Origin: Dethiobacter sp. | GTDB lineage: Bacteria; Bacillota; Dethiobacteria; DTU022; UBA8154 | Direction: 5' to 3' | Assembly: GCA_020725665.1 (NCBI GenBank) | Contig: DYEO01000028.1 | Location: forward strand, 718 to 64,717 | DNA length: 64,000 bases | Shown: positions 1 through 64,000 of the stretch, one piece after another | How positions within the stretch are numbered: position 1 is the stretch's first letter | How the letters are laid out: the number at the start of each line of letters is the position of its first letter | Notes under the pieces: generated by a model | The model's database searches: none | Seen by the model: only the letters and a program-made list of their open reading frames with translations | Told to the model about the DNA's origin: nothing | Position numbers and translations under genes: made by a program

Positions 1-205
1 ACCTGCAGGCGGAAAAAAATACAGTCATCGAATGGCTGGACGAACGGTAAAGGCAACCCCTGTTACTTGATAACCGGGTCGGCAGATATTGTCTGCTTGG
101 AAATAAGTGTAAAGCCGGCAATGATAAAATGCCGGATATAGTTTACATATTAATGTGTTTGAAGTATAATAATAAAGCATATAAAACAAAAGGAGTTTTT
201 GCTTT

Positions 206-466
206 ATGATAATAAAGGTATCAGGTAGGGGGCAGGTGTGTCTACCTTCCGCTTATCGGAAGAGAGTGGATATTAAAGCTGGTGATTATCTGGAGGCGGC
301 AGAAAAGGGCGACAATCTGGTACTATATCCCAGGAAAAAGAACCTGAATAAGGATGAATTAAATGCACTATTGGATAGGACAGCCGGTTCCTGGAAGCAC
401 ATAGATGTTGACGGGACTGATTATGTCAGGCAGTTGCGCCGGGGGAGCAGCCGCGATGTTTGGTGA
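206..466 (+). CDS. vapB: AbrB/MazE-fold (SpoVT-AbrB domain) antitoxin, VapB-like
   Basis: 86-aa ORF with an N-terminal swapped-hairpin motif (IKVSGRGQVCLPSAYRK). Its stop overlaps by 11 nt the start of a PIN-domain ORF, the usual TA arrangement. Confidence 0.7.
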   Translation: MIIKVSGRGQVCLPSAYRKRVDIKAGDYLEAAEKGDNLVLYPRKKNLNKDELNALLDRTAGSWKHIDVDGTDYVRQLRRGSSRDVW

Positions 467-875
467 TAGGGGAAAGTTGTTGATTGATACGGATATCATT
501 ATCGATCACTTGCGTGGTCAAGCTATGTCCACCAGTTTACTGAAGCGGATCATTATCGGAGATGAATTTATTGGGTTCTATTCGGCCATTACAGAAATCG
601 AGCTGTTTTCCGCTGAAACTATTAAGGATAAGCAGGTGGAAGATATCATGATGCTCCTTGGATCCATGGTTAGAGCGGATGTTGACAGCGAAGTGGCGCA
701 ATGTGCGGGAAGGTTGTTGGGTAAATACAGGAAGAGTAACGGTTTGGAGATGGCTGATGCGGTGATTGCTGCTACAGCCATTGTTCATGGAATACCTGTG
801 GTCTCACGTAATGTAAAACATTATAGTTTTATCTCGGGATTAATTCTTACCTCACCTGATATCCTTTCCCCTTAA
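456..875 (+). CDS. vapC: PIN-domain ribonuclease toxin VapC
   Basis: ATG at 456 starts MFGDRGKLLIDTDIIIDHL, the typical PIN N-terminal acidic motif. ~140 aa; overlaps the upstream antitoxin stop. Confidence 0.75.
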   Translation: MFGDRGKLLIDTDIIIDHLRGQAMSTSLLKRIIIGDEFIGFYSAITEIELFSAETIKDKQVEDIMMLLGSMVRADVDSEVAQCAGRLLGKYRKSNGLEMADAVIAATAIVHGIPVVSRNVKHYSFISGLILTSPDILSP

Positions 876-897
876 TAGAATTTTGGAGGTCGTGGCC

Positions 898-1122
898 ATG
901 GAGGATGAGCGGCAGAAGGTAATCTTTCCCAATGGGGATGAGTATACGGGCGAATTGAAGGACGGTATGCCCCACGGGCAGGGGCGCATGGATTTTCCCG
1001 ATGGGAGTTGCTACGAGGGGGAGTGGCAGTTCGGGATTAAACATGGCCGGGGCCGCATGGCTTACCCTGACGGCCGGGTGGAAGAAGGATTATGGGAAAA
1101 TGATCAGTTTACCGGTAGTTGA
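898..1122 (+). CDS. MORN-repeat protein (small)
   Basis: Repeated YxGExxxGxxHGxGxxxxxDG motifs (MORN repeats). GGAGG Shine-Dalgarno lies 8 nt before the ATG at 898. Confidence 0.6.
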   Translation: MEDERQKVIFPNGDEYTGELKDGMPHGQGRMDFPDGSCYEGEWQFGIKHGRGRMAYPDGRVEEGLWENDQFTGS

Positions 1123-1141
1123 AATTAACTGGAGTATACCG

Positions 1142-1171
1142 TTGACCTGACAGCCGGGCTGGTAATATAAT
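1142..1171 (+). promoter_or_regulatory. sigma-A-type promoter (TTGACC, 18-nt spacer, TATAAT)
   Basis: -35 TTGACC at 1142-1147 and -10 TATAAT at 1166-1171; it points into a ~240-nt leader before the ORF at 1416. Confidence 0.4.
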
Positions 1172-1415
1172 AGAGGTAAGAATTCAAATTTCTGCCAGCC
1201 ATGGGTGCCTGCCAGCCATGGGGACGGTTCCATCGTCTTCCCTTCGGACCTCCGCTTCGCTACGGTGACGCTCGAACCGTCCCCACGGCACCGCTAAGTG
1301 CAAATTTTCGCTGTAGTGCTAACTGCATCAGAAGAATTACACATTGGGTAATAATGATATAGATATTGTATTAATTGTATGCGATATCCAAAACCGGTTT
1401 AGGGGTGGGGTGGGG

Positions 1416-2003
1416 ATGAAGATTATTCTTGACGGGCTGGAGATTCCTTTTGCAGATGGCCTTGATAAAAAAATCGCCGGCAGGCTGAAACAGGAGAACC
1501 TGGTGATCCGGTCCCTGAAAGTCAATAATGTGGAGATGGTGAATGCCTCCCTGGAAGAGGTCCTGGCCGACCCGGCGGCAGGCAAGGTGGTAGTGATCAA
1601 CACTGCACCGGCAGGGGAACTGCTCCGGGATGCCATGCTGGACGCCCGGGATTATGTTCCCAAACTGCTCGGCGGGTTGCCGGAGATCCGGGAACGGCTC
1701 CTGGAGGGTAACAAGAAGGCGGTGCACGCCCTGGTGGATGCAGCCCTGGAGGGGCTGGAGTGGCTGGGCTTGACCTTCCAGGCCTTTATCAGCCAGGGTT
1801 ACTTTCCTGCAGCGGAGAAGGTATTTACCTGGGAATATAGCCGTCTCAGTACCACCTTAAAGGAATTGGAAGCGGCGCTGCGGTCGGGAAGGATGGAGGC
1901 AGCCTGTGATATTTTTGAGCAGAAGATAGGCCCTTTCCTGGAAAAACTGCTTCCCCTGGCAGAGGAGATGTTGCAGGATGAAGCCACGGGCGGCAAGGGC
2001 TGA
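1416..2003 (+). CDS. hypothetical protein (196 aa from MKIILDG)
   Basis: Long ORF with coding-like composition. The GGGGTGGGGATG context gives an SD-like run before the ATG at 1416. No family recognised by eye. Confidence 0.5.
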   Translation: MKIILDGLEIPFADGLDKKIAGRLKQENLVIRSLKVNNVEMVNASLEEVLADPAAGKVVVINTAPAGELLRDAMLDARDYVPKLLGGLPEIRERLLEGNKKAVHALVDAALEGLEWLGLTFQAFISQGYFPAAEKVFTWEYSRLSTTLKELEAALRSGRMEAACDIFEQKIGPFLEKLLPLAEEMLQDEATGGKG

Positions 2004-2011
2004 TCAAAAAC

Positions 2012-2037
2012 GGGCGGGCACGGAGACCCGCCCCTAC
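2012..2037. repeat. REP-like GC palindrome (GGGCGGG-loop-CCCGCCCCTAC)
   Basis: Perfect 7-bp GC stem plus a conserved CTAC tail. Member of a family recurring about 11 times in the window. Confidence 0.6.
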
Positions 2038-2119
2038 ATGCTGTGTATTTCTCATTCCGGCGGGGAATAAACGGGAAAGTATTTTTTCCAGCGTAAGAAT
2101 GAAAATGAGGGCATATCCC

Positions 2120-2145
2120 GGGCGGCTGTGGGCAGCCGCCCCTAC
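2120..2145. repeat. REP-like GC palindrome (GGGCGGCTG-tggg-CAGCCGCCCCTAC)
   Basis: 9-bp perfect stem. Near-identical to the copy at 8297-8322. Confidence 0.6.
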
Positions 2146-2213
2146 GGGTGCAGGGATTTGTATGAGGGCCGGCGGCAACACCGGCTTTTTTAATTTGTGA
2201 CTGTAACAAATGG

Positions 2214-2240
2214 TTAATACCGGCAGGGAATTGCCGATAT
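2214..2240 (+). promoter_or_regulatory. candidate sigma-28 (SigD/FliA) promoter upstream of flaG
   Basis: GCCGATAT at 2233-2240 matches the Bacillus sigma-D -10 consensus. TTAA sits 15 nt upstream where the TAAA -35 is expected. Confidence 0.45.
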
Positions 2241-2336
2241 GTTATTAAAAGACTGCTATTTTTTTAAAACAGAAAGCAAAAAGGAAAGAAACCCTGGACG
2301 GAGCCGGCATTTCTGAGAAAGGAGGGTGAAAAGGAG

Positions 2337-2717
2337 ATGAAAGTTGACGGTGTTGATCCCGTGCAGTTGAACAAAGTCCACGACTTTACTCAGAAAACGG
2401 TTGTCCAGGAGAGCCAAAGACAGGACCCCAAGCAAAAACAGCAGGAACGGGTACTGGGACGGGAACAGCCGGTCGGGGAATGGGATGGCAGCAGGATCGA
2501 GGAACTGGATGAGGCTCTCCGCAAGATGAACCAGACAGCGGAAACCTTTAATGTGAGCCTGCGCTTTCGTGTCCACGAGGAAACGGAGCGCATCATGGTG
2601 CAGGTCATCAACCGGGACAGCAAGGAAGTTATCCGGGAAATACCGCCGGAACGCGTCCTCAACATGGTTGCCCAGATCCAGAACATGATCGGCCTCTTTG
2701 TTGATTTCCGCCGCTGA
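2337..2717 (+). CDS. flaG: flagellar protein FlaG
   Basis: 126 aa with a C-terminal FlaG signature (LRFRVHEETERIMVQVINRDSKEVIREIPPERVLNM). Sits immediately upstream of fliD. Confidence 0.8.
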   Translation: MKVDGVDPVQLNKVHDFTQKTVVQESQRQDPKQKQQERVLGREQPVGEWDGSRIEELDEALRKMNQTAETFNVSLRFRVHEETERIMVQVINRDSKEVIREIPPERVLNMVAQIQNMIGLFVDFRR

Positions 2718-2761
2718 TCCTGTGATTTTTCACAATTCATTTAGCGGGGAGTGCAATATCA

Positions 2762-4264
2762 ATGTCCAGAATTACTTTCGGCGGGCTCGCTTCGGGGTTG
2801 GATACGAACAATCTCATCAACCAGTTGGTGGAGTTGGAACGCCAGCCTATCGTACGTAAAGAAAAGCGCATCACCGAACTGGAGCGCATCAGGGATACGT
2901 GGCGGGATATCAATATGCGCCTGCGCAACCTGCGGGATACGGTGCTGGGGTTAAAGGAGCGGGACAACTTACTTTCCATGCGGGCAGGCTCCACGGAACC
3001 CTCCCGCGTTGCGGCGACGGCAGGATACAATGCGAACCCGGCTACCTACGAGCTGCAGGTCAACCAGTTAGCCACCCACCACACTGTGGCCATGTTGACG
3101 GATATCCAGACCCGTCTTGGCAGAAACGCGAATGAAGCTATGAATTTAAACGGGACCTTCCGCCTTAAGGACCTGGCGGCGGGTGACGGCACATACAAGG
3201 AGATAACGGTGCAGAGTACCGACTCCCTGACGGCCCTGCAGCATAAAATCAACAATGCCGGCGCCGGGGTTACGGCCTCCATTATTGCCGGTCACCTGGT
3301 AATGAAGAGCAATATGACCGGGGCGGCAAACGGCATGGCGATGGCCTATGTTTCGGGGCAGGATGTACTCCAAACCCTGGGTATTTACAATACGGGCACA
3401 TCATCCTACTACAACCAGACGGTGGCGCCCCAAGATGCCCATTTCAGTATCAACGGCATCAGCGCCGTCCGTGCCGGCAATGTGGTGGATGACCTGGTGG
3501 CCGATGTGACCTTCAGGTTTATGGACGCGACGAGCGGCCCCGTTTACGTGCAGGTGGCGGCTGATACGGAACGGGCGATTACAGCTCTCGGCAGCTTTGT
3601 GGAACAGTACAATTCCGTTAACCAATTTATCCGGGAGAAACTGGAAAAACGCGATCCGGACAGCAAAGATACAAGCCGGGGTCTGCTCCAGGGTGATACT
3701 ACCCTGATGAAGATCGAGCGCTCTTTGCGCACCCTAATCAATTCGCCTGTGTCCGATTATCGCTACCAGGATGAAGAAGGGAACTGGCAGCAAAAAAAAT
3801 ATTATTCCCTTGCCACCCTGGGAGTAATGACCATGGACAAGGACGGATACCTGCAGTTCAACGAGAACAAGCTGGCAGCAGCGCTGCAGGATGACCCGGA
3901 GGGTGTTTTCTCCGTACTGCAATTCGAACTGCTGGATGAGCACGGAGTGGGGACAGGCCGTTTCAGCGGTGTGGCCGTGGAGCTGGACAATTATCTGAAA
4001 AGGCTGCTGTTAACGGAACAGGACAGCCAGGGACGGCCTCTGAGACCTATTTCCGTGCAGCAGGAGGCGGCAGTACAGCGGCGTATCGATGAGCTGCGGC
4101 GGCGTATTCAGGTGCGGGAAGAGCGGCTGCTGCGTTACGAGGAGCGGCTAGTGCGGCAATTTACATCCCTGGAGAGATATATCTCCACCATGCAGTCCCA
4201 GAGCCAGGAGATGGAAAACATGATCAGGCAATTTACGGGCTTTGGCAGCAACAATAGCAGATAG
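2762..4264 (+). CDS. fliD: flagellar filament cap protein FliD (HAP2)
   Basis: 500 aa with FliD N-terminus (ITFGGLASGLDTNNLINQLVELERQPI) and C-terminal coiled coil. Confidence 0.92.
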   Translation: MSRITFGGLASGLDTNNLINQLVELERQPIVRKEKRITELERIRDTWRDINMRLRNLRDTVLGLKERDNLLSMRAGSTEPSRVAATAGYNANPATYELQVNQLATHHTVAMLTDIQTRLGRNANEAMNLNGTFRLKDLAAGDGTYKEITVQSTDSLTALQHKINNAGAGVTASIIAGHLVMKSNMTGAANGMAMAYVSGQDVLQTLGIYNTGTSSYYNQTVAPQDAHFSINGISAVRAGNVVDDLVADVTFRFMDATSGPVYVQVAADTERAITALGSFVEQYNSVNQFIREKLEKRDPDSKDTSRGLLQGDTTLMKIERSLRTLINSPVSDYRYQDEEGNWQQKKYYSLATLGVMTMDKDGYLQFNENKLAAALQDDPEGVFSVLQFELLDEHGVGTGRFSGVAVELDNYLKRLLLTEQDSQGRPLRPISVQQEAAVQRRIDELRRRIQVREERLLRYEERLVRQFTSLERYISTMQSQSQEMENMIRQFTGFGSNNSR

Positions 4265-4351
4265 CCTTTGGTACTACAATATAAAACACGGTGTTTCTAA
4301 ACTGTATAACCGCTTATCGGAGAACGGCAGTTCGGAAGGAGTGTTTTCCAA

Positions 4352-4906
4352 TTGGGGGTTAACCCTTATGCCCAGTATCACAAAAACCAGGTGGAAACGG
4401 CCGACCAGGGAAATCTCCTGCTTATGCTTTACGAGGGAGCGCTGCGCTTTCTGGGCCGGGCACGCCGCGCCCTGCGGGAGCATAACGCAGAGGCGGCCAA
4501 TAATAACCTGGTGCGCACACAGGAGATTATCGCCGAACTGATGGCTTCCCTTAACTTGGAGGCCGGAGATGTGGCGGTCTCCCTTTTCCGCCTCTACGAG
4601 TATATGCATTACCTGCTTGTGCAGGCCAATATCAGGAAGGATGAGGAAATGCTGGACCAGGTTGAGGGCATGCTGCTGGAACTGAAAGAGGCATGGAGCA
4701 GCGCCCTGGGGATGGGCGTTACTGTTCCCCCGGCCGGGCAGGATGGGGAAGACCCTGCAGTGTCGAGCCGCCAAAACCCGGAAGGGGAATGGATGGAGAG
4801 CCGGCAGACTGAAGAAAAGGTCGGCGCCCTTGCCGGTTACCAGCCGGGATTGCGTGAAGAGGAAGCTTTAAAACAGGGATACAGGCGGGTGAATATGAGT
4901 GGTTGA
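4352..4906 (+). CDS. fliS: flagellin-specific chaperone FliS (with C-terminal extension)
   Basis: TTG start. FliS core: YAQYHKNQVETADQGNLLLMLYEGALRFL...EIIAELMASLN. It carries ~60 extra C-terminal residues. Confidence 0.88.
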   Translation: MGVNPYAQYHKNQVETADQGNLLLMLYEGALRFLGRARRALREHNAEAANNNLVRTQEIIAELMASLNLEAGDVAVSLFRLYEYMHYLLVQANIRKDEEMLDQVEGMLLELKEAWSSALGMGVTVPPAGQDGEDPAVSSRQNPEGEWMESRQTEEKVGALAGYQPGLREEEALKQGYRRVNMSG

Positions 4907-5267
4907 GGAACTCCTGCATGAGCTCGAATTGCTCCTGACACGGGAGAGAGAAATATTGCATAAATTCTCGCTGCCGGATCCCGGAGAGGAAGGGGACAGC
5001 ACCTTGCAGCAGCTCTCGCAAAGCCTGGAGCAGTGCGGGGTGCTGCTGGCGCGGCTTGGCGAAACAGGACCAGGCTCCCTGGATCAAACGGCCCTACGTC
5101 ACCTGCAGGAGTTAAAGTGCCGGCGTGAAGATAATCGCAATCTCCTGTCTGAGATATTGCACTCCTCAGGCAAAAAAATTGCAGATCTCCAGGTGGAGAA
5201 AAGAGCCCTTTGCTCATACTACCCTGCAGCTTCGGCAGGGGCCCGCTTTTTGGACTGGGAGGGTTAA
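4899..5267 (+). CDS. hypothetical FliT-like flagellar chaperone (by position)
   Basis: 122-aa helical ORF with GTG start overlapping the fliS stop. It sits in the position fliT holds in B. subtilis; no sequence signature confirmed. Confidence 0.4.
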   Translation: MVEELLHELELLLTREREILHKFSLPDPGEEGDSTLQQLSQSLEQCGVLLARLGETGPGSLDQTALRHLQELKCRREDNRNLLSEILHSSGKKIADLQVEKRALCSYYPAASAGARFLDWEG

Positions 5268-5278
5268 AACTATGGTGG

Positions 5279-5302
5279 TCTGACTACTGAATTCTGACTA
5301 CG
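5279..5302. repeat. short tandem heptamer repeat TGACTAC (x2, interrupted)
   Basis: tcTGACTACtgaattcTGACTACg in the intergenic gap after the fliS-fliT unit. The same heptamer recurs at 16825-16842 and 55911-55920. Confidence 0.6.
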
Positions 5303-5499
5303 TAAATAAGTTTCAGGGATGAATAAAACCCAGGCCGGATGCTTGAAAAAACCCGGCTTATTTTTTTAATTTATTCTAAAATGGGCAGGAATTGGTAGAT
5401 TTTTGCCGAAAGATTTTAGATTAATATTGGTGGCCATGCTTGGAATACGAAAAAAGATGAAATTTAGGATGAGTAAGTATAAATAAAGGAGGATGAGGC

Positions 5500-5892
5500 A
5501 TGCTCTGGAACGATCAGTTGATGCAGGGCCTGACCCGGGGCCTCGACGCGGCGGCTCTGCGCCAGAAAGTAACGGCCAACAACATTGCCAACTTGAATAC
5601 TCCGGGATTTAAGCGGTCGTACGTCCTTTTCAATGCGGAACTGGATAAGGCCCGGAGCAAACTGCCCCTCGCGCGCACAAATCCCTGCCACTACCCCGGA
5701 CGTCCCGGGGAGGCGGATCCCCGTGTACAGACGGAACGCCATACGTCGCGGCGCACTGACGGGAACAATGTGGATCTGGACCAGGAGATGCTAGACCTGG
5801 TAACCAACCAGTTGCACTATAACGCCCTGATCCAGAGGACCAGTGGACGCCTGGCCGCATGGCGTTATGTGATTACGGAAGGGAGAGGTTAA
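5500..5892 (+). CDS. flgB: flagellar basal-body rod protein FlgB
   Basis: Rod N-terminal motif NNIANLNTPGFKR. A strong SD AAAGGAGGA precedes the ATG. Confidence 0.92.
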   Translation: MLWNDQLMQGLTRGLDAAALRQKVTANNIANLNTPGFKRSYVLFNAELDKARSKLPLARTNPCHYPGRPGEADPRVQTERHTSRRTDGNNVDLDQEMLDLVTNQLHYNALIQRTSGRLAAWRYVITEGRG

Positions 5893-5898
5893 AAAAAG

Positions 5899-6324
5899 AT
5901 GGAGCTTTTTCGCTCTTTTCAAATCAGCGGCTCGGCCCTGACGGCGGAGAAAGTACGCATTGATACGGTGGCCGGCAACCTGGCCAACCTGCAGACGACG
6001 CGTACGGCGGCAGGGGGGCCGTATCGCCGTAAAACGGTAGTCTTTGCTGAAAAGCTGAACAAGGTGCGCAGTGTCCCGCCGGCTTTTCGGGGGTACGGGG
6101 TGCGCGTGGCCTCCGTGGTGGAGGACCCAAACCCCCCGCGCCTGGAGTTTGACCCGGAACACCCCGATGCAAATGAAGAGGGCTTTGTGGCTTATCCGAA
6201 TATCGATATGGCCAAGGAAATGACCGACCTGATTACGGCTTCCCGCTCTTACGAGGCTAATACCACGGCGGTCAATACGGCAAAGAGCATTTACCTGAAA
6301 GCTCTGGAAATCGGCCGCGGCTAA
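5899..6324 (+). CDS. flgC: flagellar basal-body rod protein FlgC
   Basis: SGSALTAEKVRIDTVAGNLANLQTTRT... and conserved C-terminal SRSYEANTTAVNTAKSI. Confidence 0.93.
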   Translation: MELFRSFQISGSALTAEKVRIDTVAGNLANLQTTRTAAGGPYRRKTVVFAEKLNKVRSVPPAFRGYGVRVASVVEDPNPPRLEFDPEHPDANEEGFVAYPNIDMAKEMTDLITASRSYEANTTAVNTAKSIYLKALEIGRG

Positions 6325-6371
6325 ACAGTCATATCCGCTGCCCGGTGACCATTAACCTATTTTACGCATAA

Positions 6372-6686
6372 ATGGGGGAAACGATGATGCAAGTAAATCC
6401 TTATGTTGTGCCCCTGCCTGCGCCGGCGCGGCATGAAAAAGAAGATAACATCACATCCAGCGGGGCTTCCTCTTTTGGCGGCCTTTTAAAGGATGCCCTT
6501 TACAAGGCCAACCAGGAACAACTGCGTGCCGCGGAGGTGACGCAGGAGTTGATATCGGGAAAGATTGAGGATCTGCACCAGTTGATGATTGTAACGGAAC
6601 AGGCAAAGCTCTCCCTGCAGTTGACTGTGCAGGTGACCAGTAAGCTGATCGAGGCCTACCGTGAAATTTCACGCATGCAGGTGTAG
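6372..6686 (+). CDS. fliE: flagellar hook-basal body protein FliE
   Basis: 104 aa with FliE C-terminus (QLMIVTEQAKLSLQLTVQVTSKLIEAYREI). Confidence 0.9.
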   Translation: MGETMMQVNPYVVPLPAPARHEKEDNITSSGASSFGGLLKDALYKANQEQLRAAEVTQELISGKIEDLHQLMIVTEQAKLSLQLTVQVTSKLIEAYREISRMQV

Positions 6687-6706
6687 TCTGATACGAGGTG
6701 CTGCCA

Positions 6707-8278
6707 ATGGCCGGAGATAAAGGAGTATCGCTTGAAATTGTACAGGAGCGCTGGCAGGCGCTGGGAAAGACCCGTCAGCTTGTGATCGTTATTATTGCCG
6801 CCGCCCTTATCGTATCCATCCTGCTGGTCGTGCTGACGCCGCCAAAAACGGAATATGTCACTCTTTATAGCAACCTGGACGCGGCCCAGGCTTCTCCTCT
6901 TGTCCAGTACCTGCGGGAGCGGGGCGTCGAATTTCGTCTTGATGATTTCGGCGCCACGCTCAAGGTTCCGGCAAACATGGCGGACGAGTTGCGTATTGAA
7001 ATGGCGGGCAAGGGTATGCCCTTTGCCCAGGGATTGGGCTTTGAAATCTTTGACGAGGATCAGTTCGGCATTACCGACTTTGAACGGCAGGTTAAATTAC
7101 AGCGTGCTCTGCAGGAGGAATTGCGGCGCACCATCACCTCCCTCGATGCCGTCATGCAAGCCCGTGTACATCTGGCCATCCCCGAACCACGTGTTTTCAT
7201 GAAAGAGCGAACCAGCCCCTCAGCGGCGATTTACCTGAAGCTGAATCCCTTTGTGCCGCTAAAGGAGGAGCAGGTGCGGGGTATTGTTTTTCTCGTGGCT
7301 TCCAGCGTCGAGGACCTCAAACCGGAAAATATTGTGCTCATTGATTCACAGGGCAATATTCTTTACGATGCGGCCAGCAGTGTTGACCCGGTCAGCGCCC
7401 TCGCCGATTCCACTCTCAAACAGCTGGAGGTAAAACGGGCTTTCGAGATGGAACTGGAACGGCGGGTTCAGCATATGCTGGAACGGGTTTTTGGACCGGG
7501 TAAGGTCCTGGCCCTCATTACGGCCAAGATGGACTTTGATGTCCGTGAAACTACAGTGATTACATATGACGAACAGGGCGTGCCCCGCAGCACACAGGTG
7601 ATCGAGGAACGCTTCGAGGGAACGGGACCCGTCATGGGGGAAGTAGGAGAAGCCAATTACCCCGGTTATGTGGGTGTGACTCCCGGCGGTGAGAGCACAT
7701 ATGAACGACGGGAAGAGACCGTCAATTATGAAATAAGCGAAAGCAGCGAGAGGGTGGTCGCTGCTCCGGGGAAACTGCTCAACCTGCACACATCCGTGGT
7801 TGTGGACACGGGGAAAACAACAGTTACAGAGGAGCAAATCGAACAGGTTAATCGCCTTGTTGCCTCTGCTATCGGTTATGATGCGGCGCGAGGCGACCAG
7901 ATCAGCGTGCAGGGCATGAGTTTCGACACGACCTTTGTGGATGAGATGGAAGCGGCCCTGGCCGGCCTGGATCTTGAGCGCCGCCGGAATGAGATGTTTC
8001 AGCTGGCCGTATTGGGGGCTGCAACCCTGTTTTTCCTCATTCTTATGATCAGTGCCCTGCGGCGCCGGCGCCGCATGCGGGAGCGGTTGCTCATTCCCGC
8101 AGGTGAAGGCGCCAGGCTGGATGAACTGCTGGCCGCCGGTATGGCTTTTGAAGAAGAGGTAGTCATTCCCGATTTGACGCCCGGGGAAACACCGCTGGGC
8201 CGTGCCCGCAAGCTGGTAGAGGAGAATCCGGATGTGGCTATCTTCGTGCTCCGTTCCTGGATGGTTGAGGAGTCATAA
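6707..8278 (+). CDS. fliF: flagellar M-ring protein FliF
   Basis: ~520 aa with N-terminal TM, conserved LDAVMQARVHLAIPE, C-terminal TM and FliG-binding tail. Start is ATG 6707 or GTG 6698. Confidence 0.93.
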   Translation: MAGDKGVSLEIVQERWQALGKTRQLVIVIIAAALIVSILLVVLTPPKTEYVTLYSNLDAAQASPLVQYLRERGVEFRLDDFGATLKVPANMADELRIEMAGKGMPFAQGLGFEIFDEDQFGITDFERQVKLQRALQEELRRTITSLDAVMQARVHLAIPEPRVFMKERTSPSAAIYLKLNPFVPLKEEQVRGIVFLVASSVEDLKPENIVLIDSQGNILYDAASSVDPVSALADSTLKQLEVKRAFEMELERRVQHMLERVFGPGKVLALITAKMDFDVRETTVITYDEQGVPRSTQVIEERFEGTGPVMGEVGEANYPGYVGVTPGGESTYERREETVNYEISESSERVVAAPGKLLNLHTSVVVDTGKTTVTEEQIEQVNRLVASAIGYDAARGDQISVQGMSFDTTFVDEMEAALAGLDLERRRNEMFQLAVLGAATLFFLILMISALRRRRRMRERLLIPAGEGARLDELLAAGMAFEEEVVIPDLTPGETPLGRARKLVEENPDVAIFVLRSWMVEES

Positions 8279-8338
8279 TAACTTTTTATTTTAAGCGGGC
8301 GGCTGAGGGCAGCCGCCCCTACGGAGGAGGCGCTCCCC

Positions 8339-9349
8339 TTGCCCAAGGAGGAAAAGCTGAGCGGTAAGCGAAAAGTGGCCATCCTGTTATTGGCTCTGGG
8401 ACCGGATATTGCTTCCCGCCTCTTAAAACAATTTTCCGAACAGGAAATCGAGAACATAACCATGGAGATAGCCAACCTCAACCGTGTCCCCAAGGATTTA
8501 CGTGATGAGATTGCCGGGGAATTTCTCCTGATTGGGCAGGCCCAGCAATATATGCTGGAAGGTGGAGTTGATTATGCCAAGGAAATTCTCGAAAAGACTC
8601 TCGGCCATCATAAGGCGACGGAAATTATCAAGCGGCTGAAAGAACAGGTAAAGGTCAAGCCCTTTACTTTTGTCCGTCATGCCGACCCCAAACAGCTGGT
8701 CAGCCTGATCAGCCAGGAACATCCCCAGACGATCGCCCTGATCCTATCCTACCTGGATGCGTCACAGGCGGCAATGGTTATTTCCGAATTGCCCGGGGAG
8801 ATACGTGCCGATATTGCCCGCCGCATTGCCCTCATGGAACGAACCTCACCGGAAATTTTAAAGCAGGTGGAGGGTGTTCTGCGCGACAGGCTGTCCAGCC
8901 TCTTCCAACAGGACTTTACCCAGGCCGGCGGTGTTGATACTGTAGTGGATATCCTCAACAGTGTGGATCGGGGCACGGAAAAGTTAATCCTGGAAGATCT
9001 GGAAAAGGAAGATGCGGAACTGGCTGACGAAATACGGCAGCGCATGTTCATCTTTGAAGATATCATTACCCTTGATGATGCTTCCATCCAGCGCGTGGTA
9101 CGTGAGGTTGACAGTAAAGACCTGGCTAAAGCACTCAAAGGCGCTAGTGAAGAAGTTAAAGAACGTATCTACCGCAACATTTCCAAGCGGGCTGCGGAGA
9201 TGTTGAAGGAAGATCTGGATTTTATGGGCCCGGTACGCCTGCGCGAGGTGGAAGAATCCCAGCAGCGTATTGTGGGGGTAATCAGGCGGTTGGATGAAGC
9301 CGGGGAAATTATTATTTCCAGGGGTGGAGAAGATGCCATTATCGCCTAA
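8339..9349 (+). CDS. fliG: flagellar motor switch protein FliG
   Basis: 336 aa. Sequence includes KVAILLLALGPDIASRLLKQFSEQEIE and the C-terminal torque-helix region. Confidence 0.93.
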   Translation: MPKEEKLSGKRKVAILLLALGPDIASRLLKQFSEQEIENITMEIANLNRVPKDLRDEIAGEFLLIGQAQQYMLEGGVDYAKEILEKTLGHHKATEIIKRLKEQVKVKPFTFVRHADPKQLVSLISQEHPQTIALILSYLDASQAAMVISELPGEIRADIARRIALMERTSPEILKQVEGVLRDRLSSLFQQDFTQAGGVDTVVDILNSVDRGTEKLILEDLEKEDAELADEIRQRMFIFEDIITLDDASIQRVVREVDSKDLAKALKGASEEVKERIYRNISKRAAEMLKEDLDFMGPVRLREVEESQQRIVGVIRRLDEAGEIIISRGGEDAIIA

Positions 9350-10094
9350 AATTTTGCGCGGTATTGATATCAGAGGTTGGAAAACATATGAGCCCCGGGT
9401 GCCTGAGGAGGGAAAACCCGGGGACGATCTTAAAGAGAACGCATTGATGGAGCCCCAGCTTCCACCACCGCCCACGCGGGAGGAAATTGAAAAGGAGCGG
9501 ACAGAGATCCTGGCGGCGGCCCGGCAGGAGGGAGAGCGCATACGCCGGCAGATCCTGGCAAAAGCAGGCGAGGAAGCGACCGTTCTCCGGGAGAGGGCCA
9601 TTGCGGAAGGTTACGGGGAAGGCTATGCCCGGGGTGAGCAGGAGGCGGAGAAACTGCGGGAAGAAGCGGCGCATACCCTAAAAAGGGCAAAAGAGGAGCA
9701 CCGCAATATGCTTGACGGTGCGGAGGAGGAGATCCTGCGCATCGCCGTCAGCATGGCGGAAAAGCTTGTGCACGTGCAGGTGGAACTGAACGAGGATGTG
9801 ATCCTGGCCATGCTGGTGCGCTGTCTGGAAAGTTTACCCGGGGGGCGCGAGCTGGTGCTGCGTGTCAATCCCCGGGATGAGCAACTCTGCCGCAGCAAGG
9901 GACAAATGCTGCAGGGTTTATTGCGCCGGGATGCCTCCCTGCAGATTGTTGCCGATGCTGATCTGCCAAGTGGAAGCTGCATCGTGGAATCGGAAGAAGC
10001 AGAAGTCGCTTTTCTATTACAAAAAGAACTGGAAATCCTTACTAAAAAACTCCTCGCTTTGGCAGTTGACAGGGGACAAAGGACAATTGGATAA
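9333..10094 (+). CDS. fliH: flagellar assembly protein FliH
   Basis: Glu/Arg-rich coiled-coil N-terminus followed by a FliH C-domain. Overlaps the fliG stop and precedes fliI. Confidence 0.8.
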   Translation: MPLSPKILRGIDIRGWKTYEPRVPEEGKPGDDLKENALMEPQLPPPPTREEIEKERTEILAAARQEGERIRRQILAKAGEEATVLRERAIAEGYGEGYARGEQEAEKLREEAAHTLKRAKEEHRNMLDGAEEEILRIAVSMAEKLVHVQVELNEDVILAMLVRCLESLPGGRELVLRVNPRDEQLCRSKGQMLQGLLRRDASLQIVADADLPSGSCIVESEEAEVAFLLQKELEILTKKLLALAVDRGQRTIG

Positions 10095-10189
10095 ATGGAT
10101 GGTTTGATGTTTCTCCGGCGTGCCGGCACACCGACTTCTGAGCTCTGGCTCGTAGGGGCGGACGACCCTGTCCGCCCGCCTGGTTTGCA

Positions 10190-11560
10190 ATGGATTTCGG
10201 GCATCTGTTTGGGGGATATGGGGCTATGCCAGTCAAGCTAATCGATTATGAGCGCTACTACCGGGAGATCTGGGCCCATACCCCTTTGAGCGTGAAGGGA
10301 AAGGTCACCCAGGTGATCGGCCTGGTAATGGAGGTCAGTGGACTGCGCCCCTCTATCGGGGAATACTGCCTCGTGGAGGTGGAGGGTGAAAAAGAACCGG
10401 TTGGTGCGGAGGTGGTGGGCTTCCGCCAGGGGAGATCCCTGTTAATGCCCCTGGGCAACCTGCGGGGCATTGCACAGGGCTGTCGCGTACTGGCCACGGG
10501 CAAACCTTTTCAGATCAAGATCTCTCCCGACCTGCCAGGCAAGGTTCTGAACGGCCTTGGCAGGCCCATTTTTGGCGGGGAACTGGGGAAGGCGCTGGAA
10601 TACACGGTGGAAAACCAGCCGCCCAATCCCCTGGAACGCCGCCCCATTGAGGAAGTAATGGTTACAGGAGTGCAGGCCATTGACTGCCTGCTGACCTGCG
10701 GCCAGGGGCAGCGCATCGGTATTTTCTCCGGCAGCGGCGTGGGAAAAAGCACGCTGCTGGGCATGATCGCCCGTTTCAGCGAAGCGGAGATCAGCGTGAT
10801 CGGCCTGGTGGGGGAACGGGGCCGGGAAGTTATGGATTTTATCAACAATGACCTTGGGCCGGAGGGATTGAAGCGCTCCGTAGTAGTAGTCTCCACCTCG
10901 GACCGTCCGGCCCTGGAACGGGTGAAGGCGGCTCATGTGGCCACGGCAGTAGCGGAGTACTTTCGCGACCAGGGGCGCCGCGTTATTTTGATGATGGACT
11001 CCGTAACCCGCTATGCCATGGCCTTACGGGAAATCGGCCTAGCCATCGGTGAACCGCCGGCCACCAAAGGTTATACCCCTTCCGTTTTTGCCGCCCTGCC
11101 CCGCCTGCTGGAGCGATCCGGCACATCCAGTACCGGTTCCATCACCGGTTTTTATTCCGTCTTGGTTGACGGGGATGATTTTAATGAACCTGTAGCTGAC
11201 GCCGTAAGGGGGATCCTCGACGGCCATATCATTCTGAGCAGGAAGCTGGCAGCCCGCAATCACTTTCCGGCCATTGATGTGCTGGGAAGTACAAGCCGGC
11301 TGATGCCCTATATCGTGCCGCTAGAACACAGGGAACATGCTGCCCGTGTCCTGGAACTCCTTGCCACGTACCGGGATAACGAGGATCTGATCAATATCGG
11401 CGCCTATGTCAAGGGCTCCAACCCGCAGGTGGACCGGGCTATCGCGTACCGTGATCGGATCGAGCGTTTCCTGCGCCAGGACCTGTCCGCATCAGTTACC
11501 TGGGAGCAAAGCATGAAGGCCTTCGCCGGTCTTTTTATTACCGGACCCGGTGAAAAATAA
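10190..11560 (+). CDS. fliI: flagellum-specific ATP synthase FliI
   Basis: Walker A GSGVGKSTLLGMI and Walker B ILMMDSVTRYA; F1/T3SS ATPase fold. An alternative ATG lies at 10229. Confidence 0.95.
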   Translation: MDFGHLFGGYGAMPVKLIDYERYYREIWAHTPLSVKGKVTQVIGLVMEVSGLRPSIGEYCLVEVEGEKEPVGAEVVGFRQGRSLLMPLGNLRGIAQGCRVLATGKPFQIKISPDLPGKVLNGLGRPIFGGELGKALEYTVENQPPNPLERRPIEEVMVTGVQAIDCLLTCGQGQRIGIFSGSGVGKSTLLGMIARFSEAEISVIGLVGERGREVMDFINNDLGPEGLKRSVVVVSTSDRPALERVKAAHVATAVAEYFRDQGRRVILMMDSVTRYAMALREIGLAIGEPPATKGYTPSVFAALPRLLERSGTSSTGSITGFYSVLVDGDDFNEPVADAVRGILDGHIILSRKLAARNHFPAIDVLGSTSRLMPYIVPLEHREHAARVLELLATYRDNEDLINIGAYVKGSNPQVDRAIAYRDRIERFLRQDLSASVTWEQSMKAFAGLFITGPGEK

Positions 11561-11640
11561 TTCTAATACTCTTTAAAAAATACATTTTTATGGCGAAAAG
11601 AATAATAGAAAAAGGAGGATTCATCCTCCGGTGATTGATT

Positions 11641-12132
11641 ATGGCTTTTGAGTTCAGGCTCCAGAAATTGCTGGATTACCGGGAAAATCAGAAAAAGCTG
11701 GCACAGGAAGAGCTGGCCCGCCGGCAGCGGGAATTGCTGGCAGTCCAACAGGAGCTGGACCGGCTGCGGGACGAAGAAAAACGTCTTCTGGAAAACCACC
11801 GCCGCTGTCAGGAAAAGGATCTGAATATCCCGGCCCTAATCTTTCTGGAAAATTATCGCCTTTTCCTGCAGGAGAGTTGCCGCAAATGTGTGGAAGAGCT
11901 GGACCGGGGAGAGGAACACGTGGAACAGCAACGGCATGTTGTTCTGGAAACGTGGCGTTCCTGCCGTATCTTGTCAACATTACGGGAAAAGGCACATTCA
12001 GAATACCGGGAAGAGGAAAAAATAAGCGAGCAGCGCCTTAATGATGAATTGGGGCTTAAATGTTTCATGAGGCGGGAGCAGGAGTTAGGGAAAGTGGAAA
12101 ACCATATTTTGAAGGAAGGTGATAGGGACTAA
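11641..12132 (+). CDS. fliJ: flagellar export protein FliJ
   Basis: Coiled-coil ~160 aa with FEFRLQKLLDYRENQKKLAQEELA, the FliJ pattern. Lies between fliI and fliK. Confidence 0.85.
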   Translation: MAFEFRLQKLLDYRENQKKLAQEELARRQRELLAVQQELDRLRDEEKRLLENHRRCQEKDLNIPALIFLENYRLFLQESCRKCVEELDRGEEHVEQQRHVVLETWRSCRILSTLREKAHSEYREEEKISEQRLNDELGLKCFMRREQELGKVENHILKEGDRD

Positions 12133-12156
12133 CATTTTTTTCTGCCAGGGAAGGAG

Positions 12157-13725
12157 GTGATGAACAGGTTGAAAACAGAAGCTATCGGCAATGCTGTTCC
12201 CCGGCAGGCCGAGAGTGGAGCGGCTGGCCGCCATGCTGTTGACGGCAGTTCATTCTCCGCGATGTTGCAGGCGATCTTTGCCGCACGCATGCAAAGCACC
12301 AGGGCAGCAACGGGCGGCACCCATGATGCCGTACCTGCGGAGGCGTTGCGGGGTGACGCTTCAGCAAAGGAAGCAGAATTACCAATTTTTAAGGAACTTC
12401 ATACTGTCTTCGAAAGTGATGCACGACAAGCTGATGATCAGGTAATTGCTGAGGGCTCGACTGCAGGAATAGAAGATGCCTTGGCGCCGGCAGTTGTGCA
12501 TGTTGAACAGGAAACCGGGGCCGCTATAAATGTGTTGGCAGGGGGTCCGTTTTTTGTTTTTCCCCTGCAGCAGTGGGAAGAGCTGCCTCCCGCAGCGCAG
12601 GAATTGGTCAAACTTATTCTGGCAGGGCTGCTGGGTGAAAACACGGCGCTGAAAGGAGACCACGTCTCTCCCGGCCGGCTCGCGGCACTGCAAGTACAGG
12701 CAAGCGTCACAACTGCTGAAAGCGGTTTTACCGCAATGCCGAAAATATCACAACAACTGCTCGAACAGCAACTGCCCGAGTTTAGGCAGCAACTGCCGGC
12801 AAGGATAACGGAGTTAACACGGGGCGGGGCGGAGATAGAAAATCAGGAAAAACAGCTTTTAGCCGGCCCGCTGCTTACTGAAGGTGGATTGAGTTCCCAA
12901 TCCTCAGCCCTTCTGGCGTCCTATCTGCAGGAGGGGAAACCCCTCGCCGCGTTGCCGCAGGCCGTGCTGACGGAGCTGGGTGAATGCCTGGTGAAAATGG
13001 AAATCTACCAGGAAGGGGACGCAGCAGAGCCCGGGGAGAAGAACGGCCCCCTGCAGAGCCTGCTCACCCGCGTGGAGAAGTTCCTGCAAAGCCTGCTGAG
13101 CTGCGGCCGTGAAGAGGCAAACGGCCCGGCTGGACAATCCGGAAATATGTTGGGGGAACAGCAGCTTAAAGGGCAGACACTGCCGGCGGAGCAAAATCTT
13201 TTAATTGCAGCGGAAGAAAATGACGGCGGGAGATTTGGCGCCGTCTTGAGCGGTCGTGCCGAGGGACCTGCCGGCGGACGGGGCTTTGTTGCCTTTACCC
13301 CTCCTTTCCAGCCGAACGAGGTCATGGCCCAGGTGATGGAGCGTGTTGCGCTGCTGGCCCGTCCCGGGGTGCAGGAACTGCGCCTGCATTTGCAGCCCGA
13401 CTATCTCGGCAATATTCTGATCCGGCTGCGCAATATAAAGGGCGTGCTCTCTGCGGAGGTTCTCACACAGCACCTGGCGGTTAAGGAACTGCTCGAAGGC
13501 CAGTTGGATAAGCTGCGCCAGCGTTTCCAGGATATGAACCTGGCGGTGGAGGAATTTCGCGTACTAGTGGGTGGCGGTGAGCGGGAAGGCCGCGGCGAAG
13601 CACAATATGCGCCCGAGGAACCCCGGGTTGACTTTTATACCGGGAAGGCGGACCTGCAGCATCCCGTAACAGTGGAAACGGCGTACAGGGACGGTAAACA
13701 GCACCTTGTAAACTACCTGGCCTGA
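12157..13725 (+). CDS. fliK: flagellar hook-length control protein FliK
   Basis: Low-complexity N-terminal region and a conserved FliK C-domain (LHLQPDYLGNILIRLRNIKGVLSAEVLTQH). Confidence 0.85.
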   Translation: MMNRLKTEAIGNAVPRQAESGAAGRHAVDGSSFSAMLQAIFAARMQSTRAATGGTHDAVPAEALRGDASAKEAELPIFKELHTVFESDARQADDQVIAEGSTAGIEDALAPAVVHVEQETGAAINVLAGGPFFVFPLQQWEELPPAAQELVKLILAGLLGENTALKGDHVSPGRLAALQVQASVTTAESGFTAMPKISQQLLEQQLPEFRQQLPARITELTRGGAEIENQEKQLLAGPLLTEGGLSSQSSALLASYLQEGKPLAALPQAVLTELGECLVKMEIYQEGDAAEPGEKNGPLQSLLTRVEKFLQSLLSCGREEANGPAGQSGNMLGEQQLKGQTLPAEQNLLIAAEENDGGRFGAVLSGRAEGPAGGRGFVAFTPPFQPNEVMAQVMERVALLARPGVQELRLHLQPDYLGNILIRLRNIKGVLSAEVLTQHLAVKELLEGQLDKLRQRFQDMNLAVEEFRVLVGGGEREGRGEAQYAPEEPRVDFYTGKADLQHPVTVETAYRDGKQHLVNYLA

Positions 13726-13784
13726 GAAAAAAAGTCACCGGCACTCTGATATCTGACATCCGCATTTTTGGGAGGTGTTGAGTT

Positions 13785-14216
13785 GTGACAGTCGGCGCTG
13801 TAACGGGCGGCCCCGGTGGAACATATAACAGCAGTAAGGAAAGCAGGGTTGAAAACAGGGCCATGGATATGGGGACGGAAACCTTCCTCAAACTGCTTGT
13901 TACGCAAATGCGCTACCAGGACCCCTTCAGCGGGGGGCAGGACATGGGTGATTTCATGAGCCAGATAGCCCAGTTCACCATGCTGGAGCGCCTGATCAAG
14001 CTGCAGCAGACGGTGGAAAATTTTGCCGCACAGCAGGGCCCGGCCCAATCTTTGCACCTGCTCAACCGCATGGTGGAAGTTAAGGACGAGTACGGCCAAC
14101 TGCAGTGGGGTGAGGTAACAGCCATCCGCTTCGCAGACGGAAAACCGCTGCTCAGGGTAAACGGGAAGGAGTTCTCCCTGCAGGCGCTGCAGCGGGTTGA
14201 AGGTGATCGGGATTAA
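13785..14216 (+). CDS. flgD: flagellar hook capping/assembly protein FlgD
   Basis: FLKLLVTQMRYQDPFSGGQD... is the FlgD N-motif. Start is GTG 13785 or ATG 13863. Confidence 0.88.
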   Translation: MTVGAVTGGPGGTYNSSKESRVENRAMDMGTETFLKLLVTQMRYQDPFSGGQDMGDFMSQIAQFTMLERLIKLQQTVENFAAQQGPAQSLHLLNRMVEVKDEYGQLQWGEVTAIRFADGKPLLRVNGKEFSLQALQRVEGDRD

Positions 14217-14239
14217 GTGCAGGTGAAGGTGGTGATAGA

Positions 14240-14659
14240 ATGATGCCTGACAGCGGCATCAACAAACTGCATATCTCCAGGCCGGGGGAAACCAGGGCTC
14301 CGGGTAAGCATGTCTGCTTTCCGGTGACTAGTGAAAAGGGGAACATAAAACCTGCCGCGGCAGATTTTGCCCGGGTACTGGAGCAGCAGCGGGTGCGGAC
14401 GGAGGAGATCAACTTCTCCGCCCACGCGCGCCAACGCCTGCAGGACCGCTGTATCGATCTGGACGCGGAGGAGATGAGCAAGCTGGCACGTGCTGTGGAT
14501 AAGGCGGCGGAGAAGGGGTGCCGTTCTTCCCTGCTCCTTTACCGCGATATGGCCTTTGTGGCCGGCGTGGCAAACCGCACCATTATCACGGCACTGGACG
14601 GACAAAACATGAAGGAGCATGTTTTCACCAATATTGACAGCGCCCTAATCGTGGAGTAA
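14240..14659 (+). CDS. flagellar operon protein (TIGR02530-like, between flgD and flgE)
   Basis: 139-aa conserved ORF in the position typical of Clostridia and Bacilli between flgD and flgE. Confidence 0.6.
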   Translation: MMPDSGINKLHISRPGETRAPGKHVCFPVTSEKGNIKPAAADFARVLEQQRVRTEEINFSAHARQRLQDRCIDLDAEEMSKLARAVDKAAEKGCRSSLLLYRDMAFVAGVANRTIITALDGQNMKEHVFTNIDSALIVE

Positions 14660-14817
14660 GGCTTGCAGGGTTAAACGTTATGGTAGAACAGGGGCTGGAC
14701 CTCCCACGGGGAAGCCCGGGGCTGTGGAACGATTGAAACAGCCCGAACCTACGCGAAGCCAGTACCATGTTATGACGCTGCAGCGTGAGGACGAAAAGAC
14801 AAGGAGGTCATTGGTTA

Positions 14818-16755
14818 ATGCTAAGATCGCTGTCTACGGCTGTTTCCGGCCTGCGTAATCATCAGAACAAGCTGGACGTGGTCGGTAACAATATCGCCAA
14901 TGTGAATACGGTGGGTTACAAGTACAACACGGCTCTTTTCCAGGATATTTTTAGCCAGACGATACGGGGGGCCACTGCACCCCAGGCCGGTACGGGCGGG
15001 GTCAACCCCATGCAGGTCGGACTGGGCATGGGACTGTTGTCCTCCAATACGATTCATACCCCGGGGGCGATTACCCGGACCGGCAGGGAAACGGACCTGG
15101 CCATAGAGGGAAACGGTTTCTTTGTAGTGAGCAACGGAGCACAGAATTTTTATACCCGTGACGGATCCTTCGCACGGGATTCCTCCGGTATGCTCGTTAA
15201 CGCCAACGGTATGACCCTCATGGGGTGGCTCCCCATTGTGGGGGACGATGGCCTGGAGTATATCGACACATCCCAACCGCTCGGCAGGATCATTATCCGC
15301 CTGGGGGAAGATTCCATTGCCAAAGCCACCACGCTTATGGAGTTCGCCGGCAACCTGGATGCATCCAAAGGTATACCCTCAAGCTTGGCGCTGGACAGGT
15401 TGTCGGGGATTAACGGGGTGCTCGCCAGCGGCCTGCAGTACGGAAATTATCAAGTGATTACGGAAAATAATACTGCCAATATTGATGCTGCTGCTGTAAG
15501 ACAGCCGGGGGGCAGCGCATGGCTTACGGCTGACCCTGCAATTTCCGCCAATACTGCTTATAACGCCTCAATTCTGGTTGAAGTTACTGCAAAAGAGGGA
15601 AACAATGTTACCTTTACCCTGACATCTCATGAATACAATAAGGCAACAGGAGCATATCAAAAAGCTACATTATCGATAACAAGGGATGTTACAGCTGCAG
15701 CAAATCTATTTGCAGGTGCCGAAGCAACTCGTAAAATTGGTAACATTGTTTTTAACGATGCTACTGGAACGTTAGTTGCAGGAGCGGGCAATTATGCGAT
15801 TGGTGATAAAGTTGTCATCGACGTTAAAGCCCAGGCAACCGGCGGGGATAACGAGCGCGTCCAGATCGGTTATGACTCGCCGAACGGTGCCGGGTATGAT
15901 GTAATATCGCAATGGGTTTTTGCTAATGATTTATTAAATGAAAAAAACTCGACCCTGCGCTTTTTCACCCTTGGCCCCAATGGTAGCGTATACGATGGTT
16001 TTGTTGCTTTAGGCGTTGATACCCTGGGATCTTCCACAGGCGACCATACCACTTTTACTTTTACCCGGGATAATGAGTCTGCTTACGGTTACACTGCCTA
16101 TGCCTACGATTCCCTGGGAAACCAGCATTTCCTGGACATTGTTTTTAACAAAACAGACACGAACACCTGGGAGTATACAATAACCCACAAGGATAGGAAC
16201 ATCACGCCGGCAGGGGAAAAGGGGACGCTGATTTTTGACACCAGGGGCAGGTTACTGGAAACATCCAATATTCCGCTGCTTACCTTTGATCCTGCGAACG
16301 GGGCGGCAGCAGTGGAATTTACCCCCAATTTCAGCGTAATCACCCAACTGGTCTCCGACAGCAACGTGATCGCCCGCAAGCAGGACGGGTTCGCCGCCGG
16401 GGAACTGGTGGCCTTTAATATACAGTCTACGGGAATTGTTTCCGGCATTTACACCAACGGCATGATCAAGGAATTAGCCCAGGTGGCCATGGCCTCCTTT
16501 ATCAATCCCGAGGGCCTGATCAAAGTGGGCGCCAATCTCTACGACATCTCCGCCAACTCCGGGGATCCCCGTATTGGCAAGCCCGGTGAGCAGGGACGGG
16601 GCATGATCCAGTCCATGGCCCTGGAGATGTCCAATGTGGACCTGGCCAATGAGTTCACGCAGATGATCACGACAAGCCGGGCCTTCCAGGCCAATTCCCG
16701 GGTGATCAGCACCTCCGACGAGGTCCTTATGGAGCTGATCAATATCAAGCGATAG
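14818..16755 (+). CDS. flgE: flagellar hook protein FlgE (with large central insertion)
   Basis: N-terminal SLSTAVSGLRNHQNKLDVVGNNIANVNTVGYK and C-terminal MSNVDLANEFTQMITTSRAFQANSRVISTSDEVLMELINIK. ~250 extra central residues are rich in T, G and N. AAGGAGG SD precedes the ATG at 14818. Confidence 0.92.
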   Translation: MLRSLSTAVSGLRNHQNKLDVVGNNIANVNTVGYKYNTALFQDIFSQTIRGATAPQAGTGGVNPMQVGLGMGLLSSNTIHTPGAITRTGRETDLAIEGNGFFVVSNGAQNFYTRDGSFARDSSGMLVNANGMTLMGWLPIVGDDGLEYIDTSQPLGRIIIRLGEDSIAKATTLMEFAGNLDASKGIPSSLALDRLSGINGVLASGLQYGNYQVITENNTANIDAAAVRQPGGSAWLTADPAISANTAYNASILVEVTAKEGNNVTFTLTSHEYNKATGAYQKATLSITRDVTAAANLFAGAEATRKIGNIVFNDATGTLVAGAGNYAIGDKVVIDVKAQATGGDNERVQIGYDSPNGAGYDVISQWVFANDLLNEKNSTLRFFTLGPNGSVYDGFVALGVDTLGSSTGDHTTFTFTRDNESAYGYTAYAYDSLGNQHFLDIVFNKTDTNTWEYTITHKDRNITPAGEKGTLIFDTRGRLLETSNIPLLTFDPANGAAAVEFTPNFSVITQLVSDSNVIARKQDGFAAGELVAFNIQSTGIVSGIYTNGMIKELAQVAMASFINPEGLIKVGANLYDISANSGDPRIGKPGEQGRGMIQSMALEMSNVDLANEFTQMITTSRAFQANSRVISTSDEVLMELINIKR

Positions 16756-16824
16756 ATTTTGCCATAAACATCTTTTTAGGGAAAAAGCAGGAATTTCCCC
16801 GGACCCTGACGAAAAAATATTATT

Positions 16825-16842
16825 TGACTACTGACTACTGAA
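16825..16842. repeat. short tandem heptamer repeat TGACTAC x2 (+TGA)
   Basis: tTGACTACTGACTACTGA in the gap between flgE and motA. Confidence 0.6.
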
Positions 16843-16875
16843 ATTTCGCGCATCTCCTGGAAACGGGGTTGAAGG

Positions 16876-17682
16876 ATGAAGAAGTTCGATGTTTTGACTG
16901 CCGGCGGTGTGGTTTTCGGCTTGGGGCTTGTGCTCTGGGGTATCCTCATGGGCAGTCCCCTGAATGCTTTCATCAATTACCCGGGAATGTTGATTACCCT
17001 GGGTGGATCCTTTGGCGCCCTGCTGGTGAACTTCCAGATGGACCAGGTCAAACAGGTTATGAAGGTAACGATGCAGGCCATATTTGAGAAAAAACAGGAC
17101 ATCGGTAACCTCGCGGAAGTATTTGCCGGACTGGCGCAGCGGGCACGGCGCGAGGGTCTCCTGGCCCTGGAGGACGACATGGAAGAGCTGGACGATCCCT
17201 TCCTGCGTAACGGGCTGCAGATGGTTATTGACGGCTTTGAACCCGAATCCATTCGCGATATCATGGAGACGGACATAAGGGCGCTGGGAATGCGGCACAC
17301 GCTGGGTCAGAACCTTTTTCGCGTCTGGGGTACTTATGCCCCCGCCTTTGGCATGATCGGCACGCTCATCGGCCTGGTGCAGATGCTCACCGCTCTGGAC
17401 GACCCGGAAAAGATCGGTCCCGGTATGGCCGTGGCCCTGCTCACAACATTTTACGGGGTGCTGCTGGCCAACCTGGTTTTACTGCCTATCGCCGGCAAAC
17501 TGGAGATCCGCAGCGAAGCGGAAATAAGCTACCGGGAAGCGATTGTGGATTCGCTGCTGGCCCTGCAGGCAGGGATAAACCCGCGCATCCTGCAGGAGAA
17601 ACTCAAGGCCTACCTCTCGCCGCAGGAAAGGGAAGCGGCGGAAGGGGAAAAGAAATCCTCCGAGGAGGCGATGGCCGGATGA
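16876..17682 (+). CDS. motA: flagellar motor stator protein MotA
   Basis: 4-TM MotA/TolQ/ExbB family with conserved PAFGMIGTLIGLVQML. Confidence 0.93.
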   Translation: MKKFDVLTAGGVVFGLGLVLWGILMGSPLNAFINYPGMLITLGGSFGALLVNFQMDQVKQVMKVTMQAIFEKKQDIGNLAEVFAGLAQRARREGLLALEDDMEELDDPFLRNGLQMVIDGFEPESIRDIMETDIRALGMRHTLGQNLFRVWGTYAPAFGMIGTLIGLVQMLTALDDPEKIGPGMAVALLTTFYGVLLANLVLLPIAGKLEIRSEAEISYREAIVDSLLALQAGINPRILQEKLKAYLSPQEREAAEGEKKSSEEAMAG

Positions 17683-17719
17683 AAGGGCTGCGGTCTGAGC
17701 CGGTGTCAGGGGTGCTGCT

Positions 17720-18499
17720 ATGAGCAGGGATAAGCGGCCCAAAAAGCAGGAAGAGGTCGGTGCACCCCATTGGATGACCACTTACGGCGACATGGTCACT
17801 CTGCTGCTCACATTTTTTGTGCTGTTGTTCACCTTTTCCTCCCTTGATGTAAAGCGCTTTCATGAGGTTATGTCCGCCATTCAACACTCCTTTATGGGAC
17901 GCAGCGGCATCTTAATGGGATCGGTGGACCCTGCCGCCGGGGAAGGGCAGCGTTTGGATGCGGCGGAAGCCGCCACGCTGCAGGAGCTGGCGGAAGCCAT
18001 GGGCGAACAGGAATATGTCGTCCTGGAGATGTTGCACGAGCTGGAGGAAACGTATGAAAAGGTAAAGGCTTTCCTGAAGGAAGCAGGCCTGGAGGACGAT
18101 ATTCAACTGCGCCTGGAGGAACGGGGTATTGTGCTTGAGCTACCGGAGCGGATCCTTTTTGATTCAGGGCAGGCAGTGATCAAACGGGAATTCCTGCCCA
18201 CCCTCGACATCCTGGTGGGCCTGCTGGCTGAAATCCCCAACCAGGTGATTGTGGAGGGACATACGGACAATGTGCCTATAAGAACATTTTTTTATCCCAG
18301 CAACTGGGAGTTGTCGGTGGCGCGGAGCGTCAGTGTGGCCCGCTACCTCATAGATATGCACAACATAAACCCCCGTCGCCTGGTGGCCACAGGTTACGGG
18401 GAGCATCACCCCATCGACACAAATGAAACGGCGGAGGGACGGGCCAACAACCGCCGCGTGACCCTGGTCATATCGATCCTGAAAGTCAATGAAGTTTAA
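17720..18499 (+). CDS. motB: flagellar motor stator protein MotB (OmpA-like C-domain)
   Basis: Plug/TM region WMTTYGDMVTLLLTFFVLLF with the conserved Asp, followed by an OmpA peptidoglycan-binding domain (GHTDN...RANNRRV). Confidence 0.93.
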   Translation: MSRDKRPKKQEEVGAPHWMTTYGDMVTLLLTFFVLLFTFSSLDVKRFHEVMSAIQHSFMGRSGILMGSVDPAAGEGQRLDAAEAATLQELAEAMGEQEYVVLEMLHELEETYEKVKAFLKEAGLEDDIQLRLEERGIVLELPERILFDSGQAVIKREFLPTLDILVGLLAEIPNQVIVEGHTDNVPIRTFFYPSNWELSVARSVSVARYLIDMHNINPRRLVATGYGEHHPIDTNETAEGRANNRRVTLVISILKVNEV

Positions 18500-18517
18500 T
18501 GATTAAGGTGGGATAAG

Positions 18518-19033
18518 ATGGCTCCGGCAGAAGAAGTTATCAAGGTGGAAAAAAAGCAGCGCAAGAGCAAAAAAGGACTAATCCTCGTTGTTGTCGCCGT
18601 AATACTGATCCTCTTCCTGGGGATTGCCTATTTTGCCCTGCGCACAGGTTTGCTCGGTGATTTGATGCTAAGCTTCGAAGACAGAAAAAAAACCACGTCT
18701 TCAAGGCGCACGGAGCTGGAGAAGGCGCCCGAGTTCATGTATGAAGTGCCGGAGATTGTTGTGAACCTGGAGGAAGGTACAGCCAAGGGCCGGTTTTTAA
18801 GTATCAAGTTTTTTATCGGTTACAACAATGCCAAGCTGCAGCAGACGCTGGATAAACGTATGCCGGAAATCAGGGATGCGGTGCTTACAGTACTCTGGCA
18901 GAGAAACAGTGATGATATCAAGACTGCCGCCGGTAAGCAACGGCTGCGGGAGGATGTACACAATACTATCGCAGACCTTCTTTATGAAGATGAAATCGTG
19001 GGGATTTATTTCTGGCACGTGATGATCCAATAG
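18518..19033 (+). CDS. fliL: flagellar basal body-associated protein FliL
   Basis: Single N-terminal TM followed by a FliL domain (VPEIVVNLEEGTAKGRFLSIKFFIGY). Confidence 0.88.
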   Translation: MAPAEEVIKVEKKQRKSKKGLILVVVAVILILFLGIAYFALRTGLLGDLMLSFEDRKKTTSSRRTELEKAPEFMYEVPEIVVNLEEGTAKGRFLSIKFFIGYNNAKLQQTLDKRMPEIRDAVLTVLWQRNSDDIKTAAGKQRLREDVHNTIADLLYEDEIVGIYFWHVMIQ

Positions 19034-19048
19034 AGTGGTGGTGTTGTT

Positions 19049-19597
19049 TTGAGCGAATCACTGAACCAGGAAGAGCTCGATGCCATGTTGAAAAATTTAG
19101 CGGGTAGTTCCGGAGATGCCGTTGATGGCAGGCATGTTTTTGATGCGGCAGCATATGCATCCCGACCCGAAAGTAGTTTGAAAAGTGAAAGCGCAGAACC
19201 ATTGGGAAAAAATAAAATGCCTCTGGTGCAGCGGGTGGATTTTCCCCAACTCAAACCGCGCCCCCAAACGTCGATTGAGCGGCCGGACCGCAGAATTTTC
19301 CATAATATTCCCCTCATACTCAGCGGTGAGTTGGGCACGGCGGAGATGACCGTAAAGGACCTGCTGGAACTGGAAGAAGGTTCGGTCGTTAAATTGGATA
19401 AGATGGCCGGAGAAAGCGCCACTGTCCTGGTAAACGAACAGTACCTGGGACAGGCGGAGATCGTGGTGGTCAACGATCGTTTTGGGCTGCGCATTACCGC
19501 CATCGGCAAAGAAAAAACAAGGGAGGAAAAAGAGGAGCAGGAAAAGGGGAGGTTTTCACCCGGCCAGCCGGCCGCCAAAGAACGGGAACAGGAATAG
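19049..19597 (+). CDS. fliN: FliN-family switch protein (SpoA domain) with Glu/Lys-rich tail
   Basis: N-terminal LNQEELDAML and SpoA domain (IPLILSGELGTAEMTVKDLLELEEGSVVKLDKMAGE...VVNDRFGLRI). It is one of three SpoA-domain genes in the window. Confidence 0.8.
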   Translation: MSESLNQEELDAMLKNLAGSSGDAVDGRHVFDAAAYASRPESSLKSESAEPLGKNKMPLVQRVDFPQLKPRPQTSIERPDRRIFHNIPLILSGELGTAEMTVKDLLELEEGSVVKLDKMAGESATVLVNEQYLGQAEIVVVNDRFGLRITAIGKEKTREEKEEQEKGRFSPGQPAAKEREQE

Positions 19598-19627
19598 TTG
19601 CCACGACCATACCGTCCTAAGGTCTTC

Positions 19628-19648
19628 TAACCTCCAACCTCCAACCTC
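19628..19648. repeat. short tandem heptamer repeat (T/C)AACCTC x3
   Basis: TAACCTCCAACCTCCAACCTC in the gap before fliO. Related copies lie at 41788-41808. Confidence 0.6.
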
Positions 19649-19657
19649 TGCTTTTTT

Positions 19658-20242
19658 ATGGAGCTTTATCAGGCTTACCTGCGACTTCTGCTGGTTTTCC
19701 CCCTGGTTATTATCCTGGCATATTTTGGGCTGCGTTTTTTTCTGGGGCGTTTTGCACCCGCCTTCGGCATGGGGAGGCGGGTGCAGGTGCTTGAACGGAC
19801 AGCCCTGAACAGCCGCACCTTCCTCTATGTAGTTAAAGTGGGTGATGATTATCTCCTTGTCGGTCTTACCGCCAACAACGTGGTTTTGCTTAAAGATCTG
19901 GGCCCGGGCTGGGGCCAGGACTTTTACGGGGAGTTAGGTAACACTCCCCTGCGGGAGGAAAAGCCTGTCTCCTTTGCCGCAATCCTGCAGTGCCTGCGTG
20001 GAGGCGATAAGGCAGGGGGTTGGCAAAAACCAGGGGGAGAAAGCTGGCGAAATTTGCTGTCTGTTACTGCAAAAAATACAAAAATAATGGCTGGAGAAAG
20101 AGAGGATTTTGCCAATTTATCGAGAAATTATAAATTAAGGAAAGTAAAGGAAGAAGTTCTTAGCGGCGGGGAAGAGTCCATAACCCCTGCTGATGCCGGT
20201 TTGGGCAAAGAAATGGAAAAAGATCAAGAGAGAGAAGATTAA
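19658..20242 (+). CDS. fliO: flagellar biosynthesis protein FliO (FliZ) with long C-terminal extension
   Basis: N-terminal TM plus FliO domain (RVQVLERTALNSRTFLYVVKVGDDYLLVGLTANNVVLL). ~90 extra charged C-terminal residues. Confidence 0.8.
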   Translation: MELYQAYLRLLLVFPLVIILAYFGLRFFLGRFAPAFGMGRRVQVLERTALNSRTFLYVVKVGDDYLLVGLTANNVVLLKDLGPGWGQDFYGELGNTPLREEKPVSFAAILQCLRGGDKAGGWQKPGGESWRNLLSVTAKNTKIMAGEREDFANLSRNYKLRKVKEEVLSGGEESITPADAGLGKEMEKDQERED

Positions 20243-20285
20243 AATTATTCTTCCAGGCTGCAGAGAAAGGGTAGAGTTTGAGCGC

Positions 20286-21056
20286 ATGAAGAAAACAATG
20301 CTGCCGGCTTTGCTGGTCTGCCTGGCAACTGCCCTGCTGCTGCTCTGCAGTGGCCGGGCGGCTATGGCCCAGCCTGTTATCCCCATCCCCGCTATCGACC
20401 TTCAGGTGGGCACAGCTGAACAGCCGCAACAACTGGTGGGCACACTGCGGCTTTTGCTGCTTATCTCCGTGTTAAGCCTTGCCCCTGCTTTTATCATCCT
20501 CATGACCTCCTTTACCCGTATTGTTATAGTCCTCGCCTTTGTGCGCAATGCCATAGCCACGCAGCAGATTCCGCCGAACCAGGTTGTGGTCGGTCTGGCG
20601 CTTTTTTTAACTTTCTTTGTGATGTCACCCGTGTTGGCAGAGATCAACGACCAGGCCTTAAGGCCTTACTTGGCCGAAGAGATCAGCTTTGAAGAGGCAG
20701 TGGAGCGGGGAGGGCGTCCCCTGCGCGAATTTATGCTTAACAACACGCGGGAAAAGGATCTGGCCCTTTTCCTGGAGGTGGCTCGCTTGGAGAGCCCGGA
20801 AGAACGCTCTGCCACCCCTTTTGGCGCCCTTATCCCTGCCTTTGTGATCAGCGAGTTGAAAACAGCCTTCCAGATGGGTTTCATTATTTTTATTCCCTTC
20901 CTCGTTCTCGATATGGTGGTGGCCAGCATTCTCATGTCCATGGGGATGTTCATGCTTCCCCCGGTCATTGTTTCGCTGCCCTTTAAAATATTGCTTTTTG
21001 TCCTCGTGGACGGCTGGCACCTGGTGGTGCAGTCGCTGGTACAGAGCTACGCCTGA
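20286..21056 (+). CDS. fliP: flagellar export apparatus protein FliP
   Basis: Signal peptide then conserved SFTRIVIVLAFVRNA and GFIIFIPFLVLDMVVASILMSMGM. Confidence 0.95.
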   Translation: MKKTMLPALLVCLATALLLLCSGRAAMAQPVIPIPAIDLQVGTAEQPQQLVGTLRLLLLISVLSLAPAFIILMTSFTRIVIVLAFVRNAIATQQIPPNQVVVGLALFLTFFVMSPVLAEINDQALRPYLAEEISFEEAVERGGRPLREFMLNNTREKDLALFLEVARLESPEERSATPFGALIPAFVISELKTAFQMGFIIFIPFLVLDMVVASILMSMGMFMLPPVIVSLPFKILLFVLVDGWHLVVQSLVQSYA

Positions 21057-21069
21057 AGGAGGGAAAAAG

Positions 21070-21336
21070 GTGAACCCACAATTCGTCATCGATACGGCAC
21101 GGGAAGGTATCATTACGATCCTGCTGGTGGCTGCACCCATACTGGGAACGGGATTGGCGGTGGGCTTGATCGTAAGCATCTTCCAGGCGACGACGCAGAT
21201 CCAGGAACCCACGCTGGCTTTTGTTCCCAAGATTGCCGCCGTGCTCATCTCCATCTATCTTTTTGGAAACTGGATTCTCCGCATGGTCATGAACTTTACC
21301 CTTAATCTCTGGCAAAATCTCGGTGTTCCTTTGTAA
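21070..21336 (+). CDS. fliQ: flagellar export apparatus protein FliQ
   Basis: 89 aa, two TM helices, GTG start. Lies between fliP and fliR. Confidence 0.9.
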   Translation: MNPQFVIDTAREGIITILLVAAPILGTGLAVGLIVSIFQATTQIQEPTLAFVPKIAAVLISIYLFGNWILRMVMNFTLNLWQNLGVPL

Positions 21337-21350
21337 AGGGGAGGAACAGG

Positions 21351-22124
21351 GTGGCGGAGTCGTTTTTCCTGGAGTTCTGGTGGCCTTTTCTCCTGATCTT
21401 TTCCCGGGTCGCCGCTTTCGTAGCTGCCGTTCCTATTTTCGGCTGGCGGGGAATTCCGGTTGTTCTGCGTATCTTTTTTTCCTTTGTATTTGCCGTACTC
21501 TTAACCCTGAACTGGGAGGGGCAACTGCCGCTGCCGCGCAGCGATCTGGAACTCTTCTTCGCCCTGGGGCGGCAGGTTTTTACGGGGCTGTTGCTGGGCT
21601 TTCTCGTCTATCTTTTTCTCTCCGTCTTTCTCATGGCCGGTCAGTTCATGGATCACAAGGCCGGCCTCATGATGGCGGCAACCTTTGACCCCCTTTTCGG
21701 CGGCCAGGTAACGCTCCTGGGGCAGTTTTACTATTTTATGGCTGTGGTCCTCTACCTTACGCTTAACGGGCACCATATTCTTTTCCTTTCCCTGCGGGAG
21801 AGTTTCACCCTTATTCCCCTGGCCGGTCCTTTTGCCGGTGGTGATATATTCTGGCAGTACGCCCGTACCTTCAGCTTTGTTTTTTTACTGGCTTTCCAGA
21901 TTGCGGCGCCGGTAATCGTGGTATTATGGATGTTCGACATGGCCCTGGGGTTTCTCTCCCGTACCGTGCCGCAGATACATGTTTTTATCGAGGGCCTTCC
22001 CCTGAAGATAGGGCTGGCACTGCTGGTGTTCATGCTCATCCTGCCAATGCTTGGGGGCGTAATGGGGGATGTTTTTAACCTGCTGGCCAGGGACCTGATT
22101 CTGGTGATGCGGAGTTGGTACTAG
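21351..22124 (+). CDS. fliR: flagellar export apparatus protein FliR
   Basis: 257-aa polytopic membrane protein with the FliR pattern. Confidence 0.9.
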   Translation: MAESFFLEFWWPFLLIFSRVAAFVAAVPIFGWRGIPVVLRIFFSFVFAVLLTLNWEGQLPLPRSDLELFFALGRQVFTGLLLGFLVYLFLSVFLMAGQFMDHKAGLMMAATFDPLFGGQVTLLGQFYYFMAVVLYLTLNGHHILFLSLRESFTLIPLAGPFAGGDIFWQYARTFSFVFLLAFQIAAPVIVVLWMFDMALGFLSRTVPQIHVFIEGLPLKIGLALLVFMLILPMLGGVMGDVFNLLARDLILVMRSWY

Positions 22125-22125
22125 G

Positions 22126-23310
22126 ATGGCAAAACGAAAATATGGGAACAAGAAACGGAGGCAATGCTCCCTTCCGCCAGCGAACCCCGACCCGCAAGGG
22201 GTGCGCTTGCTTAACCTGCAGCTTTTTGCGGAAGGGGAAGATAAGACGGAGCAGGCCACGCCGCACCGTCTCCGTGAAGCGCGCAAACGGGGCCAGGTGA
22301 TGAAGAGCATGGAGCTGAACGCTGCGATTAACATGGCGGGCATGGCTTTCTTTTTTCTGCTTTTCTGGCCCTTTTTCCAAAACGGCATTTTTGCCATGCT
22401 GCAGCATTTTCTGCGCACCCTTCCGGTGGAAGCAGCCGCGGGGGATCTTCCCATTATGCTGGTGATGCGCCTTTCCCTGCAGCATTACATGAAACTGGTA
22501 CTGCCCTTCCTGTTGGCAGCCTTTTTTACCGGCTTCATCGCCAATGTTATGCAGGTCGGCTTTCTCATCTCTACGGAGGCAATCAAACCCCAGCTCAACC
22601 GCCTCAATCCCGTGGAAGGCTTCAAGCGCATTCTTTCCCGTCGTTCCCTGTTTGAGCTGGTTAAGTCCGTGCTCAAGGTGGTCATTTTCGCCTTGGTTTG
22701 CTACTTCTATCTGCGCAGCCAGCTTCAGCCCATGCTCCTTTTACTCGGTCAGGAGCCGGGGGTAACGGCCAGGCTGCTGGGGAAAATCCTGGTGGGCCTG
22801 GCTTTCCGCGTGGCTGCTGTCTTTTTCATGTTGGCGCTTATCGATTTCATTTACCAGCGTCACGAGTACCTGAAAAACCTGCGCATGTCCCGCCGTGAGA
22901 TCAAGGATGAGTATAAGCAGTTGGAGGGCGATCCCCATGTGCGCTCACGCCTGCGTGAGCGGCAGCGGGCAATCGCTCGGGAGCGCAGCCTGGCCCGGGT
23001 GCCTGAGGCCACTGTTGTGGTTACCAACCCCACGGAATTGGCCGTGGCGCTGCGCTATAACGAAAAGGAGGACGGGGCCCCCCTGGTGCTGGCCAAGGGG
23101 GCCGGGGTCCTGGCCCGGCGTATCCGCGAGATAGCCCGGGATTACCGCATCCCTGTTATCACGAACCCGCCCGTGGCCCGCTTACTCTACCGCGAGGTGG
23201 AGATTGGCGGGGAGATTCCCGTCGAACTTTACCAGGCAGTTGCGGAGATCCTCGCCATGGTTTACCGCCTGCAGGAAAAGGAGCGGCTGCGCCGCCGCCG
23301 TGCCCTGTAG
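22126..23310 (+). CDS. flhB: flagellar export apparatus protein FlhB
   Basis: N-terminus EDKTEQATPHRLREARKRGQV. Autocleavage motif NPTE present. 4 TM helices. Confidence 0.95.
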   Translation: MAKRKYGNKKRRQCSLPPANPDPQGVRLLNLQLFAEGEDKTEQATPHRLREARKRGQVMKSMELNAAINMAGMAFFFLLFWPFFQNGIFAMLQHFLRTLPVEAAAGDLPIMLVMRLSLQHYMKLVLPFLLAAFFTGFIANVMQVGFLISTEAIKPQLNRLNPVEGFKRILSRRSLFELVKSVLKVVIFALVCYFYLRSQLQPMLLLLGQEPGVTARLLGKILVGLAFRVAAVFFMLALIDFIYQRHEYLKNLRMSRREIKDEYKQLEGDPHVRSRLRERQRAIARERSLARVPEATVVVTNPTELAVALRYNEKEDGAPLVLAKGAGVLARRIREIARDYRIPVITNPPVARLLYREVEIGGEIPVELYQAVAEILAMVYRLQEKERLRRRRAL

Positions 23311-23336
23311 GGAACGACGCCCCCGTCGTTCCCTAC
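23307..23336. repeat. GC palindrome GTAGGGAACGACG-ccc-CGTCGTTCCCTAC overlapping the flhB stop
   Basis: 13-bp perfect stem. It shares the GTAGGG/CCCTAC ends of the REP-like family. Confidence 0.6.
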
Positions 23337-23364
23337 TTGCAAAAATTGGAGGCGGAGCATATAA
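23337..23364 (+). promoter_or_regulatory. candidate internal sigma-A promoter upstream of flhA
   Basis: TTGCAA, 16-nt spacer, TATAAT, lying directly after the hairpin. Confidence 0.4.
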
Positions 23365-23454
23365 TAATAGCAAAAATTGTGGATTATTTGCCATCCCTGA
23401 TCCAAGGAGGCGATCAACTTGCCCTCTCCCCTCACAGCCCCCCGTTCGGCCATT

Positions 23455-25512
23455 ATGAGTGTAGTGAAAAATGCGGACATCATCGTCGCCCTGGCCTTTG
23501 TCTTTATCATTGCCATTATCATTATTCCGATCCGGCCCTCCATACTCGACGTCCTGCTGGTGATTAATATAACCCTGGCCCTGATCATCGTGCTTATGAC
23601 CCTTTTCACTGCGGAGGTGCTGCAGCTCTCCACCTTTCCTTCTGTATTGCTCGTGGCCACTTTATTTCGTCTTTCCCTGAACATCTCCTCCACGCGCCTC
23701 ATCCTCACAGAGGCGCGGGCCGGCGAAGTGATCAATGCTTTCGGTGAATTCGTCGTTGGTGGTAATTATGTTATCGGTTTGGTCATTTTTATCATTATTA
23801 CAGTTGTCCAGTTTGTGGTGATCACCAACGGCGCCGGCCGCATTGCCGAGGTGGCTGCCCGCTTTACCCTGGATGCCATGCCCGGCAAGCAGATGAGCAT
23901 CGACGCCGATCTCAATGCGGGTCTGATTGATGAAAATGAAGCGCGTACGCGGCGGCGCAAGATTCAGCGAGAGGCCGACTTCTTTGGCGCCATGGACGGC
24001 GCCAGCAAGTTCGTACGGGGTGATGCCATTGCCGGATTAATTATCGTCCTCATCAATATCGTGGGTGGTCTGGCTATCGGCATGGTGCAGGGAGGGATGA
24101 ACTTTGAACTGGCCGCCCGCACTTATACCATCCTTACCGTGGGAGACGGACTGGTGGCTACCATCCCCGCACTCCTCGTTTCCACCGCCGCCGGTATGCT
24201 GGTAACACGTTCCACGGGGGACGAGTCATTCGGCCGGGATTTTACTTCCCAGTTTTTTGGCTTTCCCAGGGTGCTGGCTATTACGGCTGCAATTCTTCTC
24301 TCCCTGGGGCTGGTGCCCAATCTGCCGTTCCTTCCTTTTCTCGTGATGGCCCTGGCCTGCGGTTCGGGCGCCTTTATGCTCATGCGGGAGGAACAGAGGA
24401 CGGTGCGCCGGAGAAGGGAAGAAGAGGAGAAAGAAGCGGAGGAGGAGCTGGCACGGCCGGAGGAAGATATGCGAGGCCTCATCAGACCCGATTTATTGGA
24501 GATTGAAATAGGCTATAACCTGGTTTCCCTTACCGAAAGAAAAGAAGGCGGGGAACTGCTGCAGCGTATCACTGCAGCCCGCCGCAGGCTTTCCGCCGAA
24601 CTGGGGATGATTATCCGTCCCATTCGTATCAGGGATAACCTGCAGCTCCCCCCCAATACATACCTGATCAAATTGAAGGGAAACGAAATCACGCGTGGTG
24701 ACTTGCGCCCGGGTTACCTGCTGGCACTGAACCCGGAGGGTATGCTGCCGGAGGAACTGGGAGGTATACCTACCCGGGAACCTACCTTTAACCTGCCGGC
24801 TGTCTGGATCTCTCCGGCTCAGAAAGAGGAGGCGGAGCTAAAGGGTTGTACAGTGGTGGATGTTGCCACTGTACTCATTACCCACCTCACGGAGGTTACG
24901 CGCAACCATGCCTGCGAACTGCTTGGCCGCCAGGAGGTCAAGGAGATGGTGGATATGGTGAAGGAAACCCGTCCGGCAGTGGTGGATGAGTTAATACCCG
25001 AACTCATGAGTGTGGGAGATGTGCAGAAAGTTCTGCAAAACATATTGCGTGAAAATATACCGCTGCAGGATCTCCCTTCCATCCTGGAGACGCTGGCGGA
25101 TCACGCCGCCTCCACCCGGGACACGGATCTGCTCACTGAATATGTGCGCCAGTCCATGGCCCGCACGATCAGTGCGCGCTTTGCCGGGGAGGGGGGTAAA
25201 CTATCCGTTATTACTATCGACCCCGCGCTGGAGAAGCTTATCGCTGCATCGCTGCAGCAGACTATGCACGGCAGTTTTCCCGTGTTGGAACCGGAGGTTT
25301 CCCAGAAGATCGTGCAGGGGATTTCCCGCCTAACGGAAAAATTGCGCAACCGGGGCCTTTCCCCTGTTGTTTTGACCTCACCGCGCATCCGCCTGCCCTT
25401 TCGCCGCCTCGTGGAGCGTTTTCTTCCCGATTTGCCGGTGATTTCATTAAATGAAGTAGTACCCCAGTTAGCTGTGGAAGCCGTGGGGGTGTTGAAAGAA
25501 AATGAAAATTAG
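23455..25512 (+). CDS. flhA: flagellar export apparatus protein FlhA
   Basis: ~690 aa with an N-terminal 8-TM domain, conserved FHxxxG-type loop (RFTLDAMPGKQMSIDADLNAGLI) and large cytoplasmic domain. Confidence 0.95.
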   Translation: MSVVKNADIIVALAFVFIIAIIIIPIRPSILDVLLVINITLALIIVLMTLFTAEVLQLSTFPSVLLVATLFRLSLNISSTRLILTEARAGEVINAFGEFVVGGNYVIGLVIFIIITVVQFVVITNGAGRIAEVAARFTLDAMPGKQMSIDADLNAGLIDENEARTRRRKIQREADFFGAMDGASKFVRGDAIAGLIIVLINIVGGLAIGMVQGGMNFELAARTYTILTVGDGLVATIPALLVSTAAGMLVTRSTGDESFGRDFTSQFFGFPRVLAITAAILLSLGLVPNLPFLPFLVMALACGSGAFMLMREEQRTVRRRREEEEKEAEEELARPEEDMRGLIRPDLLEIEIGYNLVSLTERKEGGELLQRITAARRRLSAELGMIIRPIRIRDNLQLPPNTYLIKLKGNEITRGDLRPGYLLALNPEGMLPEELGGIPTREPTFNLPAVWISPAQKEEAELKGCTVVDVATVLITHLTEVTRNHACELLGRQEVKEMVDMVKETRPAVVDELIPELMSVGDVQKVLQNILRENIPLQDLPSILETLADHAASTRDTDLLTEYVRQSMARTISARFAGEGGKLSVITIDPALEKLIAASLQQTMHGSFPVLEPEVSQKIVQGISRLTEKLRNRGLSPVVLTSPRIRLPFRRLVERFLPDLPVISLNEVVPQLAVEAVGVLKENEN

Positions 25513-26587
25513 GAAGTTTTATGTGCAGGACATGCGGGAGGGGATGCTGCGCGTTAAGGATGAACTTGGCCCTGATGCGGTCATCCTGGAAAGCCGGCGC
25601 GTGCGCATGAAAGGGCTGAGAGGTTTTTTTGCCCCGCTGCGTATGGAAATCACCGCCGCTGTTGACAATAATCCTTCCCGTACCCGCGTGCCCGAACCGC
25701 CCCCGCACCTGGAGATGGAAAAGGGTATCCGTGAAGAGCTTTCCGATCTCAAAAAAATTTTGACCCGCCTGGTTATGCGGGAGGAAAGGCTGCCGGAGAT
25801 AAGCCAAAAGGAAAACGAGTTGCTCAAGTACTGGCGCTTTCAACTGGAGCAGCAGGAGATCATTCCTGAGCTTGTGACGGAACTCCTGCAAGAGATCAGC
25901 GGCTACCTGAGCGAAGAGATCCGCCTTCCCGACGAGGTGGCGGGGCTTTTCCTGCGCAAGAGCCTGCGTAAACGCTTAAAGACGCTGCCGGAAAAAGGAG
26001 CCCCGGTACAAATATTTGTGGGACCCACGGGAGTGGGAAAGACCACTACCCTGGCCAAGCTGGCGGCGCGCTACGCCCTTTACCAGGGGGAGAATGTGGG
26101 GATAATTACCATTGATCACTATCGCATTGGCGCGCTGGAGCAATTGCGCACCTATTCGGAAATTACAGGCCTGCCCCTGGAAGTGGTTATGACTCCCAAA
26201 GACCTGCGCCAGGCCATCGAAAAATTCAGCAGGTGCCAGCGCATCCTCATAGATACCGCCGGTCGCAGCACCCTGAATATCTCCCATATCAAAGAACTGG
26301 CCGGGTACCTGCAAAATTTACCCCCGGCCGAAATTTTTCTCGTGATCAGTGCCACTACCAAAACACGGGATCTGAAGTTAATTACTGATAACTTTCGCTG
26401 CATGAACTACAATCGCCTCATTTTCACCAAGCTTGACGAGACCGGCACGTACGGTCTTCTGCTTAACGGTATCCATTATACCAAACTGCCGGTTATTTAC
26501 ATGACCATGGGACAAAGTGTGCCTGACGACATCTGCCTTGCAGATGCGGACAAGATCGCGGCTTTGCTTCTGGGGGAGGAAGACTGA
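25502..26587 (+). CDS. flhF: flagellar biosynthesis GTPase FlhF (SRP-type)
   Basis: GPTGVGKTTTLAKLAA and DTAGR G-motifs; SRP54/FtsY-like. Lies after flhA. Confidence 0.92.
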   Translation: MKIRKFYVQDMREGMLRVKDELGPDAVILESRRVRMKGLRGFFAPLRMEITAAVDNNPSRTRVPEPPPHLEMEKGIREELSDLKKILTRLVMREERLPEISQKENELLKYWRFQLEQQEIIPELVTELLQEISGYLSEEIRLPDEVAGLFLRKSLRKRLKTLPEKGAPVQIFVGPTGVGKTTTLAKLAARYALYQGENVGIITIDHYRIGALEQLRTYSEITGLPLEVVMTPKDLRQAIEKFSRCQRILIDTAGRSTLNISHIKELAGYLQNLPPAEIFLVISATTKTRDLKLITDNFRCMNYNRLIFTKLDETGTYGLLLNGIHYTKLPVIYMTMGQSVPDDICLADADKIAALLLGEED

Positions 26588-27483
26588 TGGCGGACCAGGC
26601 AGAACGTTTAAGGGCGATAGTACAGGGCCAGCGGGATATGTACACAGGGCGGCGGCAGGGCGCCTCCCGTATTATTGTTGTGGCCAGCGGCAAAGGGGGC
26701 GTGGGAAAAACAAACCTCGTGGTCAATATGGCCCTTACCATGGGGCAACTGGGGTATAAGACCATGGTGTTGGACGCAGACCTGGGTATGGCCAATGTGG
26801 ATATTCTCCTGGACCTCAAACCCGTTTATACACTTATCGATGTCATGTGTGGGGATAAAGAGCTGCGTGATGTGATTCTGCACGGGCCCTGTAACCTGGA
26901 GGTTCTCCCGGGCGGTTCCTGCATACCTGAAATTATTAATCTGGACAGCCGGCAGCGGGAACAGCTTATCGCCCGCCTTTCCTACCTGGAGGAGGAGATG
27001 GATATCCTCTTCGTCGACTGCTCTGCCGGTATTTCCCGCAATGTCGTCACTTTTATCTCTGCCGCCGACGAACTGGTACTGATTACCACGCCCGAGCCTA
27101 CAGCGATCACGGACGTTTATAGTGTAATTAAAGTTGTTGATAAGTATTGCCGGCATGCAAACATTGGTCTTATCGTCAATATGGTTAGCAGTGCGCAGGA
27201 AGGGGAGCAAATTTTTCAGCGCATTGCCAGGGTTTGTCACAATTTTTTAAAATTGGAACTAATATATTTGGGGAGCGTTAATTTTGATCAGCATGTACAG
27301 AAAGCGGTAATTGACCGTTCTCCTTACGTGCTCCGCTATCCCCGTTCCCCGGCGGCCAGGGCCACACAGCAAATTGCCCGTCATCTCCTGGGGGTGGATA
27401 AACCCAACATCGCGACGGGAAAAGAAAATAAATTTCTGAAACGTCTTATGCAGATGTGGGCTGGCCAAGCCGGGGAACACTAG
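26587..27483 (+). CDS. flhG: MinD/ParA-family ATPase FlhG (FleN/YlxH)
   Basis: Deviant Walker A SGKGGVGKTN; MinD-like. Start overlaps the flhF stop. Confidence 0.9.
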   Translation: MADQAERLRAIVQGQRDMYTGRRQGASRIIVVASGKGGVGKTNLVVNMALTMGQLGYKTMVLDADLGMANVDILLDLKPVYTLIDVMCGDKELRDVILHGPCNLEVLPGGSCIPEIINLDSRQREQLIARLSYLEEEMDILFVDCSAGISRNVVTFISAADELVLITTPEPTAITDVYSVIKVVDKYCRHANIGLIVNMVSSAQEGEQIFQRIARVCHNFLKLELIYLGSVNFDQHVQKAVIDRSPYVLRYPRSPAARATQQIARHLLGVDKPNIATGKENKFLKRLMQMWAGQAGEH

Positions 27484-27502
27484 TTTTCCCAGGAGGCATA
27501 AA

Positions 27503-28252
27503 ATGTCTGTGGACAAAATATTTCGTGAAAATATGCTCATCGAAGTTTATGATGAGGAAAGTAAAATTTATTATAAAAGCCTTATCCAGGAAGTCGATGA
27601 AGGCTCTTTTGCCATCGGTGTACCCATGAAGGGGCAGAACCAGCTTATGATGCGGGAAAAAAACAGTTACAGCATGCGCACAGCTGTGGGCGACGCCCTT
27701 TACAGCTTTAACAGTAGAATGATTGGTCGCACCCGCAGCGGGAACATCCCTCTTTTTGTCCTTGCATGGCCTGATGAGATCAAACGCAGCCAGCGACGGC
27801 AATTTTTCCGTCTGGCTGTATCCCTGGATGCCCATTACTGGATACTGCAAAAGGGAAAGAGTAACGAAGAGGACGACGCTGTACATGAACTCGATAATAT
27901 TAAACCGCCGCTCGACTTGCGCCAACCATTAAACAAACTGGTGGATGCACTGGGGGAACCGGCCAGGGGCATTGCCGTGGATATAAGCGGGGGCGGTGTC
28001 GCGCTGGTGGTGAACCGTTTCATCCCTGAAGGCAGCCTTTTGGCTGTACGTCTCTTCCTTAAGTGCAAGACGAGTGAGAAAGTGATGCTTCTCAAGGGCC
28101 GGGTGATGCGCTGTTTCAACCTGGAAGTGGTTAAGGGACTGCAGCGACACCGCCTGGGTGTCGAATTCGAAGATATGAGTGAAAAAGTCAGGGATGACTT
28201 AATCAATTTTATTTTTACTCTTTCACGGGAGAAGGCGCGCCAGGGGGTGTAA
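27503..28252 (+). CDS. PilZ-domain c-di-GMP-binding flagellar brake protein (YcgR/MotI-like)
   Basis: RxxxR motif (SQRRQFFR) and D-x-S-x-x-G motif (DISGGGV) with the spacing of PilZ domains, plus a YcgR-like N-domain. Embedded in the flagellar operon after flhG. Confidence 0.75.
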   Translation: MSVDKIFRENMLIEVYDEESKIYYKSLIQEVDEGSFAIGVPMKGQNQLMMREKNSYSMRTAVGDALYSFNSRMIGRTRSGNIPLFVLAWPDEIKRSQRRQFFRLAVSLDAHYWILQKGKSNEEDDAVHELDNIKPPLDLRQPLNKLVDALGEPARGIAVDISGGGVALVVNRFIPEGSLLAVRLFLKCKTSEKVMLLKGRVMRCFNLEVVKGLQRHRLGVEFEDMSEKVRDDLINFIFTLSREKARQGV

Positions 28253-28255
28253 AGG

Positions 28256-29017
28256 TTGACCGACGAACTGTGGCAAAAATATATGCAGACGCGGGATAAA
28301 GAAACAAGAGACGCACTGATCCAGGAATACCTTCCCCTGGTAAAACAGATTGCCGGGCGGCTTTCTCTCGGCCTGCCGCCGCAGGTTGAAGAAGAAGACC
28401 TGGTGGCCAGCGGCGTGATTGGCCTGCTGGAAGCACTTGAACGCTTTAATCCTGCCTATGATACGGGTTTTAAGACATTTGCCACCTGGCGTATTCGCGG
28501 GGCCATGCTTGATGAACTGCGCAAGCTAAGCTGGCCGCCCCGTTCCCTTTACAGGCGGTTGCGCGAGTTGCAGGGGGCTGAGCAGAAATTAGCCCATCAG
28601 CTGGGCCGGGAACCCTCCACCGCCGAACTGGCGACAGAATTGAAATGGTCGCCGGAAGCGGTAGAGCAGGTTTACAGCCAGATGAACAGTTATTCCCTGG
28701 TCTCCCTGGAGTCGCTCCTCTTTGCCCCGGCGGCCTCTGCCGAGGGTAAGGAAGAAGAACTCCTTCCCGCGGGGTCTTTCATTACACCGGAAGAAAATTT
28801 GGAACGGGAAGAACGGCGGGAAGTGCTGACCCAGGCCATCGCGGCGCTTGCGGAGCGGGAGAAACTTTTGCTGGCTCTTTATTACAAGGAGGAACTCACG
28901 CTCAAGGAGATCGGTATCGTGCTTGATGTTTCCACGGCCCGTGTATCCCAGCTGCATGCCAGGGCTTTGCGCAGCCTGCGGAACAGGTTGCACGCGGCCG
29001 GCTACATGGAGAAGTAA
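28256..29017 (+). CDS. fliA: RNA polymerase sigma-28 factor FliA/SigD
   Basis: Sigma-70 region 2 (DLVASGVIGLLEALERFNP), region 3 and a region 4 HTH (LTLKEIGIVLDVSTARVSQLHARAL). Confidence 0.92.
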   Translation: MTDELWQKYMQTRDKETRDALIQEYLPLVKQIAGRLSLGLPPQVEEEDLVASGVIGLLEALERFNPAYDTGFKTFATWRIRGAMLDELRKLSWPPRSLYRRLRELQGAEQKLAHQLGREPSTAELATELKWSPEAVEQVYSQMNSYSLVSLESLLFAPAASAEGKEEELLPAGSFITPEENLEREERREVLTQAIAALAEREKLLLALYYKEELTLKEIGIVLDVSTARVSQLHARALRSLRNRLHAAGYMEK

Positions 29018-29034
29018 CGGAGGAGGTTCTTCAA

Positions 29035-29502
29035 GTGGAGACGGCCATGCTCTTGCTGGGAATAGTGATCGGTTGTCTGGCCGGCCTGCTGTTAACCGGG
29101 TGGTTGTTCCGCCATGGAGGGGCGGTGGAACCTTTTTTTTTACGCCTGCTGCGGCAGGAAAACAAGGCTACGGCCCGCATTGATACACGCCTGATGCTCC
29201 ATGAACTGCTGCGCAAGGTGGAAGACCTTACGGTTAAAACCCAGCGGATGGACAGGGAACTGCAGGAACTTAAGGAGAACTCCCTGCGACTGGTGCAGCA
29301 GGCAAACGTTGATGTATCGGAGAAGACGCGTTCCTTTGCTCATGTTTACCGGCTTTTCCAGGAGGGGTTTACAGCGGAGGAGATTGCCTGCCGGCTCCAG
29401 TTGGGGCGGGGTGAAGTGGAGTTGCTCCTTTCCCTGGAAAGAAAGCCTCCCTGGGTAGTTTCGGCCGCCGGCAACTTAAATACTGTAAAAAAGCTTAAAT
29501 AA
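29035..29502 (+). CDS. hypothetical membrane-anchored protein, SwrB-like by position
   Basis: 155 aa with an N-terminal TM helix and a coiled-coil C-terminus. Lies immediately after fliA, as swrB lies after sigD in B. subtilis. Confidence 0.4.
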   Translation: METAMLLLGIVIGCLAGLLLTGWLFRHGGAVEPFFLRLLRQENKATARIDTRLMLHELLRKVEDLTVKTQRMDRELQELKENSLRLVQQANVDVSEKTRSFAHVYRLFQEGFTAEEIACRLQLGRGEVELLLSLERKPPWVVSAAGNLNTVKKLK

Positions 29503-29540
29503 GGAAACATAGCTGCCGATAAGTAATTAGGCACTCCGAC

Positions 29541-29565
29541 GGGCGGATATGGAATCCGCCCCTAC
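29541..29565. repeat. REP-like GC palindrome (GGGCGGAT-atgga-ATCCGCCCCTAC)
   Basis: 8-bp perfect stem plus CTAC tail. Confidence 0.6.
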
Positions 29566-29585
29566 ATGCCCTGAAAGGAGCCGTT

Positions 29586-30347
29586 ATGCGCGGATTATAT
29601 AACGCGGCTGGTTCCATGCTCGTTAACCAGGTTCGCCTGGAAAATATCAGCAATAACCTCTCCAACATCCATACCAACGGTTATAAAAGAAGTGAAGTTA
29701 TCGCCAGGACCTTCCCGGAAATTTATCTTTACCGTTTGGAGAAGGGTGCCCCGCATGCGAAGACGCGACTCCATGGTCCCATCGGCATTGCCGCCGAAAA
29801 TGTAGCCGTTGCAGAGACAGTAGTCATCCACCGCCCCGGGACCTTGAGGGAAACAGGCCGGGAACTGGACCTTGCCCTTCCAGATGCCGGTTTCTTTGTT
29901 GTGGAAACCCCGGCGGGTCTGCGTTATACGCGGGACGGCCATTTTCATTTGAGCGCGGATGGTATCCTCGTCAATGCCGGTGGTCATCCCGTATGGGGAG
30001 AAAGGGGGCCTGCTGTGCTGCAAACAGACCGTCCGCTCATAGACCGGCAGGGGAATATCTACGTGGATGGTGAACTGGTGGAAAGGTTGCAGGTCCTGGC
30101 CTTTGCCCCGCAGGATCTGATCTGGAAGGAAGGCTATAACCTTTACGAGGCTGCCCCCGATGCCCTGCCGGAGGTGCTGGAACATCCCTCCGTCTTCCAG
30201 GGTTACCTCGAAGAGGCCAACTCCGACCTGGGACGGCAGATGACGGAAATGCTCAGGGTACGCCGCAGCTATGAGGCTGCCCAAAAAATCTCCCAGGTTT
30301 ACGACCGCCTCCTCTCCCGCGCTGCCAACGAACTGGCAGGTCTCTAA
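29586..30347 (+). CDS. flgF: flagellar basal-body rod protein, FlgF/FlgG family
   Basis: Rod N-motif (NNLSNIHTNGYKR) and C-motif (LEEANSDLGRQMTEMLRVRRSYEAAQKI). Confidence 0.85.
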   Translation: MRGLYNAAGSMLVNQVRLENISNNLSNIHTNGYKRSEVIARTFPEIYLYRLEKGAPHAKTRLHGPIGIAAENVAVAETVVIHRPGTLRETGRELDLALPDAGFFVVETPAGLRYTRDGHFHLSADGILVNAGGHPVWGERGPAVLQTDRPLIDRQGNIYVDGELVERLQVLAFAPQDLIWKEGYNLYEAAPDALPEVLEHPSVFQGYLEEANSDLGRQMTEMLRVRRSYEAAQKISQVYDRLLSRAANELAGL

Positions 30348-30397
30348 GCGGTGATTGGCGCCCCACTTATTTACTTATTTGTATGGGAGGGTTTTGT

Positions 30398-31249
30398 GTG
30401 CTGAAAGCGATCTCCCAGAATTACAGCGGATTACGTGGATTTCAGCAGCTGCTTGATGTAACGGCACATAATATTGCCAACGTGAATACGGTGGCGTTTA
30501 AAGAAAAGCAGGTTTCCTTTTTTGAACTGACATACCGGGAACTGGCCGAAAGACGGTTACCCCATGCCGGAAATCCTCCAATGCCGCCGCAAAGCGGCCG
30601 TGGTACAGCCGTGTCCAGCATTGTTCTCTCCCGGGAACAGGGATCCCTTGCCTATACGGGGCGGAATTTGGATTTGGCTGTAGTGGGAGAAGGCTTTTTC
30701 CGCGTGGTCCGTCCCGACGGCAGTTATGCATACACGCGCAGCGGTAATTTCGCCCTCGATGCGGATGGTAACCTGACCATGCCGGGGGGTGTCCTCCTTG
30801 ATCCGCCTCTATACCTGCGGGAGCAGGAGGGCAGGATCGACTTCGGCACGCTGGCAATAACGCCCGCAGGCATTGTGCAGGCCGCCCCCCTGCGGACGGA
30901 AGCAGAAGACGATTTTTCTCCCTTTCCTCCCGGGGCAGAGGAAGAAACCCCTGCCGCCATTGTGGAGTTGGGGCAGTTATACCTTTATCAATTTATTAAT
31001 CCACAAAGCCTTTCTGCGGTTGGGGACAACTTGCTGCTTCCCTCCGCGGCGAGCGGCCCCCCCCTGGAAGGTCTTCCGGGCGAGGAAGGATATGGCGAGA
31101 TAAGGCATGGTTACCTGGAAAACGCAAATGTGGACCTGGCCCGGCAGATAACCACGCTCATGCGCGGGCAGCGGGCGTTGCAAGCCAACTCCCGGGCTAT
31201 GAGCATAGCGGACGAACTCTGGGCTCTTACCCTTAATCTGCAGTCGTAA
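30398..31249 (+). CDS. flgG: flagellar basal-body rod protein FlgG
   Basis: AHNIANVNTVAFK N-motif and LENANVDLARQITTLMRGQRALQANSRAM C-motif. GTG start 6 nt after GGGAGGG. Confidence 0.85.
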   Translation: MLKAISQNYSGLRGFQQLLDVTAHNIANVNTVAFKEKQVSFFELTYRELAERRLPHAGNPPMPPQSGRGTAVSSIVLSREQGSLAYTGRNLDLAVVGEGFFRVVRPDGSYAYTRSGNFALDADGNLTMPGGVLLDPPLYLREQEGRIDFGTLAITPAGIVQAAPLRTEAEDDFSPFPPGAEEETPAAIVELGQLYLYQFINPQSLSAVGDNLLLPSAASGPPLEGLPGEEGYGEIRHGYLENANVDLARQITTLMRGQRALQANSRAMSIADELWALTLNLQS

Positions 31250-31266
31250 CAAAAGTTTAGCGCCTA

Positions 31267-31337
31267 CGATTTTCGACTTTTGACTTTCGACATTCGACTT
31301 TATTCAGTCCCGACTTTCAACTTTTGACCTTTGACTT
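31267..31337. repeat. array of ~8 tandem TTTYGAC-like heptamers
   Basis: cgaTTTTCGACTTTTGACTTTCGACATTCGAC...CGACTTTCAACTTTTGACCTTTGACtt fills the 212-nt gap between flgG and fliM. Confidence 0.65.
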
Positions 31338-31461
31338 AAATCCCTGTCCAGTACAATTTTTCAGGGATTTTTGATTATTTATACTAAGGAGGAAAACTTC
31401 TTACTTTTGCATTCCTTTCTTTTGTGTTAAGATAAAGGCAGCCGGCATAAAACTGGAACAG

Positions 31462-32466
31462 GTGGAAACAATGGCCAAAGATATTTTATCCCAATCTGAA
31501 ATTGATTCTCTGATAACTGCATTAAGCAGCGGCACCGTTAAGCCTGTCGTAAAAGAAGAAGAGAAAAAAGATCACCGCAATTATGATTTTCGCCGCCCCA
31601 GCAAGTTTTCCAAGGAACAGATCCGCACATTACAGGTTATCCACGACAATTATTCCCGTATCCTCGGCAATTTTCTTGCGGCTTATTTGCGCGTACCGGT
31701 ACAGATTCAGCTTGTTTCCGTGAGCCAGGTAACTTATGAGGAGTTTATTTACTCCCTCCCTGTTCCCACCCTGGTTACTGTTTTTAATATGAACCCGGAA
31801 ATGGGCAGTGCCATGCTGGAGACCAACCCCTCGTTCGTCTTTCCCCTTATTGATCTTGTTTTTGGCGGCAGTGGTGAAGTTCCCAAGGATACCAGGGAAC
31901 TGACGGATATTGAGATAACAGTAATGCGTCAGATCAACGAAAAACTTTTAAATAGTCTGCGCTATGTATGGGAAGATATTACGACTTTAACACCCCGGGT
32001 GGAAAATATGGAGACAAATCCCCAGTTTAACCAGATGTTCGCCTCCACGGAGACAGTGGCGCTGCTCACCTTTTCCACACTAATAAAGAGGAACCAGGGT
32101 TTACTCAATCTCTGTTTTCCCTTTATTACGCTGGAAAAAATCATGCCCAAGCTGACAGCCCAGTTCTGGTTCAAACAGACTCCCCAGGAGCTGACCCGTT
32201 TCCATGAACTGCGTTTGTTCAGGCAGTTGGAGAAGGTGGAAGTGGATGTTAATGTAGTGTTGGGCAAAACAACGGTCACACTGGATGATTTTCTCGGCTT
32301 TGCCAAAGGTGATATTATTCCCCTGCACCGCATGGAAGGAGAAGATTTGGATATCTTTGTGGAGGGCGAGCTTTTATTTAAAGCCCAGCCGGGAGCCCTC
32401 GGGCAAAATTTAGCTGTTCAGGTCACCGGTTGGCATCTAGAGGAAGAGGGGGAAGAGAGTGCCTGA
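31462..32466 (+). CDS. fliM: flagellar motor switch protein FliM
   Basis: N-terminal LSQSEIDSLI (the CheY-P binding motif), middle CheC-like domain and C-terminal SpoA-like part. Confidence 0.93.
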   Translation: METMAKDILSQSEIDSLITALSSGTVKPVVKEEEKKDHRNYDFRRPSKFSKEQIRTLQVIHDNYSRILGNFLAAYLRVPVQIQLVSVSQVTYEEFIYSLPVPTLVTVFNMNPEMGSAMLETNPSFVFPLIDLVFGGSGEVPKDTRELTDIEITVMRQINEKLLNSLRYVWEDITTLTPRVENMETNPQFNQMFASTETVALLTFSTLIKRNQGLLNLCFPFITLEKIMPKLTAQFWFKQTPQELTRFHELRLFRQLEKVEVDVNVVLGKTTVTLDDFLGFAKGDIIPLHRMEGEDLDIFVEGELLFKAQPGALGQNLAVQVTGWHLEEEGEESA

Positions 32467-32845
32467 TAACTTCCTGAGCCAAGAGGAAATAGATGCTCTC
32501 CTCGGGGGCAAAAGTACGCCACCCTCCACCGGGGAAGAGATAACAGAACCGGAGCAACAACCTGCTGCCGCTGTTGGAGAAAAGACGCGCAACCTGGACC
32601 TGATCCTCGATTTCCCCCTGGTTCTTTCTGTACGCCTGGGGGAGGTTATGAAAAATCTGGAAGAAGTACGCCAAATCAGTCCCGGAACAGTAATTGAGCT
32701 TAACCGTATGATCAGTGATCCGGTTGATGTTTTTGTCAACGGTAAGCTAATAGCCCGTGGTGAAGTAATTGTTGTGGAAGAAAATTTTGGTATCAAGATT
32801 ACCCATATATATAATCCTTTGGAAAGGGTAAAGAGATTGAAATAA
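32459..32845 (+). CDS. fliN: flagellar motor switch protein FliN
   Basis: 128 aa with N-terminal LSQEEIDALL and a SpoA domain (LDLILDFPLVLSVRLGEVMKNLEEV...VFVNGKLIARGEVIVVEENFGIKI). Confidence 0.9.
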   Translation: MPDNFLSQEEIDALLGGKSTPPSTGEEITEPEQQPAAAVGEKTRNLDLILDFPLVLSVRLGEVMKNLEEVRQISPGTVIELNRMISDPVDVFVNGKLIARGEVIVVEENFGIKITHIYNPLERVKRLK

Positions 32846-32917
32846 CTTTTTTTGCAGGATTTTCAATTATAATGGCGAATATTGAAAAAAAAACCAACTT
32901 TACCCTAAGGTGTCTGT

Positions 32918-34720
32918 ATGACTGAGTTGATTTTAAAACCTCTGGAAAAAGAGATTATCCGGAAAATTGGCAACGCCTCTGTCAACGCCGTTCCCCAGGC
33001 GTTGGCTGCCTTTGTCAGAGGGGCTGTGCGTGTGCAAGCGCCGGACATACAGCTAAAAAGTATGGACAGCTTAACCGGCTTGGGCGAAAAGGGGCTGCTC
33101 GCCCGCATAGTGTTTCGTGAAGGATTAACGGGGCAGCAATACTTCTTCTTTCCCGGGGAAAGTGCAGCCCTGCTTGCCGCTTTACTGCTCGGGAAAGAGC
33201 CCCCTGCGGAACCTCCGGAAGAACCTGCAGAGATGGAAAAAAGTGCCTTGAGCGAGGCTGTGGGGATGATTATGGGGGTATATACCACATCCCTCTCCGG
33301 TTTTCTCAACAGCCAGATCGGGATCGATGCACCGCAAATCGAGTACATTTCCCCCGCTGAGAAGGATTTTAGTACTGACGGCTTGAGCGCCGCGGAAAAT
33401 TGGGTTGTACTGCGGTTTATCCTGGAAGTCGAGCCGGCTTATCAGGTAATTTTCTTGCAGTATATTCCCTATGCTTTTATGCGGGAGATGATTGCTCCCC
33501 TGCTACCGCCTCAGGCTGACGCTGCAAAAGAGGCAGCAGGAACGGATACGCCGTCCAGGGAGCAACAGGCTCTTTTGTCTGATCTGGGGGATTTGCCGGA
33601 GAAGGAAAAAGAGGACCTTAACATGCTGCAGAAGGATGCCCTGGCGGAGGTCGGCAACATTTCCCTGGGGGCATCGGCTACAGCCCTTGCCAAACTGTTG
33701 AACAGGAGAGTTCAGATCACCACGCCTGCTGTAACCCTGACCACAATGGCTGAGGTCCGTGCAAACTATCCCACGCCCTGCCTTGTGGTTACGGTAAATT
33801 ATAGCAAGGGACTTACAGGGCATAACATTCTTATTCTCAAAAGGGATGATGCCCTGGCGATTGTGGGAGTAATGATGGGCTTGGAACCGCCGGAACGCCT
33901 GCTTGAGTTGGGCGAAATGGAGATATCAGGTATCAGCGAGGCCATGAACCAGATGATGGGCTCTGCGGCCACGGCCATGTCCGATCTCTTTCAGCGAACC
34001 ATTGATATATCTCCACCCCACGTGGAGGTAAAGGATCTGCATGTGGAAAAGCTGGATATCGCTGAAATGGATGATGAGAACCTGGTGGTGCAGGTTGCCT
34101 TTCACATGGAAGTGGAAGCGCTCCTGGACAGCAAACTTTTACAACTTATTCCCCTGCCCTTTGCCCGGGGAATTTCTGATTACCTTCTCTCCAGCGTGGG
34201 TGCGGCAGAGCCTGAGGGGGAGGATATTGGGGAGGATGTTCTTGAAGATTTTAATTTTGGAGATATAAGTGTTGAAGATTTTTTGGAACGATCCGCTCCT
34301 GCTACAACTGAGGTTGTTGGCTTGGGGAAAGTTTTTGCGGGAGAAGAACAGGCCGAAGAAGCAGCAGCAGGTCTGTTCTCAGGCCTGGAAATGTTTACCC
34401 GTGCCCTTGCAGGTGACACAGCAGATAATCAGGATGCGAATCCCAATGCTTCCACCAAGGTTTGGCAGGATTACGAGTACTCCCGTATTGACATGATCCG
34501 GGATATCCCTGTAAATATCCATGTCCTACTGGGTAAGACGCGCTTGCCCCTGAAAAAAATTTTTTCTATACTCCCTGGTGAGGCCATTACCCTGGATCGT
34601 TACCTGGGGGAACCGGTCGATGTATTTGCCAATGACCGCCTCGTGGCCAAAGGGGAGGTGGTTATGGTTAACGGGCAGTTTGGCTTTAAAATTATTGATA
34701 TGATCCGTCCTCAACATTAA
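32918..34720 (+). CDS. fliY: flagellar motor switch phosphatase FliY (CheC-like domains plus FliN C-domain)
   Basis: 600 aa. Two CheC-like segments (EVGNISLGASATALAKLL...; ISEAMNQMMGSAATAMSDL...) and a C-terminal SpoA domain (IPVNIHVLLGKTRLPLKKIFSILPGEAITL...FGFKIIDMI). Confidence 0.85.
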   Translation: MTELILKPLEKEIIRKIGNASVNAVPQALAAFVRGAVRVQAPDIQLKSMDSLTGLGEKGLLARIVFREGLTGQQYFFFPGESAALLAALLLGKEPPAEPPEEPAEMEKSALSEAVGMIMGVYTTSLSGFLNSQIGIDAPQIEYISPAEKDFSTDGLSAAENWVVLRFILEVEPAYQVIFLQYIPYAFMREMIAPLLPPQADAAKEAAGTDTPSREQQALLSDLGDLPEKEKEDLNMLQKDALAEVGNISLGASATALAKLLNRRVQITTPAVTLTTMAEVRANYPTPCLVVTVNYSKGLTGHNILILKRDDALAIVGVMMGLEPPERLLELGEMEISGISEAMNQMMGSAATAMSDLFQRTIDISPPHVEVKDLHVEKLDIAEMDDENLVVQVAFHMEVEALLDSKLLQLIPLPFARGISDYLLSSVGAAEPEGEDIGEDVLEDFNFGDISVEDFLERSAPATTEVVGLGKVFAGEEQAEEAAAGLFSGLEMFTRALAGDTADNQDANPNASTKVWQDYEYSRIDMIRDIPVNIHVLLGKTRLPLKKIFSILPGEAITLDRYLGEPVDVFANDRLVAKGEVVMVNGQFGFKIIDMIRPQH

Positions 34721-34742
34721 AACGGCAAGAGGTGAGCTGGAG

Positions 34743-35228
34743 ATGATGGGCAAAAGTGAAAACGCGGAAGTTCAGATGGTGGCTTTCAAACTGGAAAAAG
34801 AAGAGTTTGCCGTTGCTATACAGCAGGTGCGCGAAGTCTTGAAGATGACCCAGGTAACCCCTCTCCCCCAATCAGCCCATTTTATTGAAGGTGTGATCAA
34901 CCTGCGCGGTGAGGTTATTCCTGTGGTGGACCTGCGCAAGCGTTTCGAATTGCCCCTGGGAAAGAGAAATGAGCAGACGCGCATTATTATTGTGGAGATA
35001 AAGAATAATGATGTGGGCCTGATTGTCGATTCGGTAACAGAAGTACTTCGTTTCTCTGCATCGGCTGTCCAGCCTCCCCCCACGCGTATTGCCGGCACCC
35101 GTACCGACCTGATCAAGGGTGTGGGCAAGCTGGATGAACGCCTGTTGATTATCCTGGACCTGGAAAAGATCCTTACTACGGAGGAAAAAATAGTTATGGA
35201 TGACATTACACTGGGCGATAAGGTTTAG
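34743..35228 (+). CDS. cheW: chemotaxis coupling protein CheW
   Basis: 161 aa CheW domain (FAVAIQQVREVLKMTQVTPLPQSAHFIEGVINLRGEVIPVVDLRKRF). Confidence 0.92.
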   Translation: MMGKSENAEVQMVAFKLEKEEFAVAIQQVREVLKMTQVTPLPQSAHFIEGVINLRGEVIPVVDLRKRFELPLGKRNEQTRIIIVEIKNNDVGLIVDSVTEVLRFSASAVQPPPTRIAGTRTDLIKGVGKLDERLLIILDLEKILTTEEKIVMDDITLGDKV

Positions 35229-35274
35229 CAGAAGTCCTCAGATAGTGTGCCTGCTATGGAAAGGAGTGGAAAAG

Positions 35275-37473
35275 ATGGAGCAGTACAGGGACCTCTTCCT
35301 GGCGGAGGCCCGGGATTACCTGCAGAGTATGACGGATCACCTGTTGGAGTTGGAGAAAGACCCTGCTGAAACGGGTCATCTGACGGAGATATTCCGCTCC
35401 GCCCACAGCCTCAAGGGGATGGCCGGCACCATGGGGTACGAGCTTATTTCCGCATTAACGCATGCAATGGAGACACTCCTTGACTCCCTGCGGGGAGGCA
35501 GCATTGAGGTTGAGACGAAGATGGTAAGCCTCCTGTTTGAAGCGGTTGATCTGGTACAGTTAATGGTGGACAACCTGGATAGGCAGGAAAATTATAGGGA
35601 CAATGTGGTGGAACTGGAGAAAAGACTCCTGGCGTGGCAGGGAAAGGAGAAAGAAAAAGCAAAGGCCGGTGATCTCCTTACCCCCGTAGATATACCTCAA
35701 ACTGAAATACAGCGTCCCGGCAAGCAGGAAGAGAAAAGCCAACCGTCGGATACTGTAAATATAACTGTAAATATAACTGAAGCATTTAATGAATATGAAA
35801 AGGAATTACTTAAAGATGTGGTTGCCAAAGGAGAATTTGTTTATCATGTTCATGTCTGGTTGAGGGAAGGCTCCCTCTTAAAATCGGTACGGGCTTACAT
35901 GGTGTTCAAAGCATTGGAGGGACAGTGTGAAATTGTTAAAACGGTTCCCTCCATGCAGGAACTGGATGAAGGCCTTTTTGATCGGGACTTTTATCTTATT
36001 GTTGCCGGCAGTCCTGCTCTGGATGAAATGCGTCGTTCCATCGAAGGAATTGCTGAAATTGAAAGAGTGCAGATCACCTCCCTGCAGGATCTGGTATTTG
36101 AGTTGGAAGTGGCCACGACGGACGCTGTTGCCTTACCGGTGGAAGAGCTGGATGCTACGTTGCCGCCAAATGATGCGCCTGCCAGGACTATAGCAAAGGA
36201 AATGGCGGGGTTGGCAGAATGCAGGGAAGAAGAAGCGGCGGCGCCGGAGACAAAAAAAGTTAACACAGCCTCCGTGACACGGGCTGCAGAGAAGACGGTA
36301 CGGGTGGAGACGGCCAAGCTGGATACCCTGGTAAACCTGGTAGGTGAATTGATCATTAACCGCACCCGCGTAGTCGAACTTGGGAAAAGAATGGATGACG
36401 AGCTGTTGCACGGTTCCCTGGAACACCTGGAACGTATCACCACCGACCTGCAGAGCGCGGTAATGACGCTGCGCATGGTGCCGATCAAGCAGGTCTTCGA
36501 TCGTTTTCCCCGTATGGTGCGCGACCTGAGTATTGAAAGGAACAAGGAAGTGGAACTGGTCATCTCCGGTGAAGAAACGGAACTGGATCGCACCATCGTC
36601 AACCAGGTGGGCGATCCCCTTGTGCACCTGCTGCGTAACGCAGTGGATCACGGTATCGAAACGCCGGAAGAACGGCGTCAGAAAGGCAAAAACCCGGTGG
36701 GCCGCATCGTTCTGGAAGCACATCACGAGGGAAGCCATGTTGTCGTCAGCGTTTCCGATGACGGCAGGGGCATCAACCCGGAGATCATCAAGGCAAAGGC
36801 CCTGGAGAAGGGGATGATCAGCCGCGAAGAAGTGGAAGAAATGACCACGGATGAGTTGACCCAAATAATCTTTCGCAGCGGATTTAGCACCTCCCGGGAG
36901 ATTACGGATGTTTCCGGCCGGGGCGTGGGCATGGATGTTGTGAAAGCGGGGGTAGAAGCGCTAAACGGTACCGTTGAGGTAAAAAGTGAAAAGGGCGGCG
37001 GCACGCATTTTGTCCTGCGCTTACCCCTGACCCTGGCGATTATCCGCACACTTATGGTAAAAGCGGGTAAAGAGATATATGCCATACCGATCGAGGCCAT
37101 CCGGGAGAATATCTTTGTGGAACCCCATGAGATCAAGACAATCAATCAGGTAAGGGTGATCACGTTGCGAGAGGAGGTCCTGCCGTTAAAAAGTTTAAAT
37201 GAGGCCTTGGGTATGGGTTCATTTGAGGAGGAGCAGGAGGTTTATCCGGTTGTAGTGGTTAGAGCCGGTAATAAAAAGGCCGGCCTTGTCGTGGATGAGC
37301 TGTTGGGCCAGCAGGAGATTGTGATTAAATCACTGAGCAGCTTTATTAGTGATATCAAGGGTATTGCCGGCGCCACCGTGCTGGGTGATGGCAGAGTGAC
37401 CCTGATCCTTGATGTGGCCAGTTTGCTTGAAGACGGGAGGGTAAGCATTGGCAAAAAAAGTTCTCATCACTGA
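35275..37473 (+). CDS. cheA: chemotaxis histidine kinase CheA
   Basis: P1 HPt with FRSAHSLKGMAG (His), dimerisation domain, HATPase (DDGRGINPE, GRGVGMDVV) and a C-terminal CheW-like domain. AAAGGAG SD precedes the ATG at 35275. Confidence 0.95.
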   Translation: MEQYRDLFLAEARDYLQSMTDHLLELEKDPAETGHLTEIFRSAHSLKGMAGTMGYELISALTHAMETLLDSLRGGSIEVETKMVSLLFEAVDLVQLMVDNLDRQENYRDNVVELEKRLLAWQGKEKEKAKAGDLLTPVDIPQTEIQRPGKQEEKSQPSDTVNITVNITEAFNEYEKELLKDVVAKGEFVYHVHVWLREGSLLKSVRAYMVFKALEGQCEIVKTVPSMQELDEGLFDRDFYLIVAGSPALDEMRRSIEGIAEIERVQITSLQDLVFELEVATTDAVALPVEELDATLPPNDAPARTIAKEMAGLAECREEEAAAPETKKVNTASVTRAAEKTVRVETAKLDTLVNLVGELIINRTRVVELGKRMDDELLHGSLEHLERITTDLQSAVMTLRMVPIKQVFDRFPRMVRDLSIERNKEVELVISGEETELDRTIVNQVGDPLVHLLRNAVDHGIETPEERRQKGKNPVGRIVLEAHHEGSHVVVSVSDDGRGINPEIIKAKALEKGMISREEVEEMTTDELTQIIFRSGFSTSREITDVSGRGVGMDVVKAGVEALNGTVEVKSEKGGGTHFVLRLPLTLAIIRTLMVKAGKEIYAIPIEAIRENIFVEPHEIKTINQVRVITLREEVLPLKSLNEALGMGSFEEEQEVYPVVVVRAGNKKAGLVVDELLGQQEIVIKSLSSFISDIKGIAGATVLGDGRVTLILDVASLLEDGRVSIGKKSSHH

Positions 37474-37816
37474 TGATACAGCGTTCATGCGCATGACCCT
37501 GCGTAACGTCCTGGAAAAAAACGGTTACGAAATAGCGGGTGAAGCAGAGGATGGCCAGCAGGCTGTGGACAAATATGGAATGATCAAGCCTGATCTGGTG
37601 ACGATGGATATCACTATGCCCAATATGGATGGTATTACGGCGATTAAGTTGATTATGAAGCAAGACCCGAACGCCAAGATTGTTGTTGTCAGTGCCATGG
37701 GTCAAAAAGCCCTTGTGATCGAGGCACTGAATTCCGGGGCAAAGGATTTTATTGTCAAGCCTTTTCAACCTGACCGCATTGTAGAAGCGCTGCAAAAAGT
37801 TTCAAGCACATCATAA
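37448..37816 (+). CDS. cheY: chemotaxis response regulator CheY
   Basis: 122 aa REC domain (VLITDDTAFMR, phospho-acceptor in VTMDITMPNMDG, KDFIVKPF). TTG start overlaps the cheA end. Confidence 0.92.
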   Translation: MAKKVLITDDTAFMRMTLRNVLEKNGYEIAGEAEDGQQAVDKYGMIKPDLVTMDITMPNMDGITAIKLIMKQDPNAKIVVVSAMGQKALVIEALNSGAKDFIVKPFQPDRIVEALQKVSSTS

Positions 37817-37820
37817 TAAT

Positions 37821-37880
37821 CGAATGTCAAAAGTCAAATGTCAAAAGAGAACAGTAAACCTTAGACCTTAGACCTTAGAC
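37821..37880. repeat. two tandem heptamer arrays: GTCAAAW-type x3 (rc of TTTTGAC) and CCTTAGA x3
   Basis: cgaATGTCAAAAGTCAAATGTCAAAAG ... CCTTAGACCTTAGACCTTAGAC in the 84-nt gap between cheY and cheC. Confidence 0.65.
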
Positions 37881-37900
37881 TTTGTGTAACATGCATTGAG

Positions 37901-38515
37901 GTGAAACTGTTGGAGGAACGAAAAATTGACAGTAACAGGCTGGATGTACTGAAAGAACTGGCTAATATCGGCGTAGGCAATGCCATAACTTCCCTTTCCC
38001 AGTTGCTCTCCGGAGAAAAGGTAGATATGGATGTGCCTGCTGCCTTTCTGCTCCCCCTGCAGGATGTTCCCGCTTCGCTGGAGGGAGAGGAGACCGCCGT
38101 GGTGGGCGTCTATATCGAAGGAAAAGGGGATGTTAATCTTACCATTCTCTTCGTGCTCTCCCTGGAAAGTGCAGCCAACCTGATTTCCGCTTTGCTCCCT
38201 GGTTCTGCAGGCGATTTTGACGAGATGGGTATATCAGTCCTGACGGAGGTTGGCAATATCCTTACCGCTTCCTATCTTAACGCTATCTCCATTATGACCA
38301 ACCTGCAGTTGCTTCCGACCCCTCCCGAAGTGGCTGTGGATATGGCCGGGGCGATCATCTCCACAGTATTGGCTGAAGCCCGTGTCATAGATGATGAGAT
38401 AGTCCTTTTAAAAACTTCATTGAATACCAGGCAAACCCGGATCGAAGGAAGTATTCTTATATTACCCGATGCAGGGGCCCTGGAAAAAATATTCAGAATC
38501 CTGGGGCTGACATGA
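37901..38515 (+). CDS. cheC: CheY-P phosphatase CheC
   Basis: Two CheC repeats (ELANIGVGNAITSLSQLL; LTEVGNILTASYLNAISIMT) with the conserved E/N pattern. Confidence 0.9.
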   Translation: MKLLEERKIDSNRLDVLKELANIGVGNAITSLSQLLSGEKVDMDVPAAFLLPLQDVPASLEGEETAVVGVYIEGKGDVNLTILFVLSLESAANLISALLPGSAGDFDEMGISVLTEVGNILTASYLNAISIMTNLQLLPTPPEVAVDMAGAIISTVLAEARVIDDEIVLLKTSLNTRQTRIEGSILILPDAGALEKIFRILGLT

Positions 38516-39021
38516 TATCTATGATTGTGGATAATACGGAAATCGTTAAAGTTAAGATTGCAGATATGGCCGTGCTTAAAGATAACGGTTTAATCATTAC
38601 AGTGGGTTTGGGTTCTTGTGTGGGAATCTGTCTTTACGATGAGATCAGCAGGGTGGGGGGATTGGCCCATATACTCCTCGCAGAAAGCCAGCAATTTAAA
38701 AGCAGGGATGGCGCCGTGAATAAAGCTAAATTTGCGGATACGGCAATACCCCTTTTGCTGGAGAAGATGGAAAAATTTGGAGGCAAGCGGAGCCGTCTCC
38801 GGTCCAAGATTGCTGGCGGCAGCCAGCTTTTTGTATTTAAAAAAACCAACATCAGCGTGGGAGAGAAAAACGTAGAAACGGTGCGCCGCACCCTGAAGAA
38901 GCTTAATATCCCCGTAGTGGGCGAGGACGTGGGGGGAAGCCACGGCCGGACGATGCGTCTTTATATTGACAGTGGCAGGGTTACCATCTCTACTGTGGGG
39001 AAAGGTGAAATAGAAATATGA
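38512..39021 (+). CDS. cheD: chemoreceptor glutamine deamidase CheD
   Basis: GLGSCVGICLYD (Cys nucleophile) and HILL motifs; ~165 aa. Start overlaps the cheC stop. Confidence 0.92.
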   Translation: MISMIVDNTEIVKVKIADMAVLKDNGLIITVGLGSCVGICLYDEISRVGGLAHILLAESQQFKSRDGAVNKAKFADTAIPLLLEKMEKFGGKRSRLRSKIAGGSQLFVFKKTNISVGEKNVETVRRTLKKLNIPVVGEDVGGSHGRTMRLYIDSGRVTISTVGKGEIEI

Positions 39022-39040
39022 CACCTGGACAGGATAGCAG

Positions 39041-40135
39041 ATGATCAACAAAGAGCAAAAAAAACCTCTTAAAGTAATGGTTGTTGACGATTCGGCGTTT
39101 ATGCGCCGTTTCATCAGTGATATTATCAACAGTGATGCAGATCTGGAACTGGTGGGGACGGCGCGGGACGGTTTGGATGCCCTGCGTAAGCGACAGCAGT
39201 ATGATCCTGATGTGATTACCCTGGACGTGGAGATGCCCAATCTCAATGGCCTGGAGACATTAAAAAGACTTATGCAGGAAAAACCCCTCCCCGTTGTCAT
39301 GGTGAGCAGTCTCACCCGGGAGGGAAACGAGATCACCATTGAAGCCCTTTCCTGCGGGGCGGTGGATTTTGTTACCAAACCGGCAATATTTAAAGGAGAG
39401 AGCACCGCCGCGATCAGGGAGGCACTGACGCTAAAAATAAAGGCCGCTGCGGCGGCACGCCTTTTTCAGTTGCCCGCGGCCCCGCTTGAACCGGTCCAGC
39501 CGGCTGCTTTTACCCCTTTGCCCCTGCAAAAAAGTCCAACCGGACGATTCCCGCGCAATGTGGTAGCCATTGGTGCTTCAACAGGAGGCCCCCGTGCCCT
39601 CGATGTAATTTTTCGCAGTTTTCCCCCCGGTTTGCCTGCTGCTTTTCTGGTTACCCAGCATATGCCTGCCGGTTTTACCGAATCTCTCTCCCGGCGCCTC
39701 AATCTTATCTCCGAGCTGCAGGTCAGGGAGGCCCGTGGAGGGGAAGGCATTAGTGAAGGGGAGGCCTATTTGGCTCCCGGCGGCTATCACCTGGTAGTAA
39801 AGAAGAACGGGGTTACGGAACTCAGCAGTGCCCCTCCCATACAACACGTGCGCCCCTCTGCTGATGTAATGATGGATTCCCTGGCGGAAACCTTCGGCAA
39901 CCTTGTTATTGGTGTGATCCTCACCGGTATGGGACGGGATGGTGCGGACGGCATGTCCCGCATAAAGGAAAAAGGAGGGCGTACCATTTGCCAGGATCCG
40001 TCCACGGCCGTGATCTCCAGTATGCCCCAGGCCGTGATTAATGATGGTATGGCCGATCTTGTTGTTCCCCTGGAGCAGGTGGGTTCGACAATTGTACGCT
40101 TGCTTCGCGGATACACACTGAAGGAGAGAATTTAG
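39041..40135 (+). CDS. cheB: chemotaxis methylesterase/response regulator CheB
   Basis: N-terminal REC (VMVVDDSAFMRR...LDVEMP) plus C-terminal methylesterase (GASTGGP, TQHMPAGFT, catalytic Ser/His/Asp context). Confidence 0.95.
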   Translation: MINKEQKKPLKVMVVDDSAFMRRFISDIINSDADLELVGTARDGLDALRKRQQYDPDVITLDVEMPNLNGLETLKRLMQEKPLPVVMVSSLTREGNEITIEALSCGAVDFVTKPAIFKGESTAAIREALTLKIKAAAAARLFQLPAAPLEPVQPAAFTPLPLQKSPTGRFPRNVVAIGASTGGPRALDVIFRSFPPGLPAAFLVTQHMPAGFTESLSRRLNLISELQVREARGGEGISEGEAYLAPGGYHLVVKKNGVTELSSAPPIQHVRPSADVMMDSLAETFGNLVIGVILTGMGRDGADGMSRIKEKGGRTICQDPSTAVISSMPQAVINDGMADLVVPLEQVGSTIVRLLRGYTLKERI

Positions 40136-40136
40136 C

Positions 40137-40923
40137 TTGAAAAACGAATGGGACTATAGTGAATTTAAAGTGGCTTTTTTTCGACGCACCGGGCTGGATT
40201 TGAACCTTTATAAAGACAAGCAGATGGAAAGGCGTATCCGCCAGCTGATGCAGCGGGAAAAAAAACCCGGTTTTAAGGAGTTCTATGATTACCTTGCTTC
40301 GTCAACGACAGCCATGACTTTTTTTTTTCAATTACCTTACGATCAACACTTCAGAATTTTTTCGTGATGAGAAGATTTACAGCCTGCTGGAGGCGGAGAT
40401 TTTTCCGGAAATTATCCATAAAATTACAGGGAAGCTGATTGCCTGGAGTGCCGGTTGCTCCATTGGCGCAGAGCCGTATACGGTGGCGATTATCCTGGAT
40501 CGATTAAAAGTCCTTTCCCGGTCGGAGATCCACGCTACCGACATGGATGATAAAGCCCTGCTGGCGGCGCAGCAAGGCTGCTACAACCAGAAACAGTTGG
40601 GCAAGACACCATCCCATGTGGTGGAAAAATATTTCACCCGGGAAAAGGATATCTACTGTGTGAAGCCCGAAATCCGCAAAGCAGTCCATTACCGGCGGCA
40701 TAACCTGCTTACGGATGACCCTATCGCCAAATGCCACATCATTTTCTGCCGTAATGTTTTTATTTACTTTAAACCGGAAACGCAGCATTTTCTCCTGGAG
40801 CGTTTTTCCCGGGTCCTCAACCCCGGGGGATTCATGGTTATTGGCTCGGCCGAGTACATCGGCAACCCGTCACAATACTCCTTCAGCAAACGCTACAACA
40901 CCATTTTCCAAAAAAACAGTTGA
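40137..40923 (+). pseudogene. cheR: chemotaxis methyltransferase CheR, interrupted by +1 frameshift in a T10 homopolymer
   Basis: N-part in frame 0 (…ASSTTAMTFFF then stop at 40367). The rest continues in frame +1 from 40330: NYLTINTSEFFRDEKIY...LIAWSAGCSIGAEPYTVAIIL...VFIYFKPE. Nine Ts instead of ten would restore TAMTFFFNYLTINTSEFFRD. Confidence 0.85.
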
Positions 40924-41665
40924 CAATTGACGTATGCCCAGCCAAAGGCTGCTTTGCCGACGACCTAATCGTACTCATCAACTGGCATCCGTCAAACAAT
41001 TGGCTCGTGAAAGCAGTAACCCGCAGAATCAAGGAAGAACTGGAGAAGCTTCAGGTAGAATTGAACCAGGAAAAGAGCAAAGTGGCAGACCTCACCAAAG
41101 GGGAAAGCTTCATCTTCCTGGGCTTTGAGTTCCGTAGAATAAGGAGCAGAAGTGGAAAATGGAGACCCTACTACACACCAAAACAGGAGAAGCGCAAGAA
41201 GCTAATCACGGAACTTCAGGAGATATTCAGCAAGTATACTTCGCAGCCCGTGGGGAAAATAATTGAGGAAATAAATCCGAAACTACGGGGATATTGCAAC
41301 TACTATCGCATCGGACAATCGGCGCGTTGTTTCAGCTACATCAGGCAATGGGTGATGAAGAAAGTATGCAGGCACCTGCAAAGAGCAAGAGGACGCTCGG
41401 GGTTTGGCTGGAAAAGGTGGAGCTCGGCGTATATCTATGAAGTGCTCGGACTGTATAAAGACTACAAGCTGAAAAGATATATCCCGGCAGCCGGACCGGC
41501 AGAGAGGACACATAAACCTTGTTATGAAGCCAATAGGTAAGCCCGGTGCGGGAAAACCGCACGCCGGGCTTGAAGAGGCGGAAATAGAGTAAGGCAGGAT
41601 ATTGAGGCACTGTCAACCGAAAGGGACAGCAAACAGACTAGGTCTGCCTAAGCCACTACGCCAGT
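40920..41665 (+). mobile_element. 5'-truncated group II intron remnant: RT from motif 5 onward, maturase (X) domain, and domain V
   Basis: ORF 40920-41540 carries FADDLIVLI (the RT YADD box) and a maturase region (PKLRGYCNYYRIGQSARCFSYIRQWVMKKVCRHL). 41539-41571 folds as canonical domain V: AGC triad, 7-bp plus 5-bp helices, 2-nt CG bulge on the 3' strand, purine-rich loop. No domains I-III or RT motifs 0-4 are present upstream, because cheR occupies that position. Confidence 0.75.
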
Positions 41666-41703
41666 TTTCGACCCTACAGGTTAACAGTGGACAGTTTACA
41701 ATT

Positions 41704-41787
41704 GTAGGGGCGGGTCTCTGCGCCCGCCCGTGTAGGGGCGGGTCTCTGCGCCCGCCCGTGTAGGGGCGGCTGCTCACAGCCGCCCGC
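41704..41787. repeat. three tandem REP-like GC palindromes (two identical 27-nt units plus a variant)
   Basis: tGTAGGGGCGGGtctctgcgCCCGCCCg occurs twice, followed by tGTAGGGGCGGCTGctcaCAGCCGCCCgcc. Confidence 0.7.
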
Positions 41788-41808
41788 CAACATCCAACCT
41801 CTAACATC
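41788..41808. repeat. short tandem heptamer repeat CAACATC/CAACCTC/TAACATC
   Basis: Three heptamers directly after the REP triplet and before the tautomerase RBS. Confidence 0.55.
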
Positions 41809-41831
41809 AGCCTTTTGGAGGAGGTGATAAG

Positions 41832-42017
41832 ATGCCCACCATATTTTTTTACGGCCCGGAACTGGATCTGGAGAAGAGACGGGAACTGGTACAATCATTC
41901 ACAAAGAAAGCGAGCGAACTTACCGGCATACCGGAGCAGGCCTTTGTCGTTTATCTGCGCCCCAGCGACCAGGAACATGTGGGGGTAGGCGGCATGCTTC
42001 TTTCGGACCGGAAGTAG
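41832..42017 (+). CDS. 4-oxalocrotonate tautomerase family enzyme (Pro-1 tautomerase)
   Basis: 61 aa starting MPTIFFYG (catalytic N-terminal Pro after Met removal), the size and pattern of the 4-OT family. GGAGGAGG SD. Confidence 0.75.
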   Translation: MPTIFFYGPELDLEKRRELVQSFTKKASELTGIPEQAFVVYLRPSDQEHVGVGGMLLSDRK

Positions 42018-42041
42018 CGACCTGCTATCCAAAAGTCTAAA

Positions 42042-42100
42042 GGAAAAACCAGGGTGGCACCTGCCGTAGTGTCAAGTTGTTTCCCACCCTGGTTTTTTTA
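42042..42100. terminator. bidirectional rho-independent terminator
   Basis: AAAAACCAGGGTGG...CCACCCTGGTTTTTTT: 11-bp GC stem with A-run and T-run flanks, between convergent tautomerase and iorB genes. Confidence 0.75.
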
Positions 42101-42141
42101 CTGGCTCCGCCGGTACCTGTTCTTAGCATTCTAAAAAATAT

Positions 42142-42741
42142 CTAGAAGTTTGCCTCCTGCAGGCAGGCCTCCCGCCCCAGGTCAAAGGCCGTGAGGTTGA
42201 CGTCAACCAATTTGGGCGGTACCAGGCCGGCCATGACCTCCCGCAGCAGCTCCGGCTCCAGGGGCGAGCCGCCCTTGGCGGAGAAAGCACCCAGCAGGAC
42301 GGCGTTGGTGGCACGGAAACTGCCGGCCTTGACTGCCAGCGCCTGCATGTCAAAAAGAACGGTGTTAGCCTTGAGGTCTTTAAGGTAACCCTTGATCTCC
42401 GCCTCGTTGTACTTATAGGCCCCGGAAAGCATCTCGTGAGGCGGGACGACGGTGGTATTGATGATAGCCACGCCCCCGGGCTTCAACTTCTTCACCCAGC
42501 GCACCACTTCGAGCATCTCAAAGCCGAGGAGCACTTCGGCTCCACTGTCGGGGACCAGGGGGCTCTTGATCCCGTCGCCGAAACGCAGGTGGCTGACCAC
42601 GGAACCGCCCCGTTGGGCCATGCCCAGAGATTCCGTACTTCTTACCGAGTATCCCTTTTGAATGGCGGCGAGGGAGATTGTCCTGGTTGCGAGGATTGTT
42701 CCCTGTCCCCCCACACCGGATAAAACGATGCTGAACTTCAT
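42142..42741 (-). CDS. iorB: indolepyruvate:ferredoxin oxidoreductase beta subunit IorB
   Basis: ~199 aa, MKFSIVLSGVGGQGTILA, the pyruvate/2-oxoacid:ferredoxin oxidoreductase gamma-like fold. Directly downstream of iorA on the same strand. Confidence 0.85.
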   Translation of the reverse strand: MKFSIVLSGVGGQGTILATRTISLAAIQKGYSVRSTESLGMAQRGGSVVSHLRFGDGIKSPLVPDSGAEVLLGFEMLEVVRWVKKLKPGGVAIINTTVVPPHEMLSGAYKYNEAEIKGYLKDLKANTVLFDMQALAVKAGSFRATNAVLLGAFSAKGGSPLEPELLREVMAGLVPPKLVDVNLTAFDLGREACLQEANF

Positions 42742-44555
42742 TGGGAGACCTCCTTTATTGCCTCAGATGGGCATATTTCACAGCATACCCCGCACCCGGC
42801 ACAGGTGTCGGCAATCTCAACCCCGTCCATGTTAATAATCGCGGGACAACCCAGTTCCTCAATACAGATCTCACATTCTGTGCAGAGATCCTTGTCAATG
42901 GTGAAACGGCGGGTTATCTTGATCCGGTTAACACAGGGGGCGCGGGCGATGACTACGGAGGGTCCTTTGAAGTCCAGGGCCCTTTTAGCTGCTGCCATCA
43001 TCTCCGGCAGGTTATTGGGATCCACAATCTCCAGGTGGGTGACACCCAGGCTTTCCACGATTTTCTCGATTTCCGCTTTGGGAGCATCATCCCCCGTGGC
43101 CGCTTTACCCATCCCCGGGTGGGGCTGGTGTCCGGTCATGGCCGTGGTCTCGTTGTCCAGGATAACCACGGTCACATTACCCTGGTTGTAAACAATGTTT
43201 AAAAGACCGGTCATGCCCGCGTGGAGGAAGGTGCTGTCGCCGATAATGGCCACATGGGGACGCTCCTTCTCCACCAGGGATAGACCGTAGGCTACGGTGA
43301 GGCCTCCGCCCATACAGAGGCAGGTATCGGTGGCATGGAGAGGTGCGGCGTAGCCCAGGGTATAGCAGCCGATGTCGCCGCAGAAAACGGCATCTCCCTT
43401 TGCGCCTGCCTTGGCAAAGGCATAGAAAGCTGCCCGGTGACCGCAACCGGCGCAGAGAATGGGGGGGCGCCCCGGCAGGGTGGGAGCAGCTTTTTCCGTA
43501 ATTTTTTCCGCGGTTTTAAGTTCCTGCCCCAGGAAGGCCTGGATAAAGGAAGCGGCACGGTCCACGTCAAATTCACCGAAACGGGATACTTCGCCCGTGC
43601 GCTTGCCGTATACCTCCACGCCCAGCTTTTCGTTCCAGACCAGCCGCACAACCTGGTCCTCGATTACCGGTTCCTGCTCCTCTATAACGAGGACTTTATC
43701 CACTTTTTTCAAAAATTCACGGGTAGGTTCATCGGGAAGAGGATAGGGGGTGCCGATTTTCAGGAGAGGAGCTTTATAGCCCAGTTGATCCAGGGCTTCC
43801 CTGGCATAATTATAGGATACGCCGGAAGCGATGACGCCCCAGTTTCCCTCGCCCGCCTCGATCCAGTTAAAGGCACTCTGGGAGAATATTTTGGCCGCTT
43901 GCACCTGCTGATCTTCCAGGCGGAAATGGTTACGGGCGGATAATGACGGGAGGATGCACCACTTGGGATCTTTTTGAAACTTGTAATCTTTAACAACCGG
44001 GGTCTTGATTTCTCCCAGCACAACATCGCCGTGGGCATGGGAGGAGCGGGTGGTGGGCCGCACAATTACAGGCAATTTCAAAGCCTCGGAAACTTCAAAG
44101 GCATAAATGGTCATATCCTTGGCTTCCTGTGCCGAAGAAGGCTCCAAAATGGGAAGCTTGGCAAAACTGGCAAATAAGCGCGTATCCTGCTCCGTCTGCG
44201 AGGAGTGGGGCCCGGGATCGTCGGCAACGACCAACACCAAGCCACCTTCAATGCCAATATAAGCAAGGCTCATTACCGCGTCGGAAGCGACGTTCAGGCC
44301 CATCTGCTTCATCGAAGCCATAGCCCTTGCCCCGGCGTAGGAAGCTCCTGCCGCTGTCTCCACCGCTACCTTTTCATTGACGCTCCACTCGGCGTGAAAG
44401 CCGTATTTTTTTGCCCATTGGGCCAGTGTACCCATTATTTCTGAAGAGGGTGTTCCGGGGTAAGAGGCCGCCACGGCAATTCCTGCTTCTACAGCTCCCC
44501 TGGCTATGGCTTCATTCCCCATCATCAAAACCCTTGTGCCTGCCTTTTCTTCCAT
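42738..44555 (-). CDS. iorA: indolepyruvate:ferredoxin oxidoreductase alpha subunit IorA
   Basis: 605 aa with a TPP-binding domain (GDSTFLHAGMTGLLN) and C-terminal 2x[4Fe-4S] ferredoxin motifs (CTECEICIEELGCP; CAGCGVCCEICP). Confidence 0.88.
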   Translation of the reverse strand: MEEKAGTRVLMMGNEAIARGAVEAGIAVAASYPGTPSSEIMGTLAQWAKKYGFHAEWSVNEKVAVETAAGASYAGARAMASMKQMGLNVASDAVMSLAYIGIEGGLVLVVADDPGPHSSQTEQDTRLFASFAKLPILEPSSAQEAKDMTIYAFEVSEALKLPVIVRPTTRSSHAHGDVVLGEIKTPVVKDYKFQKDPKWCILPSLSARNHFRLEDQQVQAAKIFSQSAFNWIEAGEGNWGVIASGVSYNYAREALDQLGYKAPLLKIGTPYPLPDEPTREFLKKVDKVLVIEEQEPVIEDQVVRLVWNEKLGVEVYGKRTGEVSRFGEFDVDRAASFIQAFLGQELKTAEKITEKAAPTLPGRPPILCAGCGHRAAFYAFAKAGAKGDAVFCGDIGCYTLGYAAPLHATDTCLCMGGGLTVAYGLSLVEKERPHVAIIGDSTFLHAGMTGLLNIVYNQGNVTVVILDNETTAMTGHQPHPGMGKAATGDDAPKAEIEKIVESLGVTHLEIVDPNNLPEMMAAAKRALDFKGPSVVIARAPCVNRIKITRRFTIDKDLCTECEICIEELGCPAIINMDGVEIADTCAGCGVCCEICPSEAIKEVSQ

Positions 44556-44804
44556 ATCCAGTTCACCTCCACAAAAATATCAACTTTATTCTCTAGTAGT
44601 GCTCCGGCTTGCGAGTTCCTTTGTTACGACAAATTGCTAAATTTTACCATTAACATGGTACATATTACGCCTCTTTGATCAGTCCTTTCTTAAAAAATGG
44701 ATATAAGTATTTCAGGGGGTTTTTTTAAAGGGCAATGTTAATGTATCTGATTAGCAATCTTTTGTCAAGTATAATGATAATTTTTGTTAGTTTTAGACAA
44801 TACT

Positions 44805-46025
44805 TTATGGAGAAGCTGGAGTAGAGGTTTCAAGCGGTGGGTTTTTGGGCCGGACGAAATAGATAAGGGCGGCCACGATGATGGGAATCACGGTGAGGTT
44901 GAACATGGCACTGTAACCATAGGCATCGGCAACCAGGCCCCAGATAATGGAACCGGCGGCCACCCCGATATCAAAGGCGGTCCAGTAGGTTGCGTTGGCG
45001 CCTCCCCGTTTGGCCGCAGGCACTTTGCTGATGCAGAGGGCTAACATGGTGGGTTGAATAAAGCCGAAACCGATACCGTAAAAGATACCGCTGGCAACCA
45101 GGTACGTTGCCGTGGTTGTTTGCGCCAGGATAGGCATGGCAATAAGCGCGGCCAGGGAGCCGATGATCATAGTGAGATCATAGCCGCTGCGACCCCTGCG
45201 ATCCACGATTAACCCGGAGAGGGGGCGGGTGATCAGGGTGGTCAGGGCCAGCGTGAGAAAAAATATGCCGGCTGAAGTCATTCCCTGCTCACGTACAAAA
45301 AGAGCTAAAAAGGACATAAATGAGCTGTACGTAAAAGTAGTGAAAAGGATGACCATGGCCGGGCGCAAGGCAGATTTTTCCATAATAACGAACCTGAGGT
45401 GCTGTGCCTGCTTTTCCACGGGCGGGTATTTTATCGGCAGCGCCAGCAACAGGGCAGCGAGCGTGAGCACAGAACAGGCGATGAAAAGCACGGGAAAAGA
45501 GAAAGAATCGACGATCCAGAGACCGATACCGGGAGCGATAGCCAGCGAGATGCTGCTGGTAAGGGAAAAAAAGCCCATCCCCTCACCTATCCTGCTCGCT
45601 GGCACAACGTCCGAGGCAATTGTAGGAGAGGCCGTGTTTAAGATTCCCCAGCCGATTCCCTGTACAAAACGAAAGAAAACCAGTGCCGCAACCGGAATCA
45701 TCCAGGTATAGACAACTGTAACTAAAAGGAAGATAAAAAGGCCGCTCAGGTAGATAAGCCTGCGCCCGTAACTGTCCAGGGCCCAACCTGTAACGGGCCG
45801 TATCAAAACGGCGGCCAGCGTCAGGGAACCGAGGGCCAGGCCGGCAATACCCTTACTTCCGCCATACTGCTGGATATAAATGGGCAGGGTGGGGATGAGG
45901 CTGTGAAAGGCAATAAATGTGGTCATAGTTGACAAGCAAATAAGTATAAAACTTGCCGTCCACAGGGGAGCTTTTGCCCCGGGGGAACTTTCTGCTTTGG
46001 TATGGGTCGGGATTTCTGTTTTCAT
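44805..46025 (-). CDS. MFS transporter
   Basis: 12-TM major facilitator pattern with a GxxxDRxGRR-like motif (GWALDSYGRRL). Start taken at MKTEIP. Confidence 0.8.
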   Translation of the reverse strand: MKTEIPTHTKAESSPGAKAPLWTASFILICLSTMTTFIAFHSLIPTLPIYIQQYGGSKGIAGLALGSLTLAAVLIRPVTGWALDSYGRRLIYLSGLFIFLLVTVVYTWMIPVAALVFFRFVQGIGWGILNTASPTIASDVVPASRIGEGMGFFSLTSSISLAIAPGIGLWIVDSFSFPVLFIACSVLTLAALLLALPIKYPPVEKQAQHLRFVIMEKSALRPAMVILFTTFTYSSFMSFLALFVREQGMTSAGIFFLTLALTTLITRPLSGLIVDRRGRSGYDLTMIIGSLAALIAMPILAQTTTATYLVASGIFYGIGFGFIQPTMLALCISKVPAAKRGGANATYWTAFDIGVAAGSIIWGLVADAYGYSAMFNLTVIPIIVAALIYFVRPKNPPLETSTPASP

Positions 46026-46117
46026 AAATTCTCCCTGCTGCAAACATTGGTGCTTATGCCAGACAGTCAAACCGATTATGGACCATTTACAAGAAAGTGT
46101 CAACCCCCTGAAAATGC

Positions 46118-46145
46118 GGAAGTTGGAAGTTAGAAGTTGGAAGGT
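46118..46145. repeat. short tandem heptamer repeat GGAAGTT x4 (degenerate)
   Basis: GGAAGTTGGAAGTTAGAAGTTGGAAGGT. Abuts a REP element. Confidence 0.6.
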
Positions 46146-46146
46146 A

Positions 46147-46176
46147 TGTAGGGGCGGACGACCCTGTCCGCCCGCG
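46147..46176. repeat. REP-like GC palindrome identical to the copy at 10152-10180
   Basis: tGTAGGGGCGGACgaccctGTCCGCCCgcg. Confidence 0.65.
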
Positions 46177-46284
46177 AAGTGGTGGTAACAAGTAAGTTTG
46201 TCTATTTTGACTATTGCCCACTATTAGAACTTATGCTATATTTAACGAAAAACGCGCACTGCGTTGCGCAGGGAGGTAAGGTGG

Positions 46285-47874
46285 ATGGATTTGAAGAAGG
46301 TTCTGGTGAGCGACCCGCTGGCCGAAGATGGCATTACCATCCTTAAAGAAGTGGCCCAGGTCGACGTAAAAACAGGCCTTAGCCACGAGGAACTCCTGTC
46401 CATTATCGGAGATTATGATGCCTTGCTTGTGCGTAGCGGTACCCAGGTGGAAGCGGATATTATCGCTGCCGGAAAAAAACTGAAAGTGATCGGCAGAGCC
46501 GGGGTTGGCGTTGACAATATCGACGTGGAGAAGGCGACGGAATTGGGCGTCCTCGTCATCAATGCGCCGGGAGGTAATACAATCTCTGCTGCCGAACATA
46601 CCATGGCCATGATGATGGCCCTGTCGCGCAATGTGGCCAATGCCTGCGGTTCACTGCGCTGCGGCGAGTGGAAAAGAAGTAAGTTTATCGGGGTGGAACT
46701 GTACCGCAAGAAACTGGGTGTTATCGGCTTTGGACGTATCGGGCAGGAGGTGGCCGTGCGGGCCAGGGCTTTCGGTATGGATATTTTAGCGTACGATCCG
46801 TACATATCCTCCGAGTATATTGAAAAACAGGGGTATACCCCGGTAACCCTGGACCAGCTTTTTGCCGGCGCCGATTTCATCACTATCCACGCACCCAAAA
46901 CATCTGCCACAAAGTATCTTATCGACGCCGACGCGCTGGCCAGGATGAAGGACGGCGTACGCATTATCAATGTAGCCCGTGGCGGTCTCATCGATGAAAA
47001 AGCGCTCTACGATGCCATTGTGAGCGGCAAGGTTGCGGGCGCGGCCCTTGATGTCTTTGAAAACGAACCACCCTCCGACAGTCCCCTGCTACAACTGGAA
47101 CAGGTAGTCTGCACACCTCACCTCGGCGCTTCCACGGAAGAGGCCCAGGTCAAGGTGGCGGTACAGGTGGCCGAGCAGTTTGTGCGCCTCTTCAAGGGTG
47201 AACCGGTGCAGATGGCCGTTAATGCCCCGATCCTGCCTCCGGAGGCCATGGCCGAGGTGGAACCTTTTATTCCCCTCATGACCACGATGGGGAGCTTCTT
47301 TATGCAGTTTTTTGGCGGCCGCATCAAGTCGGTGGAAATTAACTACAGCGGTGAGGTATCCGCCCATCCCGTGGCTCCCCTGACCACCGCCCTGCTGATC
47401 GGTTTACTGCAGGTCATTCTGAGGAGTAATGTAAATTATGTCAACGCACCGCCCATTGCCAAGCAGCGCGGCATCAAGATTGAAGAAACTACGAGCAGGA
47501 ATGCGCCCATTTACCGCAACCTGATTACGGTGAAGATCACCACGGAGGAAGGGACCCATAGCATTGCCGGAACCCTTTTCGAAGGCAGCGAAATGCGCAT
47601 TGTCCAGATCGACAATTATGGTATCGAAATTGTCCCCTCCCGCTACATGGTAGTAAACAGGTATCATGATCGTACCGGGGTGGTGGGCAAGGTGGGGACC
47701 CTGCTCGGCAATAACAGTATAAATATTGCCAGCATGCAGTTGGGACGCAACCTGGAAAGAGGTGAGGCGCTCATGGTCCTGCAGGTGGACAGTCCCATCT
47801 CCCCCGAGATCATTGCAGAGCTGCAGGGTGATGATTTGATGATCAAGTCTTGCTTTATTGAACTTCCCCTTTAA
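46285..47874 (+). CDS. serA: D-3-phosphoglycerate dehydrogenase SerA (with ACT domain)
   Basis: Rossmann GxGxxG (VIGFGRIGQEVA), D-2-hydroxyacid dehydrogenase catalytic residues, and a C-terminal ACT-like region. Confidence 0.9.
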   Translation: MDLKKVLVSDPLAEDGITILKEVAQVDVKTGLSHEELLSIIGDYDALLVRSGTQVEADIIAAGKKLKVIGRAGVGVDNIDVEKATELGVLVINAPGGNTISAAEHTMAMMMALSRNVANACGSLRCGEWKRSKFIGVELYRKKLGVIGFGRIGQEVAVRARAFGMDILAYDPYISSEYIEKQGYTPVTLDQLFAGADFITIHAPKTSATKYLIDADALARMKDGVRIINVARGGLIDEKALYDAIVSGKVAGAALDVFENEPPSDSPLLQLEQVVCTPHLGASTEEAQVKVAVQVAEQFVRLFKGEPVQMAVNAPILPPEAMAEVEPFIPLMTTMGSFFMQFFGGRIKSVEINYSGEVSAHPVAPLTTALLIGLLQVILRSNVNYVNAPPIAKQRGIKIEETTSRNAPIYRNLITVKITTEEGTHSIAGTLFEGSEMRIVQIDNYGIEIVPSRYMVVNRYHDRTGVVGKVGTLLGNNSINIASMQLGRNLERGEALMVLQVDSPISPEIIAELQGDDLMIKSCFIELPL

Positions 47875-47925
47875 GGGATTTTTACGGGGAGGAAGGAGCA
47901 GAATAAAGATAAAAGGGTGATTTCC

Positions 47926-48150
47926 ATGCCGCTTTACGAATTCCGTTGCACCTGCGGGCACGTATTTGAAAAGCTCTGCCGCAGCAGCGATGACGACAGC
48001 CCTGCCTGCCCTAAATGCGGGGGTGTCTCCGAGAAAGTTTTCTCCAGCTTCAGCGTGGGACGCTCCGCCCCGGCAACAGGCTGCAGGGTGCAAGGGGGCC
48101 AAGCGGGCGGCCCTTGCAGCAGTTGCAGTTACGCCAGGCACGTCCATTAA
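47926..48150 (+). CDS. FmdB-family zinc-ribbon protein
   Basis: MPLYEFRCTCGHVFE...CPKCGG, the FmdB regulatory zinc-ribbon signature. Confidence 0.7.
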   Translation: MPLYEFRCTCGHVFEKLCRSSDDDSPACPKCGGVSEKVFSSFSVGRSAPATGCRVQGGQAGGPCSSCSYARHVH

Positions 48151-48159
48151 ATTGCGCTG

Positions 48160-48204
48160 AAAACCTCTATAAAGGCCCGGGCCTCTATAGAGGTTTTCTA
48201 TTTG
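48160..48204 (+). terminator. rho-independent terminator
   Basis: AAAACCTCTATAAAGGCCC/GGGCCTCTATAGAGGTTTT near-perfect 19-bp hairpin followed by a T-rich tail. Confidence 0.7.
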
Positions 48205-48266
48205 TATTGCGAAAACGGGTGCCCGGTTATATAATACTCACAGGGCTTACGGAAAGGACTTAATAA

Positions 48267-49430
48267 ATGGAAAAGCCGGCTATCTATTTTGACAATGCGG
48301 CCACCTCCTGGCCGAAGCCTGAGGCGGTTTATCATGCTGCGGAGCATTACCTGCGTTGCGGCGGGGCCAACCCCGGCCGCTCCGCCCATGCCCGTTCCCT
48401 TGCCTCAGAGCGACTCCTCTACGAATGCCGGGAAAGAGCCGCCGCATTCCTTGGAGCGGAAAAAGCGGAGCAGATCATCTTTACCCTCAATGCCACCGAT
48501 GCGCTGAATATGGCGATCAAGGGCATGCTGGAAGCAGGCGATCACGTCGTTTACAGCTCCTTTGAACACAATTCAGTGCTGCGGCCCCTCTACTCCCTGC
48601 GGGAGAGCGGTTTGATTAGCACCACGATGATCTCTCCTACAGGGAAGGATGCTGTTGATGCCGCATCATTTGACCGCGCCATCCGCCCGGAAACGAAACT
48701 GCTCATCTGCACCCATGCTTCCAACATCACCGGCCGTATTATGCCCGTGCAGGCCATCGGCAAAGTTGCCGCGGCTAGGGGTGTCTTTTTCCTGCTCGAT
48801 ACCGCCCAGACGGCGGGGGCGCTCCCTTTAAACGTACAGGAGATCGGCGCGCACCTGGCCGTTTTTACCGGACACAAAAGCCTGCTCGGTCCCCCCGGTG
48901 TAGGGCTGCTCTACCTGCGCGAGGGAGTAAAGATTAAACCCTGGCGTGAAGGGGGAACGGGCAGCCGTTCCGATGAGGAGCAGCATCCCAAATTTTTGCC
49001 CGATTACCTGGAAGCGGGGACAATGAACACCCCCGGTATTGCCGGCCTGAACGAGGGATTGAAATTTATCACCGCAACCGGTGTGGAAACAATCCGCGCA
49101 CACGAACTAAAACTTTGTCGTATTATGCTGCAGGGACTGGCCCAAATCGACGGTGTGAAAGTTTTCCGGTCCGCTGCTCCGGAGCACTATGTGGCAGTCA
49201 TATCATTCGTGCTCGAAGGATTGGACAGTGGGGAATTGGGATACATCCTGGAAGAAGGCTACGGCATCCTCTGCCGCACCGGCCTGCACTGTGCCCCCCA
49301 GGCCCACCGGGCCATCAGTACCTTTCCCGCCGGGACGGTGCGCTTCAGTTTTGGTTACTTCAACACGGAAGAAGAAGTGAATACTGCCCTCAAAGCCCTC
49401 AGCGAAGTGTCACGGCGACTGTTCCGCTGA
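48267..49430 (+). CDS. class V aminotransferase / cysteine desulfurase-family PLP enzyme
   Basis: IYFDNAATSWPKP N-terminus, PLP-lysine context (TGHKSLLGPPGVG) and a class V fold. Confidence 0.8.
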   Translation: MEKPAIYFDNAATSWPKPEAVYHAAEHYLRCGGANPGRSAHARSLASERLLYECRERAAAFLGAEKAEQIIFTLNATDALNMAIKGMLEAGDHVVYSSFEHNSVLRPLYSLRESGLISTTMISPTGKDAVDAASFDRAIRPETKLLICTHASNITGRIMPVQAIGKVAAARGVFFLLDTAQTAGALPLNVQEIGAHLAVFTGHKSLLGPPGVGLLYLREGVKIKPWREGGTGSRSDEEQHPKFLPDYLEAGTMNTPGIAGLNEGLKFITATGVETIRAHELKLCRIMLQGLAQIDGVKVFRSAAPEHYVAVISFVLEGLDSGELGYILEEGYGILCRTGLHCAPQAHRAISTFPAGTVRFSFGYFNTEEEVNTALKALSEVSRRLFR

Positions 49431-49582
49431 CAGCATTCCGGGATATGTTTAAAAAAAAGCGACCGAATTGTAAGCCTATCAAACTGTCCATTGTCCACTT
49501 TGTTATGGTGTTGTAAAGCATCTGCGTGTGAATTATGTCTCCTCCGGATAGATAATATTCGCTCAATAGCAGCCCATACCTT

Positions 49583-49593
49583 CCCCCCCCCCC
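49583..49593. repeat. C11 homopolymeric tract in promoter region
   Basis: 11 consecutive C immediately upstream of TTGCCA and an AT-rich region, ~110 nt before the ORF at 49701. Confidence 0.7.
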
Positions 49594-49700
49594 TTGCCAA
49601 AAAATCTTTTCTTTTAATGGCTTTTCTGGTAATGTTATAATAATAAGGACAATGAAAAAAAGGCTTTCAGAAATTATATTATTATGGAGGAGGGAAGAAA

Positions 49701-50099
49701 ATGGCTGCACAGGATTCACTGGACCGGATCATTGATGTATTGCCTGAAAATTTGAAGTGCCTCGTCATGAAAGAAGTGCATGACAAAGAGAATTTTCTGG
49801 CGGTGGTGAAAGGGATTAAGGGTGAAGCTTTGGCCGTTACAGACGAAGGGGTGCATATGGTCAAGGAATCAGACCGGTGCAGTTTCTTCCCCTTCAGCGC
49901 CATTGCCTCCATAAAAATCTACCGTGAACTGCGTCGCGGTAAGTTTGAACTGATCCTGCGGGGAGGAAAAAGACCCGAACAGGGATTAATGATGGGGTAC
50001 GAGGCTGATCCCGCTGAGCATGTGGTCAACTTTCCCTTTGCCAAGATGGCCATGTTCAAGAAAGTTGGCGAAATGATCTGGGAGCGAATAACGGCTTAA
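49701..50099 (+). CDS. hypothetical protein (132 aa)
   Basis: GGAGGAGGG SD then ATG. No recognisable motif. Confidence 0.5.
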   Translation: MAAQDSLDRIIDVLPENLKCLVMKEVHDKENFLAVVKGIKGEALAVTDEGVHMVKESDRCSFFPFSAIASIKIYRELRRGKFELILRGGKRPEQGLMMGYEADPAEHVVNFPFAKMAMFKKVGEMIWERITA

Positions 50100-50129
50100 T
50101 TTTTTAAGATAGCTGGTAACCGTTTTTTT

Positions 50130-50156
50130 GTAGGGGCGAGGCATGCCTCGCCCGCT
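50130..50156. repeat. REP-like GC palindrome (GGGCGAGGCATGCCTCGCCC, 20-nt perfect palindrome with GTAGG head)
   Basis: Lies upstream of thrC. Confidence 0.6.
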
Positions 50157-50199
50157 CATATTTTTAACAGCATTTAATCAGCAGGAAAGGAGTCAGCAG

Positions 50200-51717
50200 A
50201 TGTTGTATATCAGCACGCGGGGAAATCACGAACCTGTCAGTGCCTCCAGGGCAATTCTGCTGGGCATGGTGCCGTCCGGCGGCCTCTTTGTGCCCGACTC
50301 CATTCCCGTGCTCGAGGAAGGGCAGCTCCGTGCCCTGCAGGGCCAGAGTTATACCGGCGTGGCACAGCAGATTGTCAGCCCCTACCTGGATGATTACAGC
50401 GGGGCGGAGATTGACGCCTGCCTGGCCTGCGCCTACAGCAGCGGGAATTTCAGCCATCCCCTGATTGCCCCCCTGTACCGTCTGGATGACGGCATTCACC
50501 TGCTTGAGCTGTGGCACGGACCCACCGCCGCCTTCAAGGATATGGCCCTGCAGCTCATGCCCCACCTCCTCTCCCGGGCCCTGGGGAAGGAAGGGCAGCG
50601 GGATGAACTGGTCATCCTCGTGGCTACCTCCGGCGACACGGGCAAGGCGGCCCTGGAGGGGTTCAGTGATGTTCCCGGTATCCGCATTATTGTTTTTTAC
50701 CCGCACGGCGGCGTGAGCCGGGTCCAGGAGCTGCAGATGACCACCACCAGCGGCGCCAACACCAGCGTGGTGGCAGTCCGCGGCAATTTTGACGACTGCC
50801 AGGGCGCGGTAAAGGATGTTTTTTCCGACCGGGAACTGGAGCAATGCCTGAAGAAAAAGGGTTTTACCCTCTCCTCGGCCAACTCCATTAATTGGGGCAG
50901 GCTGTTGCCCCAGATCGTCTATTATTTCTGGGCCTGGTTGCAGTTGACGCAAGGCGAAGGAGAAAGGGGCGCCACCCTGGAACGGGTTAATATTGTCGTT
51001 CCTACCGGCAATTTTGGCAATATCCTGGCTGCCTGGTATGCCTGGCGTATGGGCCTCCCTGTCAAAAAGCTGATTTGTGCTTCTAACGAAAACAGGGTGC
51101 TCACTGATTTTTTCCAAACAGGCATCTACGATAGCAACCGGGAATTCCGGCGTACCAGCAGCCCCTCCATGGATATTCTCATCTCCGGCAACCTGGAGCG
51201 CCTTCTTTTTGCTGTGAGTGGCAGCGACGGGGAGCGTACGCAAGGCTGGATGGATGAGCTGAAAAAAACAGGTGTCTTCCAGGTTGACGCGGCCACGCGG
51301 CAGGCCCTGGACCGGATCATTTATGCCGGCTGGGCCGGGGAAAGAGAAACCATGAAGACGATTCGGGAGACATTTACAAAATATGACTATCTTTTGGATA
51401 CGCACACGGCGGTGGGCTTGAGCGTATACGAGCAATACAGGGCGGCGACCGCGGATAACACCCCTGCAATTATTGCCGCCACCGCCAGCCCCTTTAAATT
51501 CAGCGCCAGTGTCCTGGCGGCGCTGCGGGGGGATGATATGTGGCTGCAGGATTTGGACGAATTCTCTATTCTTACCGAGCTGAGCCGGCTGAGTGGAGTT
51601 TCCGTTCACCCCGCGCTGCAGGACCTGCAAGGCAAAACAGTAAGGCACAGGCTTGTATGCGGCAAAGGGGAGATCAGCCAAAAAATCATGGAAATTCTCA
51701 AATATCAGGGACGCTAA
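50200..51717 (+). CDS. thrC: threonine synthase ThrC (long form)
   Basis: MLYISTRG N-terminus. PLP lysine motif (FKDMALQ) and a ~505-aa long-type threonine synthase. Confidence 0.9.
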   Translation: MLYISTRGNHEPVSASRAILLGMVPSGGLFVPDSIPVLEEGQLRALQGQSYTGVAQQIVSPYLDDYSGAEIDACLACAYSSGNFSHPLIAPLYRLDDGIHLLELWHGPTAAFKDMALQLMPHLLSRALGKEGQRDELVILVATSGDTGKAALEGFSDVPGIRIIVFYPHGGVSRVQELQMTTTSGANTSVVAVRGNFDDCQGAVKDVFSDRELEQCLKKKGFTLSSANSINWGRLLPQIVYYFWAWLQLTQGEGERGATLERVNIVVPTGNFGNILAAWYAWRMGLPVKKLICASNENRVLTDFFQTGIYDSNREFRRTSSPSMDILISGNLERLLFAVSGSDGERTQGWMDELKKTGVFQVDAATRQALDRIIYAGWAGERETMKTIRETFTKYDYLLDTHTAVGLSVYEQYRAATADNTPAIIAATASPFKFSASVLAALRGDDMWLQDLDEFSILTELSRLSGVSVHPALQDLQGKTVRHRLVCGKGEISQKIMEILKYQGR

Positions 51718-51820
51718 AGGAGCCTTATTAATCTTCATAAGTTTTTGTTGCGGCACCCTGCCTGCACCCCCGGGGCTATCTCTTAACCTCAAGCCCCGGA
51801 CCTCCTGTATTATTAATAAA

Positions 51821-51985
51821 GCCCTGCTACAGGTGAAAAATCTACAGGTTACTTTTACTACACTGCAGGGAACGGTCAGGGCCGTTGATACCCTTGATGT
51901 AAACATGGACAATAAGGACCGCCTGGCGCTGCTGGGAGAGTGGGGCTGTGGAAAAACCGTATTTCTCCATTCCTTAATGGGATAA
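51821..51985 (+). pseudogene. N-terminal fragment of an Opp/Dpp-type ABC transporter ATPase
   Basis: ALLQVKNLQVTFTTLQGTVRAVDTLDVNMDNKDRLALLGEWGCGKTVFLHSLMG then stop. It has a degenerate Walker A and no rest of the ABC domain. Confidence 0.55.
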
Positions 51986-52026
51986 CGCTGCTTGATACTT
52001 ACTTCAAAGCAAAGGAGTTTAAAGAA

Positions 52027-52896
52027 TTGTGTAAAGTTACAAGGACCGAAGATCAGAATTTAGAGCTTTTTGACGGCGCCTTTTGGGCGGATGCCTGGGC
52101 CCGGGCCCGCCAAAAATCATCCCTTTACCGGGAAGGATACGACGAGTCAAGCTGGAATGCTTTTTGGAACCAGTACGCGGGCACTTACCTGAAGGTCAAC
52201 CAGGCCCTGGAGGAACATCTCCGGACCCTGGTCTCCTCCTGGAGAGAGGAAGGGCTGGTGGGGCCTTCCTCGCGTGTTTTGGATATCGGCTGCGGTCCAG
52301 GCGCCTATGCCCTTCCCCTGGCCCGGGAGGTCCGGGAAGTGGTGGCGCTGGACACGGCCCCGCAGATGCTGGAGACACTGGCACAGGCGGCCCGTCAGCA
52401 GGAACTGAGTAATGTCGTTCCCTTTCAGGGTCACTGGGAAAAGGTGAATTTTGACAGGGAATTTGACCTGGTGCTGGCTGCCATATCACCAGCCATTTAT
52501 AATTACGAGACGCTGATGAAAATGAACGAGGCATCCCGCGGCAGTTGCATACTCATCAGCTACCGGCACTACCACGCACCCCTGCGGGAAATACTCTGGC
52601 AGAAACTGATGAAGGAAAAGCTGATAAGCCGGGCCTTTGAGATCACTTACCCTTTTAATATCCTTTATCAGGAAGGATTCAACCCCAATTTGCGGTTTAT
52701 GGAGCAGGATTACTGTTATACTGAAAAAACGGCGGTCATACGGGATAATTTCCGTGCTTATTTCCGCATATTCGGTAAAGATGAAAACAGCGTGGACAGG
52801 ACCCTGGACGAAATTTTCAACGGCTCGGCACAAGATGGAGAGATTACAGAAAAGGTGTCATCCTGTCTGGCCGTGATGTGGTGGCAAGCCCGGTGA
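52027..52896 (+). CDS. class I SAM-dependent methyltransferase
   Basis: Motif I VLDIGCGPGAYALPLA. Start set at the TTG 9 nt after AAGGAG; the open frame extends back to 51940. Confidence 0.7.
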   Translation: MCKVTRTEDQNLELFDGAFWADAWARARQKSSLYREGYDESSWNAFWNQYAGTYLKVNQALEEHLRTLVSSWREEGLVGPSSRVLDIGCGPGAYALPLAREVREVVALDTAPQMLETLAQAARQQELSNVVPFQGHWEKVNFDREFDLVLAAISPAIYNYETLMKMNEASRGSCILISYRHYHAPLREILWQKLMKEKLISRAFEITYPFNILYQEGFNPNLRFMEQDYCYTEKTAVIRDNFRAYFRIFGKDENSVDRTLDEIFNGSAQDGEITEKVSSCLAVMWWQAR

Positions 52897-53239
52897 AACG
52901 GCCGGGGTTTATTATACTTCTGGTGTACCTGCAAAAAACCGCCCGTTTTGACCTGGGGATGTCTATCCAGTACGGCCGCCCTGTTTATCCCCTGGTTATG
53001 GACAAGTTAAGAGAACGGGACACATATTCCAAAGCGAAACGTAACAGGATCCCGCATAGATGAAGATCGGCCCCGGGGCTCCGCCCTTTAAAACAACTTG
53101 AAGAAGACGGTAGGGTTAAAATTTACTTGAAGCCGGAACGCTGCCGCTTTATGTGTTGTAATGCCGCGCAACGGCCTGCGGAGCTTTCTCCAGGCGGCCT
53201 GGCATATCTTTTTTAAACGATTAGTGGAAATCTTTGGTG

Positions 53240-53268
53240 TTGTCAAAAGTCCGGAAGTTTATTATAAT
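53240..53268 (+). promoter_or_regulatory. sigma-A-type promoter (TTGTCA, 17-nt spacer, TATAAT)
   Basis: Near-consensus hexamers upstream of the pcrB-like gene. Confidence 0.5.
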
Positions 53269-53306
53269 TAATTTGAAAGAGGAGACTAAAACGGGGAAGA
53301 TTGATT

Positions 53307-54038
53307 ATGAGCATTGCCCGGTACCTGAGAGAGAAAATCAACGGGGGGACCGTGCATATTACCCTTATTGATCCAATGAAGCAATCACCTGAGGTTGCCG
53401 GTCGCCTTGCCCTCACCGCCCAAGAGGTGGGCAGTGACCTTATTCTGGTATTGGGTGTAAGCGGCCTGGCCCAGAGAAACCTCCTGGATACCACTATATC
53501 CATTCGTGAAAAGACATCCATACCACTTGTTTACTCCCCCGCCGGGGCGGAGGCCCTTTGTTTTTCCTTCGATGCCTTTCTCTTTTCATGCCTGCTTAAT
53601 TCCCGTAATGCTGGCTATACCTGCGGCGGGCAGTCGCAGGCGGCCGTTTTGCTTAAAAGAATGGAAGTGGAAACCATCCCCGTCGGCCTGGTGATGATAG
53701 AGCCCGGTTTAAAAACGGGAGATAACAACATTGATCTGGTCCCCCGTGACAATCACTGGCAGGCGGCCGGTTATGCCGCGGCGGCGGAACTTTTCGGCAT
53801 GAGCTATGTTTACCTGGAGGCAGGGCCAAATTCAGCCCAGCCTATCTCTGTCGCCATGATCCGTGCGGTGAAAAAAGAGATTTCCATTCCCCTGATTGTG
53901 GGTGGAGGCATTCGTACCGCCGTAGATGCTCGCCGTGTCCGGCAGGCCGGCGCTGATGTGGTTGTAACGGGAACGGTAATCGAGAATGCAGGTTACCGGG
54001 AAAGACTCCGTTCCATCCTCAGCGCGCTGAAGGATTAA
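53307..54038 (+). CDS. pcrB: (hepta/geranylgeranyl)prenylglyceryl phosphate synthase, PcrB family
   Basis: TIM-barrel GGGP synthase family motifs (IPLIVGGGIRT; GADVVVTGT). Confidence 0.75.
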   Translation: MSIARYLREKINGGTVHITLIDPMKQSPEVAGRLALTAQEVGSDLILVLGVSGLAQRNLLDTTISIREKTSIPLVYSPAGAEALCFSFDAFLFSCLLNSRNAGYTCGGQSQAAVLLKRMEVETIPVGLVMIEPGLKTGDNNIDLVPRDNHWQAAGYAAAAELFGMSYVYLEAGPNSAQPISVAMIRAVKKEISIPLIVGGGIRTAVDARRVRQAGADVVVTGTVIENAGYRERLRSILSALKD

Positions 54039-54072
54039 TATATACAAAAGCTGTGATTATACCCGCCCGGTA

Positions 54073-54099
54073 AACCTGACCCTGCGGTCAGGTTTTAGC
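54073..54099 (+). terminator. rho-independent terminator
   Basis: AACCTGACC-ctgc-GGTCAGGTTTT. Confidence 0.65.
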
Positions 54100-54135
54100 T
54101 TGGAAAATCACCCGCGGCGGAAAGGAGCAGGGAAA

Positions 54136-54630
54136 ATGAAAAGAGTTTTGTTGTTTCTGCTAACGGCGGCTCTCCTTTTGAGTAGTTCCGGCTGTACTGT
54201 TGTGGAAGAGACTCATGCCTTCGCTGAAAGTTTTCCCGACAAGCACTGGGAGAAAGTTTGGGTAATCAAAGAGCGGGAAACGGCCATAGCGATGGATGAG
54301 GAGCAGGTTGTCCTGGAGGGTCACTGCCTGATTCACTACGTTGGCGAGGAACCGGCGCATGATGTCAGCATCATCATCAGAAGCCCCCTCACCTATGGTT
54401 TTATCGATGATCAAATGACCCGACATTACGGAACCGTCAACCCGGGCGACAAACTTGAATATAAGTTGCATGCCGAGTATGCCGGCTGGCAGGATAAAGT
54501 ACCTGTTTATATCTTTGCCGACAAGATAAAGGACGATTACCTCGGAAACTTTTATGTAGGGATAAGCTGGCGCTACGGGGACTATACGTATAACAAGAAG
54601 TTTTTCGACTGGTCCGGTGAGAAACACTGA
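54136..54630 (+). CDS. hypothetical lipoprotein
   Basis: Signal peptide with lipobox (LLLSSSGC). Confidence 0.6.
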   Translation: MKRVLLFLLTAALLLSSSGCTVVEETHAFAESFPDKHWEKVWVIKERETAIAMDEEQVVLEGHCLIHYVGEEPAHDVSIIIRSPLTYGFIDDQMTRHYGTVNPGDKLEYKLHAEYAGWQDKVPVYIFADKIKDDYLGNFYVGISWRYGDYTYNKKFFDWSGEKH

Positions 54631-54643
54631 TGACTCCTGAGTA

Positions 54644-55177
54644 TCAGAGGTAATAAACCAGGCCAAAAATAGCACCGGCCCCGACAAAGAGCAGGGGATG
54701 CAAGCGGGTATAGAGGAGCAGCAGAAAACAGACCGCGGCAAAGAGAGCGCCGGGCAGATCCACGATGGCGCTTTTTCCCACTACTACGGCAGCCAGACCC
54801 ATAAGGGCGATTACGGCAGGATGAATTCCTGCCAGAACTTTTTTCAGCCTGGGGTTATGGGTGAAACAGGAGATGAGACGCGTTGCCGGCAGGGCAATGA
54901 TCAGGGAAGGGAAGACAACCCCCAGTGTGGCGACTGCAGCCCCGGTTATGCCGGCTACCCGGTAACCGGTGAAAGTGGCGGCATTAATCGCCACCGGCCC
55001 CGGGGTCATCTCCGCCACTGCAATAATATCGATAAACTCCGCACTGCTTAACCAGCGGTTGACCTGCACTATTTCATATTCGATGAGGGCCAGCATGGTA
55101 TAGCCTCCCCCGAAGCCAAAAAAGCCGATTTTCAGGTAAGATACAAACAACTGCCATAACAGGACAAACATCCGCAC
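54644..55177 (-). CDS. chrA: chromate transporter (CHR family) short-chain protein
   Basis: GFFGFGGGYTMLAL motif. Paired with the adjacent second half-size CHR protein. Confidence 0.85.
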   Translation of the reverse strand: MRMFVLLWQLFVSYLKIGFFGFGGGYTMLALIEYEIVQVNRWLSSAEFIDIIAVAEMTPGPVAINAATFTGYRVAGITGAAVATLGVVFPSLIIALPATRLISCFTHNPRLKKVLAGIHPAVIALMGLAAVVVGKSAIVDLPGALFAAVCFLLLLYTRLHPLLFVGAGAIFGLVYYL

Positions 55178-55178
55178 C

Positions 55179-55778
55179 CTACTCCTTTACTTCCTTTGCC
55201 TCGACCTGCTGCAGCGGTAAAAAGAGGCCTGCCAACGCCCCGCCGATAATCACGAACAGAGGATGAATATTAAAAACAATGAGCCCTCCCAGGAAGAGGG
55301 TAAAAAGCAACAGGGAGGGTCGGTTCTTTAATACGGCACGCCCCAGTTTAACAGCGGAAGCGGCAATCAGTGCCGTCACCGCCGGCCGGATCCCCTGGAA
55401 TACCCCGTGAGCCAGGGGGTTTTCCCTGTACTGCCATAAGAAGACGACAACGGCCAGTATGAGTAAAAAAGAGGGAAGGACGGCTCCCAGCAGGGAGCAC
55501 AGGCTGCCCTTCAGACCCTGCAGGCGATAGCCGGAGATGACGGAGAGGTTGACGATAATCGGCCCGGGAACAGATTGGGCCAGGACAAGGCAATCCACAA
55601 ATTTATGGTCGTCCATCCACCTTTTCTTCTCCACCAGTTCCGCCTGGAGCAGGGGAACCATGGCGACACCGCCCCCAAATGTAAAGGCCCCGATTTTTAA
55701 AAACATAAAAAAAAGCTGGAAAAGGGAAGCATCCGGCCCTGCCTTTTTAAATCCCTCCAAGCGCAAATCATCATCCAT
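55179..55778 (-). CDS. chrA: chromate transporter (CHR family) short-chain protein
   Basis: GAFTFGGGVAMVPLL motif. Together with 54644-55177 it forms a split ChrA pair. Confidence 0.85.
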   Translation of the reverse strand: MDDDLRLEGFKKAGPDASLFQLFFMFLKIGAFTFGGGVAMVPLLQAELVEKKRWMDDHKFVDCLVLAQSVPGPIIVNLSVISGYRLQGLKGSLCSLLGAVLPSFLLILAVVVFLWQYRENPLAHGVFQGIRPAVTALIAASAVKLGRAVLKNRPSLLLFTLFLGGLIVFNIHPLFVIIGGALAGLFLPLQQVEAKEVKE

Positions 55779-55891
55779 GAGGTCGCAACTCCTTTAACAA
55801 ATACACCTATCTTACATATACATACCGGATTCGGCAAGTGCGCCTATATGCCATACCAGCAAGTCTTCAAATGCTTTCGCTAGTTCTCTCG

Positions 55892-55920
55892 TTTTGACTT
55901 TTGACTTCTGGCTACTGATT
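55892..55920. repeat. short tandem heptamers TTTTGAC x2 followed by a TGGCTAC/TGATTCC relative of TGACTAC
   Basis: gTTTTGACTTTTGACttcTGGCTACTGATT in the divergent intergenic region. Confidence 0.55.
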
Positions 55921-56048
55921 CCGTGTTTCCTTTATTCTATCACTGCGGAAACGACCCTGTAAACTGCTGCAAAGCGCCTCACCTTTTTCTTACGACCGCA
56001 TAGGATCATAGTAAGGTTATTTTCAGATTAGAATAGGGAGTGGGATTT

Positions 56049-57152
56049 ATGAAAAGCAAAGGGCAGGTCCGTAAATTTTTTCCGGGAGCAAACTCCGCTT
56101 ATGGTTTTTATTCTTTCTACGACCAACTTTACGGCCCTGCCTTTGAGAAAGTGTTCATTTTTAAAGGAGGACCGGGTACCGGCAAGTCCTCGCTGCTTCA
56201 CATGATTGGCGAAGAGATGCGCAGCGATGGTTTTGACGTGGAGTATCACTACTGCTCCGCAGCACCCCATTGCCTTGATGCCATCGTAATCCCCGCTGCC
56301 GGTCTGGCCATACTGGATGGTACGGCTCCCCATGTTATGGACCCCCGTTACCCGGGTGCGGTGGAGCAGATTATCAACCTGGGGGCTTTCTGGGACGAAG
56401 CCTATCTTGTAAAGCACAGGGATGCTATTCGCAAACTGGTGGATGAGATCGGGGATCTGTACCGCAAGGCTTACGTTTACCTCTCCGCAGCCAAAGGCTA
56501 CCGGGATGCCGTGGAGAGTTATTACGGCATGAGCAATCATTACTACATAGCGGCACTGGAAAACCTTACCCTGGAGCTTGTGGAGGAAATTTTTGGTGGT
56601 AAGAGCATAAACAAGGCAGAGGCGCGCATGCGCAAACTCTTTGCCTCGGCCATTACTTCGCAGGGTACTATGCATCACCTGGAGAATCTGGTCAATCCCT
56701 TTTCCCTGGTATTTGTCCTTAGCGGGGAGGATGGGAGGAACAAGAAAATCATTATGGAGAGAGTGGCGCAGGCAGCCTTAATGCGCGGTTTTTACGTGGA
56801 GGCCTTTCACTGTGCCCTTGACCCCCGGCATATCGACCACCTGCTTATCCCCGAACTGGAGGTTGCCCTGGTCAATAGTATGGAAGCACACTGCCCGGAG
56901 TTGGGGCAGCTTTACCGCGACGTTGATACCAGCCGCTTTGCGGCAAAGCTGCCGGAGGAAGCGCTCAGGGAGAAAAACGAGTTTTTAAGAAACTACGATC
57001 TGGCCCTGCAAAACGCGGTCACCTTCCTGCATAAAGCCAATCAGCAGCACGACGAACTGGAGCGGTATTATATACCGGCAATGCGCTATGACGGGATTGA
57101 AAAGTTGGGAGAAGAAATACTGGAGAAGATCCGGCGACAGGTGCGTTATTAA
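56049..57152 (+). CDS. uncharacterised P-loop NTPase
   Basis: Walker A GGPGTGKSS near the N-terminus; 367 aa; GGGAGTGGG SD-like context before the ATG. Confidence 0.6.
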   Translation: MKSKGQVRKFFPGANSAYGFYSFYDQLYGPAFEKVFIFKGGPGTGKSSLLHMIGEEMRSDGFDVEYHYCSAAPHCLDAIVIPAAGLAILDGTAPHVMDPRYPGAVEQIINLGAFWDEAYLVKHRDAIRKLVDEIGDLYRKAYVYLSAAKGYRDAVESYYGMSNHYYIAALENLTLELVEEIFGGKSINKAEARMRKLFASAITSQGTMHHLENLVNPFSLVFVLSGEDGRNKKIIMERVAQAALMRGFYVEAFHCALDPRHIDHLLIPELEVALVNSMEAHCPELGQLYRDVDTSRFAAKLPEEALREKNEFLRNYDLALQNAVTFLHKANQQHDELERYYIPAMRYDGIEKLGEEILEKIRRQVRY

Positions 57153-57158
57153 GTAAGT

Positions 57159-57725
57159 TTACCCTGCAATGACTCTGCGAAAGCTCTCCAGCACCTTGGC
57201 GTATTCTTCCTCAATTTGTTGCCTTGTCTCCTGCCACGTTGCCAACCCTTTTATATTAAAACCGGCAATAGCGCTTCCCCTGATCCCGGCACGGGCCAGT
57301 TTCTTGCGCTGCCACTGCGCTGATGTCTCCTCCAGCCGGGAGAGGCTTTCCGCCAGCCGGTGGCGGTACTGGTGATAGAACTCTTCCACCGCGGCGCAGT
57401 TCTGCCGCGTCTGTTCGTCCTTCTTGAGGTATTGCATTGTTTCCAGGACCAGGGGGGTATTCCCCAGGTCCATTTTTACGGCTAATTCCCCAATAAAAGC
57501 ACGCAGGGCCGCCGCCCGGCTTTGTTCCGGGTAGCGTTCCAGTTTTTCCCTTATCTCCTCTTTGCTCGTCTTCCCCTGCAGAAAAGTGCGCCCCAGGACG
57601 GTTGCGGCTTTTATATATTCCTCTTCCTCGTTGAACGCCGCCTTATCCCCTCCGTCCTTTTGCTGTTCCTTCATTCTCTCCATGGCAATCTCCAGCGCAG
57701 ACTTGATACGGTTCACTGCTACCAT
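57159..57725 (-). CDS. hypothetical protein (helical, Glu/Lys-rich)
   Basis: ORF on the minus strand. Start trimmed to MVAVNRIK to avoid the divergent overlap. Confidence 0.45.
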   Translation of the reverse strand: MVAVNRIKSALEIAMERMKEQQKDGGDKAAFNEEEEYIKAATVLGRTFLQGKTSKEEIREKLERYPEQSRAAALRAFIGELAVKMDLGNTPLVLETMQYLKKDEQTRQNCAAVEEFYHQYRHRLAESLSRLEETSAQWQRKKLARAGIRGSAIAGFNIKGLATWQETRQQIEEEYAKVLESFRRVIAG

Positions 57726-57792
57726 CTCCCCTGATTCTATGATATAATTTAAAACATGCTGGTCTTTAATCCATAAAAAGGAGGCAAAACGC

Positions 57793-58482
57793 ATGCAGCT
57801 TACAGGAAAGATCTACTGTTATCCCTGGAAGGGAAACGGTAATAATTGCAATACTTACCTTTATGCCGGAACGAAGACCCTCCTGATCGACCCCGGCCAC
57901 ATCCGCAACGAATTTCGCGTCCACTGCCTGGAGATGCTCCTGAAAGCCATGGCTGCGGATGGTTTTACGCCCGACCGCCTGGACCTCATCCTTTGCACGC
58001 ACAGCCACCCTGACCATTGTGAGGCGGCGGCGGAACTGCAGGAGAAGTATTCCCTTTCCGTGGCCATGCACCGCAACGAGGAAACATACATGGCAAATCT
58101 CTCCCGCTACTTTGAACGCATGACCGGCGCCAGGGCCCGCCTGCCCCGCATCGACATCTACCTGCAAGAGGGAGAACTGGAACTGGGAACGGAGGAAACG
58201 GAGCAGGTACAACTGCTGCTTACACCGGGACACTCTCCCGGATCACTGAGCTTTTATTTCCCCGGTGAGCAGGCCCTTGTTACCGGCGACGCCGTCTTTT
58301 ACGGCAGTATCGGCCGCACTGACTTCCCCGGCGGCAGCCTGCAGGTCCTGGGCGAGAGTGTTGATAAGCTGGCTGCCCTGACCGATGTGGAGTGGCTGCT
58401 GCCCGGGCATATGCAAATTGTACGTGGCCGGGAACAGGTTAAAAATAATTACCGCATGGTCAAACAGATGTTCTTCTATTAG
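57793..58482 (+). CDS. MBL-fold metallo-hydrolase
   Basis: HxHxDH motif (CTHSHPDHCE) and downstream His/Asp ligands. AAAAAGGAGG SD. Confidence 0.85.
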   Translation: MQLTGKIYCYPWKGNGNNCNTYLYAGTKTLLIDPGHIRNEFRVHCLEMLLKAMAADGFTPDRLDLILCTHSHPDHCEAAAELQEKYSLSVAMHRNEETYMANLSRYFERMTGARARLPRIDIYLQEGELELGTEETEQVQLLLTPGHSPGSLSFYFPGEQALVTGDAVFYGSIGRTDFPGGSLQVLGESVDKLAALTDVEWLLPGHMQIVRGREQVKNNYRMVKQMFFY

Positions 58483-58485
58483 GGA

Positions 58486-58635
58486 GAAGCAGGGGGACGG
58501 TTCTCCTGCTTCCCCCCAACGATAAGCATGTTAATGCTAAAAATAAATAACTTATGGTTTTGTTAATTAATTTTTTACAAAGCACTTATTCTCGCTGAGA
58601 AATGTCCGGAAGCAAAAGAACCGTCCCCCTGCTTC
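58486..58635. repeat. 19-bp perfect inverted repeat enclosing a 112-nt AT-rich segment (attenuator- or MITE-like)
   Basis: GAAGCAGGGGGACGGTTCT at 58486-58504 pairs with AGAACCGTCCCCCTGCTTC at 58617-58635. An alternative local 8-bp hairpin forms with 58506-58513. CCTGCTTCCC is directly repeated at both inner/outer junctions. Confidence 0.6.
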
Positions 58636-58668
58636 CCATTTTGCCTTGAAACGGAGCAATAATTCTAC

Positions 58669-59940
58669 ATGGCGGAGCTTAAAAGAGAATTGGGCCTTGT
58701 CGATGTCTTTAGTATTACTGCCGGCTCTATGATCTCGGCAGGGCTTTTCCTCTTACCGGGCATTGCCTTTAATCAGGCCGGTCCCGCCGTAATCCTTTCC
58801 TACTTACTTTCTGGTATGCTGGCCTTTATCGTTATGCTTAGCGCGGCAGAACTGATCACCGCCATGCCCAAGGCGGGAGGCGTTTATTACTTTATCAGTC
58901 GCGGCGCTGGGTTCCCGGCAGGTAGCGTGGCCGGATTTGCCCGCTGGTTTGCCATCAGCCTGAATAGCGCTTTTGCCCTTCTTGGCATCGGCGTGTATGC
59001 TGTTAACTACACAAATATTCCCCTGGTTGTTATTGCCACGGCCTGCGGCCTGTTTTTTATTACCATTAACCTGTTGGGGATTAATCTGGTAGGCCGGGTG
59101 CAGCGCTATTTATTATTCGGGTTGATCGCCCTGCTTTCCTACTATGTTTTTTCCGGCTTACCCGCGATCAGGCCGGAAAGGTTTATTCCCTTCCTGCCTC
59201 ACGGTCCCGCCCCCGTCCTCTCCACAGCGGGATTTATCTTTATCTCCTATGGCGGGCTGCTCGTGATTACCGGCCTGGCGGAAGAGGTAAAAAAGCCCGA
59301 CAGGAACATTCCCCGCGGCATGCTCCTTTCCATCATAACGGTAGGACTTTTATATGTGTTTACTGTGCTCGTTACCGTGGGAGTAATGGATCCTGCAGCC
59401 CTGGGCTCTTCTCTTACCCCCATCTCCGACGGCGCCCGGGTTTTTCTCGGGCTGTATGGGGCCGTTCTTATTATCTTTGCAGCATTTCTGGCCCTGGTTA
59501 CCACCGCCAATGCGGGCATCGCTTCCGCTTCCCGTTACCCCCTGGCCATGAGCCGTGACGGACTGCTGCCCTCATTTTTTCAGCGAGTGGATCCCCACTA
59601 TGCCATTCCCCGTCCGGCGATCCTTGTAACCGGTGCATTTATCACCCTCGTAATCTTATTTATCAGACTTGACCTGCTGGTAAATGTTGCTTCCACATTG
59701 CTGATCATCACCTATATTATGACGAATATCACTTTGCTGCTGGTGCGCAAACGGGGTGGAACTGTATACAAGCCCGGGTTTCGTGCCCCTTTTTACCCCT
59801 GGCTACAGATTACCGGCACGGTAGGCCTGTTTTTTGTCCTTTTCCTGATGGGTATTTTACCCCTGCTCTTCAGCGTTTTTTTCATCCTGGCCGCCCTGGT
59901 CTGGTACTACTGGCGCAGGCAAAAAACAGTTGACAGTTGA
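58669..59940 (+). CDS. APC-family amino acid permease
   Basis: 12-TM permease with an APC signature (FSITAGSMISAGLFLLPG). Confidence 0.85.
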   Translation: MAELKRELGLVDVFSITAGSMISAGLFLLPGIAFNQAGPAVILSYLLSGMLAFIVMLSAAELITAMPKAGGVYYFISRGAGFPAGSVAGFARWFAISLNSAFALLGIGVYAVNYTNIPLVVIATACGLFFITINLLGINLVGRVQRYLLFGLIALLSYYVFSGLPAIRPERFIPFLPHGPAPVLSTAGFIFISYGGLLVITGLAEEVKKPDRNIPRGMLLSIITVGLLYVFTVLVTVGVMDPAALGSSLTPISDGARVFLGLYGAVLIIFAAFLALVTTANAGIASASRYPLAMSRDGLLPSFFQRVDPHYAIPRPAILVTGAFITLVILFIRLDLLVNVASTLLIITYIMTNITLLLVRKRGGTVYKPGFRAPFYPWLQITGTVGLFFVLFLMGILPLLFSVFFILAALVWYYWRRQKTVDS

Positions 59941-59946
59941 CATGCC

Positions 59947-60852
59947 TCACATGGAGCGTAGCCGCTCAATCCTTTTCTGTATGGGGGGATGGGTGGCAAA
60001 AAGTCCGGCGGCTGCCGCCGAACCCCGTGCCTCCAGGGCCGGGTTGACAATGTAGAGGCTCTGCAGGGCCTTGCTGTCGAGGCGCCCCCCCGGCTCCTGC
60101 ATCCCCGCGATTTTCTCCAGCGCAGCGGCCAGCCCTTCCGGGTAGCCGGTCAGTTCCGCCGCCGCCGCATCGGCCAGGTACTCCCGCTGCCGGGAGATGG
60201 CAAACTGCAGGATGCGGGCGAAAATGGGGGCCAGGATGGCCAGCAGGATCACCGCCACCATCACCAGAGCCTGTGCCTTCCCGTCATTGCGCCCGCGATG
60301 TCCTCTTCCCCCGTACCAGAGGCTGCGCCGCGCGATCTCGCTGACGAAGATGATCGTACCGGCGAGTACCACCGCCATGGTGGCGATCAGGATATCATAA
60401 TTGCGGATATGGGAGATCTCGTGGGCGAGCACTCCCTCCAACTCCACCCGGTTCAGCCGCTTGAGCAGCCCCCGCGTTACCGCCACAACGGCCTTGTCCG
60501 GCTTTCTCCCCGCCGCAAAGGCGTTGGGGATGTCGCTTTCAATGATATAGGCCCGGGGCACGGGGATGCCGGCGGCTATGCTGAGTCCCTCCACCGTATG
60601 ATAGAGATACGGCTCCTCCTCCAGGCTCACCGGGCGGGCTCCGGCCATGGCTGTGATGGCATTCTGCCCTCCATAGTAACTGATCAGCATCACCACCAGG
60701 GCAATGACAGCGGCGAGGACAAGCCCGGCTGGCGGTTCACCGAGATAAAGTCCCAGGGCGTAACCCGCCGCCAGGAAAAGGAGAATATAGGTGGAGAAGA
60801 GCAAAAAAGTGCGCCGTTTGTTGGCTCTCATGTGCCCGTAAATCGGCATGAG
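59947..60852 (-). CDS. htpX: M48 zinc metalloprotease HtpX
   Basis: HEISH zinc motif (VLAHEISHIRNYD) plus N-terminal TM helices. Start at the ATG with GAGGAGGG SD. Confidence 0.85.
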   Translation of the reverse strand, partial: LMPIYGHMRANKRRTFLLFSTYILLFLAAGYALGLYLGEPPAGLVLAAVIALVVMLISYYGGQNAITAMAGARPVSLEEEPYLYHTVEGLSIAAGIPVPRAYIIESDIPNAFAAGRKPDKAVVAVTRGLLKRLNRVELEGVLAHEISHIRNYDILIATMAVVLAGTIIFVSEIARRSLWYGGRGHRGRNDGKAQALVMVAVILLAILAPIFARILQFAISRQREYLADAAAAELTGYPEGLAAALEKIAGMQEPGGRLDSKALQSLYIVNPALEARGSAAAAGLFATHPPIQKRIERLRSM

Positions 60853-60944
60853 CATGCGGCTGTCCCTCCTCGTGGGCAGGTTCATGCCTGCCCGATCATC
60901 GTTGCTGTTGCCGGTGATATTGCTGTTGCCGGCAACCCATCCGG

Positions 60945-61499
60945 CTAAAATTCCACTTTGACGGCTTTGCGTGCCTCCTCCTCTTCCACGGCAAAATAAT
61001 CGCGCCCTGTAAATTTAAAGATTCCTGCCAGGACGCTGGTGGGAAAAACCTGGATCGCCGTGTTGTACACCATCACGGAGCGGTTGTAGCGTTGACGCGC
61101 GTAGGCGATCTTGCTTTCGATACCGGAGAGCTCTTCCTGCAGCAGTTTAAAATTCTCGTTGGCCTTCAGCTCGGGATAGTTTTCTGCAACAGCGAAAAGC
61201 GTTTTTAACGCTCCACCCAGCATATTTTCCGCCTCCGCGTTTTCCTTTACCGTGGAGGCGTTCATCCAGGCCGAGCGTGCCTTGGTAATATTTTCGAGCA
61301 CTTCTCTTTCATGTTTTACGTACCCCTTTACCGTATTCACCAGGTTGGGTACCAGGTCGTAACGTTTCTGCAGCAGCGTATCGATATTGTGCCACGCATT
61401 CTCCACCATGTTGCGCTTGCCCACAAGCCGGTTATAAACGGCGATCACGTAGAGAAGCAGCGCCGCGGCGATGATGAGAACGATATGCTGAACCTGCAT
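60945..61499 (-). CDS. lemA: LemA family membrane protein
   Basis: N-terminal TM plus a LemA domain (YNRLVGKRNMVENAWHNIDTLLQKRYDLVPNLV). Confidence 0.85.
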   Translation of the reverse strand: MQVQHIVLIIAAALLLYVIAVYNRLVGKRNMVENAWHNIDTLLQKRYDLVPNLVNTVKGYVKHEREVLENITKARSAWMNASTVKENAEAENMLGGALKTLFAVAENYPELKANENFKLLQEELSGIESKIAYARQRYNRSVMVYNTAIQVFPTSVLAGIFKFTGRDYFAVEEEEARKAVKVEF

Positions 61500-61684
61500 C
61501 TGCCTGCCCCCTCTCGGGATTTTTTTTGCTGCTATAATATTATTCTACCAGGAGTTCCCTAATCCCTGCAATCAGTTCCTCTAATTAATCTTCCCCCCGG
61601 CCCGGTTAAAATTTATGCCGGCGGTTTAAAAAAACAGCGCCGTAAATATATATAAAACAGGACCGACAAGAGAAATCCAACAAA

Positions 61685-62455
61685 ATGCCGGCAAGAGGGA
61701 ATCCCCAAAGAGGCGGACCGCCGCAAAGTCGAAGAGGGTGGTGTTTCGATATAAAATATTTTATTGTTGTTAAACTGCCGCATAAGCCAGTCTTTCTGCT
61801 GCTGGTCCTGAGCATTGCCGCCCTCCTTTTTTACTGGCATTATAAAACTCCCCGCCTTGTGCCGGCCCAGGCTGTCCTCCCCCTTACCGGCCTCGTCTTT
61901 GCCATCGACCCCGGGCACGGGGGCTACGACCCGGGAGCTAAAGGTTACGGCCTTGTAGAAAAGGATGTAGTCCTGGAAATTGGTTTTTTCCTGCGGGATT
62001 ACCTGCAGCAGGGTGGGGCCCGGGTAATCATGACGCGCGACCGGGATAAGGACTTCCTGGCCGCGGCCGGTCCCAAAAAACGCCTGGATATGAGCAACCG
62101 TCTCAGGATCGTGGAGGAGGAGGGGGCGGACCTGCTGGTGAGTATCCATGCCAATTACATTTCATCTTCCCGCTGGCAGGGTTCCCAGGTTTTCTACCAG
62201 GAAGGCAGCAGCGGGGGAAAGGCCCTGGCCGAGTGTATCCAGGCGGAACTGACCCGCGTGCTTAAAAACACGAACCGCCAGGCCAAAAGCGGCAATTTCT
62301 TCATGTTGCGCGAAAGCAGCATGCCCGGCGTGGTGGTAGAGGTGGGTTTCATTTCCAACCCCCAGGAAGCGGAGCTGTTGGGAAAGCCGAAGTACCAGAT
62401 GAAGATGGCCTGGGCCATCTACCTCGGCATCATCGCTTTTCTCACAGCCCCATAA
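61685..62455 (+). CDS. N-acetylmuramoyl-L-alanine amidase (Amidase_3, CwlD-like)
   Basis: AIDPGHGGYDPGA zinc-ligand motif and LLVSIHANY with a single TM; matches germination-specific amidase CwlD. Confidence 0.8.
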   Translation: MPARGNPQRGGPPQSRRGWCFDIKYFIVVKLPHKPVFLLLVLSIAALLFYWHYKTPRLVPAQAVLPLTGLVFAIDPGHGGYDPGAKGYGLVEKDVVLEIGFFLRDYLQQGGARVIMTRDRDKDFLAAAGPKKRLDMSNRLRIVEEEGADLLVSIHANYISSSRWQGSQVFYQEGSSGGKALAECIQAELTRVLKNTNRQAKSGNFFMLRESSMPGVVVEVGFISNPQEAELLGKPKYQMKMAWAIYLGIIAFLTAP

Positions 62456-62567
62456 GTAAAGTGACAGGCTGCATCAATTTTTTTTAACGGATTGTAGGAA
62501 TTCCCCTCTCTCTGGAGAATTAATTAGAAGCATCTATTAGAAGCATCTGTTAGCTGAACGAAGGAGG

Positions 62568-64000
62568 ATGGGTTTTTTGGAACAAATTAAAGAGCAGATT
62601 TGGACAATCAATTATGAAGAAGGGGTCAAAAGATCCTTGCAATATCCTGAAGTAAACGTTTTTCACCTGCTTGAACGTACCGTACGCCGTTATCCGCGCC
62701 GCGTGGCCACCTATTTTGGAGGCTCCACCATGTCCTACAGCGAGCTTTATGCCCATGTGAATAAATTCGCTGCCGCCCTGGCCGGACTGGGCGTGAAAAA
62801 AGGGGACCGGGTGGGGGTCTTTCTGCCCAACTCGCCCCAGGCGGTGATCAGCTATTACGCCCTGATGCGCCTTGGGGTTATTGCCGTAATGATCAACCCT
62901 GTAAACGTGGAGCGGGAACTGCGTTTCCTCATCCGCGATGCGGGCATCAAGGATCTGATCGTGCTCGATACCCTCTACAGGCGGGTCATGAATATCAGGG
63001 ACAAGGTCGAACTGGAAAACCTAATCGTCACGGACAATCACGATTATCTCTCCTTTCCGCACAATATTCTCTACCTCATCAAACAGTACAGTAAGGGGCG
63101 GGCACCCGACATTCCAAAGCGCAAGGGTATCTATTCCTTTACAAAGCTGATACGCAATGCCCCCGATAAACCCCCTGAAGTGGAGGTGGACCCCCGGGAG
63201 GATGTGGCCATCCTCCAGTACACCGGGGGAGTGACGGGAACCCCGAAAGGGGCCATGCTTACCCACTACAACCTGGTGGCCAATACCATGCAGTTCCGCG
63301 AGTGGTTTTCCGCCTTTAAGGAAGGGGAAGAGCGTTTTATGGCCGCCCTGCCCCTGGCCACGACTTACGGCATGACCTGTGTCCTGAATTGCGGCGTTTA
63401 TATCGGCGCCACCCTGGTGCTGGTGCCCCGTTTTTATATCGATTCCATTCTCAAGTTGATCGTGAAAACAAGGCCCACCTTTTTCCCCGGCGTTCCCACC
63501 ATGTACGTGGCTTTTAACAACTACCCCGATATCAAGAAATACGACCTCTCTTCCGTTGCCTACTGGAACTCGGGAGGTGCTCCCCTGCCCCTGGACGTGC
63601 TGGAAAGGTTCGAGCATCTCACAGGCAAGCGCCTGGTTGAGGGTTACGGGCTGGCCGAGACCTCGCCCGTTACCCACTCCAACACGGTGCGCGGCCGCCG
63701 CAAGGTGGGCAGCATCGGCCTGCCCGTATCGGATACGCGGGCAAAGATCGTGGATATGGAAGACGGTCAGCGCGAATTGGGTGCCCATGAAGTGGGTGAG
63801 CTGGTAATCAGCGGGCCTCAGATCATGAAGGGCTACTGGAACAAACCCGATGAGACACAGTATATCCTCAAAGACGGCTGGTTGTACACCGGCGATATCG
63901 CTGAAATGGACGAGGATGGTTTTTTCTATATTATCAACCGTAAGAAGGATATGATTATCTCAGGAGGGTACAATATATATCCCCGGGAAGTGGAGGCGGT
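62568..64000 (+). CDS. fadD: long-chain acyl-CoA synthetase (AMP-binding), 3' end beyond window
   Basis: AAGGAGG SD then ATG at 62568. AMP-binding motif YTGGVTGTPKGAM and later GYGLAETS, YTGD. The ORF is open to the window end. Confidence 0.85.
   Translation, partial: MGFLEQIKEQIWTINYEEGVKRSLQYPEVNVFHLLERTVRRYPRRVATYFGGSTMSYSELYAHVNKFAAALAGLGVKKGDRVGVFLPNSPQAVISYYALMRLGVIAVMINPVNVERELRFLIRDAGIKDLIVLDTLYRRVMNIRDKVELENLIVTDNHDYLSFPHNILYLIKQYSKGRAPDIPKRKGIYSFTKLIRNAPDKPPEVEVDPREDVAILQYTGGVTGTPKGAMLTHYNLVANTMQFREWFSAFKEGEERFMAALPLATTYGMTCVLNCGVYIGATLVLVPRFYIDSILKLIVKTRPTFFPGVPTMYVAFNNYPDIKKYDLSSVAYWNSGGAPLPLDVLERFEHLTGKRLVEGYGLAETSPVTHSNTVRGRRKVGSIGLPVSDTRAKIVDMEDGQRELGAHEVGELVISGPQIMKGYWNKPDETQYILKDGWLYTGDIAEMDEDGFFYIINRKKDMIISGGYNIYPREVEA

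Follow-up and report, generated by a model that had tools for sequence, protein, structure and literature searches.

Hairpin repeats in and around a flagellar gene cluster

The window, a 64-kb stretch of DNA, is approximately 90% coding and carries a flagellar gene cluster in which most copies of a short G+C-rich hairpin repeat lie between cistrons. The repeat inventory comprises eight exact copies, one 25-nt copy, and two variants, equal to a copy number of 10 to 11 in 64 kb; the 9.5 kb upstream holds none. The copies were found where an earlier note on this sequence had placed them. As that note also held, every copy is noncoding, the only contact with a called gene being an overlap of 4 nt at the flhB stop codon.

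On the minus strand, unit GTAGGGGCGGGTCTCCGTGCCCGCCC (2012 to 2037) lies 8 nt past the stop of a DUF8042 gene. Of all copies, it alone has a T5 run, located on the strand antisense to that gene. Unit GTAGGGGCGGCTGCCCACAGCCGCCC (2120 to 2145, minus strand) follows upstream of flaG and of a T-tract hairpin at 2164 to 2195. Its near-twin GTAGGGGCGGCTGCCCTCAGCCGCCC (8297 to 8322, minus strand), which differs by one mismatch, occupies the 60-nt gap between fliF and fliG, with its CTAC end abutting the fliG Shine-Dalgarno sequence GGAGGAGG. Unit GTAGGGGCGGACGACCCTGTCCGCCC (10152 to 10177, plus strand) is located in the fliH-fliI gap and recurs identically at 46148 to 46173 on the plus strand, between a divergent MFS transporter gene (minus strand) and a serA-like gene (plus strand). 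The near-identity proposed for these two pairs (10152/46147 and 2120/8297 in the earlier numbering) was thus borne out. A 25-nt unit, GTAGGGGCGGATTCCATATCCGCCC (29541 to 29565, minus strand), is flanked on one side by a DUF2802/DUF6115 gene and on the other by a flagellar rod gene (flgF/G).

Two copies are variants. At the flhB stop, between flhB and flhA, the two-sided element GTAGGGAACGACG-CCCC-CGTCGTTCCCTAC (23307 to 23336, without assigned strand) supplies the stop codon itself, the TAG of its GTAG. Its stem measures 10 to 11 bp in a perfect-stem search, or 13 bp when pairing of the GTAG/CTAC ends is counted. Upstream of thrC, unit GTAGGGGCGAGGCATGCCTCGCCC (50130 to 50153, plus strand) has the variant base GGGCGAGG and is followed by a weak T-run.

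The remaining copies form a head-to-tail triplet on the plus strand (41704 to 41729, 41732 to 41757, and 41760 to 41785), beginning 24 to 27 nt past the 3' end of a group II intron remnant. The first two units share one sequence, and the third (GTAGGGGCGGCTGCTCACAGCCGCCC) ends 46 nt upstream of a tautomerase gene (41832 to 42017). The period is 28 nt, leaving 2 nt between neighboring units. A CRISPR array was considered and rejected, as the triplet units are only 2 nt apart and the remaining copies are dispersed. The hairpins also create spurious ORFs, for example, at 41613 to 41894 on the minus strand.

The positions do not match the operon boundaries to which the repeats had originally been assigned. 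The copies in the fliF/fliG, fliH/fliI, and flhB/flhA gaps and before flgF/G sit inside the flagellar cluster, the copy at 46148 separates the divergently oriented MFS and serA genes, and the triplet precedes the tautomerase gene.

Anatomy of the repeat unit

Each one-sided unit is built as a pyrimidine, GTAG, a G+C hairpin of 7 to 9 bp, and a G. The units span 24 to 26 nt, or 27 to 28 nt with the pyrimidine and G flanks included. The GTAG directly precedes the stem without spacing in 10 of 10 one-sided copies. GTAG adjoins the 5' side of 10 perfect G+C hairpins in the window, more than any other 4-mer. The base 5' of every copy is C or T, and the base 3' is G in all 10 one-sided copies. The stem base GGGCGG/CCGCCC is conserved, and the upper stem and loop vary. 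Across subtypes, the upper stems read AC/GT, CTG/CAG, G/C, AT/AT, and AGG/CCT, with pairing kept in all of them through compensatory changes. Perfect stems of 7 to 13 bp had been described; this holds for 7 to 9 bp in the one-sided copies, and longer stems occur only at 23307. Likewise, the GTAG/CTAC flanks were thought to occur in either orientation, but the tag is one-sided everywhere except at 23307. Predicted RNA folding energies range from -14 to -19 kcal/mol, with -22 kcal/mol for the 23307 element. No Rfam 15 family matched at gathering score anywhere in the window.

A 53% G+C genome might yield such a pattern by chance or composition alone, but this reading has nothing in its favor beyond G+C richness and can practically be dismissed. 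The pattern GGGCGG-N9-10-CCGCCC occurs nine times in the 64-kb window versus 0.21 expected, a count reached by 0 of 100 shuffles, and the tagged 26-mer GTAGGGGCGG-N10-CCGCCC, which specifies 16 bases, has eight exact matches versus approximately 0 expected (14 with up to three mismatches, versus 1.25 expected). The shuffle result and the exact tagged matches refute the chance reading and confirm the hairpin family as real; in addition, all copies fall within the approximately 10% of the window that is noncoding.

Several genes are followed by these G+C hairpins, and two of the 11 copies pass a loose hairpin-plus-T criterion, as might be expected of intrinsic terminators or attenuators of the organism. 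However, the other nine lack any T-run, the T-run of the 2012 copy is antisense, and that of the 50130 copy is weak, so that the original observation of missing U-tracts stands for nine copies and fails for these two under the loose criterion. Two other hairpins of the window, at 2164 to 2195 and at approximately 42040 to 42100, do carry long T-tracts, on unrelated stems. Moreover, independent terminators would not have a GTAG head and stem base in common, and a stop within fliF-fliG or fliH-fliI would break the operon. A terminator function is therefore highly improbable, in line with the earlier distinction between REP-like elements and ordinary terminators. The repeats are also not 3' stabilizers only, since they point either way with respect to transcription, three of them precede a gene, another sits between divergent genes, and 9 of 11 are without a T-run. 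Nor do the copies favor one orientation with respect to the probable direction of replication.

REPs classically reach a high genome-wide copy number (>100), and inverted dimers or clusters are common, not obligatory. Apart from a direct pair at a distance of 108 nt and the triplet, also direct, the window copies are singletons, and inverted REPIN- or BIME-like dimers are absent among them. Like the REP/BIME elements of Escherichia coli, the units are short G+C hairpins outside genes, present in many copies and in both orientations, and their 5' GTAG is unpaired. In contrast to E. coli REPs, the stem is perfect, shorter, and unrelated in sequence (GGGCGG base), and BIME-type inverted dimers do not occur. 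The criteria applied here were a G+C palindrome of approximately 20 to 40 nt, an unpaired GT[AG]G 0 to 2 nt from the stem, and an extragenic position, and the anatomy of the unit agrees with the REP rule set of PMC6006769.

The GTAG-tagged REP superfamily (Di Nocera et al. 2013, PMC3733652) is characterized by a stem-loop tagged with GTAG at one end, several families per genome, complementary stem changes, and intergenic location, and the window units conform to this definition. That survey covers Proteobacteria, Cyanobacteria, Chloroflexi, and the PVC group and reports no Firmicutes, and a GTAGGGG-type sequence is absent from the searched text and supplements of the survey. To this extent, the impression that such repeats are poorly cataloged in Firmicutes is justified. 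The one-sided GTAG, the unspaced 7- to 9-bp G+C stem, the length of 25 to 26 nt, and the paired upper-stem subtypes are the grounds for assigning the repeats to the GTAG-tagged REPs.

The repeat in relatives, other bacteria, and viruses

In four relatives (L121, L122, L202, and L221), the corresponding intergenic gaps, including that between fliF and fliG, are shorter and free of the repeat unit, which argues for a lineage-specific gain. The relatives are approximately 74 to 78% identical in DNA, a divergence too large for a clean empty site or insertion junction. The fliH-fliI gap of L202 holds a different, unrelated 13-bp GC hairpin, which leaves room for host selection of a hairpin there. 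The two-sided subtype of 23307 is also present in L202, at 8255 (GTAGGGAGCGACG-ccct-CGTCGCTCC).

Beyond these relatives, identical 25- to 26-mers occur in unrelated contexts of other bacterial classes and of viral contigs. The isolated phage genome collection gave no convincing copy. The repeat type is very dense in Vescimonas fastidiosa, where 440 kb contain 207 perfect GTAG hairpins, including 17 copies of the 26-mer GTAGGGGCGGACGACCCTGTCCGCCC that is present at 10152 and 46148. These hairpins have the same pyrimidine and G flanks, and their clusters show quantized spacings; inverted, regularly spaced clusters are present as well. Within the 440 kb, none of them lies in an ICE or prophage, and a REPtron-style small ORF flanked by REPs was not seen in Vescimonas. 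Neither the repeat nor its encoded peptides gave anything relevant in string searches of the literature.

These comparisons bear on a possible host origin, in which the hairpins are selected RNA elements that block 3'-5' exonucleases or mark processing, thereby setting flagellar protein ratios, and owe their similarity to a common binding factor instead of transposition. Six sites between flagellar-cluster cistrons, the high stability of the hairpins, and the unrelated 13-bp GC hairpin at the fliH-fliI position of L202 fit this proposal, as does the general knowledge that E. coli REPs stabilize upstream mRNA. It is harder to reconcile with the occurrence of both orientations, with the 46148 copy between divergent genes, and with the triplet 5' of a gene. 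In addition, the closest relatives manage without a hairpin in the fliF-fliG gap, and a local regulatory origin leaves the identical 25- to 26-mers in other classes and viral contigs unexplained. We consider host selection unlikely as the origin of the family; an RNA role in the host is compatible with the REP explanation as a secondary effect.

RAYT linkage in other genomes and the probable origin of the repeats

The unit at 29541 to 29565 ties the family to RAYT genes of other Firmicutes. Its 25-mer is found 90 nt upstream of, and again within, a Y1_Tnp gene in Monoglobus, and three Oscillospiraceae-type lineages with GC contents of 0.47 to 0.62 carry it in their RAYT ORFs, in frame and as an inverted pair. 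The same unit forms the hairpin in or beside the RAYT genes of nine loci (L207, L216-L220, L223, L225, and L228). In the RAYT ORFs, GTAGGGGCGGATTCCATATCCGCCC encodes the peptides VGADSISAR and RADMESAPT, and the embedded hairpin DNA is invariant, third codon positions included, at a mean column identity of approximately 73% for the whole genes. In two lineages, the RAYT gene is located between hisS and aspS.

The hairpin-linked RAYTs match PF01797. Against NF047646 (cutoff, 80 bits), P0189 passes with 82.7 bits, and P0144 (75.7 bits) and P0132 (68.9 bits) score below. A hairpin-linked RAYT also matches E. coli rayT (tblastn E = 2e-5; identity, approximately 27%). The HUH and Y...NP motifs are kept, with H59, H61, Y115, N119, and P120 invariant in alignment A6, together with W94, Q95, and R104, residues shared with E. 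coli RayT (TnpA-REP, YafM; PDB 4ER8). In contrast to that system, the hairpins lie inside the ORF rather than just flanking it.

The linkage extends beyond the 25-mer. Among 80 metagenomic RAYT loci, 69 carry a GTAG hairpin in the gene or no more than 300 nt away from it, at a density of 1.9 per kb in this zone versus 0.19 per kb farther off, and the hairpin subtype covaries with the RAYT clade. The subtype of the retrieved RAYT genes corresponds to 1 of 10 window copies. A synthetic RAYT query, seeded with the peptides predicted from the ACGACCCTGT subtype, retrieved only ATTCCATAT-type RAYTs, and no RAYT with ACGACCCTGT or another window subtype was present among its 120 best matches. As background, RAYT group 1 occurs in Clostridia, with weak 16-mer association (Bertels et al. 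2017, PMC5581495).

The earlier note had called for a search for a RAYT/IS200-like transposase nearby, and none is present in the window or its 9.5-kb upstream flank. These 73.5 kb of the genome contain no RAYT homologue and no IS200/IS605 tnpA or tnpB, and none is found between repeat copies. A phmmer search of all window ORFs with E. coli RayT, IS608 TnpA, and Monoglobus RAYT queries detected no Y1 transposase, and the same queries found none in 120 viral loci, 45 loci of relatives, or the 440 kb of Vescimonas. The whole 860-kb Vescimonas replicon likewise combines hundreds of hairpins with no RAYT detected by tblastn (E. coli RayT and P0189 queries).

The lack of a transposase in this genome fragment could be taken to favor a footprint, end, or target of some other mobile element (a MITE, IS200/IS605 ends, or a group II intron homing site) or enzyme-free slippage or recombination. 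The triplet does begin 24 to 27 nt beyond the intron remnant, and slippage could yield its head-to-tail period of 28 nt. Nevertheless, the intron adjoins only one of nine sites, the units show neither terminal inverted repeats nor target duplications and are far shorter than MITEs, and no IS200/IS605 gene accompanies them in the window or the 9.5 kb upstream. IS200/IS605 subterminal hairpins do share the principle of single-stranded DNA hairpins that are recognized by an HUH/Y1 enzyme with a short guide 5' of the stem, but the window units do not mark the termini of any longer element, and their copy number and dispersal are REP-like. As the tight, subtype-specific association elsewhere points to RAYT, we regard this group of explanations as very unlikely.

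The best-backed reading, as the earlier note had suggested among other options, is that the repeats are targets of a REP-associated transposase, given the identical hairpins in and beside RAYT genes elsewhere. We estimate a probability of roughly three in four that they are GTAG-tagged REPs, non-autonomous units spread by a RAYT, with RNA effects of the hairpins being secondary. In such a scheme, the hairpin would form on single-stranded DNA, where an HUH/Y1 RAYT of the TnpA-REP type, encoded elsewhere in the genome or formerly present, would presumably recognize it through the GTAG head and stem base. Cutting and rejoining beside the hairpin would let copies build up in noncoding gaps in either orientation, sometimes head to tail. 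Resident copies would be cotranscribed with the operon as highly stable RNA hairpins, which may have secondary consequences for mRNA decay or translation; such effects would not be the cause of their placement.

This reading is consistent with the REPIN-RAYT systems of Pseudomonas (Bertels and Rainey), in which non-autonomous hairpin repeats are tied to a single-copy, vertically kept RAYT. Inverted hairpin pairs like those of REPINs exist in other genomes, although within the RAYT gene; the window units, unlike REPINs, are singletons or direct repeats and not inverted doublets. It is also possible, albeit with the odds against it, that the hairpins belong to a REP/RAYT superfamily of undescribed architecture that crosses phyla. 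In it, the RAYT of each clade would have a cognate REP embedded in frame, mostly as an inverted pair, making the gene both enzyme and master substrate copy, and the system would have entered the present Dethiobacteria-like lineage recently by horizontal transfer. Such a transfer would explain both the 25- to 26-mers shared with gut Oscillospiraceae and their absence in the nearest relatives.

Taken together, the data show that Bacillota possess a genuine family of GTAG-tagged REPs, present in a Dethiobacteria-like MAG and very dense in gut Oscillospiraceae. REP/RAYT systems have been studied almost solely in Proteobacteria, and such repeats are hardly cataloged in Firmicutes; here, identical units are common to different classes and viral contigs. 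The repeats have practical effects, as they create spurious ORFs, supply a stop codon (flhB), and touch a ribosome-binding site (fliG), and they probably break assemblies. Finally, the subtype-specific hairpins in RAYT coding sequences offer a direct handle on the coevolution of a domesticated transposase and its repeats.

Anatomy and placement of the hairpin units

The GGGCGG-N9-10-CCGCCC core occurs nine times in the window, compared to 0.21 matches expected, and none of 100 shuffles reached this count. Its tagged form, GTAGGGGCGG-N10-CCGCCC, has eight exact matches, and allowing up to three mismatches gives 14 (1.25 expected). These counts bear out the repeat family proposed in an earlier note on this sequence; its members are GTAG-tagged repetitive extragenic palindromes (REPs). 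The same note described GTAG flanks in either orientation; read site by site, the head stands at one end of each unit, with the copy at 23307-23336 as the two-sided exception. GTAG is also the commonest 4-mer directly 5' of the window's perfect G+C hairpins. A C or T precedes every copy, and a G follows all ten one-sided copies. The upper stems vary between copies (AC/GT, CTG/CAG, G/C, AT/AT, and AGG/CCT), with pairing kept in all, and folding energies range from -14 to -19 kcal/mol.

The gene context of the units was determined by Pfam scans and recorded gene calls. Two minus-strand units (2012-2037 and 2120-2145) lie 3' of a DUF8042 gene and are followed by a T-tract hairpin and flaG. Another minus-strand unit (8297-8322) occupies the fliF-fliG gap, abutting the fliG Shine-Dalgarno sequence, and a plus-strand unit at 10152 is located between fliH and fliI. 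The two-sided variant, GTAGGGAACGACG-CCCC-CGTCGTTCCCTAC, overlaps flhB: the TAG of its GTAG head (23307-23310) is the flhB stop codon, so that the repeat provides the end of the gene. A 25-nt unit (29541-29565, minus strand) precedes a flagellar rod gene, and a triplet of units arranged head to tail, with a period of 28 nt (41704, 41732, and 41760, plus strand), separates the 3' end of a group II intron remnant from a tautomerase gene. The last two plus-strand units are found between divergent MFS and serA-like genes (46148) and ahead of thrC (50130, a variant with the base GGGCGAGG). Judged by the gene calls, all units are thus non-coding, in a window that is approximately 90% coding. Some units run with transcription and others against it, and most sit within operons instead of at the operon boundaries to which they had been assigned.

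The intron remnant spans 40483-41680, and the triplet begins 24-27 nt past its 3' end. A CheR fragment is immediately followed by a truncated maturase/RT ORF (40920-41540) with GIIM and the last part of RVT_1, and intron domains V-VI (41537-41677) match RF00029 at 34.6 bits, under the gathering score. Two spurious minus-strand ORFs, 41613-41894 (93 aa) and 41674-41898 (74 aa), cross the triplet and encode peptides such as GRAQRPAPT. Arrays of GTAG hairpins will yield false "hypothetical proteins."

As the earlier note had held, the units are not classical intrinsic terminators: only two of the 11 pass a loose hairpin-plus-T criterion, one of them on the antisense strand. Long T-tracts follow the hairpins at 2164-2195 and approximately 42040-42100, whose stems are unrelated to the units. 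Rfam families gave no match in the window. The units may have some effect at the RNA level.

Equivalent gaps in syntenic relatives

The window FliG is nearest to those of Dethiobacteria and "Syntrophomonadaceae" MAGs, with 88% identity to the best species-representative match. The window's units are absent from the flagellar loci syntenic to it in 45 relatives, the exception being a single related hairpin from a Dethiobacter MAG. In the three closest sequences obtained, L202 (FliG 93% identical), L221 (same 90% FliG cluster), and L121 (88%), the gaps are shorter and without a unit; the fliF-fliG gap measures 60 nt in the window versus 15 nt in L221. DNA identity to the relatives is only 74-78%, so a clean empty site is not demonstrable. 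L202 has a GTAG hairpin of the 23307 subtype at another place. At its fliH-fliI position (11808-11842) lies an unrelated GC hairpin of 13 bp, and an untagged GGGGCGG-N10-CCGCCCC hairpin (3737-3760) takes the place of the window's 2120 REP. Decay of former REPs could explain these two, as could selection for a hairpin at those sites. Immediately upstream of its flagellar genes, the window encodes a MazE antitoxin paired with a PIN-domain toxin (206-875); the syntenic locus of L202 lacks this pair.

GTAG hairpins in viral contigs and Vescimonas fastidiosa

The tagged pattern is present in at least 120 IMG/VR contigs (GC, 0.31-0.72), among which subtypes recur; one hairpin with identical flanks (gaagacctGTAGGGGCGGACGGCTCTGTCCGCCCgggagaaaga) is found in about ten of them. 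The viral loci (L001-L120) encode no REP-associated tyrosine transposase (RAYT).

A BLAST search of plasmid records with the triplet as query reached Vescimonas fastidiosa MM35, a member of the Oscillospiraceae from the human gut, in an 860-kb replicon of which 440 kb was analyzed. This sequence contains 207 perfect GTAG hairpins, including 17 copies of the exact 26-mer of window units 10152 and 46148; as a control, unrelated tetranucleotides under the same criteria gave 1-13 hairpins per 200 kb. The flanks are as in the window, with Y before 197 and G after 183 of the 207 hairpins. Clusters show quantized, fixed spacings of 2, 10, 22-23, and 27-28 nt, and no REPs were found in the ICE (about 1-20 kb) or the prophage (about 215-250 kb). 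In this cultured Firmicute, the hairpins behave as REPs and are densely spread. The whole 860-kb replicon contains no RAYT. Its plasmid-filed record, pMM35_01 (NZ_AP023416.1), carries dnaA, dnaN, gyrA/B, rpmH-rnpA, and many tRNA ligase genes and therefore appears to be part of the chromosome.

RAYT genes carrying the hairpin

A weak tblastn match of the E. coli RAYT (RayT) in Monoglobus pectinilyticus corresponds to a Y1_Tnp gene. The window 25-mer (29541-29565) occurs there exactly, 90 nt upstream of this gene and again within it. The encoded protein has more than 1000 homologues, named in some sources "REP element-mobilizing transposase RayT" or [quoted passage not shown] In all three homologues placed on contigs, the ORF contains two inverted in-frame copies of GTAGGGGCGGATTC[CT]ATATCCGCCC, which encode the peptides VGADSISAR and RADMESAPT. 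In-ORF copies lie at 10115-10139 and 10290-10314 of L216, 10088-10112 and 10254-10278 of L218, 5407-5431 and 5540-5564 of L220, and 3098-3122 of L207, and L216 and L217 have two further copies just downstream of the RAYT ORF. The hairpin DNA is unvarying, third codon positions included, over loci of GC 0.47-0.62, whereas whole genes show a mean column identity of approximately 73%, which argues for constraint at the DNA level and not on the peptide alone.

The proteins retain the HUH and Y...NP motifs and RayT positions W94, Q95, and R104 (treated in PMC6006769). They match E. coli rayT (E = 2e-5) and score 68.9-82.7 bits against NF047646 (cut-off, 80), with P0189, one of these RAYT proteins, alone passing. 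Among 80 metagenomic RAYT loci retrieved with P0189 (GC, 0.28-0.64), a perfect GTAG hairpin lies within the ORF in 56 and within the ORF or ≤300 nt away in 69; hairpin density is 1.9 per kb in the ORF plus 300 nt versus 0.19 per kb beyond. The subtype shifts with RAYT clade, and two subtypes among the 80 loci are abundant in Vescimonas. In two different Oscillospiraceae-type lineages, the RAYT is flanked by hisS and aspS (L216, 8675-12447; L218, 8649-12304). In Vescimonas (L213, 24620-28017), the 270-nt hisS-aspS gap holds REPs and no RAYT, which could reflect RAYT loss.

The best-supported mechanism is that a RAYT would disperse the units as single-strand DNA hairpins, with the GTAG head and GGGCGG/CCGCCC base as probable recognition elements. 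Such an enzyme presumably acts or acted in this genome, and a single one may serve the several subtypes. Weak points are that no RAYT, which the earlier note had suggested seeking near the units, was found in 73.5 kb of this MAG (the window plus 9.5 kb upstream), that the subtype seen in retrieved RAYT genes is that of only one of ten window copies, that the Vescimonas replicon is RAYT-free, that the window shows no inverted dimers, and that there is no orientation bias.

Among known systems, E. coli REP/BIME with RayT, the GTAG-tagged REP superfamily, and the Pseudomonas REPIN-RAYT systems come closest. The 2013 GTAG REP survey lists no Firmicutes (PMC3733652), nor are they mentioned in the 2010 RAYT paper. 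Bertels et al. 2017 (PMC5581495) reported RAYT group 1 from Clostridia, where its association with repeats was only weak. The window's repeat sequences were not found in published paper text (figures being outside the search). Two aspects might be new: that RAYT genes embed their cognate hairpins in frame, and that identical units occur in different bacterial classes.

Follow-up and report, generated by a model that had tools for sequence, protein, structure and literature searches.

What are the short head-to-tail repeats of 7 nt that recur in the spacers of this Dethiobacter sp. contig, and do they have anything to do with the flagellar genes around them? In the window, the whole 64,000-nt stretch analysed here, the initial annotation had read such heptamers either as slipped-strand, VNTR-like loci or as iterated protein-binding half-sites. 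Here, we compared the arrays with shuffled sequence, related loci, an independent IMG/VR set and known repeat systems.

Tandem heptamers are enriched in the non-coding DNA of the window

Every heptamer array listed in the initial annotation was found again on re-examination; all are given on the plus strand unless noted. A TGACTAC-TGAATTC-TGACTAC array of the CTGA-type family (5281..5301) lies 14 nt past the stop of the fliS-adjacent 122-aa gene, with a terminator-like hairpin (5332-5359 plus a T-run) downstream. TGACTAC x2.4 occupies 16825..16841 (the start had been placed 1 nt off, at 16826), between flgE, whose stop is 70 nt away, and motA, whose ATG follows after 34 nt, and YAACCTC x3 (19626..19648) lies in the fliN-fliO spacer, ending 9 nt before the fliO ATG. 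In the 3' region of flgG, about eight to nine TTTYGAC units (31270..31338) form two blocks, 31270-31300 and 31312-31338, which are 2 nt out of phase through a decayed 11-nt stretch, and the array directly enters a terminator-like hairpin at 31338-31372. The same family recurs in the opposite orientation as GTCAAAW x3 (37826..37847), which starts 9 nt past the cheY stop and adjoins a perfect AGACCTT x3.3 array (37858..37880) ending 20 nt before the cheC start; pairing between these two arrays is weak and not significant. Further along lie YAACMTC x3 (CAACATC, CAACCTC, TAACATC; 41788..41808), with 23 nt left between its end and a tautomerase ATG, and YAACTTC x3.9 on the minus strand (GGAAGTT on the plus strand; 46118..46144), 14 nt upstream of an MFS gene start. 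The divergent spacer between a chromate-transporter gene and the 56040 gene carries TTTTGAC x2.3 and, directly after it, CTGGCTACTGA, which is a degenerate unit of the TGACTAC type (55892..55918). We also observed a perfect ACAGTTG x2.4 array (59926..59942), absent from the initial list, that overlaps the stop codon of an amino-acid permease gene at convergent gene ends. Two smaller items are not above chance: TTGACAATTGAC at the cheR stop (40920) is 1 of 58 comparable lag-7 stretches in the window, and for the 9-mer CTAAGGTCT (19617), put forward as a reverse-complement fragment, 3.4 such matches are expected.

Perfect runs, defined as at least two copies plus 2 nt, were compared with dinucleotide shuffles: period 7 gave five loci in the window against 0.1 in shuffles, and periods 8-11 gave none. 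Imperfect arrays, defined as three copies with at most three mismatches, numbered 10 loci at period 7 against 1.7 +/- 1.2 in shuffles, and there were no three-copy loci at periods 8-12 in the window. Period 7 is thus the sole enriched repeat period in the window among those compared. Nine of the 11 listed sites are non-coding, in a window that is 9.1% non-coding (P = 2e-8), and 9 or 10 of the 10 three-copy loci fall in this 9%. All 15 arrays of the relatives lie between called genes, and for the window and relatives together 24 of 26 arrays are non-coding, in about 9.5% of the DNA (P = 8e-23). The tandem heptamers noticed in the initial annotation are real and well above chance. Single heptamer units showed no non-coding enrichment (6.6% vs 9.1%), and after array masking the spacer DNA carried zero residual (decayed) lag-7 signal. 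The unit families recurring across loci and species are real: 44 pairs of arrays agree at 6/7 positions or more, where 7.1 would be expected. Among 80 other flagellar loci (1.52 Mb) taken as a control, there were only 17 period-7 arrays, 11 of them in 4 loci, against 2 at neighbouring periods. The arrays are predicted to be unstructured and have no palindrome of their own, and no Rfam covariance model gave a match at gathering score in the window.

Arrays occupy spacers inside and outside the flagellar cluster

The arrays had been assigned to transcription-unit gaps, a description that holds for those at 5281 and 31270, the only ones to precede terminator-like hairpins, but is too narrow for the rest, several of which lie in intercistronic spacers within the fla/che operon. 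The proposed link to seams of a flagellar super-operon is incidental, the non-flagellar third of the window being equally array-dense: three arrays lie outside the flagellar cluster at about the density found inside, and the non-flagellar neighbours include serA, the chromate transporter and the permease. Arrays occupy whatever spacers exist, and ahead of motA, fliO and the tautomerase and MFS genes they stop immediately 5' of the Shine-Dalgarno sequence or start of the gene that follows.

Arrays differ in presence and copy number between close relatives

The unit families TGACTAC/TGAATTC/TGACTCC, TTTYGAC and YAACNTC recur in three relatives, mostly in other spacers. Where the same spacer could be compared, copy numbers differ: upstream of motA, TGACTAC is present 2.4 times in the window and 4.4 times, perfectly, in the sister species (L085, 16631-16667); upstream of fliO, CAACCTC x3 in the window corresponds to a single unit in the sister species; and upstream of fliG, CTGAATT is present once in one related species and four times, perfectly, in another. 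These different perfect-unit counts at orthologous spacers support the slipped-strand, VNTR-like reading of the initial annotation.

Most arrays are non-orthologous between species whose flagellar proteins are 82-91% identical. The array at 5281..5301 is missing in L085, L087 and L092, with a related array in L088; at the flgG 3' spacer (31270 site), L081 and L083 lack the array and keep the hairpin; the GTCAAAW array is missing in L081, L083 and L091, and the AGACCTT array is missing in relatives. Array counts were 10 (64 kb), 6 (42 kb), 5 (21 kb) and 2 (16 kb) in the array-bearing stretches, whereas array-poor relatives gave none over 33 kb, none over 21 kb and a single one, inside fliE, over another 21 kb; the relative with none over 33 kb is 88-90% identical at the protein level. 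Minimal 15-nt spacers of ancestral type occur in the array-free relative where other species have arrays or REPs, and the same ancestral spacers carry a REP in one species and an array in another. Taken together, these results show that the arrays are fast-evolving.

The arrays are probably heptanucleotide microsatellites

We favour, with a probability of roughly 0.6, the explanation that the arrays are heptanucleotide simple-sequence repeats of the LSSR(5-11)/STRR class, a genome-wide and lineage-specific trait of this uncultured Bacillota clade with no flagellar regulatory role. Four properties of this class were found here: head-to-tail 7-nt copies beyond chance in both the perfect (5 vs 0.1) and imperfect (10 vs 1.7) counts, period 7 over neighbouring periods, a mainly intergenic position, and copy number that varies between relatives at the same locus. 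Slipped-strand mispairing in replication would make arrays grow and shrink in place, so that single-unit seeds could become arrays and be rapidly lost afterwards. Arrays would survive only where the frame-breaking 7-nt step is harmless, and the tolerated sites would be the gaps from stop codon to Shine-Dalgarno sequence, 3' regions before terminators, and divergent or convergent spacers. The arrays would then exert no locus-specific regulation on flagellar expression, and any effect would be generic, for example that of an unstructured, often stop-codon-rich stretch before the next ribosome-binding site. Arrays of the IMG/VR set frequently end 9-18 nt before start codons, and a generic role in translation or in the handling of mRNA may exist.

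Slippage alone, acting on random seeds, does not predict the small unit repertoire common to loci, species and phyla, nor the tight REP-hairpin adjacency described below, nor a step of 7 rather than 5, 6 or 8. It is conceivable, although we doubt it, that the arrays are not passive microsatellites and that a sequence-specific machinery stepping 7 nt and common to phyla produces them or prefers them as substrate, candidates being a protein whose footprint covers 7 nt or an ssDNA-processing system of the REP/RAYT type. Such a machinery, if it exists, would account for the CTGA-core family (TGACTAC, TGAATTC, TGACTCC, TGGCTAC) across the Bacillota clade, Geobacter and phage contigs, for the closeness of this family to Beggiatoa's TAACTGA, for arrays adjoining GTAG-headed hairpins beyond chance, and for whole close lineages being either with or without arrays.

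Arrays are coupled to REP hairpins

The arrays are physically coupled to GTAG-headed REP hairpins in this clade, far beyond chance. As the initial annotation had observed, two arrays abut such hairpins: the last of three tandem GTAG-headed hairpins (GTAGGGGCGG-N6-CCGCCC; 41704..41785, plus strand) is 2 nt from the 41788 array, and the hairpin GTAGGGGCGGACGACCCTGTCCGCCC (46148..46173, plus strand) is 3 nt from the 46118-46144 array. Of the 14 REP loci, five have an array no more than 5 nt away, where 0.18 would be expected (reached in 0 of 5000 permutations), and seven have one no more than 50 nt away (1.38 expected, P = 0.0004). In the sister species all four REPs are at most 46 nt from an array, and its three GGAACGG-type REPs stand in a GTCRAAA context in a single relative orientation. 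The neighbouring hairpins show the REP feature of a GTAG head with an imperfect palindrome; the arrays themselves were rejected as REP/REPIN elements because they contain no palindrome.

This adjacency, the filling of ancestral 15-nt spacers by REP or array depending on the species, and one REP nested within the loop of another would fit arrays that arise as a by-product of mobile hairpins or serve as their landing pad, whether GTAG-headed REPs (RAYT-type transposase) or another agent. Hairpins would insert preferentially into arrays, or hairpin stalling or processing would leave adjacent 7-nt duplications. Elhai and colleagues reportedly described, in 2008, small dispersed hairpin repeats embedded within Nostoc heptamer arrays; their paper is listed as reference 43 of PMC3116915. 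We nevertheless consider this origin improbable, since about 16 of 21 arrays have no REP nearby, 7 of 9 window REP loci stand away from any array, the flanks of the window REPs show no conservation, and L087 and L088 have arrays with few REPs or none. Moreover, no RAYT-type (Y1) transposase was found among the window proteins scanned, hairpin adjacency was not significant in the IMG/VR set (2 of 28 vs 0.44 expected, P = 0.07), and, to our knowledge, IS200/IS605-type transposition makes no target duplication.

The same period and units recur in IMG/VR and phage contigs

In the independent set of 41 IMG/VR loci we found 119 period-7 arrays against 4 of period 8, with 85% outside ORFs and frequent ends 9-18 nt ahead of a start codon. 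CTGA-core units formed arrays at 41, 17 and 8 loci, compared with 7, 5 and 0 for same-composition controls, and TGACTAC-type arrays were also present in unrelated phage contigs, of which one encodes an Acidobacteriota-like portal protein. The greater array-proneness of CTGA-core units, the strict period, the restricted unit families, the predicted lack of structure and the many arrays that stop just 5' of a Shine-Dalgarno sequence or start would also suit iterated sites for an ssRNA- or ssDNA-binding protein covering about 7 nt per domain (cold-shock-domain or S1-type). GTCTTTT, a single mismatch away from GACTTTT, is among the heptanucleotides bound by Bacillus CspB. Reporter work in Nostoc has given hints of heptamer-repeat effects on expression (bioRxiv 10.1101/2022.06.06.494920), and all arrays together would make up a global network, post-transcriptional or translational, of the kind that MacGregor suggested for TAACTGA repeats. 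We regard such binding sites as unlikely. Arrays occur in both orientations (TTTYGAC sense and antisense within one operon; 28 sense vs 19 antisense in IMG/VR), are also present in 3' regions and at convergent gene ends, and are not conserved in position between close species. The array-free relative at 88-90% identity and the missing enrichment of single units in non-coding DNA also weigh against the half-sites of the initial annotation.

Phase variation and Spo0A operators

Flagella are classic targets of phase variation, and copy number differs between species just upstream of motA, fliO and fliG. It is still very unlikely that the arrays are contingency loci whose copy number switches or tunes motility and chemotaxis genes, since none was found between -35 and -10 elements on the sense strand, arrays lie in spacers rather than ORFs, array density is equal beside housekeeping neighbours (serA, chromate transporter, permease), and the organism is an anaerobe of the environment rather than a pathogen adapted to a host. 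Known contingency loci have units of 1-5 nt, so that 7-nt units would be atypical (PMC4692102). Spo0A operators, which the TTTYGAC/GTCGAAA units had been thought to resemble, or other dsDNA operators controlling the flagellar operon, can be dismissed: TTTCGACA inside the 31270 array contains one exact reverse-complement 0A box, but only 1 of about 25 TTTYGAC-family units matches, this TGTCGAA (31286) is the sole non-coding one of five exact boxes in the window (the other four are coding), candidate arrays are not conserved in relatives (L081 and L083 lack this one), and contiguous 7-bp units, rotated by about 240 degrees each, would be ill-suited to dimeric dsDNA binders.

Comparison with known heptamer repeats

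The class is already known from Nostoc, Xanthomonas, Beggiatoaceae and Geobacter, and the Bacillota arrays add to it a statistically solid REP-hairpin link and evidence that the TGACTAC-type unit family recurs across phyla and phages. With both array-bearing and array-free syntenic relatives, this Bacillota clade is well suited to clean comparisons of array gain, loss and copy-number change. For annotation, such heptamer sites should not be labelled flagellar operators or Spo0A boxes.

In heterocystous cyanobacteria, Mazel reportedly described the STRR heptamers CCCCAGT, TTGGTCA and CAACAGT in 1990 (a paper cited in PMC4692102), and cyanobacterial heptamers are said, after Elhai in 2008, to be tied to small hairpin repeats, like the arrays here. 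Both systems have several families per genome, intergenic and often near start codons or promoters, whereas the cyanobacterial arrays belong to another phylum, reach tens of copies and have non-identical units. The Nostoc 7120 repeats TTTTGAA and GACYAAT (bioRxiv 10.1101/2022.06.06.494920) come close to units here, TTTTGAA to TTTTGAC and TGACCAA/GACYAAT to TGACTAC.

LSSR(5-11), defined by Mrazek, Guo & Shah 2007 and known here as cited in PMC4679880 and PMC4692102, share a dominant 7-nt period, a mostly intergenic position, a sporadic phylogeny and polymerase slippage as proposed origin; by comparison with that account, the window arrays are short (2-9 units). In the literature, heptamers are the commonest long-SSR class in many prokaryotes, are intergenic and differ in length between close relatives (PMC4679880 citing Mrazek 2007; PMC4692102; PMC2700814), and the genomes richest in 5-11 nt repeats in the 2007 survey, as cited, are Burkholderia, cyanobacteria, actinobacteria and Xanthomonas (PMC4679880). 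A literature search of limited scope returned no report of LSSR(5-11)-type repeats in Bacillota. The G-rich heptamers of Xanthomonas and Nostoc (GGGAATC / GGGGAYT; PMC4692102) are likewise over-represented between genes and differ in length and sequence in the same spacer of close relatives; some form inverted pairs, and they are quadruplex-capable, whereas the present units lack this G-richness.

The TAACTGA direct repeats known from marine Beggiatoaceae and from some cyanobacteria and Bacteroidetes (MacGregor 2015, PMC4679880) resemble the present arrays in having 2-6 copies, an intergenic position frequently just before start codons, a CTGA core and one unit across phyla. The Beggiatoaceae genome has nearly a single unit with strong forward bias, whereas the present arrays belong to several families and run in both orientations; the unit TAACTGA was not observed among them, and the CTGA core alone is in common, in mixed orientation. 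Geobacter metallireducens carries the multicopy heptanucleotides GGACCGG x4 and MTYCTGA x5, 'class 3 global regulator sites' (PMC2700814). These differ in that the regulator-site or RNA-element annotation was made by sequence only and some lie within genes (PMC2700814), but MTYCTGA, in 4-5 copies at many loci, is the same word as the CTGAMTY units described here (TGAATTC, TGACTCC).

Period-7 arrays in the window

The tandem heptamer arrays listed in the initial annotation were all present in the sequence, and their coordinates needed shifts of no more than a few bases. Of the nine period-7 arrays that Tandem Repeats Finder called in the window, one had been missed, ACAGTTG x2.4 at 59926-59942. 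When enrichment was assessed by repeat period across the window, it was found at period 7 only. Five loci held perfect runs with a minimum length of two copies plus 2 nt, compared with 0.1 in dinucleotide-preserving shuffles, while no such run was found in the window at periods 8-11, and three-copy period-7 arrays with up to three mismatches occurred at 10 loci against an expected 1.7 ± 1.2. Periods 4 and 5 were at expectation or lower in the window, and period 6 was in excess inside genes only, because of codon periodicity.

According to the gene map, 9.1% of the window is non-coding, and nine of the 11 listed sites fell in this fraction (P = 2e-8), which bears out the earlier proposal that the heptamers favour intergenic DNA. 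Two of the shorter matches, taken alone, were not beyond chance: TTGACAATTGAC at 40920 belongs to a set of 58 comparable stretches in the window, and 3.4 matches like the isolated 9-mer CTAAGGTCT at 19617 are expected. Isolated units were not enriched in non-coding DNA of the window (7/106, or 6.6%, vs 9.1% non-coding). The defining feature is the tandem arrangement rather than the heptamer word.

Pfam agreed with the earlier gene calls for flgB, flgE, motA, fliN, fliO, flgG, fliM, cheY, cheC, MFS and serA, and the gene called 'fliT' after fliS had no Pfam match. Named by their start positions, arrays 5281 and 31270 lie in 3′ regions preceding terminator-like hairpins, arrays 16825, 19626, 37826 and 37858 in intercistronic spacers within the fla/che operon, arrays 46118 and 55892 in divergent spacers, and array 59926 at a convergent gene end. 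The arrays had been placed at the seams of the flagellar super-operon. However, three of the 10 arrays lie in the non-flagellar 22 kb, at a density close to that of the flagellar 42 kb; therefore, the 'seams' are where spacers happen to fall, with no functional tie.

Several other features of the window were recorded. The left edge of the flagellar cluster (206-875) carries a pair of ORFs reminiscent of a toxin-antitoxin module, in which a small ORF (206-466) runs into the downstream coding region of a PIN-domain protein (405-875). A 13-nt unit, ATTAGAAGCATCT, is directly repeated x2.4 at 62523-62553, 15 nt 5′ of the SD that precedes a gene for an AMP-binding enzyme (62568-), and may represent a repeat of the operator type. 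The cheR gene (40137-40923) carries a frameshift near 40340-40370 that leaves two ORFs, with the N-terminal domain and the methyltransferase domain in different frames, which points to a pseudogene or to a homopolymer error of the MAG assembly; CheR is intact (260 aa) in relatives. Directly at the cheR stop begins a truncated reverse transcriptase/maturase of a group II intron (206 aa, comprising the end of RVT_1 and GIIM), which occupies 40920-41540; synteny with relatives is lost here, and no accompanying group II intron RNA was matched in Rfam. Rfam and tRNA searches of the window as a whole gave no match.

Patchy distribution and turnover among relatives

Arrays were counted in syntenic loci of relatives by the same criterion as in the window, which carries 10 arrays in 64 kb. 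The sister species (ERZ22146367:_89, FliM 91%) has six in 42 kb, GCA_007122565.1 has five in 21 kb, and ERZ27301263 has two, plus two imperfect ones, in 16 kb; relatives' arrays lay between called genes in 15 of 15 cases. None was found in 33 kb of ERZ6863929 / ERZ6863697 (88-90% identity to the window) or in 21 kb of a relative at 75% identity, and the nearest cultured relative, Pelotomaculum thermopropionicum (FliI 67%), has one chance-like array in 21 kb, within fliE. In a control set of 80 flagellar loci of other bacteria (1.52 Mb; relatives from an FlhA search, with identity of at most 58% among the matches listed), there were 17 arrays in all, 11 of them in four loci, each with its own units. 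The array trait is lineage-specific and patchy. Neither FliK nor a 33-nt motA anchor gave a match in metagenome searches.

Orthology of arrays between species was absent for most. The flgG-fliM spacer of relatives keeps the terminator hairpin and has no array, and the cheY-cheC spacer measures 84 nt in the window vs 30-58 nt, array-free, in relatives. The spacers fliF>fliG and flgF>flgG are minimal, at 15 nt each, in the array-free relative ERZ6863929 / ERZ6863697, whereas of two other species one has a REP hairpin there and the other a heptamer array. At orthologous sites, the units were perfect and the copy numbers unlike. TGACTAC 5′ of motA is present x2.4 in the window vs x4.4 in the sister species, both stopping 34 nt before the motA ATG; CAACCTC before fliO is x3 in the window vs one unit in the sister species; and CTGAATT before the fliG SD is one unit in another relative (L088) vs x4 in the sister species. 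These differences (2.4 vs 4.4, 3 vs 1, 1 vs 4) support the earlier slipped-strand, VNTR-like reading. Array-masked non-coding DNA carried no lag-7 signal (0.266 vs 0.275 at lag 6 and 0.261 at lag 8), which rules out decayed arrays as the source of the remaining spacer DNA; therefore, the arrays are discrete and short-lived and do not decay in place.

We thus favour, at a probability of roughly 60%, the reading that the arrays are slippage-driven heptanucleotide SSRs with no locus-specific role. They would grow and shrink by slippage, as microsatellites do, and may be tolerated only where a 7-nt step leaves reading frames unbroken. That the copy-number differences mark phase variation loci is, in our judgement, very unlikely.

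Restricted unit repertoire and recurrence outside the clade

Few unit families account for the 24 arrays of the clade: CTGA-type units (TGACTAC, TGAATTC, TGACTCC, TGAATAC, TGAGTGC; seven arrays in four genomes), TTTYGAC (seven arrays in two genomes), YAACNTC (four arrays in two genomes), CTTGCTT (two arrays), GGTAGCA (an inverted pair) and two singletons. Array pairs at least 6/7 identical numbered 44 vs 7.1 expected, with a maximum of 16 in 300 samples, and the repertoire of units is restricted beyond what random seeding explains. The only clear non-heptamer array in the clade is a period-8 array, AAAGTTGG x3 to x4, in the fliK>flgD spacer of L088 (8335-8367). In other lineages (L007 9440-9625, L079 7040-7170 and L087 19076-19273), heptamer arrays are paired in inverted orientation and produce long, imperfect stems with energies as low as -89 kcal/mol; the units, CTGAACC, AAAGGTA and GGTAGCA, are lineage-specific.

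IMG/VR was searched for exact x3 arrays, for which the chance expectation per 21-mer is far below one match. The CTGA-core units TGACTAC, TACCTGA and CATCTGA gave 41, 17 and 8 loci, compared with 7, 5 and 0 for TAGCACT, TCCATAG and ACATGCT, which have the same composition without CTGA, a comparison of three units with three units only. TTTTGAC gave 19 loci vs 35 for its control TTCTGTA. The 41 TGACTAC loci span a GC content of 0.40-0.67 and contain 119 period-7 vs four period-8 arrays; 85% of their arrays lie outside ORFs. Sense and antisense orientations numbered 28 and 19, and the arrays usually end 9-18 nt 5′ of the next start codon. TGGCTAC, TGACTCC and TGAATTC accompany TGACTAC in these loci as in the window, which is partly expected because they are its one-mismatch neighbours. 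One of these loci belongs to a bona fide phage that encodes terminase and portal proteins (L109, IMG/VR UViG 3300033887_000116; GC 61%). Ten heptamer arrays lie within 12 kb of it, including TGGCTAC/TGACTAC x11, TGAGTGC/TGAATGC x7 and TGCTAAT x5; among relatives of the portal protein, the only one with a name comes from a MAG of Candidatus Korobacteraceae (Acidobacteriota). An alternative account of the arrays, as sites bound by a protein whose footprint is 7 nt, seems to us improbable, though worth keeping in mind.

Adjacency to REP hairpins

The window REP family, GTAGGGGCGG-N6-CCGCCC, occupies many intercistronic spacers of the flagellar operon, and its copies lie at 2012-2037, 2120-2145, 8297-8322, 10152-10177, 29541-29565, 41704-41785 (a tandem triplet), 46148-46173 and 50130-50153. 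No RAYT-type transposase was found among the scanned window proteins. Between flhB and flhA (23307-23336) lies GTAGGGAACGACGCCCCCGTCGTTCCCTAC, a perfect double-headed palindrome whose stem is related to the sister-species REP family (GTAGGGAACGG...) and not to the window's own REPs.

The initial annotation noted arrays abutting REP hairpins, and this adjacency is above chance. Across four loci, five of 14 REP loci lay within 5 nt of an array vs 0.18 expected when REPs were randomly re-placed in non-coding DNA (0 of 5000 permutations reached five), and seven of 14 lay within 50 nt vs 1.38 expected (P = 0.0004). In the sister species, whose REP family is GTAGGGAACGGTC-N3-GACCGTTCC, none of the four REPs is further than 46 nt from an array, and one is nested in another's loop. 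Its fliE>fliF spacer (L085 6350-6480), 162 nt vs 11 nt in the window, is assembled from small mobile elements nested in one another: a GGAACGG hairpin whose loop harbours an GTAGGGAGCGACG hairpin, followed by a GACTTTK array and a second GGAACGG hairpin. An origin or targeting of the arrays linked to mobile elements is nevertheless improbable in our view, to much the same degree as the protein-binding account. The majority of arrays lack a REP, and the majority of window REPs lack an array, which counts against a simple dependence. Strict genome-level co-occurrence of REPs and arrays is ruled out, as are heptamers as a fixed flank of the window REP, whose flanks are unconserved, and adjacency to generic hairpins in independent IMG/VR loci was not significant (P = 0.07).

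RNA structure, promoters and operators

Predicted RNA folding of the arrays with their downstream leaders gave no significant structure (z -2.0 to +1.2), and only weak pairing was predicted between YAACNTC units and the SD that follows (z -1.3 and -2.0, n = 3). Pairing of the GTCAAAW and AGACCTT arrays as a hairpin was ruled out (-8.5 kcal/mol, the same as shuffles or worse). A 'three-frame stop cassette' fits TGACTAC and AGACCTT but not YAACNTC and GTCAAAW, and is not general. In sigma-70 promoter and terminator scans, the only array-related matches were antisense -35-like TTGACA/TTGACT; on the minus strand at 37810-37844, these derive from the reverse complement of the GTCAAAW array, have -10-like partners and point into cheY, as pattern matches only. 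The proposed likeness to the Spo0A 0A-box fared poorly, with one exact 0A box only in non-coding DNA and the arrays unconserved, and a dsDNA operator would be unlikely for contiguous 7-bp units, so that Spo0A or another operator is hardly credible.

Comparison with known heptanucleotide repeats

Our literature search found no report of such heptamer repeats for Bacillota. In many prokaryotes, according to four publications (PMC4679880, PMC4692102, PMC2700814, bioRxiv 10.1101/2022.06.06.494920), no class of long SSR is more abundant than heptanucleotides, which are described as intergenic, variable among close relatives, sometimes in inverted pairs, and of unknown function. The heptamer of Beggiatoaceae is TAACTGA (PMC4679880), and the 'class 3' elements of Geobacter metallireducens, MTYCTGA x5, are the same word as TGAATTC and TGACTCC of the clade (PMC2700814). 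Given that the clade arrays behave like these published heptanucleotide SSRs, we assign them to that known class.

Follow-up and report, generated by a model that had tools for sequence, protein, structure and literature searches.

Homopolymer Tracts in Motility Genes and Slippage-Rescued Genes

Slippage at homopolymers is, as a mechanism, textbook knowledge. The closest described systems to the locus reported here are three motility genes, swrA from B. subtilis, flhA from C. coli, and fliP from H. pylori, which feature an A8/A9 tract, a T7/T8 tract, and a C-tract, respectively, and in which a single-base change in the run truncates the product (PMC2831843). ON and OFF alleles and their rates have been observed in these systems. 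Switching was measured at ~1e-4 to 1e-5 for the A9/A8 tract of swrA, and at 3e-4 / 7e-6 for the T8/T7 tract of flhA (PMC2831843). A second group consists of frameshifts that are rescued by slippage and includes the A11 run in tssM1 from Citrobacter rodentium, the T9 run in mxiE from Shigella, the poly(A) genes of Buchnera, and the disrupted ORFs described by Baranov et al. in 2005. Disrupted ORFs can be restored by RNA polymerase slippage, and selection against A/T runs in coding regions is evident from 9 nt in many bacterial genomes (PMC1088944). In a +1 frameshift reporter, the RNA polymerase of E. coli, which prefers poly(T), drops a U at T8 and so achieves ~10% rescue (PMC6260861), and the A11 run of C. 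rodentium tssM1 gives 20–25% frameshifted product (PMC4256274); these slippage figures are for E. coli and Citrobacter and not for the organism studied here.

The locus described here is a cheR gene in a 64-kb stretch of DNA, all of which was analysed and is referred to as the window. The gene features a T10 tract, and it resembles swrA, flhA, and fliP in that a single-base change in the run truncates the product and in that the tract length falls in the hypermutable range. It differs from them in that the OFF length alone has been observed, in a single lineage, and in that the tract lies mid-gene at a domain boundary, whereas the tracts of the three motility genes lie near the 5′ end. The target is also different, as it is the adaptation enzyme CheR, and literature searches that named cheR turned up neither a homopolymer frameshift nor phase variation in this gene. 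With the slippage-rescued genes the locus shares an A or T run of 9 nt or more located exactly at the junction of two frames (PMC4256274; PMC1088944), however, rescue at this locus is a prediction, the frameshift is not conserved in orthologues, and nothing points to two needed products. The locus is best classed as a homopolymer frameshift allele that is recent and lineage-specific, in a cheR that is canonical in all other respects.

The Two Reading Frames of cheR

The T10 tract is located exactly at positions 40319–40328 on the + strand, as an earlier sequence-only reading had claimed, and it is the point at which the frame changes. The gene starts with a TTG codon at 40137, which lies 1 nt past the cheB stop; cheR from the closest relative (L001) also starts with TTG. 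The sequence upstream features a Shine-Dalgarno-like GAAGGAGAG at 40120..40128 on the + strand, ~10 nt 5′ of the TTG. Translation bears out what the sequence-only reading said of both frames. The frame-0 ORF at 40137–40367 encodes 76 amino acids, of which the first 64 are CheR-like and end in ...ASSTTAMTFFF and the last 12 are out of frame. The 5′ segment (40137..40328, + strand, 64 codons ending in TAMTFFF) encodes the all-alpha CheR_N domain (Pfam PF03705, residues 6–55) and is 61–77% identical to its closest homologues. The out-of-frame tail, QLPYDQHFRIFS, together with its TGA stop at 40365–40367 occupies 40329..40367 on the + strand and is part of the deposited 76-aa protein MEW5919712.1. 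The +1 frame has a TGA at 40315–40317 and is then open from 40318 to the TGA at 40921–40923, reading FFFNYLTINTSEFFRD.... The 3′ segment of cheR in this frame (40330..40923, + strand, 197 codons and the TGA) features the linker motif NYLTINTSEFFRD and a complete SAM-binding methyltransferase domain.

The CheR domains therefore sit in frames 0 and +1, are joined only via T10, and are not contained in any single uninterrupted frame. Simulation of the number of T residues determined that T9 is in frame, that T10 and T11 are out of frame, and that an added T gives no sensible product. The claim that T9 would give an intact CheR was correct insofar as the T9 sequence is a single ORF with both Pfam domains, however, the product is 261 aa and not 262 aa in length, as 262 is the number of codons including the stop. 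No other T10 or A10 is present in the window. At least one T10 or A10 is present in 41 of 100 dinucleotide-preserving shuffles of the window, so such a run is not rare in 64 kb, but chance does not account for the sole T10/A10 falling in the 13-nt frame-change interval of a conserved gene.

Independent expression of the C-terminal domain was also considered and was rejected. There is no in-frame ATG, GTG, or TTG before the GTG at 40483, and this first possible start lies beyond the AGCSIGAEPY SAM-binding motif, so a free-standing methyltransferase domain is not expected.

The Repaired CheR Protein and Its Neighbourhood

Deletion of one T gives a translation that matches Pfam CheR_N (PF03705) at residues 6–55 with an E-value of 6e-12 and CheR (PF01739) at residues 70–249 with an E-value of 4e-49. 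Residues 7–256 of this repaired product align with the structure of B. subtilis CheR (5FTW) with an E-value of 9.5e-50, and the alignment is gap-free at the junction. Protein alignment with 19 homologues is likewise gap-free around the junction, where the window reads AMTFFFNYLTIN and the relatives read ALEFFLNYLTIN, AMEYFFNYLTIN, or ALERFMNYLTIN. All of the invariant and nearly invariant positions of the CheR alignment are kept in the repaired product.

The flagellar and chemotaxis cluster in the window is complete, runs from flgB to cheR on the + strand, and has cheR as its last gene. Pfam matches and the gene table place cheA, cheW, cheY, cheC, cheD, and cheB in the neighbourhood. The genes cheC (37901–38515), cheD (38512–39021), and cheB (39041–40135), all on the + strand, are intact beside cheR, as had been stated before. 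The two-domain architecture of the repaired product is that of canonical CheR (B. subtilis 5FTW; Salmonella 1AF7), and the cheC-cheD-cheB-cheR neighbourhood is shared with it as well. Unlike canonical CheR, the gene in the window is coded in two frames, and it is annotated by NCBI as proteins of 76 aa and 193 aa. The gene is otherwise a canonical cheR, and its repaired product has a predicted receptor methyltransferase activity.

The Junction in Related Genomes

A codon-level DNA comparison revealed that the conserved (A)M/L codon and the N codon are separated by exactly 12 nt in four relatives, and this interval reads GAGTTTTTTTTA in L001, GAGTATTTTTTT in L010, GAGTTTTTTCTC in L006, and GAGCGCTTTATG in L012. 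The interval in the window is 13 nt, ACTTTTTTTTTTC (AC-T10-C). Since the relatives have 12 nt and the window has 13, the extra base falls in this 13-nt interval, in which 10 positions are T, and because the frame change is confined to so short an interval the gain of a single T in a T9 tract is the simplest route to the present sequence. Together with the gap-free protein alignment, this result upholds the core of the sequence-only reading, namely that cheR is intact save for one extra T. The tracts in relatives are T8 (L001, the closest), T7 (L010), T6 (L006), and also T3, and they are always in frame, so the frameshift is lineage-specific. The site codes for Phe-Phe-(Phe/Leu) and is T-rich throughout the clade, and the 18 full-length or near-full-length homologues that were aligned are all single-frame.

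Among the 120 homologues listed in the full-length search there are 4 truncated products. One of these, P0053, was considered as a recurrent cheR split in another lineage and was rejected, as its contig (L005) has a coverage of 0.64 and many broken genes, and its cheR is shifted twice. In this distant relative the locus at 1238–5552 of the contig (ERZ2647830 NODE_858) has cheD, cheB, cheR, and an MCP gene that are all split, and L005 is an indel-ridden assembly and not biology.

The codon before the tract (window 40314–40329) is ACT, which codes for Thr; at this position 18 homologues carry Glu, Asp, Gln, or Lys. The comparison of ATG-AC-T10 in the window with ATG-GAG-T8 in relatives fits an earlier compensated pair of changes, −1 (a G lost) and +1 (a T gained), and, as a speculation from the codons, this earlier event might have been ATG GAC T8 to ATG AC T9. 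If such a pair did occur, the tract has slipped before.

The lesion in cheR is the only one in the gene, and the 197 codons downstream of it are open. The identity to P0001 is alike in both halves of the protein, being 76.6% and 74.0%. Tajima-type relative-rate counts for the C-terminal part gave 5–14 unique changes in the window versus 14–25 in P0001/P0002, depending on the outgroup, so that the window CheR branch is not accelerated and is, if anything, the shorter branch. The single lesion, the retained conserved residues, and the lack of acceleration indicate that the event is recent. Judged from these sequence comparisons, the frameshift would have to be very recent, or not real, or not inactivating.

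A Proposed Recent T9 to T10 Frameshift

The explanation that is put forward here is a genuine, recent, and non-programmed T9 to T10 frameshift allele, to which we give an even chance. The extra T most likely lies in the DNA rather than in the reads. The ancestral T9 tract would have coded for Thr-Phe-Phe-Phe (ACT TTT TTT TTC) where the N-terminal helical domain of CheR meets the methyltransferase domain, and one T would have been gained by slipped-strand mispairing in replication. Under standard decoding the deposited DNA gives only the 76-aa N-terminal fragment. As the methyltransferase domain lacks a start site for separate translation, this is a knock-down or null allele of cheR.

A run of 10 T residues is expected to mutate in both directions at high frequency, and T9 (ON) revertants are probably present in the population, which would make the allele probably reversible. 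RNA polymerase slippage that drops one U should yield some full-length 261-aa CheR, and a +1 slip of tRNA-Phe on UUU may contribute a minor share of the rescue. Whether a U is lost or tRNA-Phe slips by +1 at any point on UUU UUU UUU C, the product would be the same 261-aa protein, with TFFFNY at the junction and a predicted junction peptide of ...AMTFFFNYLTINTSEFFR. A minority of full-length CheR from the T10 gene is thus plausible, judging from the tracts analysed in other systems. The sequence-only reading had proposed a loss of adaptation methylation, and this loss is probably incomplete even if T10 is real, as RNA polymerase is apt to slip on T10 itself.

Should the extra T be real, the window comes from an uncultured, environmental Bacillota population in which cheR is off or strongly down while the other flagellar and chemotaxis machinery is intact. 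This predicts altered adaptation (biased run/tumble) and likely heterogeneity from cell to cell. There are points that count against a genuine T9 to T10 change. No T9 allele was found in the databases searched, and the unusual Thr codon before the tract argues against a simple T9 ancestor, so that the ancestral state may be more complex. The earlier reading had named a sequencing error, a true mutation, and a contingency switch as the alternatives, and this is the right set, with the weights among them now shifted.

Sequence Records and a Possible Miscount

The main rival to a genuine allele is a sequencing or assembly artefact, in which the true tract of the organism would be T9, cheR would be intact with a 261-aa product, and the consensus count would be off by one. 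We regard this as possible but somewhat doubtful. Long homopolymers are a classic site of indel errors, and no other A/T run in the window is as long as the T10 tract, which makes it the likeliest place for a miscount. A miscount would readily explain why the removal of one T gives a perfect CheR, with every conserved residue in place and no gap against the 19 homologues or 5FTW, and why there is no sign of relaxed selection. The source is a metagenome-assembled genome, or MAG (GCA_040753375.1), and the support for T10 comes from consensus sequence rather than from reads.

Over 20.6 kb, the window matches JBFMEO010000010.1, a contig of the 'Bacillota bacterium' MAG GCA_040753375.1, at 100% identity. 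In the NCBI annotation the locus is split into MEW5919712.1, a hypothetical protein of 76 aa, and MEW5919711.1, a 'CheR family methyltransferase' of 193 aa, which are to be read as one gene. MEW5919711.1 corresponds to window 40342–40923, its PGAP start is an ATC codon, and the locus carries no frameshift flag. The identical 76-aa product, including its out-of-frame tail, is present on two NCBI contigs (145,537 and 67,160 bp), and 6 of the 10 other window proteins that were looked up are also found on both contigs with identical sequence. The agreement of two deposited contigs on the frameshifted product counts against an artefact, but the two contigs may share the same reads, which also limits their weight in favour of a genuine allele.

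The sequence-only reading had suggested looking for T9 in sister genomes, and searches of the protein collection, the GTDB genomes, and the JGI metagenomes for a T9 allele were all negative. The repaired full-length protein was compared with a collection of 5.8 billion clusters and had no match above 75% identity except for this genome's own fragments, and a 106-aa query spanning the junction returned only the 76-aa fragment from the protein collection. The GTDB genomes contained only a 75% relative and no sister locus, and the JGI metagenomes, which were searched with both an exact DNA pattern and the protein, contained no sister locus. A Logan contig of 1,149 bp (L014, run SRR29635773) is 99.65% identical to window 41768–42916 with 4 mismatches, and a closely related strain has therefore been sequenced. 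This contig ends at a 28-nt tandem repeat (41768), 0.85 kb short of cheR.

The remainder of the 64 kb counts against an artefact, as it features eight other runs of 7–9 bases that keep the frame of genes supported by Pfam or by the source annotation, and none of them is linked to a frameshift. These runs include a T9 at 29133–29141 inside the DUF6115/DUF2802 gene of the flagellar cluster, an A8 at 18685 in fliL, an A8 at 39057 in cheB, a C8 at 31057, and five further 7-base runs. There is also an intergenic A9 at 32885–32893, just 5′ of a fliY-like gene (32918–34720), and the T9 in the DUF6115/DUF2802 gene together with this A9 indicates that the genome tolerates 9-nt A/T runs within the operon. 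Indels of ±1 were simulated at all homopolymers of at least 5 bases in the window, and apart from cheR these merged ORFs only at ordinary gene junctions. The ORFs at 19.0–21.3 kb were considered as a split gene and proved to be four separate genes, FliN-like, FliO, FliP, and FliQ, by Pfam. When the group II intron remnant downstream of cheR is set aside, no other split gene was found in the 64 kb. The fragmented L005 contig illustrates a poor assembly, and the window does not resemble it. A general assembly-error problem is unlikely, given that there are no other split genes and that the same product is found on two contigs. In addition, the contig sizes and clean gene models resemble a short-read consensus, in which a majority-rule error at T10 would be uncommon. 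If the extra T is nevertheless a miscount, the locus matters only as an annotation correction.

Phase Variation and Programmed Recoding as Improbable Alternatives

A less probable alternative is that the tract is maintained, either as a contingency locus that turns cheR ON or OFF by tract length or as a programmed recoding site that sets the fraction of full-length protein by transcriptional slippage; we hold this improbable as a whole. The tract has a length at which replication and transcription slippage are both efficient (PMC1088944; PMC6260861; PMC4256274), and swrA, flhA, and fliP are established targets of homopolymer switching among motility genes (PMC2831843). The hypermutable tract lies within an ORF, a slippery run sits at the frame junction (T10 in the 13-nt interval), and cheR is otherwise pristine. 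The position of cheR as the last gene of the operon would also allow switching without a polar cost.

Several results speak against maintenance. Neither the frameshift nor the long tract is conserved, as the tracts of the closest relatives are shorter (T8, T7, T6, and T3) and in frame. The two-frame layout is not found in orthologues either; among the 120 homologues listed only 4 are truncated, and the one examined, the split cheR of L005, belongs to the error-ridden contig described above. No tract-length polymorphism was seen in the protein databases searched, where ON and OFF lengths among siblings or strains would be expected of a phase-variable locus and only the T10-frame product is recorded, and one genome cannot show maintenance. 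The search for a stimulatory element was also negative. The tract is not preceded by a terminator-like hairpin, and the terminator-like sites detected in 39800–42200 all lie away from it. The local fold of a 131-nt region is no better than that of shuffles (z = −0.38), no GGAGG-like Shine-Dalgarno stimulator is present upstream of the tract, and the next 0-frame codon, CAA, is an ordinary A-site codon. Based on the in-frame T3–T8 tracts of the relatives and on the lack of a stimulator, a conserved or programmed switch is unlikely.

The narrower proposal that selection keeps T10 as a slippage-dependent throttle on CheR or as an ON/OFF switch has, in our judgement, only a slim chance of being right. 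If it were true, most cells or transcripts would be without the methyltransferase and a minority would have the full-length enzyme, and chemotactic adaptation would vary across the population at constant CheB, CheD, and CheC. We know of no adaptation enzyme in a chemotaxis pathway that is controlled by a homopolymer, and CheR would be the first.

That cheR is an old, decaying pseudogene in a lineage giving up chemotactic adaptation is very improbable. The intron remnant that abuts the gene speaks for it, as it points to some local genome decay, but cheR itself has one lesion with 197 codons open, its conserved residues are retained, the relative-rate tests reveal no acceleration, and the neighbouring che and fla genes examined are all intact.

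The Region Downstream of cheR and a C11 Tract

The region immediately 3′ of cheR is occupied by a 5′-truncated group II intron remnant (40920..41677, + strand), which overlaps the cheR stop by 4 nt. The remnant consists of a 206-aa ORF for the RT C-terminal/maturase part (40920–41540, + strand) that begins in the RT palm motif (..CFADDLIV..) and matches Pfam GIIM with an E-value of 1e-13 and RVT_1 in part, and of a domain V/VI-like RNA (41537–41677, + strand) that scores 34.6 bits against Rfam Intron_gpII, which falls short of the gathering score of 40. In relatives L006 and L012, a radical-SAM gene takes the place of the intron remnant 3′ of cheR. A GC-rich tandem repeat of 28 nt with 2.4–2.9 copies of the unit TGTAGGGGCGGGTCTCTGCGCCCGCCCG is located at 41703–41788, just 3′ of the remnant. 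Each unit is an internal palindrome (GGGCGGG...CCCGCCC), and the repeat may be REP-like or form an array of terminators.

The window's longest homopolymer is a C11 at 49583–49593. It lies in a 270-nt intergenic gap between an aminotransferase gene (48267–49430) and a 132-aa ORF (49701–50099) that has no Pfam match. The C11 region has no Rfam family match and the tract is upstream of an AT-rich stretch containing TGTTATAAT. The C11 tract may be a second slippage-prone site that acts on expression.

Follow-up and report, generated by a model that had tools for sequence, protein, structure and literature searches.

The end of the che operon in this Dethiobacter sp. assembly (GCA_020725665.1 DYEO01000028.1:718-64717) raises the question of what kind of group II intron lies between cheR and the next gene, and by what route it became defective. 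The stretch of 64,000 nt that was analysed (hereafter the window) is derived from a metagenome-assembled genome (MAG). The initial annotation, made from the sequence alone, had described a 5′-truncated intron, consisting of RT motif 5, a maturase and domain V only, fused to the cheR stop codon and followed by a REP triplet. Alignment with full-length relatives revealed a different anatomy: the element is a relic of 746 nt (40932–41677) composed of intron nt 1–20 and the last 726 nt, with both termini retained. The features are listed in Table 1.

Table 1 Features at the cheR end of the che operon and repeat families of the 64,000-nt window; positions are counted from the first nucleotide of the window.
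Feature	Position	Strand	Basis or remark
cheR	40137..40923	+	last che gene upstream of the intron relic
5′ exon, left part of heptamer array, ACAGTTG ACAATTG AC	40916..40931	+	TRF on reconstructed empty site
206-aa ORF	40920..41540	+	Pfam GIIM, RVT_1 and TIGR04416 matches; contains FADD
Retained intron 5′ end, 20 nt, GTATGCCCAGCCAAAGGCTG	40932..40951	+	identity to 5′ ends of full-length relatives
Deletion junction	40951..40952	+	blastn and alignment against L004
Ribozyme domain V	41539..41571	+	Rfam alignment, MFE fold, compensatory changes in 12 relatives
Domain VI, 106 nt	41572..41677	+	Rfam alignment, conserved 3′ end, covariation
3′ exon, right part of heptamer array, AGGTT AACAGTGG ACAGTTT ACAATT	41678..41703	+	reconstruction; AG start as in relatives
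Three tandem REP hairpins, GTAGGGGCGG-N-CCGCCCG	about 41703-41788	+	TRF: period 28, 2.9 copies
4-oxalocrotonate tautomerase gene, 61 aa	41832-42017		downstream of the intron relic and REPs
REP copies	2028, 2136, 8313, 29556	-	GTAGGGGCGG-variable self-complementary core-CCGCCCG
REP copies	10152, 41704, 41732, 41760, 46148	+	GTAGGGGCGG-variable self-complementary core-CCGCCCG
Period-7 arrays	10063-10110, 16825-16841, 19629-19648, 31267-31301, 37826-37880, 46118-46143, 55892-55907, 59926-59942		all intergenic

The 5′ terminus of the intron was fixed with eighty further metagenome loci. At the aligned position the broad family starts with GUGYGUCCAGC and the close subfamily with GUAUGCCCAGC; the terminus in the window starts GTATGCCCAGCC..., so that the 5′-terminal GUGYG appears as the variant GUAUG at 40932, as it also does in L004, L006, L007 and L008. 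The retained 20 nt comprise this GUAUG and the first small hairpin, CCAGCC-AAA-GGCUG, and are identical at 18–19 of 20 nt to the 5′ ends of the full-length introns in L004–L008 (those of L004 and L005 read G(T/C)ATGCCCAGC(C)(G/T)AAGGCTGGGGCG...). The 5′-terminal 21-mer of L004 has a single match in the 64 kb, with two mismatches, where 0.00 matches are expected in shuffled sequences. Directly after 40951 follows CTTTGCCGACGAC, encoding (R)FADD of RT motif 5, and in an eight-row alignment the window moves at 40951/40952 from the rows of intron 5′ ends to the rows of RT motif 5. With the first 20 nt of the intron joined to RT motif 5, what is missing is an internal segment and not the 5′ end.

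From the junction onwards the window (40951–41679) is 87.8% identical to L004 positions 1371–2105 (blastn), and the missing segment corresponds to L004 positions 125–1371, about 1247 nt, which comprise RT motifs 0–4 as well as domains II, III and IVa and the remainder of domain I. These alignments establish the identity of both termini and the extent of the deletion. Of the earlier statement that domains I–IV and RT motifs 0–4 are missing, the loss of RT motifs 0–4 and of nearly all of domains I–III stands, but the first 20 nt have been kept. Rfam D1–D4 models gave no match in the window; the relatives in L004 (model group-II-D1D4-4) and L005 score 91 bits. With domains I–III deleted, and with them EBS1 and EBS2, the element is a relic rather than a functional member of its family; it lacks the ribozyme scaffold and RT motifs 0–4 and can neither splice nor move, as had been supposed.

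Two other readings of the junction were rejected. An 11-nt insertion in a 5′-truncated coding stretch (YARFADD) was discarded, the extra bases being the intron's first hairpin as found at the 5′ ends of L004 and L005. A deletion between two GTATGCC(C)-like repeats, one at the intron 5′ end and the other just before RT motif 5, would have left a product lacking AGCCAAAGGCTG, which is present.

One history suggested previously was abortive retrohoming, that is, incomplete reverse transcription leaving a 5′-truncated copy, attached to the cheR stop and starting in RT motif 5. It would account for the loss of RT motifs 0–4 and domains I–III next to an intact 3′ junction, and 5′-truncated copies are a known outcome of retroelement activity. 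The 20 nt immediately before the RT motif 5 junction are, however, the intron's own 5′ terminus, and the exons on both sides continue one heptamer array; a 5′ truncation would carry no 5′ terminus, nor leave the precise 5′ exon junction that is seen here. We therefore regard this origin as highly improbable, and the corrected anatomy, with both termini kept around an internal deletion, bars the copy from serving as an example of abortive reverse transcription.

Very probably, a full-length class F-like intron once occupied the heptamer array 8 nt past the cheR stop and later lost its internal segment. An endonuclease-less intron of ~2.0 kb would have inserted in sense orientation downstream of cheR, inside a short ACAGTTG-type array directly 5′ of the three REP hairpins, presumably through EBS1-guided reverse splicing into a heptamer unit. 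The subsequent loss of about 1247 nt, which we infer to have taken place in the DNA after insertion, would have placed the first 20 nt next to the codon that precedes FADD and eliminated the exon-binding sites together with RT motifs 0–4 and the ribozyme scaffold (remainder of domain I to IVa); the 206-aa ORF would be a by-product of the in-frame junction. This account is limited in that the window comes from a MAG and that the microhomology at 40951/40952, at most 1 nt (G), gives neither the timing nor the mechanism of the deletion.

The same minimal microhomology would suit a deletion made during mobility, in which the RT left the template in the RT motif 5 region and resumed synthesis on the last 20 nt of its 5′ end, or copied an internally deleted RNA, the intron being defective on arrival. 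Group II RTs switch templates, and both termini and both exon junctions are precise here. The observations do not discriminate between a template jump and a later DNA deletion; however, none of 85 related loci has a copy with these breakpoints, and the other ORFs with only a GIIM domain come from frameshifted full-length introns (L005, L088, L091) or from IS elements inserted in an intron (L089, L090). We consider a deletion during mobility unlikely and retain the later loss from an inserted full-length intron as the preferred reading.

The junction might also be an artefact of metagenome assembly, for example a collapsed or chimeric repeat: the contig belongs to a MAG, introns are repeats that disturb assemblies, and the adjoining cheR carries a homopolymer frameshift. 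Against this, the two sides of the junction share at most 1 nt, which should leave a k-mer graph without a path to make the junction, and the gene order is collinear on both sides. In addition, the identical ORF is present on two contigs in the protein database, and the downstream piece of the split cheR (a 146-aa call) is recorded also on a second, 67-kb NCBI contig. An assembly artefact is very unlikely.

The genes on the two sides of the relic are arranged in the order cheA-cheY-cheC-cheD-cheB-cheR, intron relic, tautomerase gene, followed by convergent iorB and iorA. The CheR_N and CheR SAM-binding domains were found in two different reading frames of cheR. A T10 homopolymer at 40319–40328 constitutes the +1 frameshift that splits the gene; with T9 it would read in frame (...AMTFFFNYLTINTSEFFRD), and the split reflects either a mistake in sequencing or assembly or a real frameshift at a slippage-prone run. 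The TGA at 40921–40923, preceded by the C-terminus ...IFQKNS, is the native stop, because an orthologue with 72% identity (L086) ends ...IFQKTS at the equivalent position. The intron starts at 40932, 8 nt past this TGA, rather than being fused to it as had been stated, and the C-terminus of CheR is unaffected by the relic. L086, the sole cheR orthologue retrieved, has a different downstream neighbour, and no orthologous empty site was found. At 42045–42100, 3′ of the tautomerase gene, a strong hairpin with a T-run after it (CCAGGGTGG...CCACCCTGGTTTTTTT) was read by eye; a simple terminator scan did not list it. It is likely the terminator of the transcription unit, and this suggests that a single transcript could run from the che operon through the relic and the REPs to the tautomerase gene.

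The 206-aa ORF spans 12 nt of exon, the 20-nt intron 5′ end, and then RT motifs 5–7 (about 40950–41132) and the maturase X domain (about 41196–41417), in agreement with the FADD motif and maturase X region recognised initially. It matches Pfam GIIM at 9.6e-14 (51.6 bits, cut-off 23) and TIGR04416 over model positions 212–351 of 353 (E 7e-30), and its RVT_1 match is confined to the C-terminal end of the model (positions 151–205 of 205). Since the ORF is only half a protein, its score alone stays under the TIGR04416 cut-off; the surviving part bears the RT and maturase X domains of an IEP, and a complete RT (motifs 0–7) is not encoded. In place of the usual stop codon (TGA/TAA) stands GGA, so that the frame continues for another 15 codons into domain V and closes about 40 residues past the X domain; the stop position varies among the relatives too. 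The homologues in the protein database (n = 597) are essentially all RVT_1 + GIIM proteins. The intron origin is already in the NCBI annotation, where the product (MEW5919710.1) is named 'group II intron maturase-specific domain-containing protein'.

An open frame of 206 codons whose TTG overlaps the cheR TGA, with low dN/dS against intact relatives, could be taken for a retained and expressed maturase-like protein, translationally coupled to cheR and acting in trans on other introns. No Shine-Dalgarno sequence is present upstream of the TTG, however, the first 11 residues derive from translation of exon and ribozyme sequence, and RT motifs 0–4 are absent. The protein cluster has a single member, every homologue found is intron-derived, cheR itself is frameshifted upstream, and the low dN/dS is equally expected of a recently inactivated copy. 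We give hardly any credence to a retained function: the TTG is simply the first start codon of an accidentally open frame, and the 'fusion' to cheR is a product of ORF calling, because the intron begins only after cheR's own TGA. For annotation purposes, the 206-aa 'maturase-domain protein' is better treated as part of a 746-nt dead intron than as a gene.

The 3′ part of the relic is that of a group II ribozyme. Domain V, at the position first proposed, has the AGC triad, a 2-nt AC bulge and a 5-nt GAAAA loop; it is not the only domain left, since it is followed by a full domain VI that has both the bulged A and the 3′ AY. Rfam Intron_gpII (RF00029) aligned at full model length over 41537–41677 with 34.6 bits (E 8e-5). 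A scan at gathering thresholds returned nothing in the whole window because this score is below the curated gathering score of 40; the low score is due to the very long domain VI of the family, and the domains V–VI of intact relatives score just 33–40 bits. The two domains fold with z = −3.65, and 16 of their 41 predicted pairs show compensatory changes in a 12-sequence alignment. Position 41671 is the predicted branch-point A in the Rfam alignment. An 8-nt deletion after 41579, visible as gaps at columns 44–51 of the window row in the 12-sequence alignment, has removed part of the 5′ strand of the domain VI basal stem relative to all close relatives. The intron had been thought to end at about 41665. 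It ends 12 nt further, at 41677, because all relatives end ...TCGACCCTAC (conserved in more than 60 of them) and the close ones continue with an exon that begins AG (...TCGACCCTAC^AG, where ^ marks the splice junction); written with domain VI, the 3′ end reads ...CGACCCUAC, with a conserved 3′ CUAC.

The intact form of the intron is known from relatives. A scan of reference genomes (GTDB representatives, the source MAG not being among them) gave two Syntrophomonadaceae MAG loci. The intron in L004 is intact at 105–2103 (1999 nt), with a ribozyme of ~700 nt without the ORF and a domain V–VI match, and its 431-aa IEP scores 362 bits with TIGR04416 (cut-off 300). The IEPs of L004 and L006 (431 aa) contain the RVT_1 and GIIM domains only, and the IEP is thus one without an endonuclease domain. 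No second intron copy was found within the 64-kb window by tblastn and blastn. The full-length copy that was to define the 3′ junction was not found in the sense of a master copy at ≥90% identity, the closest relative being 85–88% identical and from another MAG, but the alignment of relatives set the 3′ end all the same. The protein database holds no intact relative above 79% identity. Over 180 codons, dN/dS was 0.19 between the window and L004 and 0.16 between the window and L006, compared with 0.20 between the two intact copies, L004 and L006. As the value for the window equals that for intact copies, the divergence largely predates inactivation and the relic is comparatively young; the 8-nt deletion in domain VI and the changed stop codon are further decay.

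Other relatives are also disturbed or clustered. In L005 (3258–4543), an otherwise full-length relative has its IEP in three frames, with one break at the GVPQGG motif, and is either a pseudogene or an assembly error. Head-to-tail tandem introns occur in L003 (1701/1702) and L052 (2280/2281), where a 3′ end ...CGACCCTAC directly abuts a 5′ end GTATGCCC... or GTGTGTCCAGC....

The exons on the two sides of the relic are parts of one repeat. Joining 40931 to 41678 gives ACAGTTG ACAATTG AC^AGGTT AACAGTGG ACAGTTT ACAATTG, and the predicted empty site, ...ACAGTTGACAATTGAC^AGGTTAACAGTGG..., is a six-copy period-7 array of the ACAGTTG type abutting the first REP (TRF). Excision of the introns at L004 and L006, which are different loci, likewise gives arrays, of 11 and 5 copies with TCAGTAG/TCAGGAG units. 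The target array is thereby rebuilt, and the earlier impression of a repeat-rich spot at the end of the che operon holds for both heptamers and REPs. The sequence TTGACAATTGAC at the cheR stop, in which the junction had been placed, is 5′ exon and the place where IBS1 lies; the last 7 nt of this exon, AATTGAC, occupy the IBS1 position, as placed by EBS1 covariation in the relatives.

In a five-intron alignment of domain I, the EBS1 loop of L004 (ACUGACU) pairs with AGUCAGU^, that of L007 and L008 (GAGUAGU) with ACUACUC^, and that of L005 (GAGUAGU) with ACUGCUU^ by way of two G-U pairs. Over some 45 loci, this loop (about nt 214–221 of the intron) pairs at 6–7 of 7 positions with the last 7 exon nt and covaries with them, further loop/exon sequences being AACCGGA, AUCCGUA, GCUUCAA and others. 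This covariation establishes an EBS1-IBS1 pairing of 7 bp for the family and confirms the 5′ splice site; no convincing assignment of EBS2 was obtained from the relatives' domain I alignment. What EBS1 recognises in the two closest intact relatives is the heptamer unit and not the REP. The initial annotation had considered targeting of hairpins or terminators, but the REPs lie downstream, and the target is probably the heptamer array, because excision rebuilds an array and L004 and L006 sit in similar arrays with an EBS1 matching the heptamer unit. For the window copy, homing into the cheR-side array is plausible and no more, since its own EBS1 loop was lost with the deleted segment and a pairing count for the EBS1 sequences of the nearest relatives showed no pairing with AATTGAC.

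Period-7 arrays of 2–6 units were observed at about ten intergenic places in the window, with units that differ between loci (TGACTAC, AACCTCC, CGACTTT, GTCAAAA, ACCTTAG, GGAAGTT, ACAGTTG and others). Two window arrays carry the same TTGAC^AG context and are unoccupied. REP hairpins abut the array at 46118 (REP at 46148) and the cheR array (REPs at 41704), and similar heptamer arrays flank the relatives in L004, L005 and L006.

The REP triplet reported initially was recovered with a period of 28, although its distance from the intron 3′ end is 26 nt and not ~40 nt. It belongs to a family of nine copies (GTAGGGGCGG...CCGCCCG) in the 64-kb window, five on the (+) and four on the (−) strand, which vary in a compensatory manner in the central core. 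As short, repeated, intergenic imperfect palindromes with a 5′ GTAG head, these copies are REPs. GTAG-headed palindromes follow the intron after 26 nt in the window, 74 nt in L004 and about 55 nt in L009, and are absent after the introns of L005 and L007. The palindrome past the intact intron of the Syntrophomonadaceae MAG locus L004 (at 2177) is the same REP, and that in L009 a variant.

By its RNA features and domain content, the only criteria applied, the family resembles class F: it has no endonuclease domain, a ribozyme of ~700 nt, a domain V loop of 5 nt and a domain VI that is long and structured. The endonuclease domain is missing in classes C, D, E and F (PMC4424553); Nagy et al. (2013, PMC3753933) give the 5-nt domain V loop as a feature of IIE and IIF and assign the long domain VI to IIF. 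Class E may thus be an alternative, the 5-nt loop being common to both. Like the class F intron Pe.th.I2 of Pelotomaculum thermopropionicum (PMC3753933), the family combines an IEP without endonuclease domain (L004, L006) and a small ribozyme with a 5-nt domain V loop, a long, highly structured domain VI, full-length EBS1-IBS1 pairing, a 3′ AC and anaerobic Firmicutes hosts. Unlike that class, the subfamily of the window starts with GUAUG instead of GUGYG, and the window copy is without the domain I–IVa region.

With class C introns (PMC1702495) the family shares the missing endonuclease domain and an intergenic position just past a gene end and near palindromes, and the best-matching solved RTs are class C enzymes (7uim, 6ar1; E about 1e-46). 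Class C introns need a hairpin in the 5′ exon and have a very short IBS1 and no EBS2 (PMC1702495). In the window, by contrast, the hairpins are downstream, no stable hairpin is apparent in the 5′ exon, and EBS1-IBS1 measures 7 bp; an upstream stem-loop with an IBS1 of 3–4 nt was not found. No hairpin is evident by eye in the window's 5′ exon, and none that is stable was found in the 40 nt upstream of close full-length relatives (MFE −0.4 to −7.3 kcal/mol). Hairpin targeting of the class C type is thus inapplicable, because the hairpins are downstream and the subfamily has no stable hairpin in its 5′ exons.

The wider clade (61–64% IEP identity) homes into other group II introns, like the nested introns of Methanosarcina and bacterial twintrons (PMC4424553), but differs from these in that its site lies directly after domain V of the host intron. 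Among its members (L010–L085), 43 of the 62 scorable 5′ junctions directly follow a domain V hairpin belonging to another group II intron (...GAGCCGGAUGCGGGAAAUCCGCACGUCCGGUU^GUGUG), the host's domain VI serves as 3′ exon, and EBS1 is complementary to the 3′ strand of the host domain V, so that nesting at the domain V/VI junction is systematic. A limited literature search found no description of this insertion site. It is possible, if rather doubtful, that the class F-like, endonuclease-less subfamily switched its homing from this ancestral junction to a unit of intergenic heptamer arrays near REPs in Syntrophomonadaceae-like genomes. If so, the arrays would be multi-copy safe harbours and the cheR relic the decayed record of one event. 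Heptamer arrays as EBS1-matched targets, and a sister clade nesting after domain V, may be of interest for target choice by retroelements, on the strength of relatives outside the window.

According to Zimmerly and Semper (2015, PMC4424553), the majority of group II intron copies in bacteria have been truncated or inactivated. The relic resembles them in being non-functional and in lying outside housekeeping coding sequence at a repeat-rich intergenic spot, and differs from inactivated copies with one end lost (PMC4424553) in keeping both termini around an internal deletion. It is ordinary genomic debris of a known kind, from an intron lineage that has received little study, with an anatomy that is less often seen.
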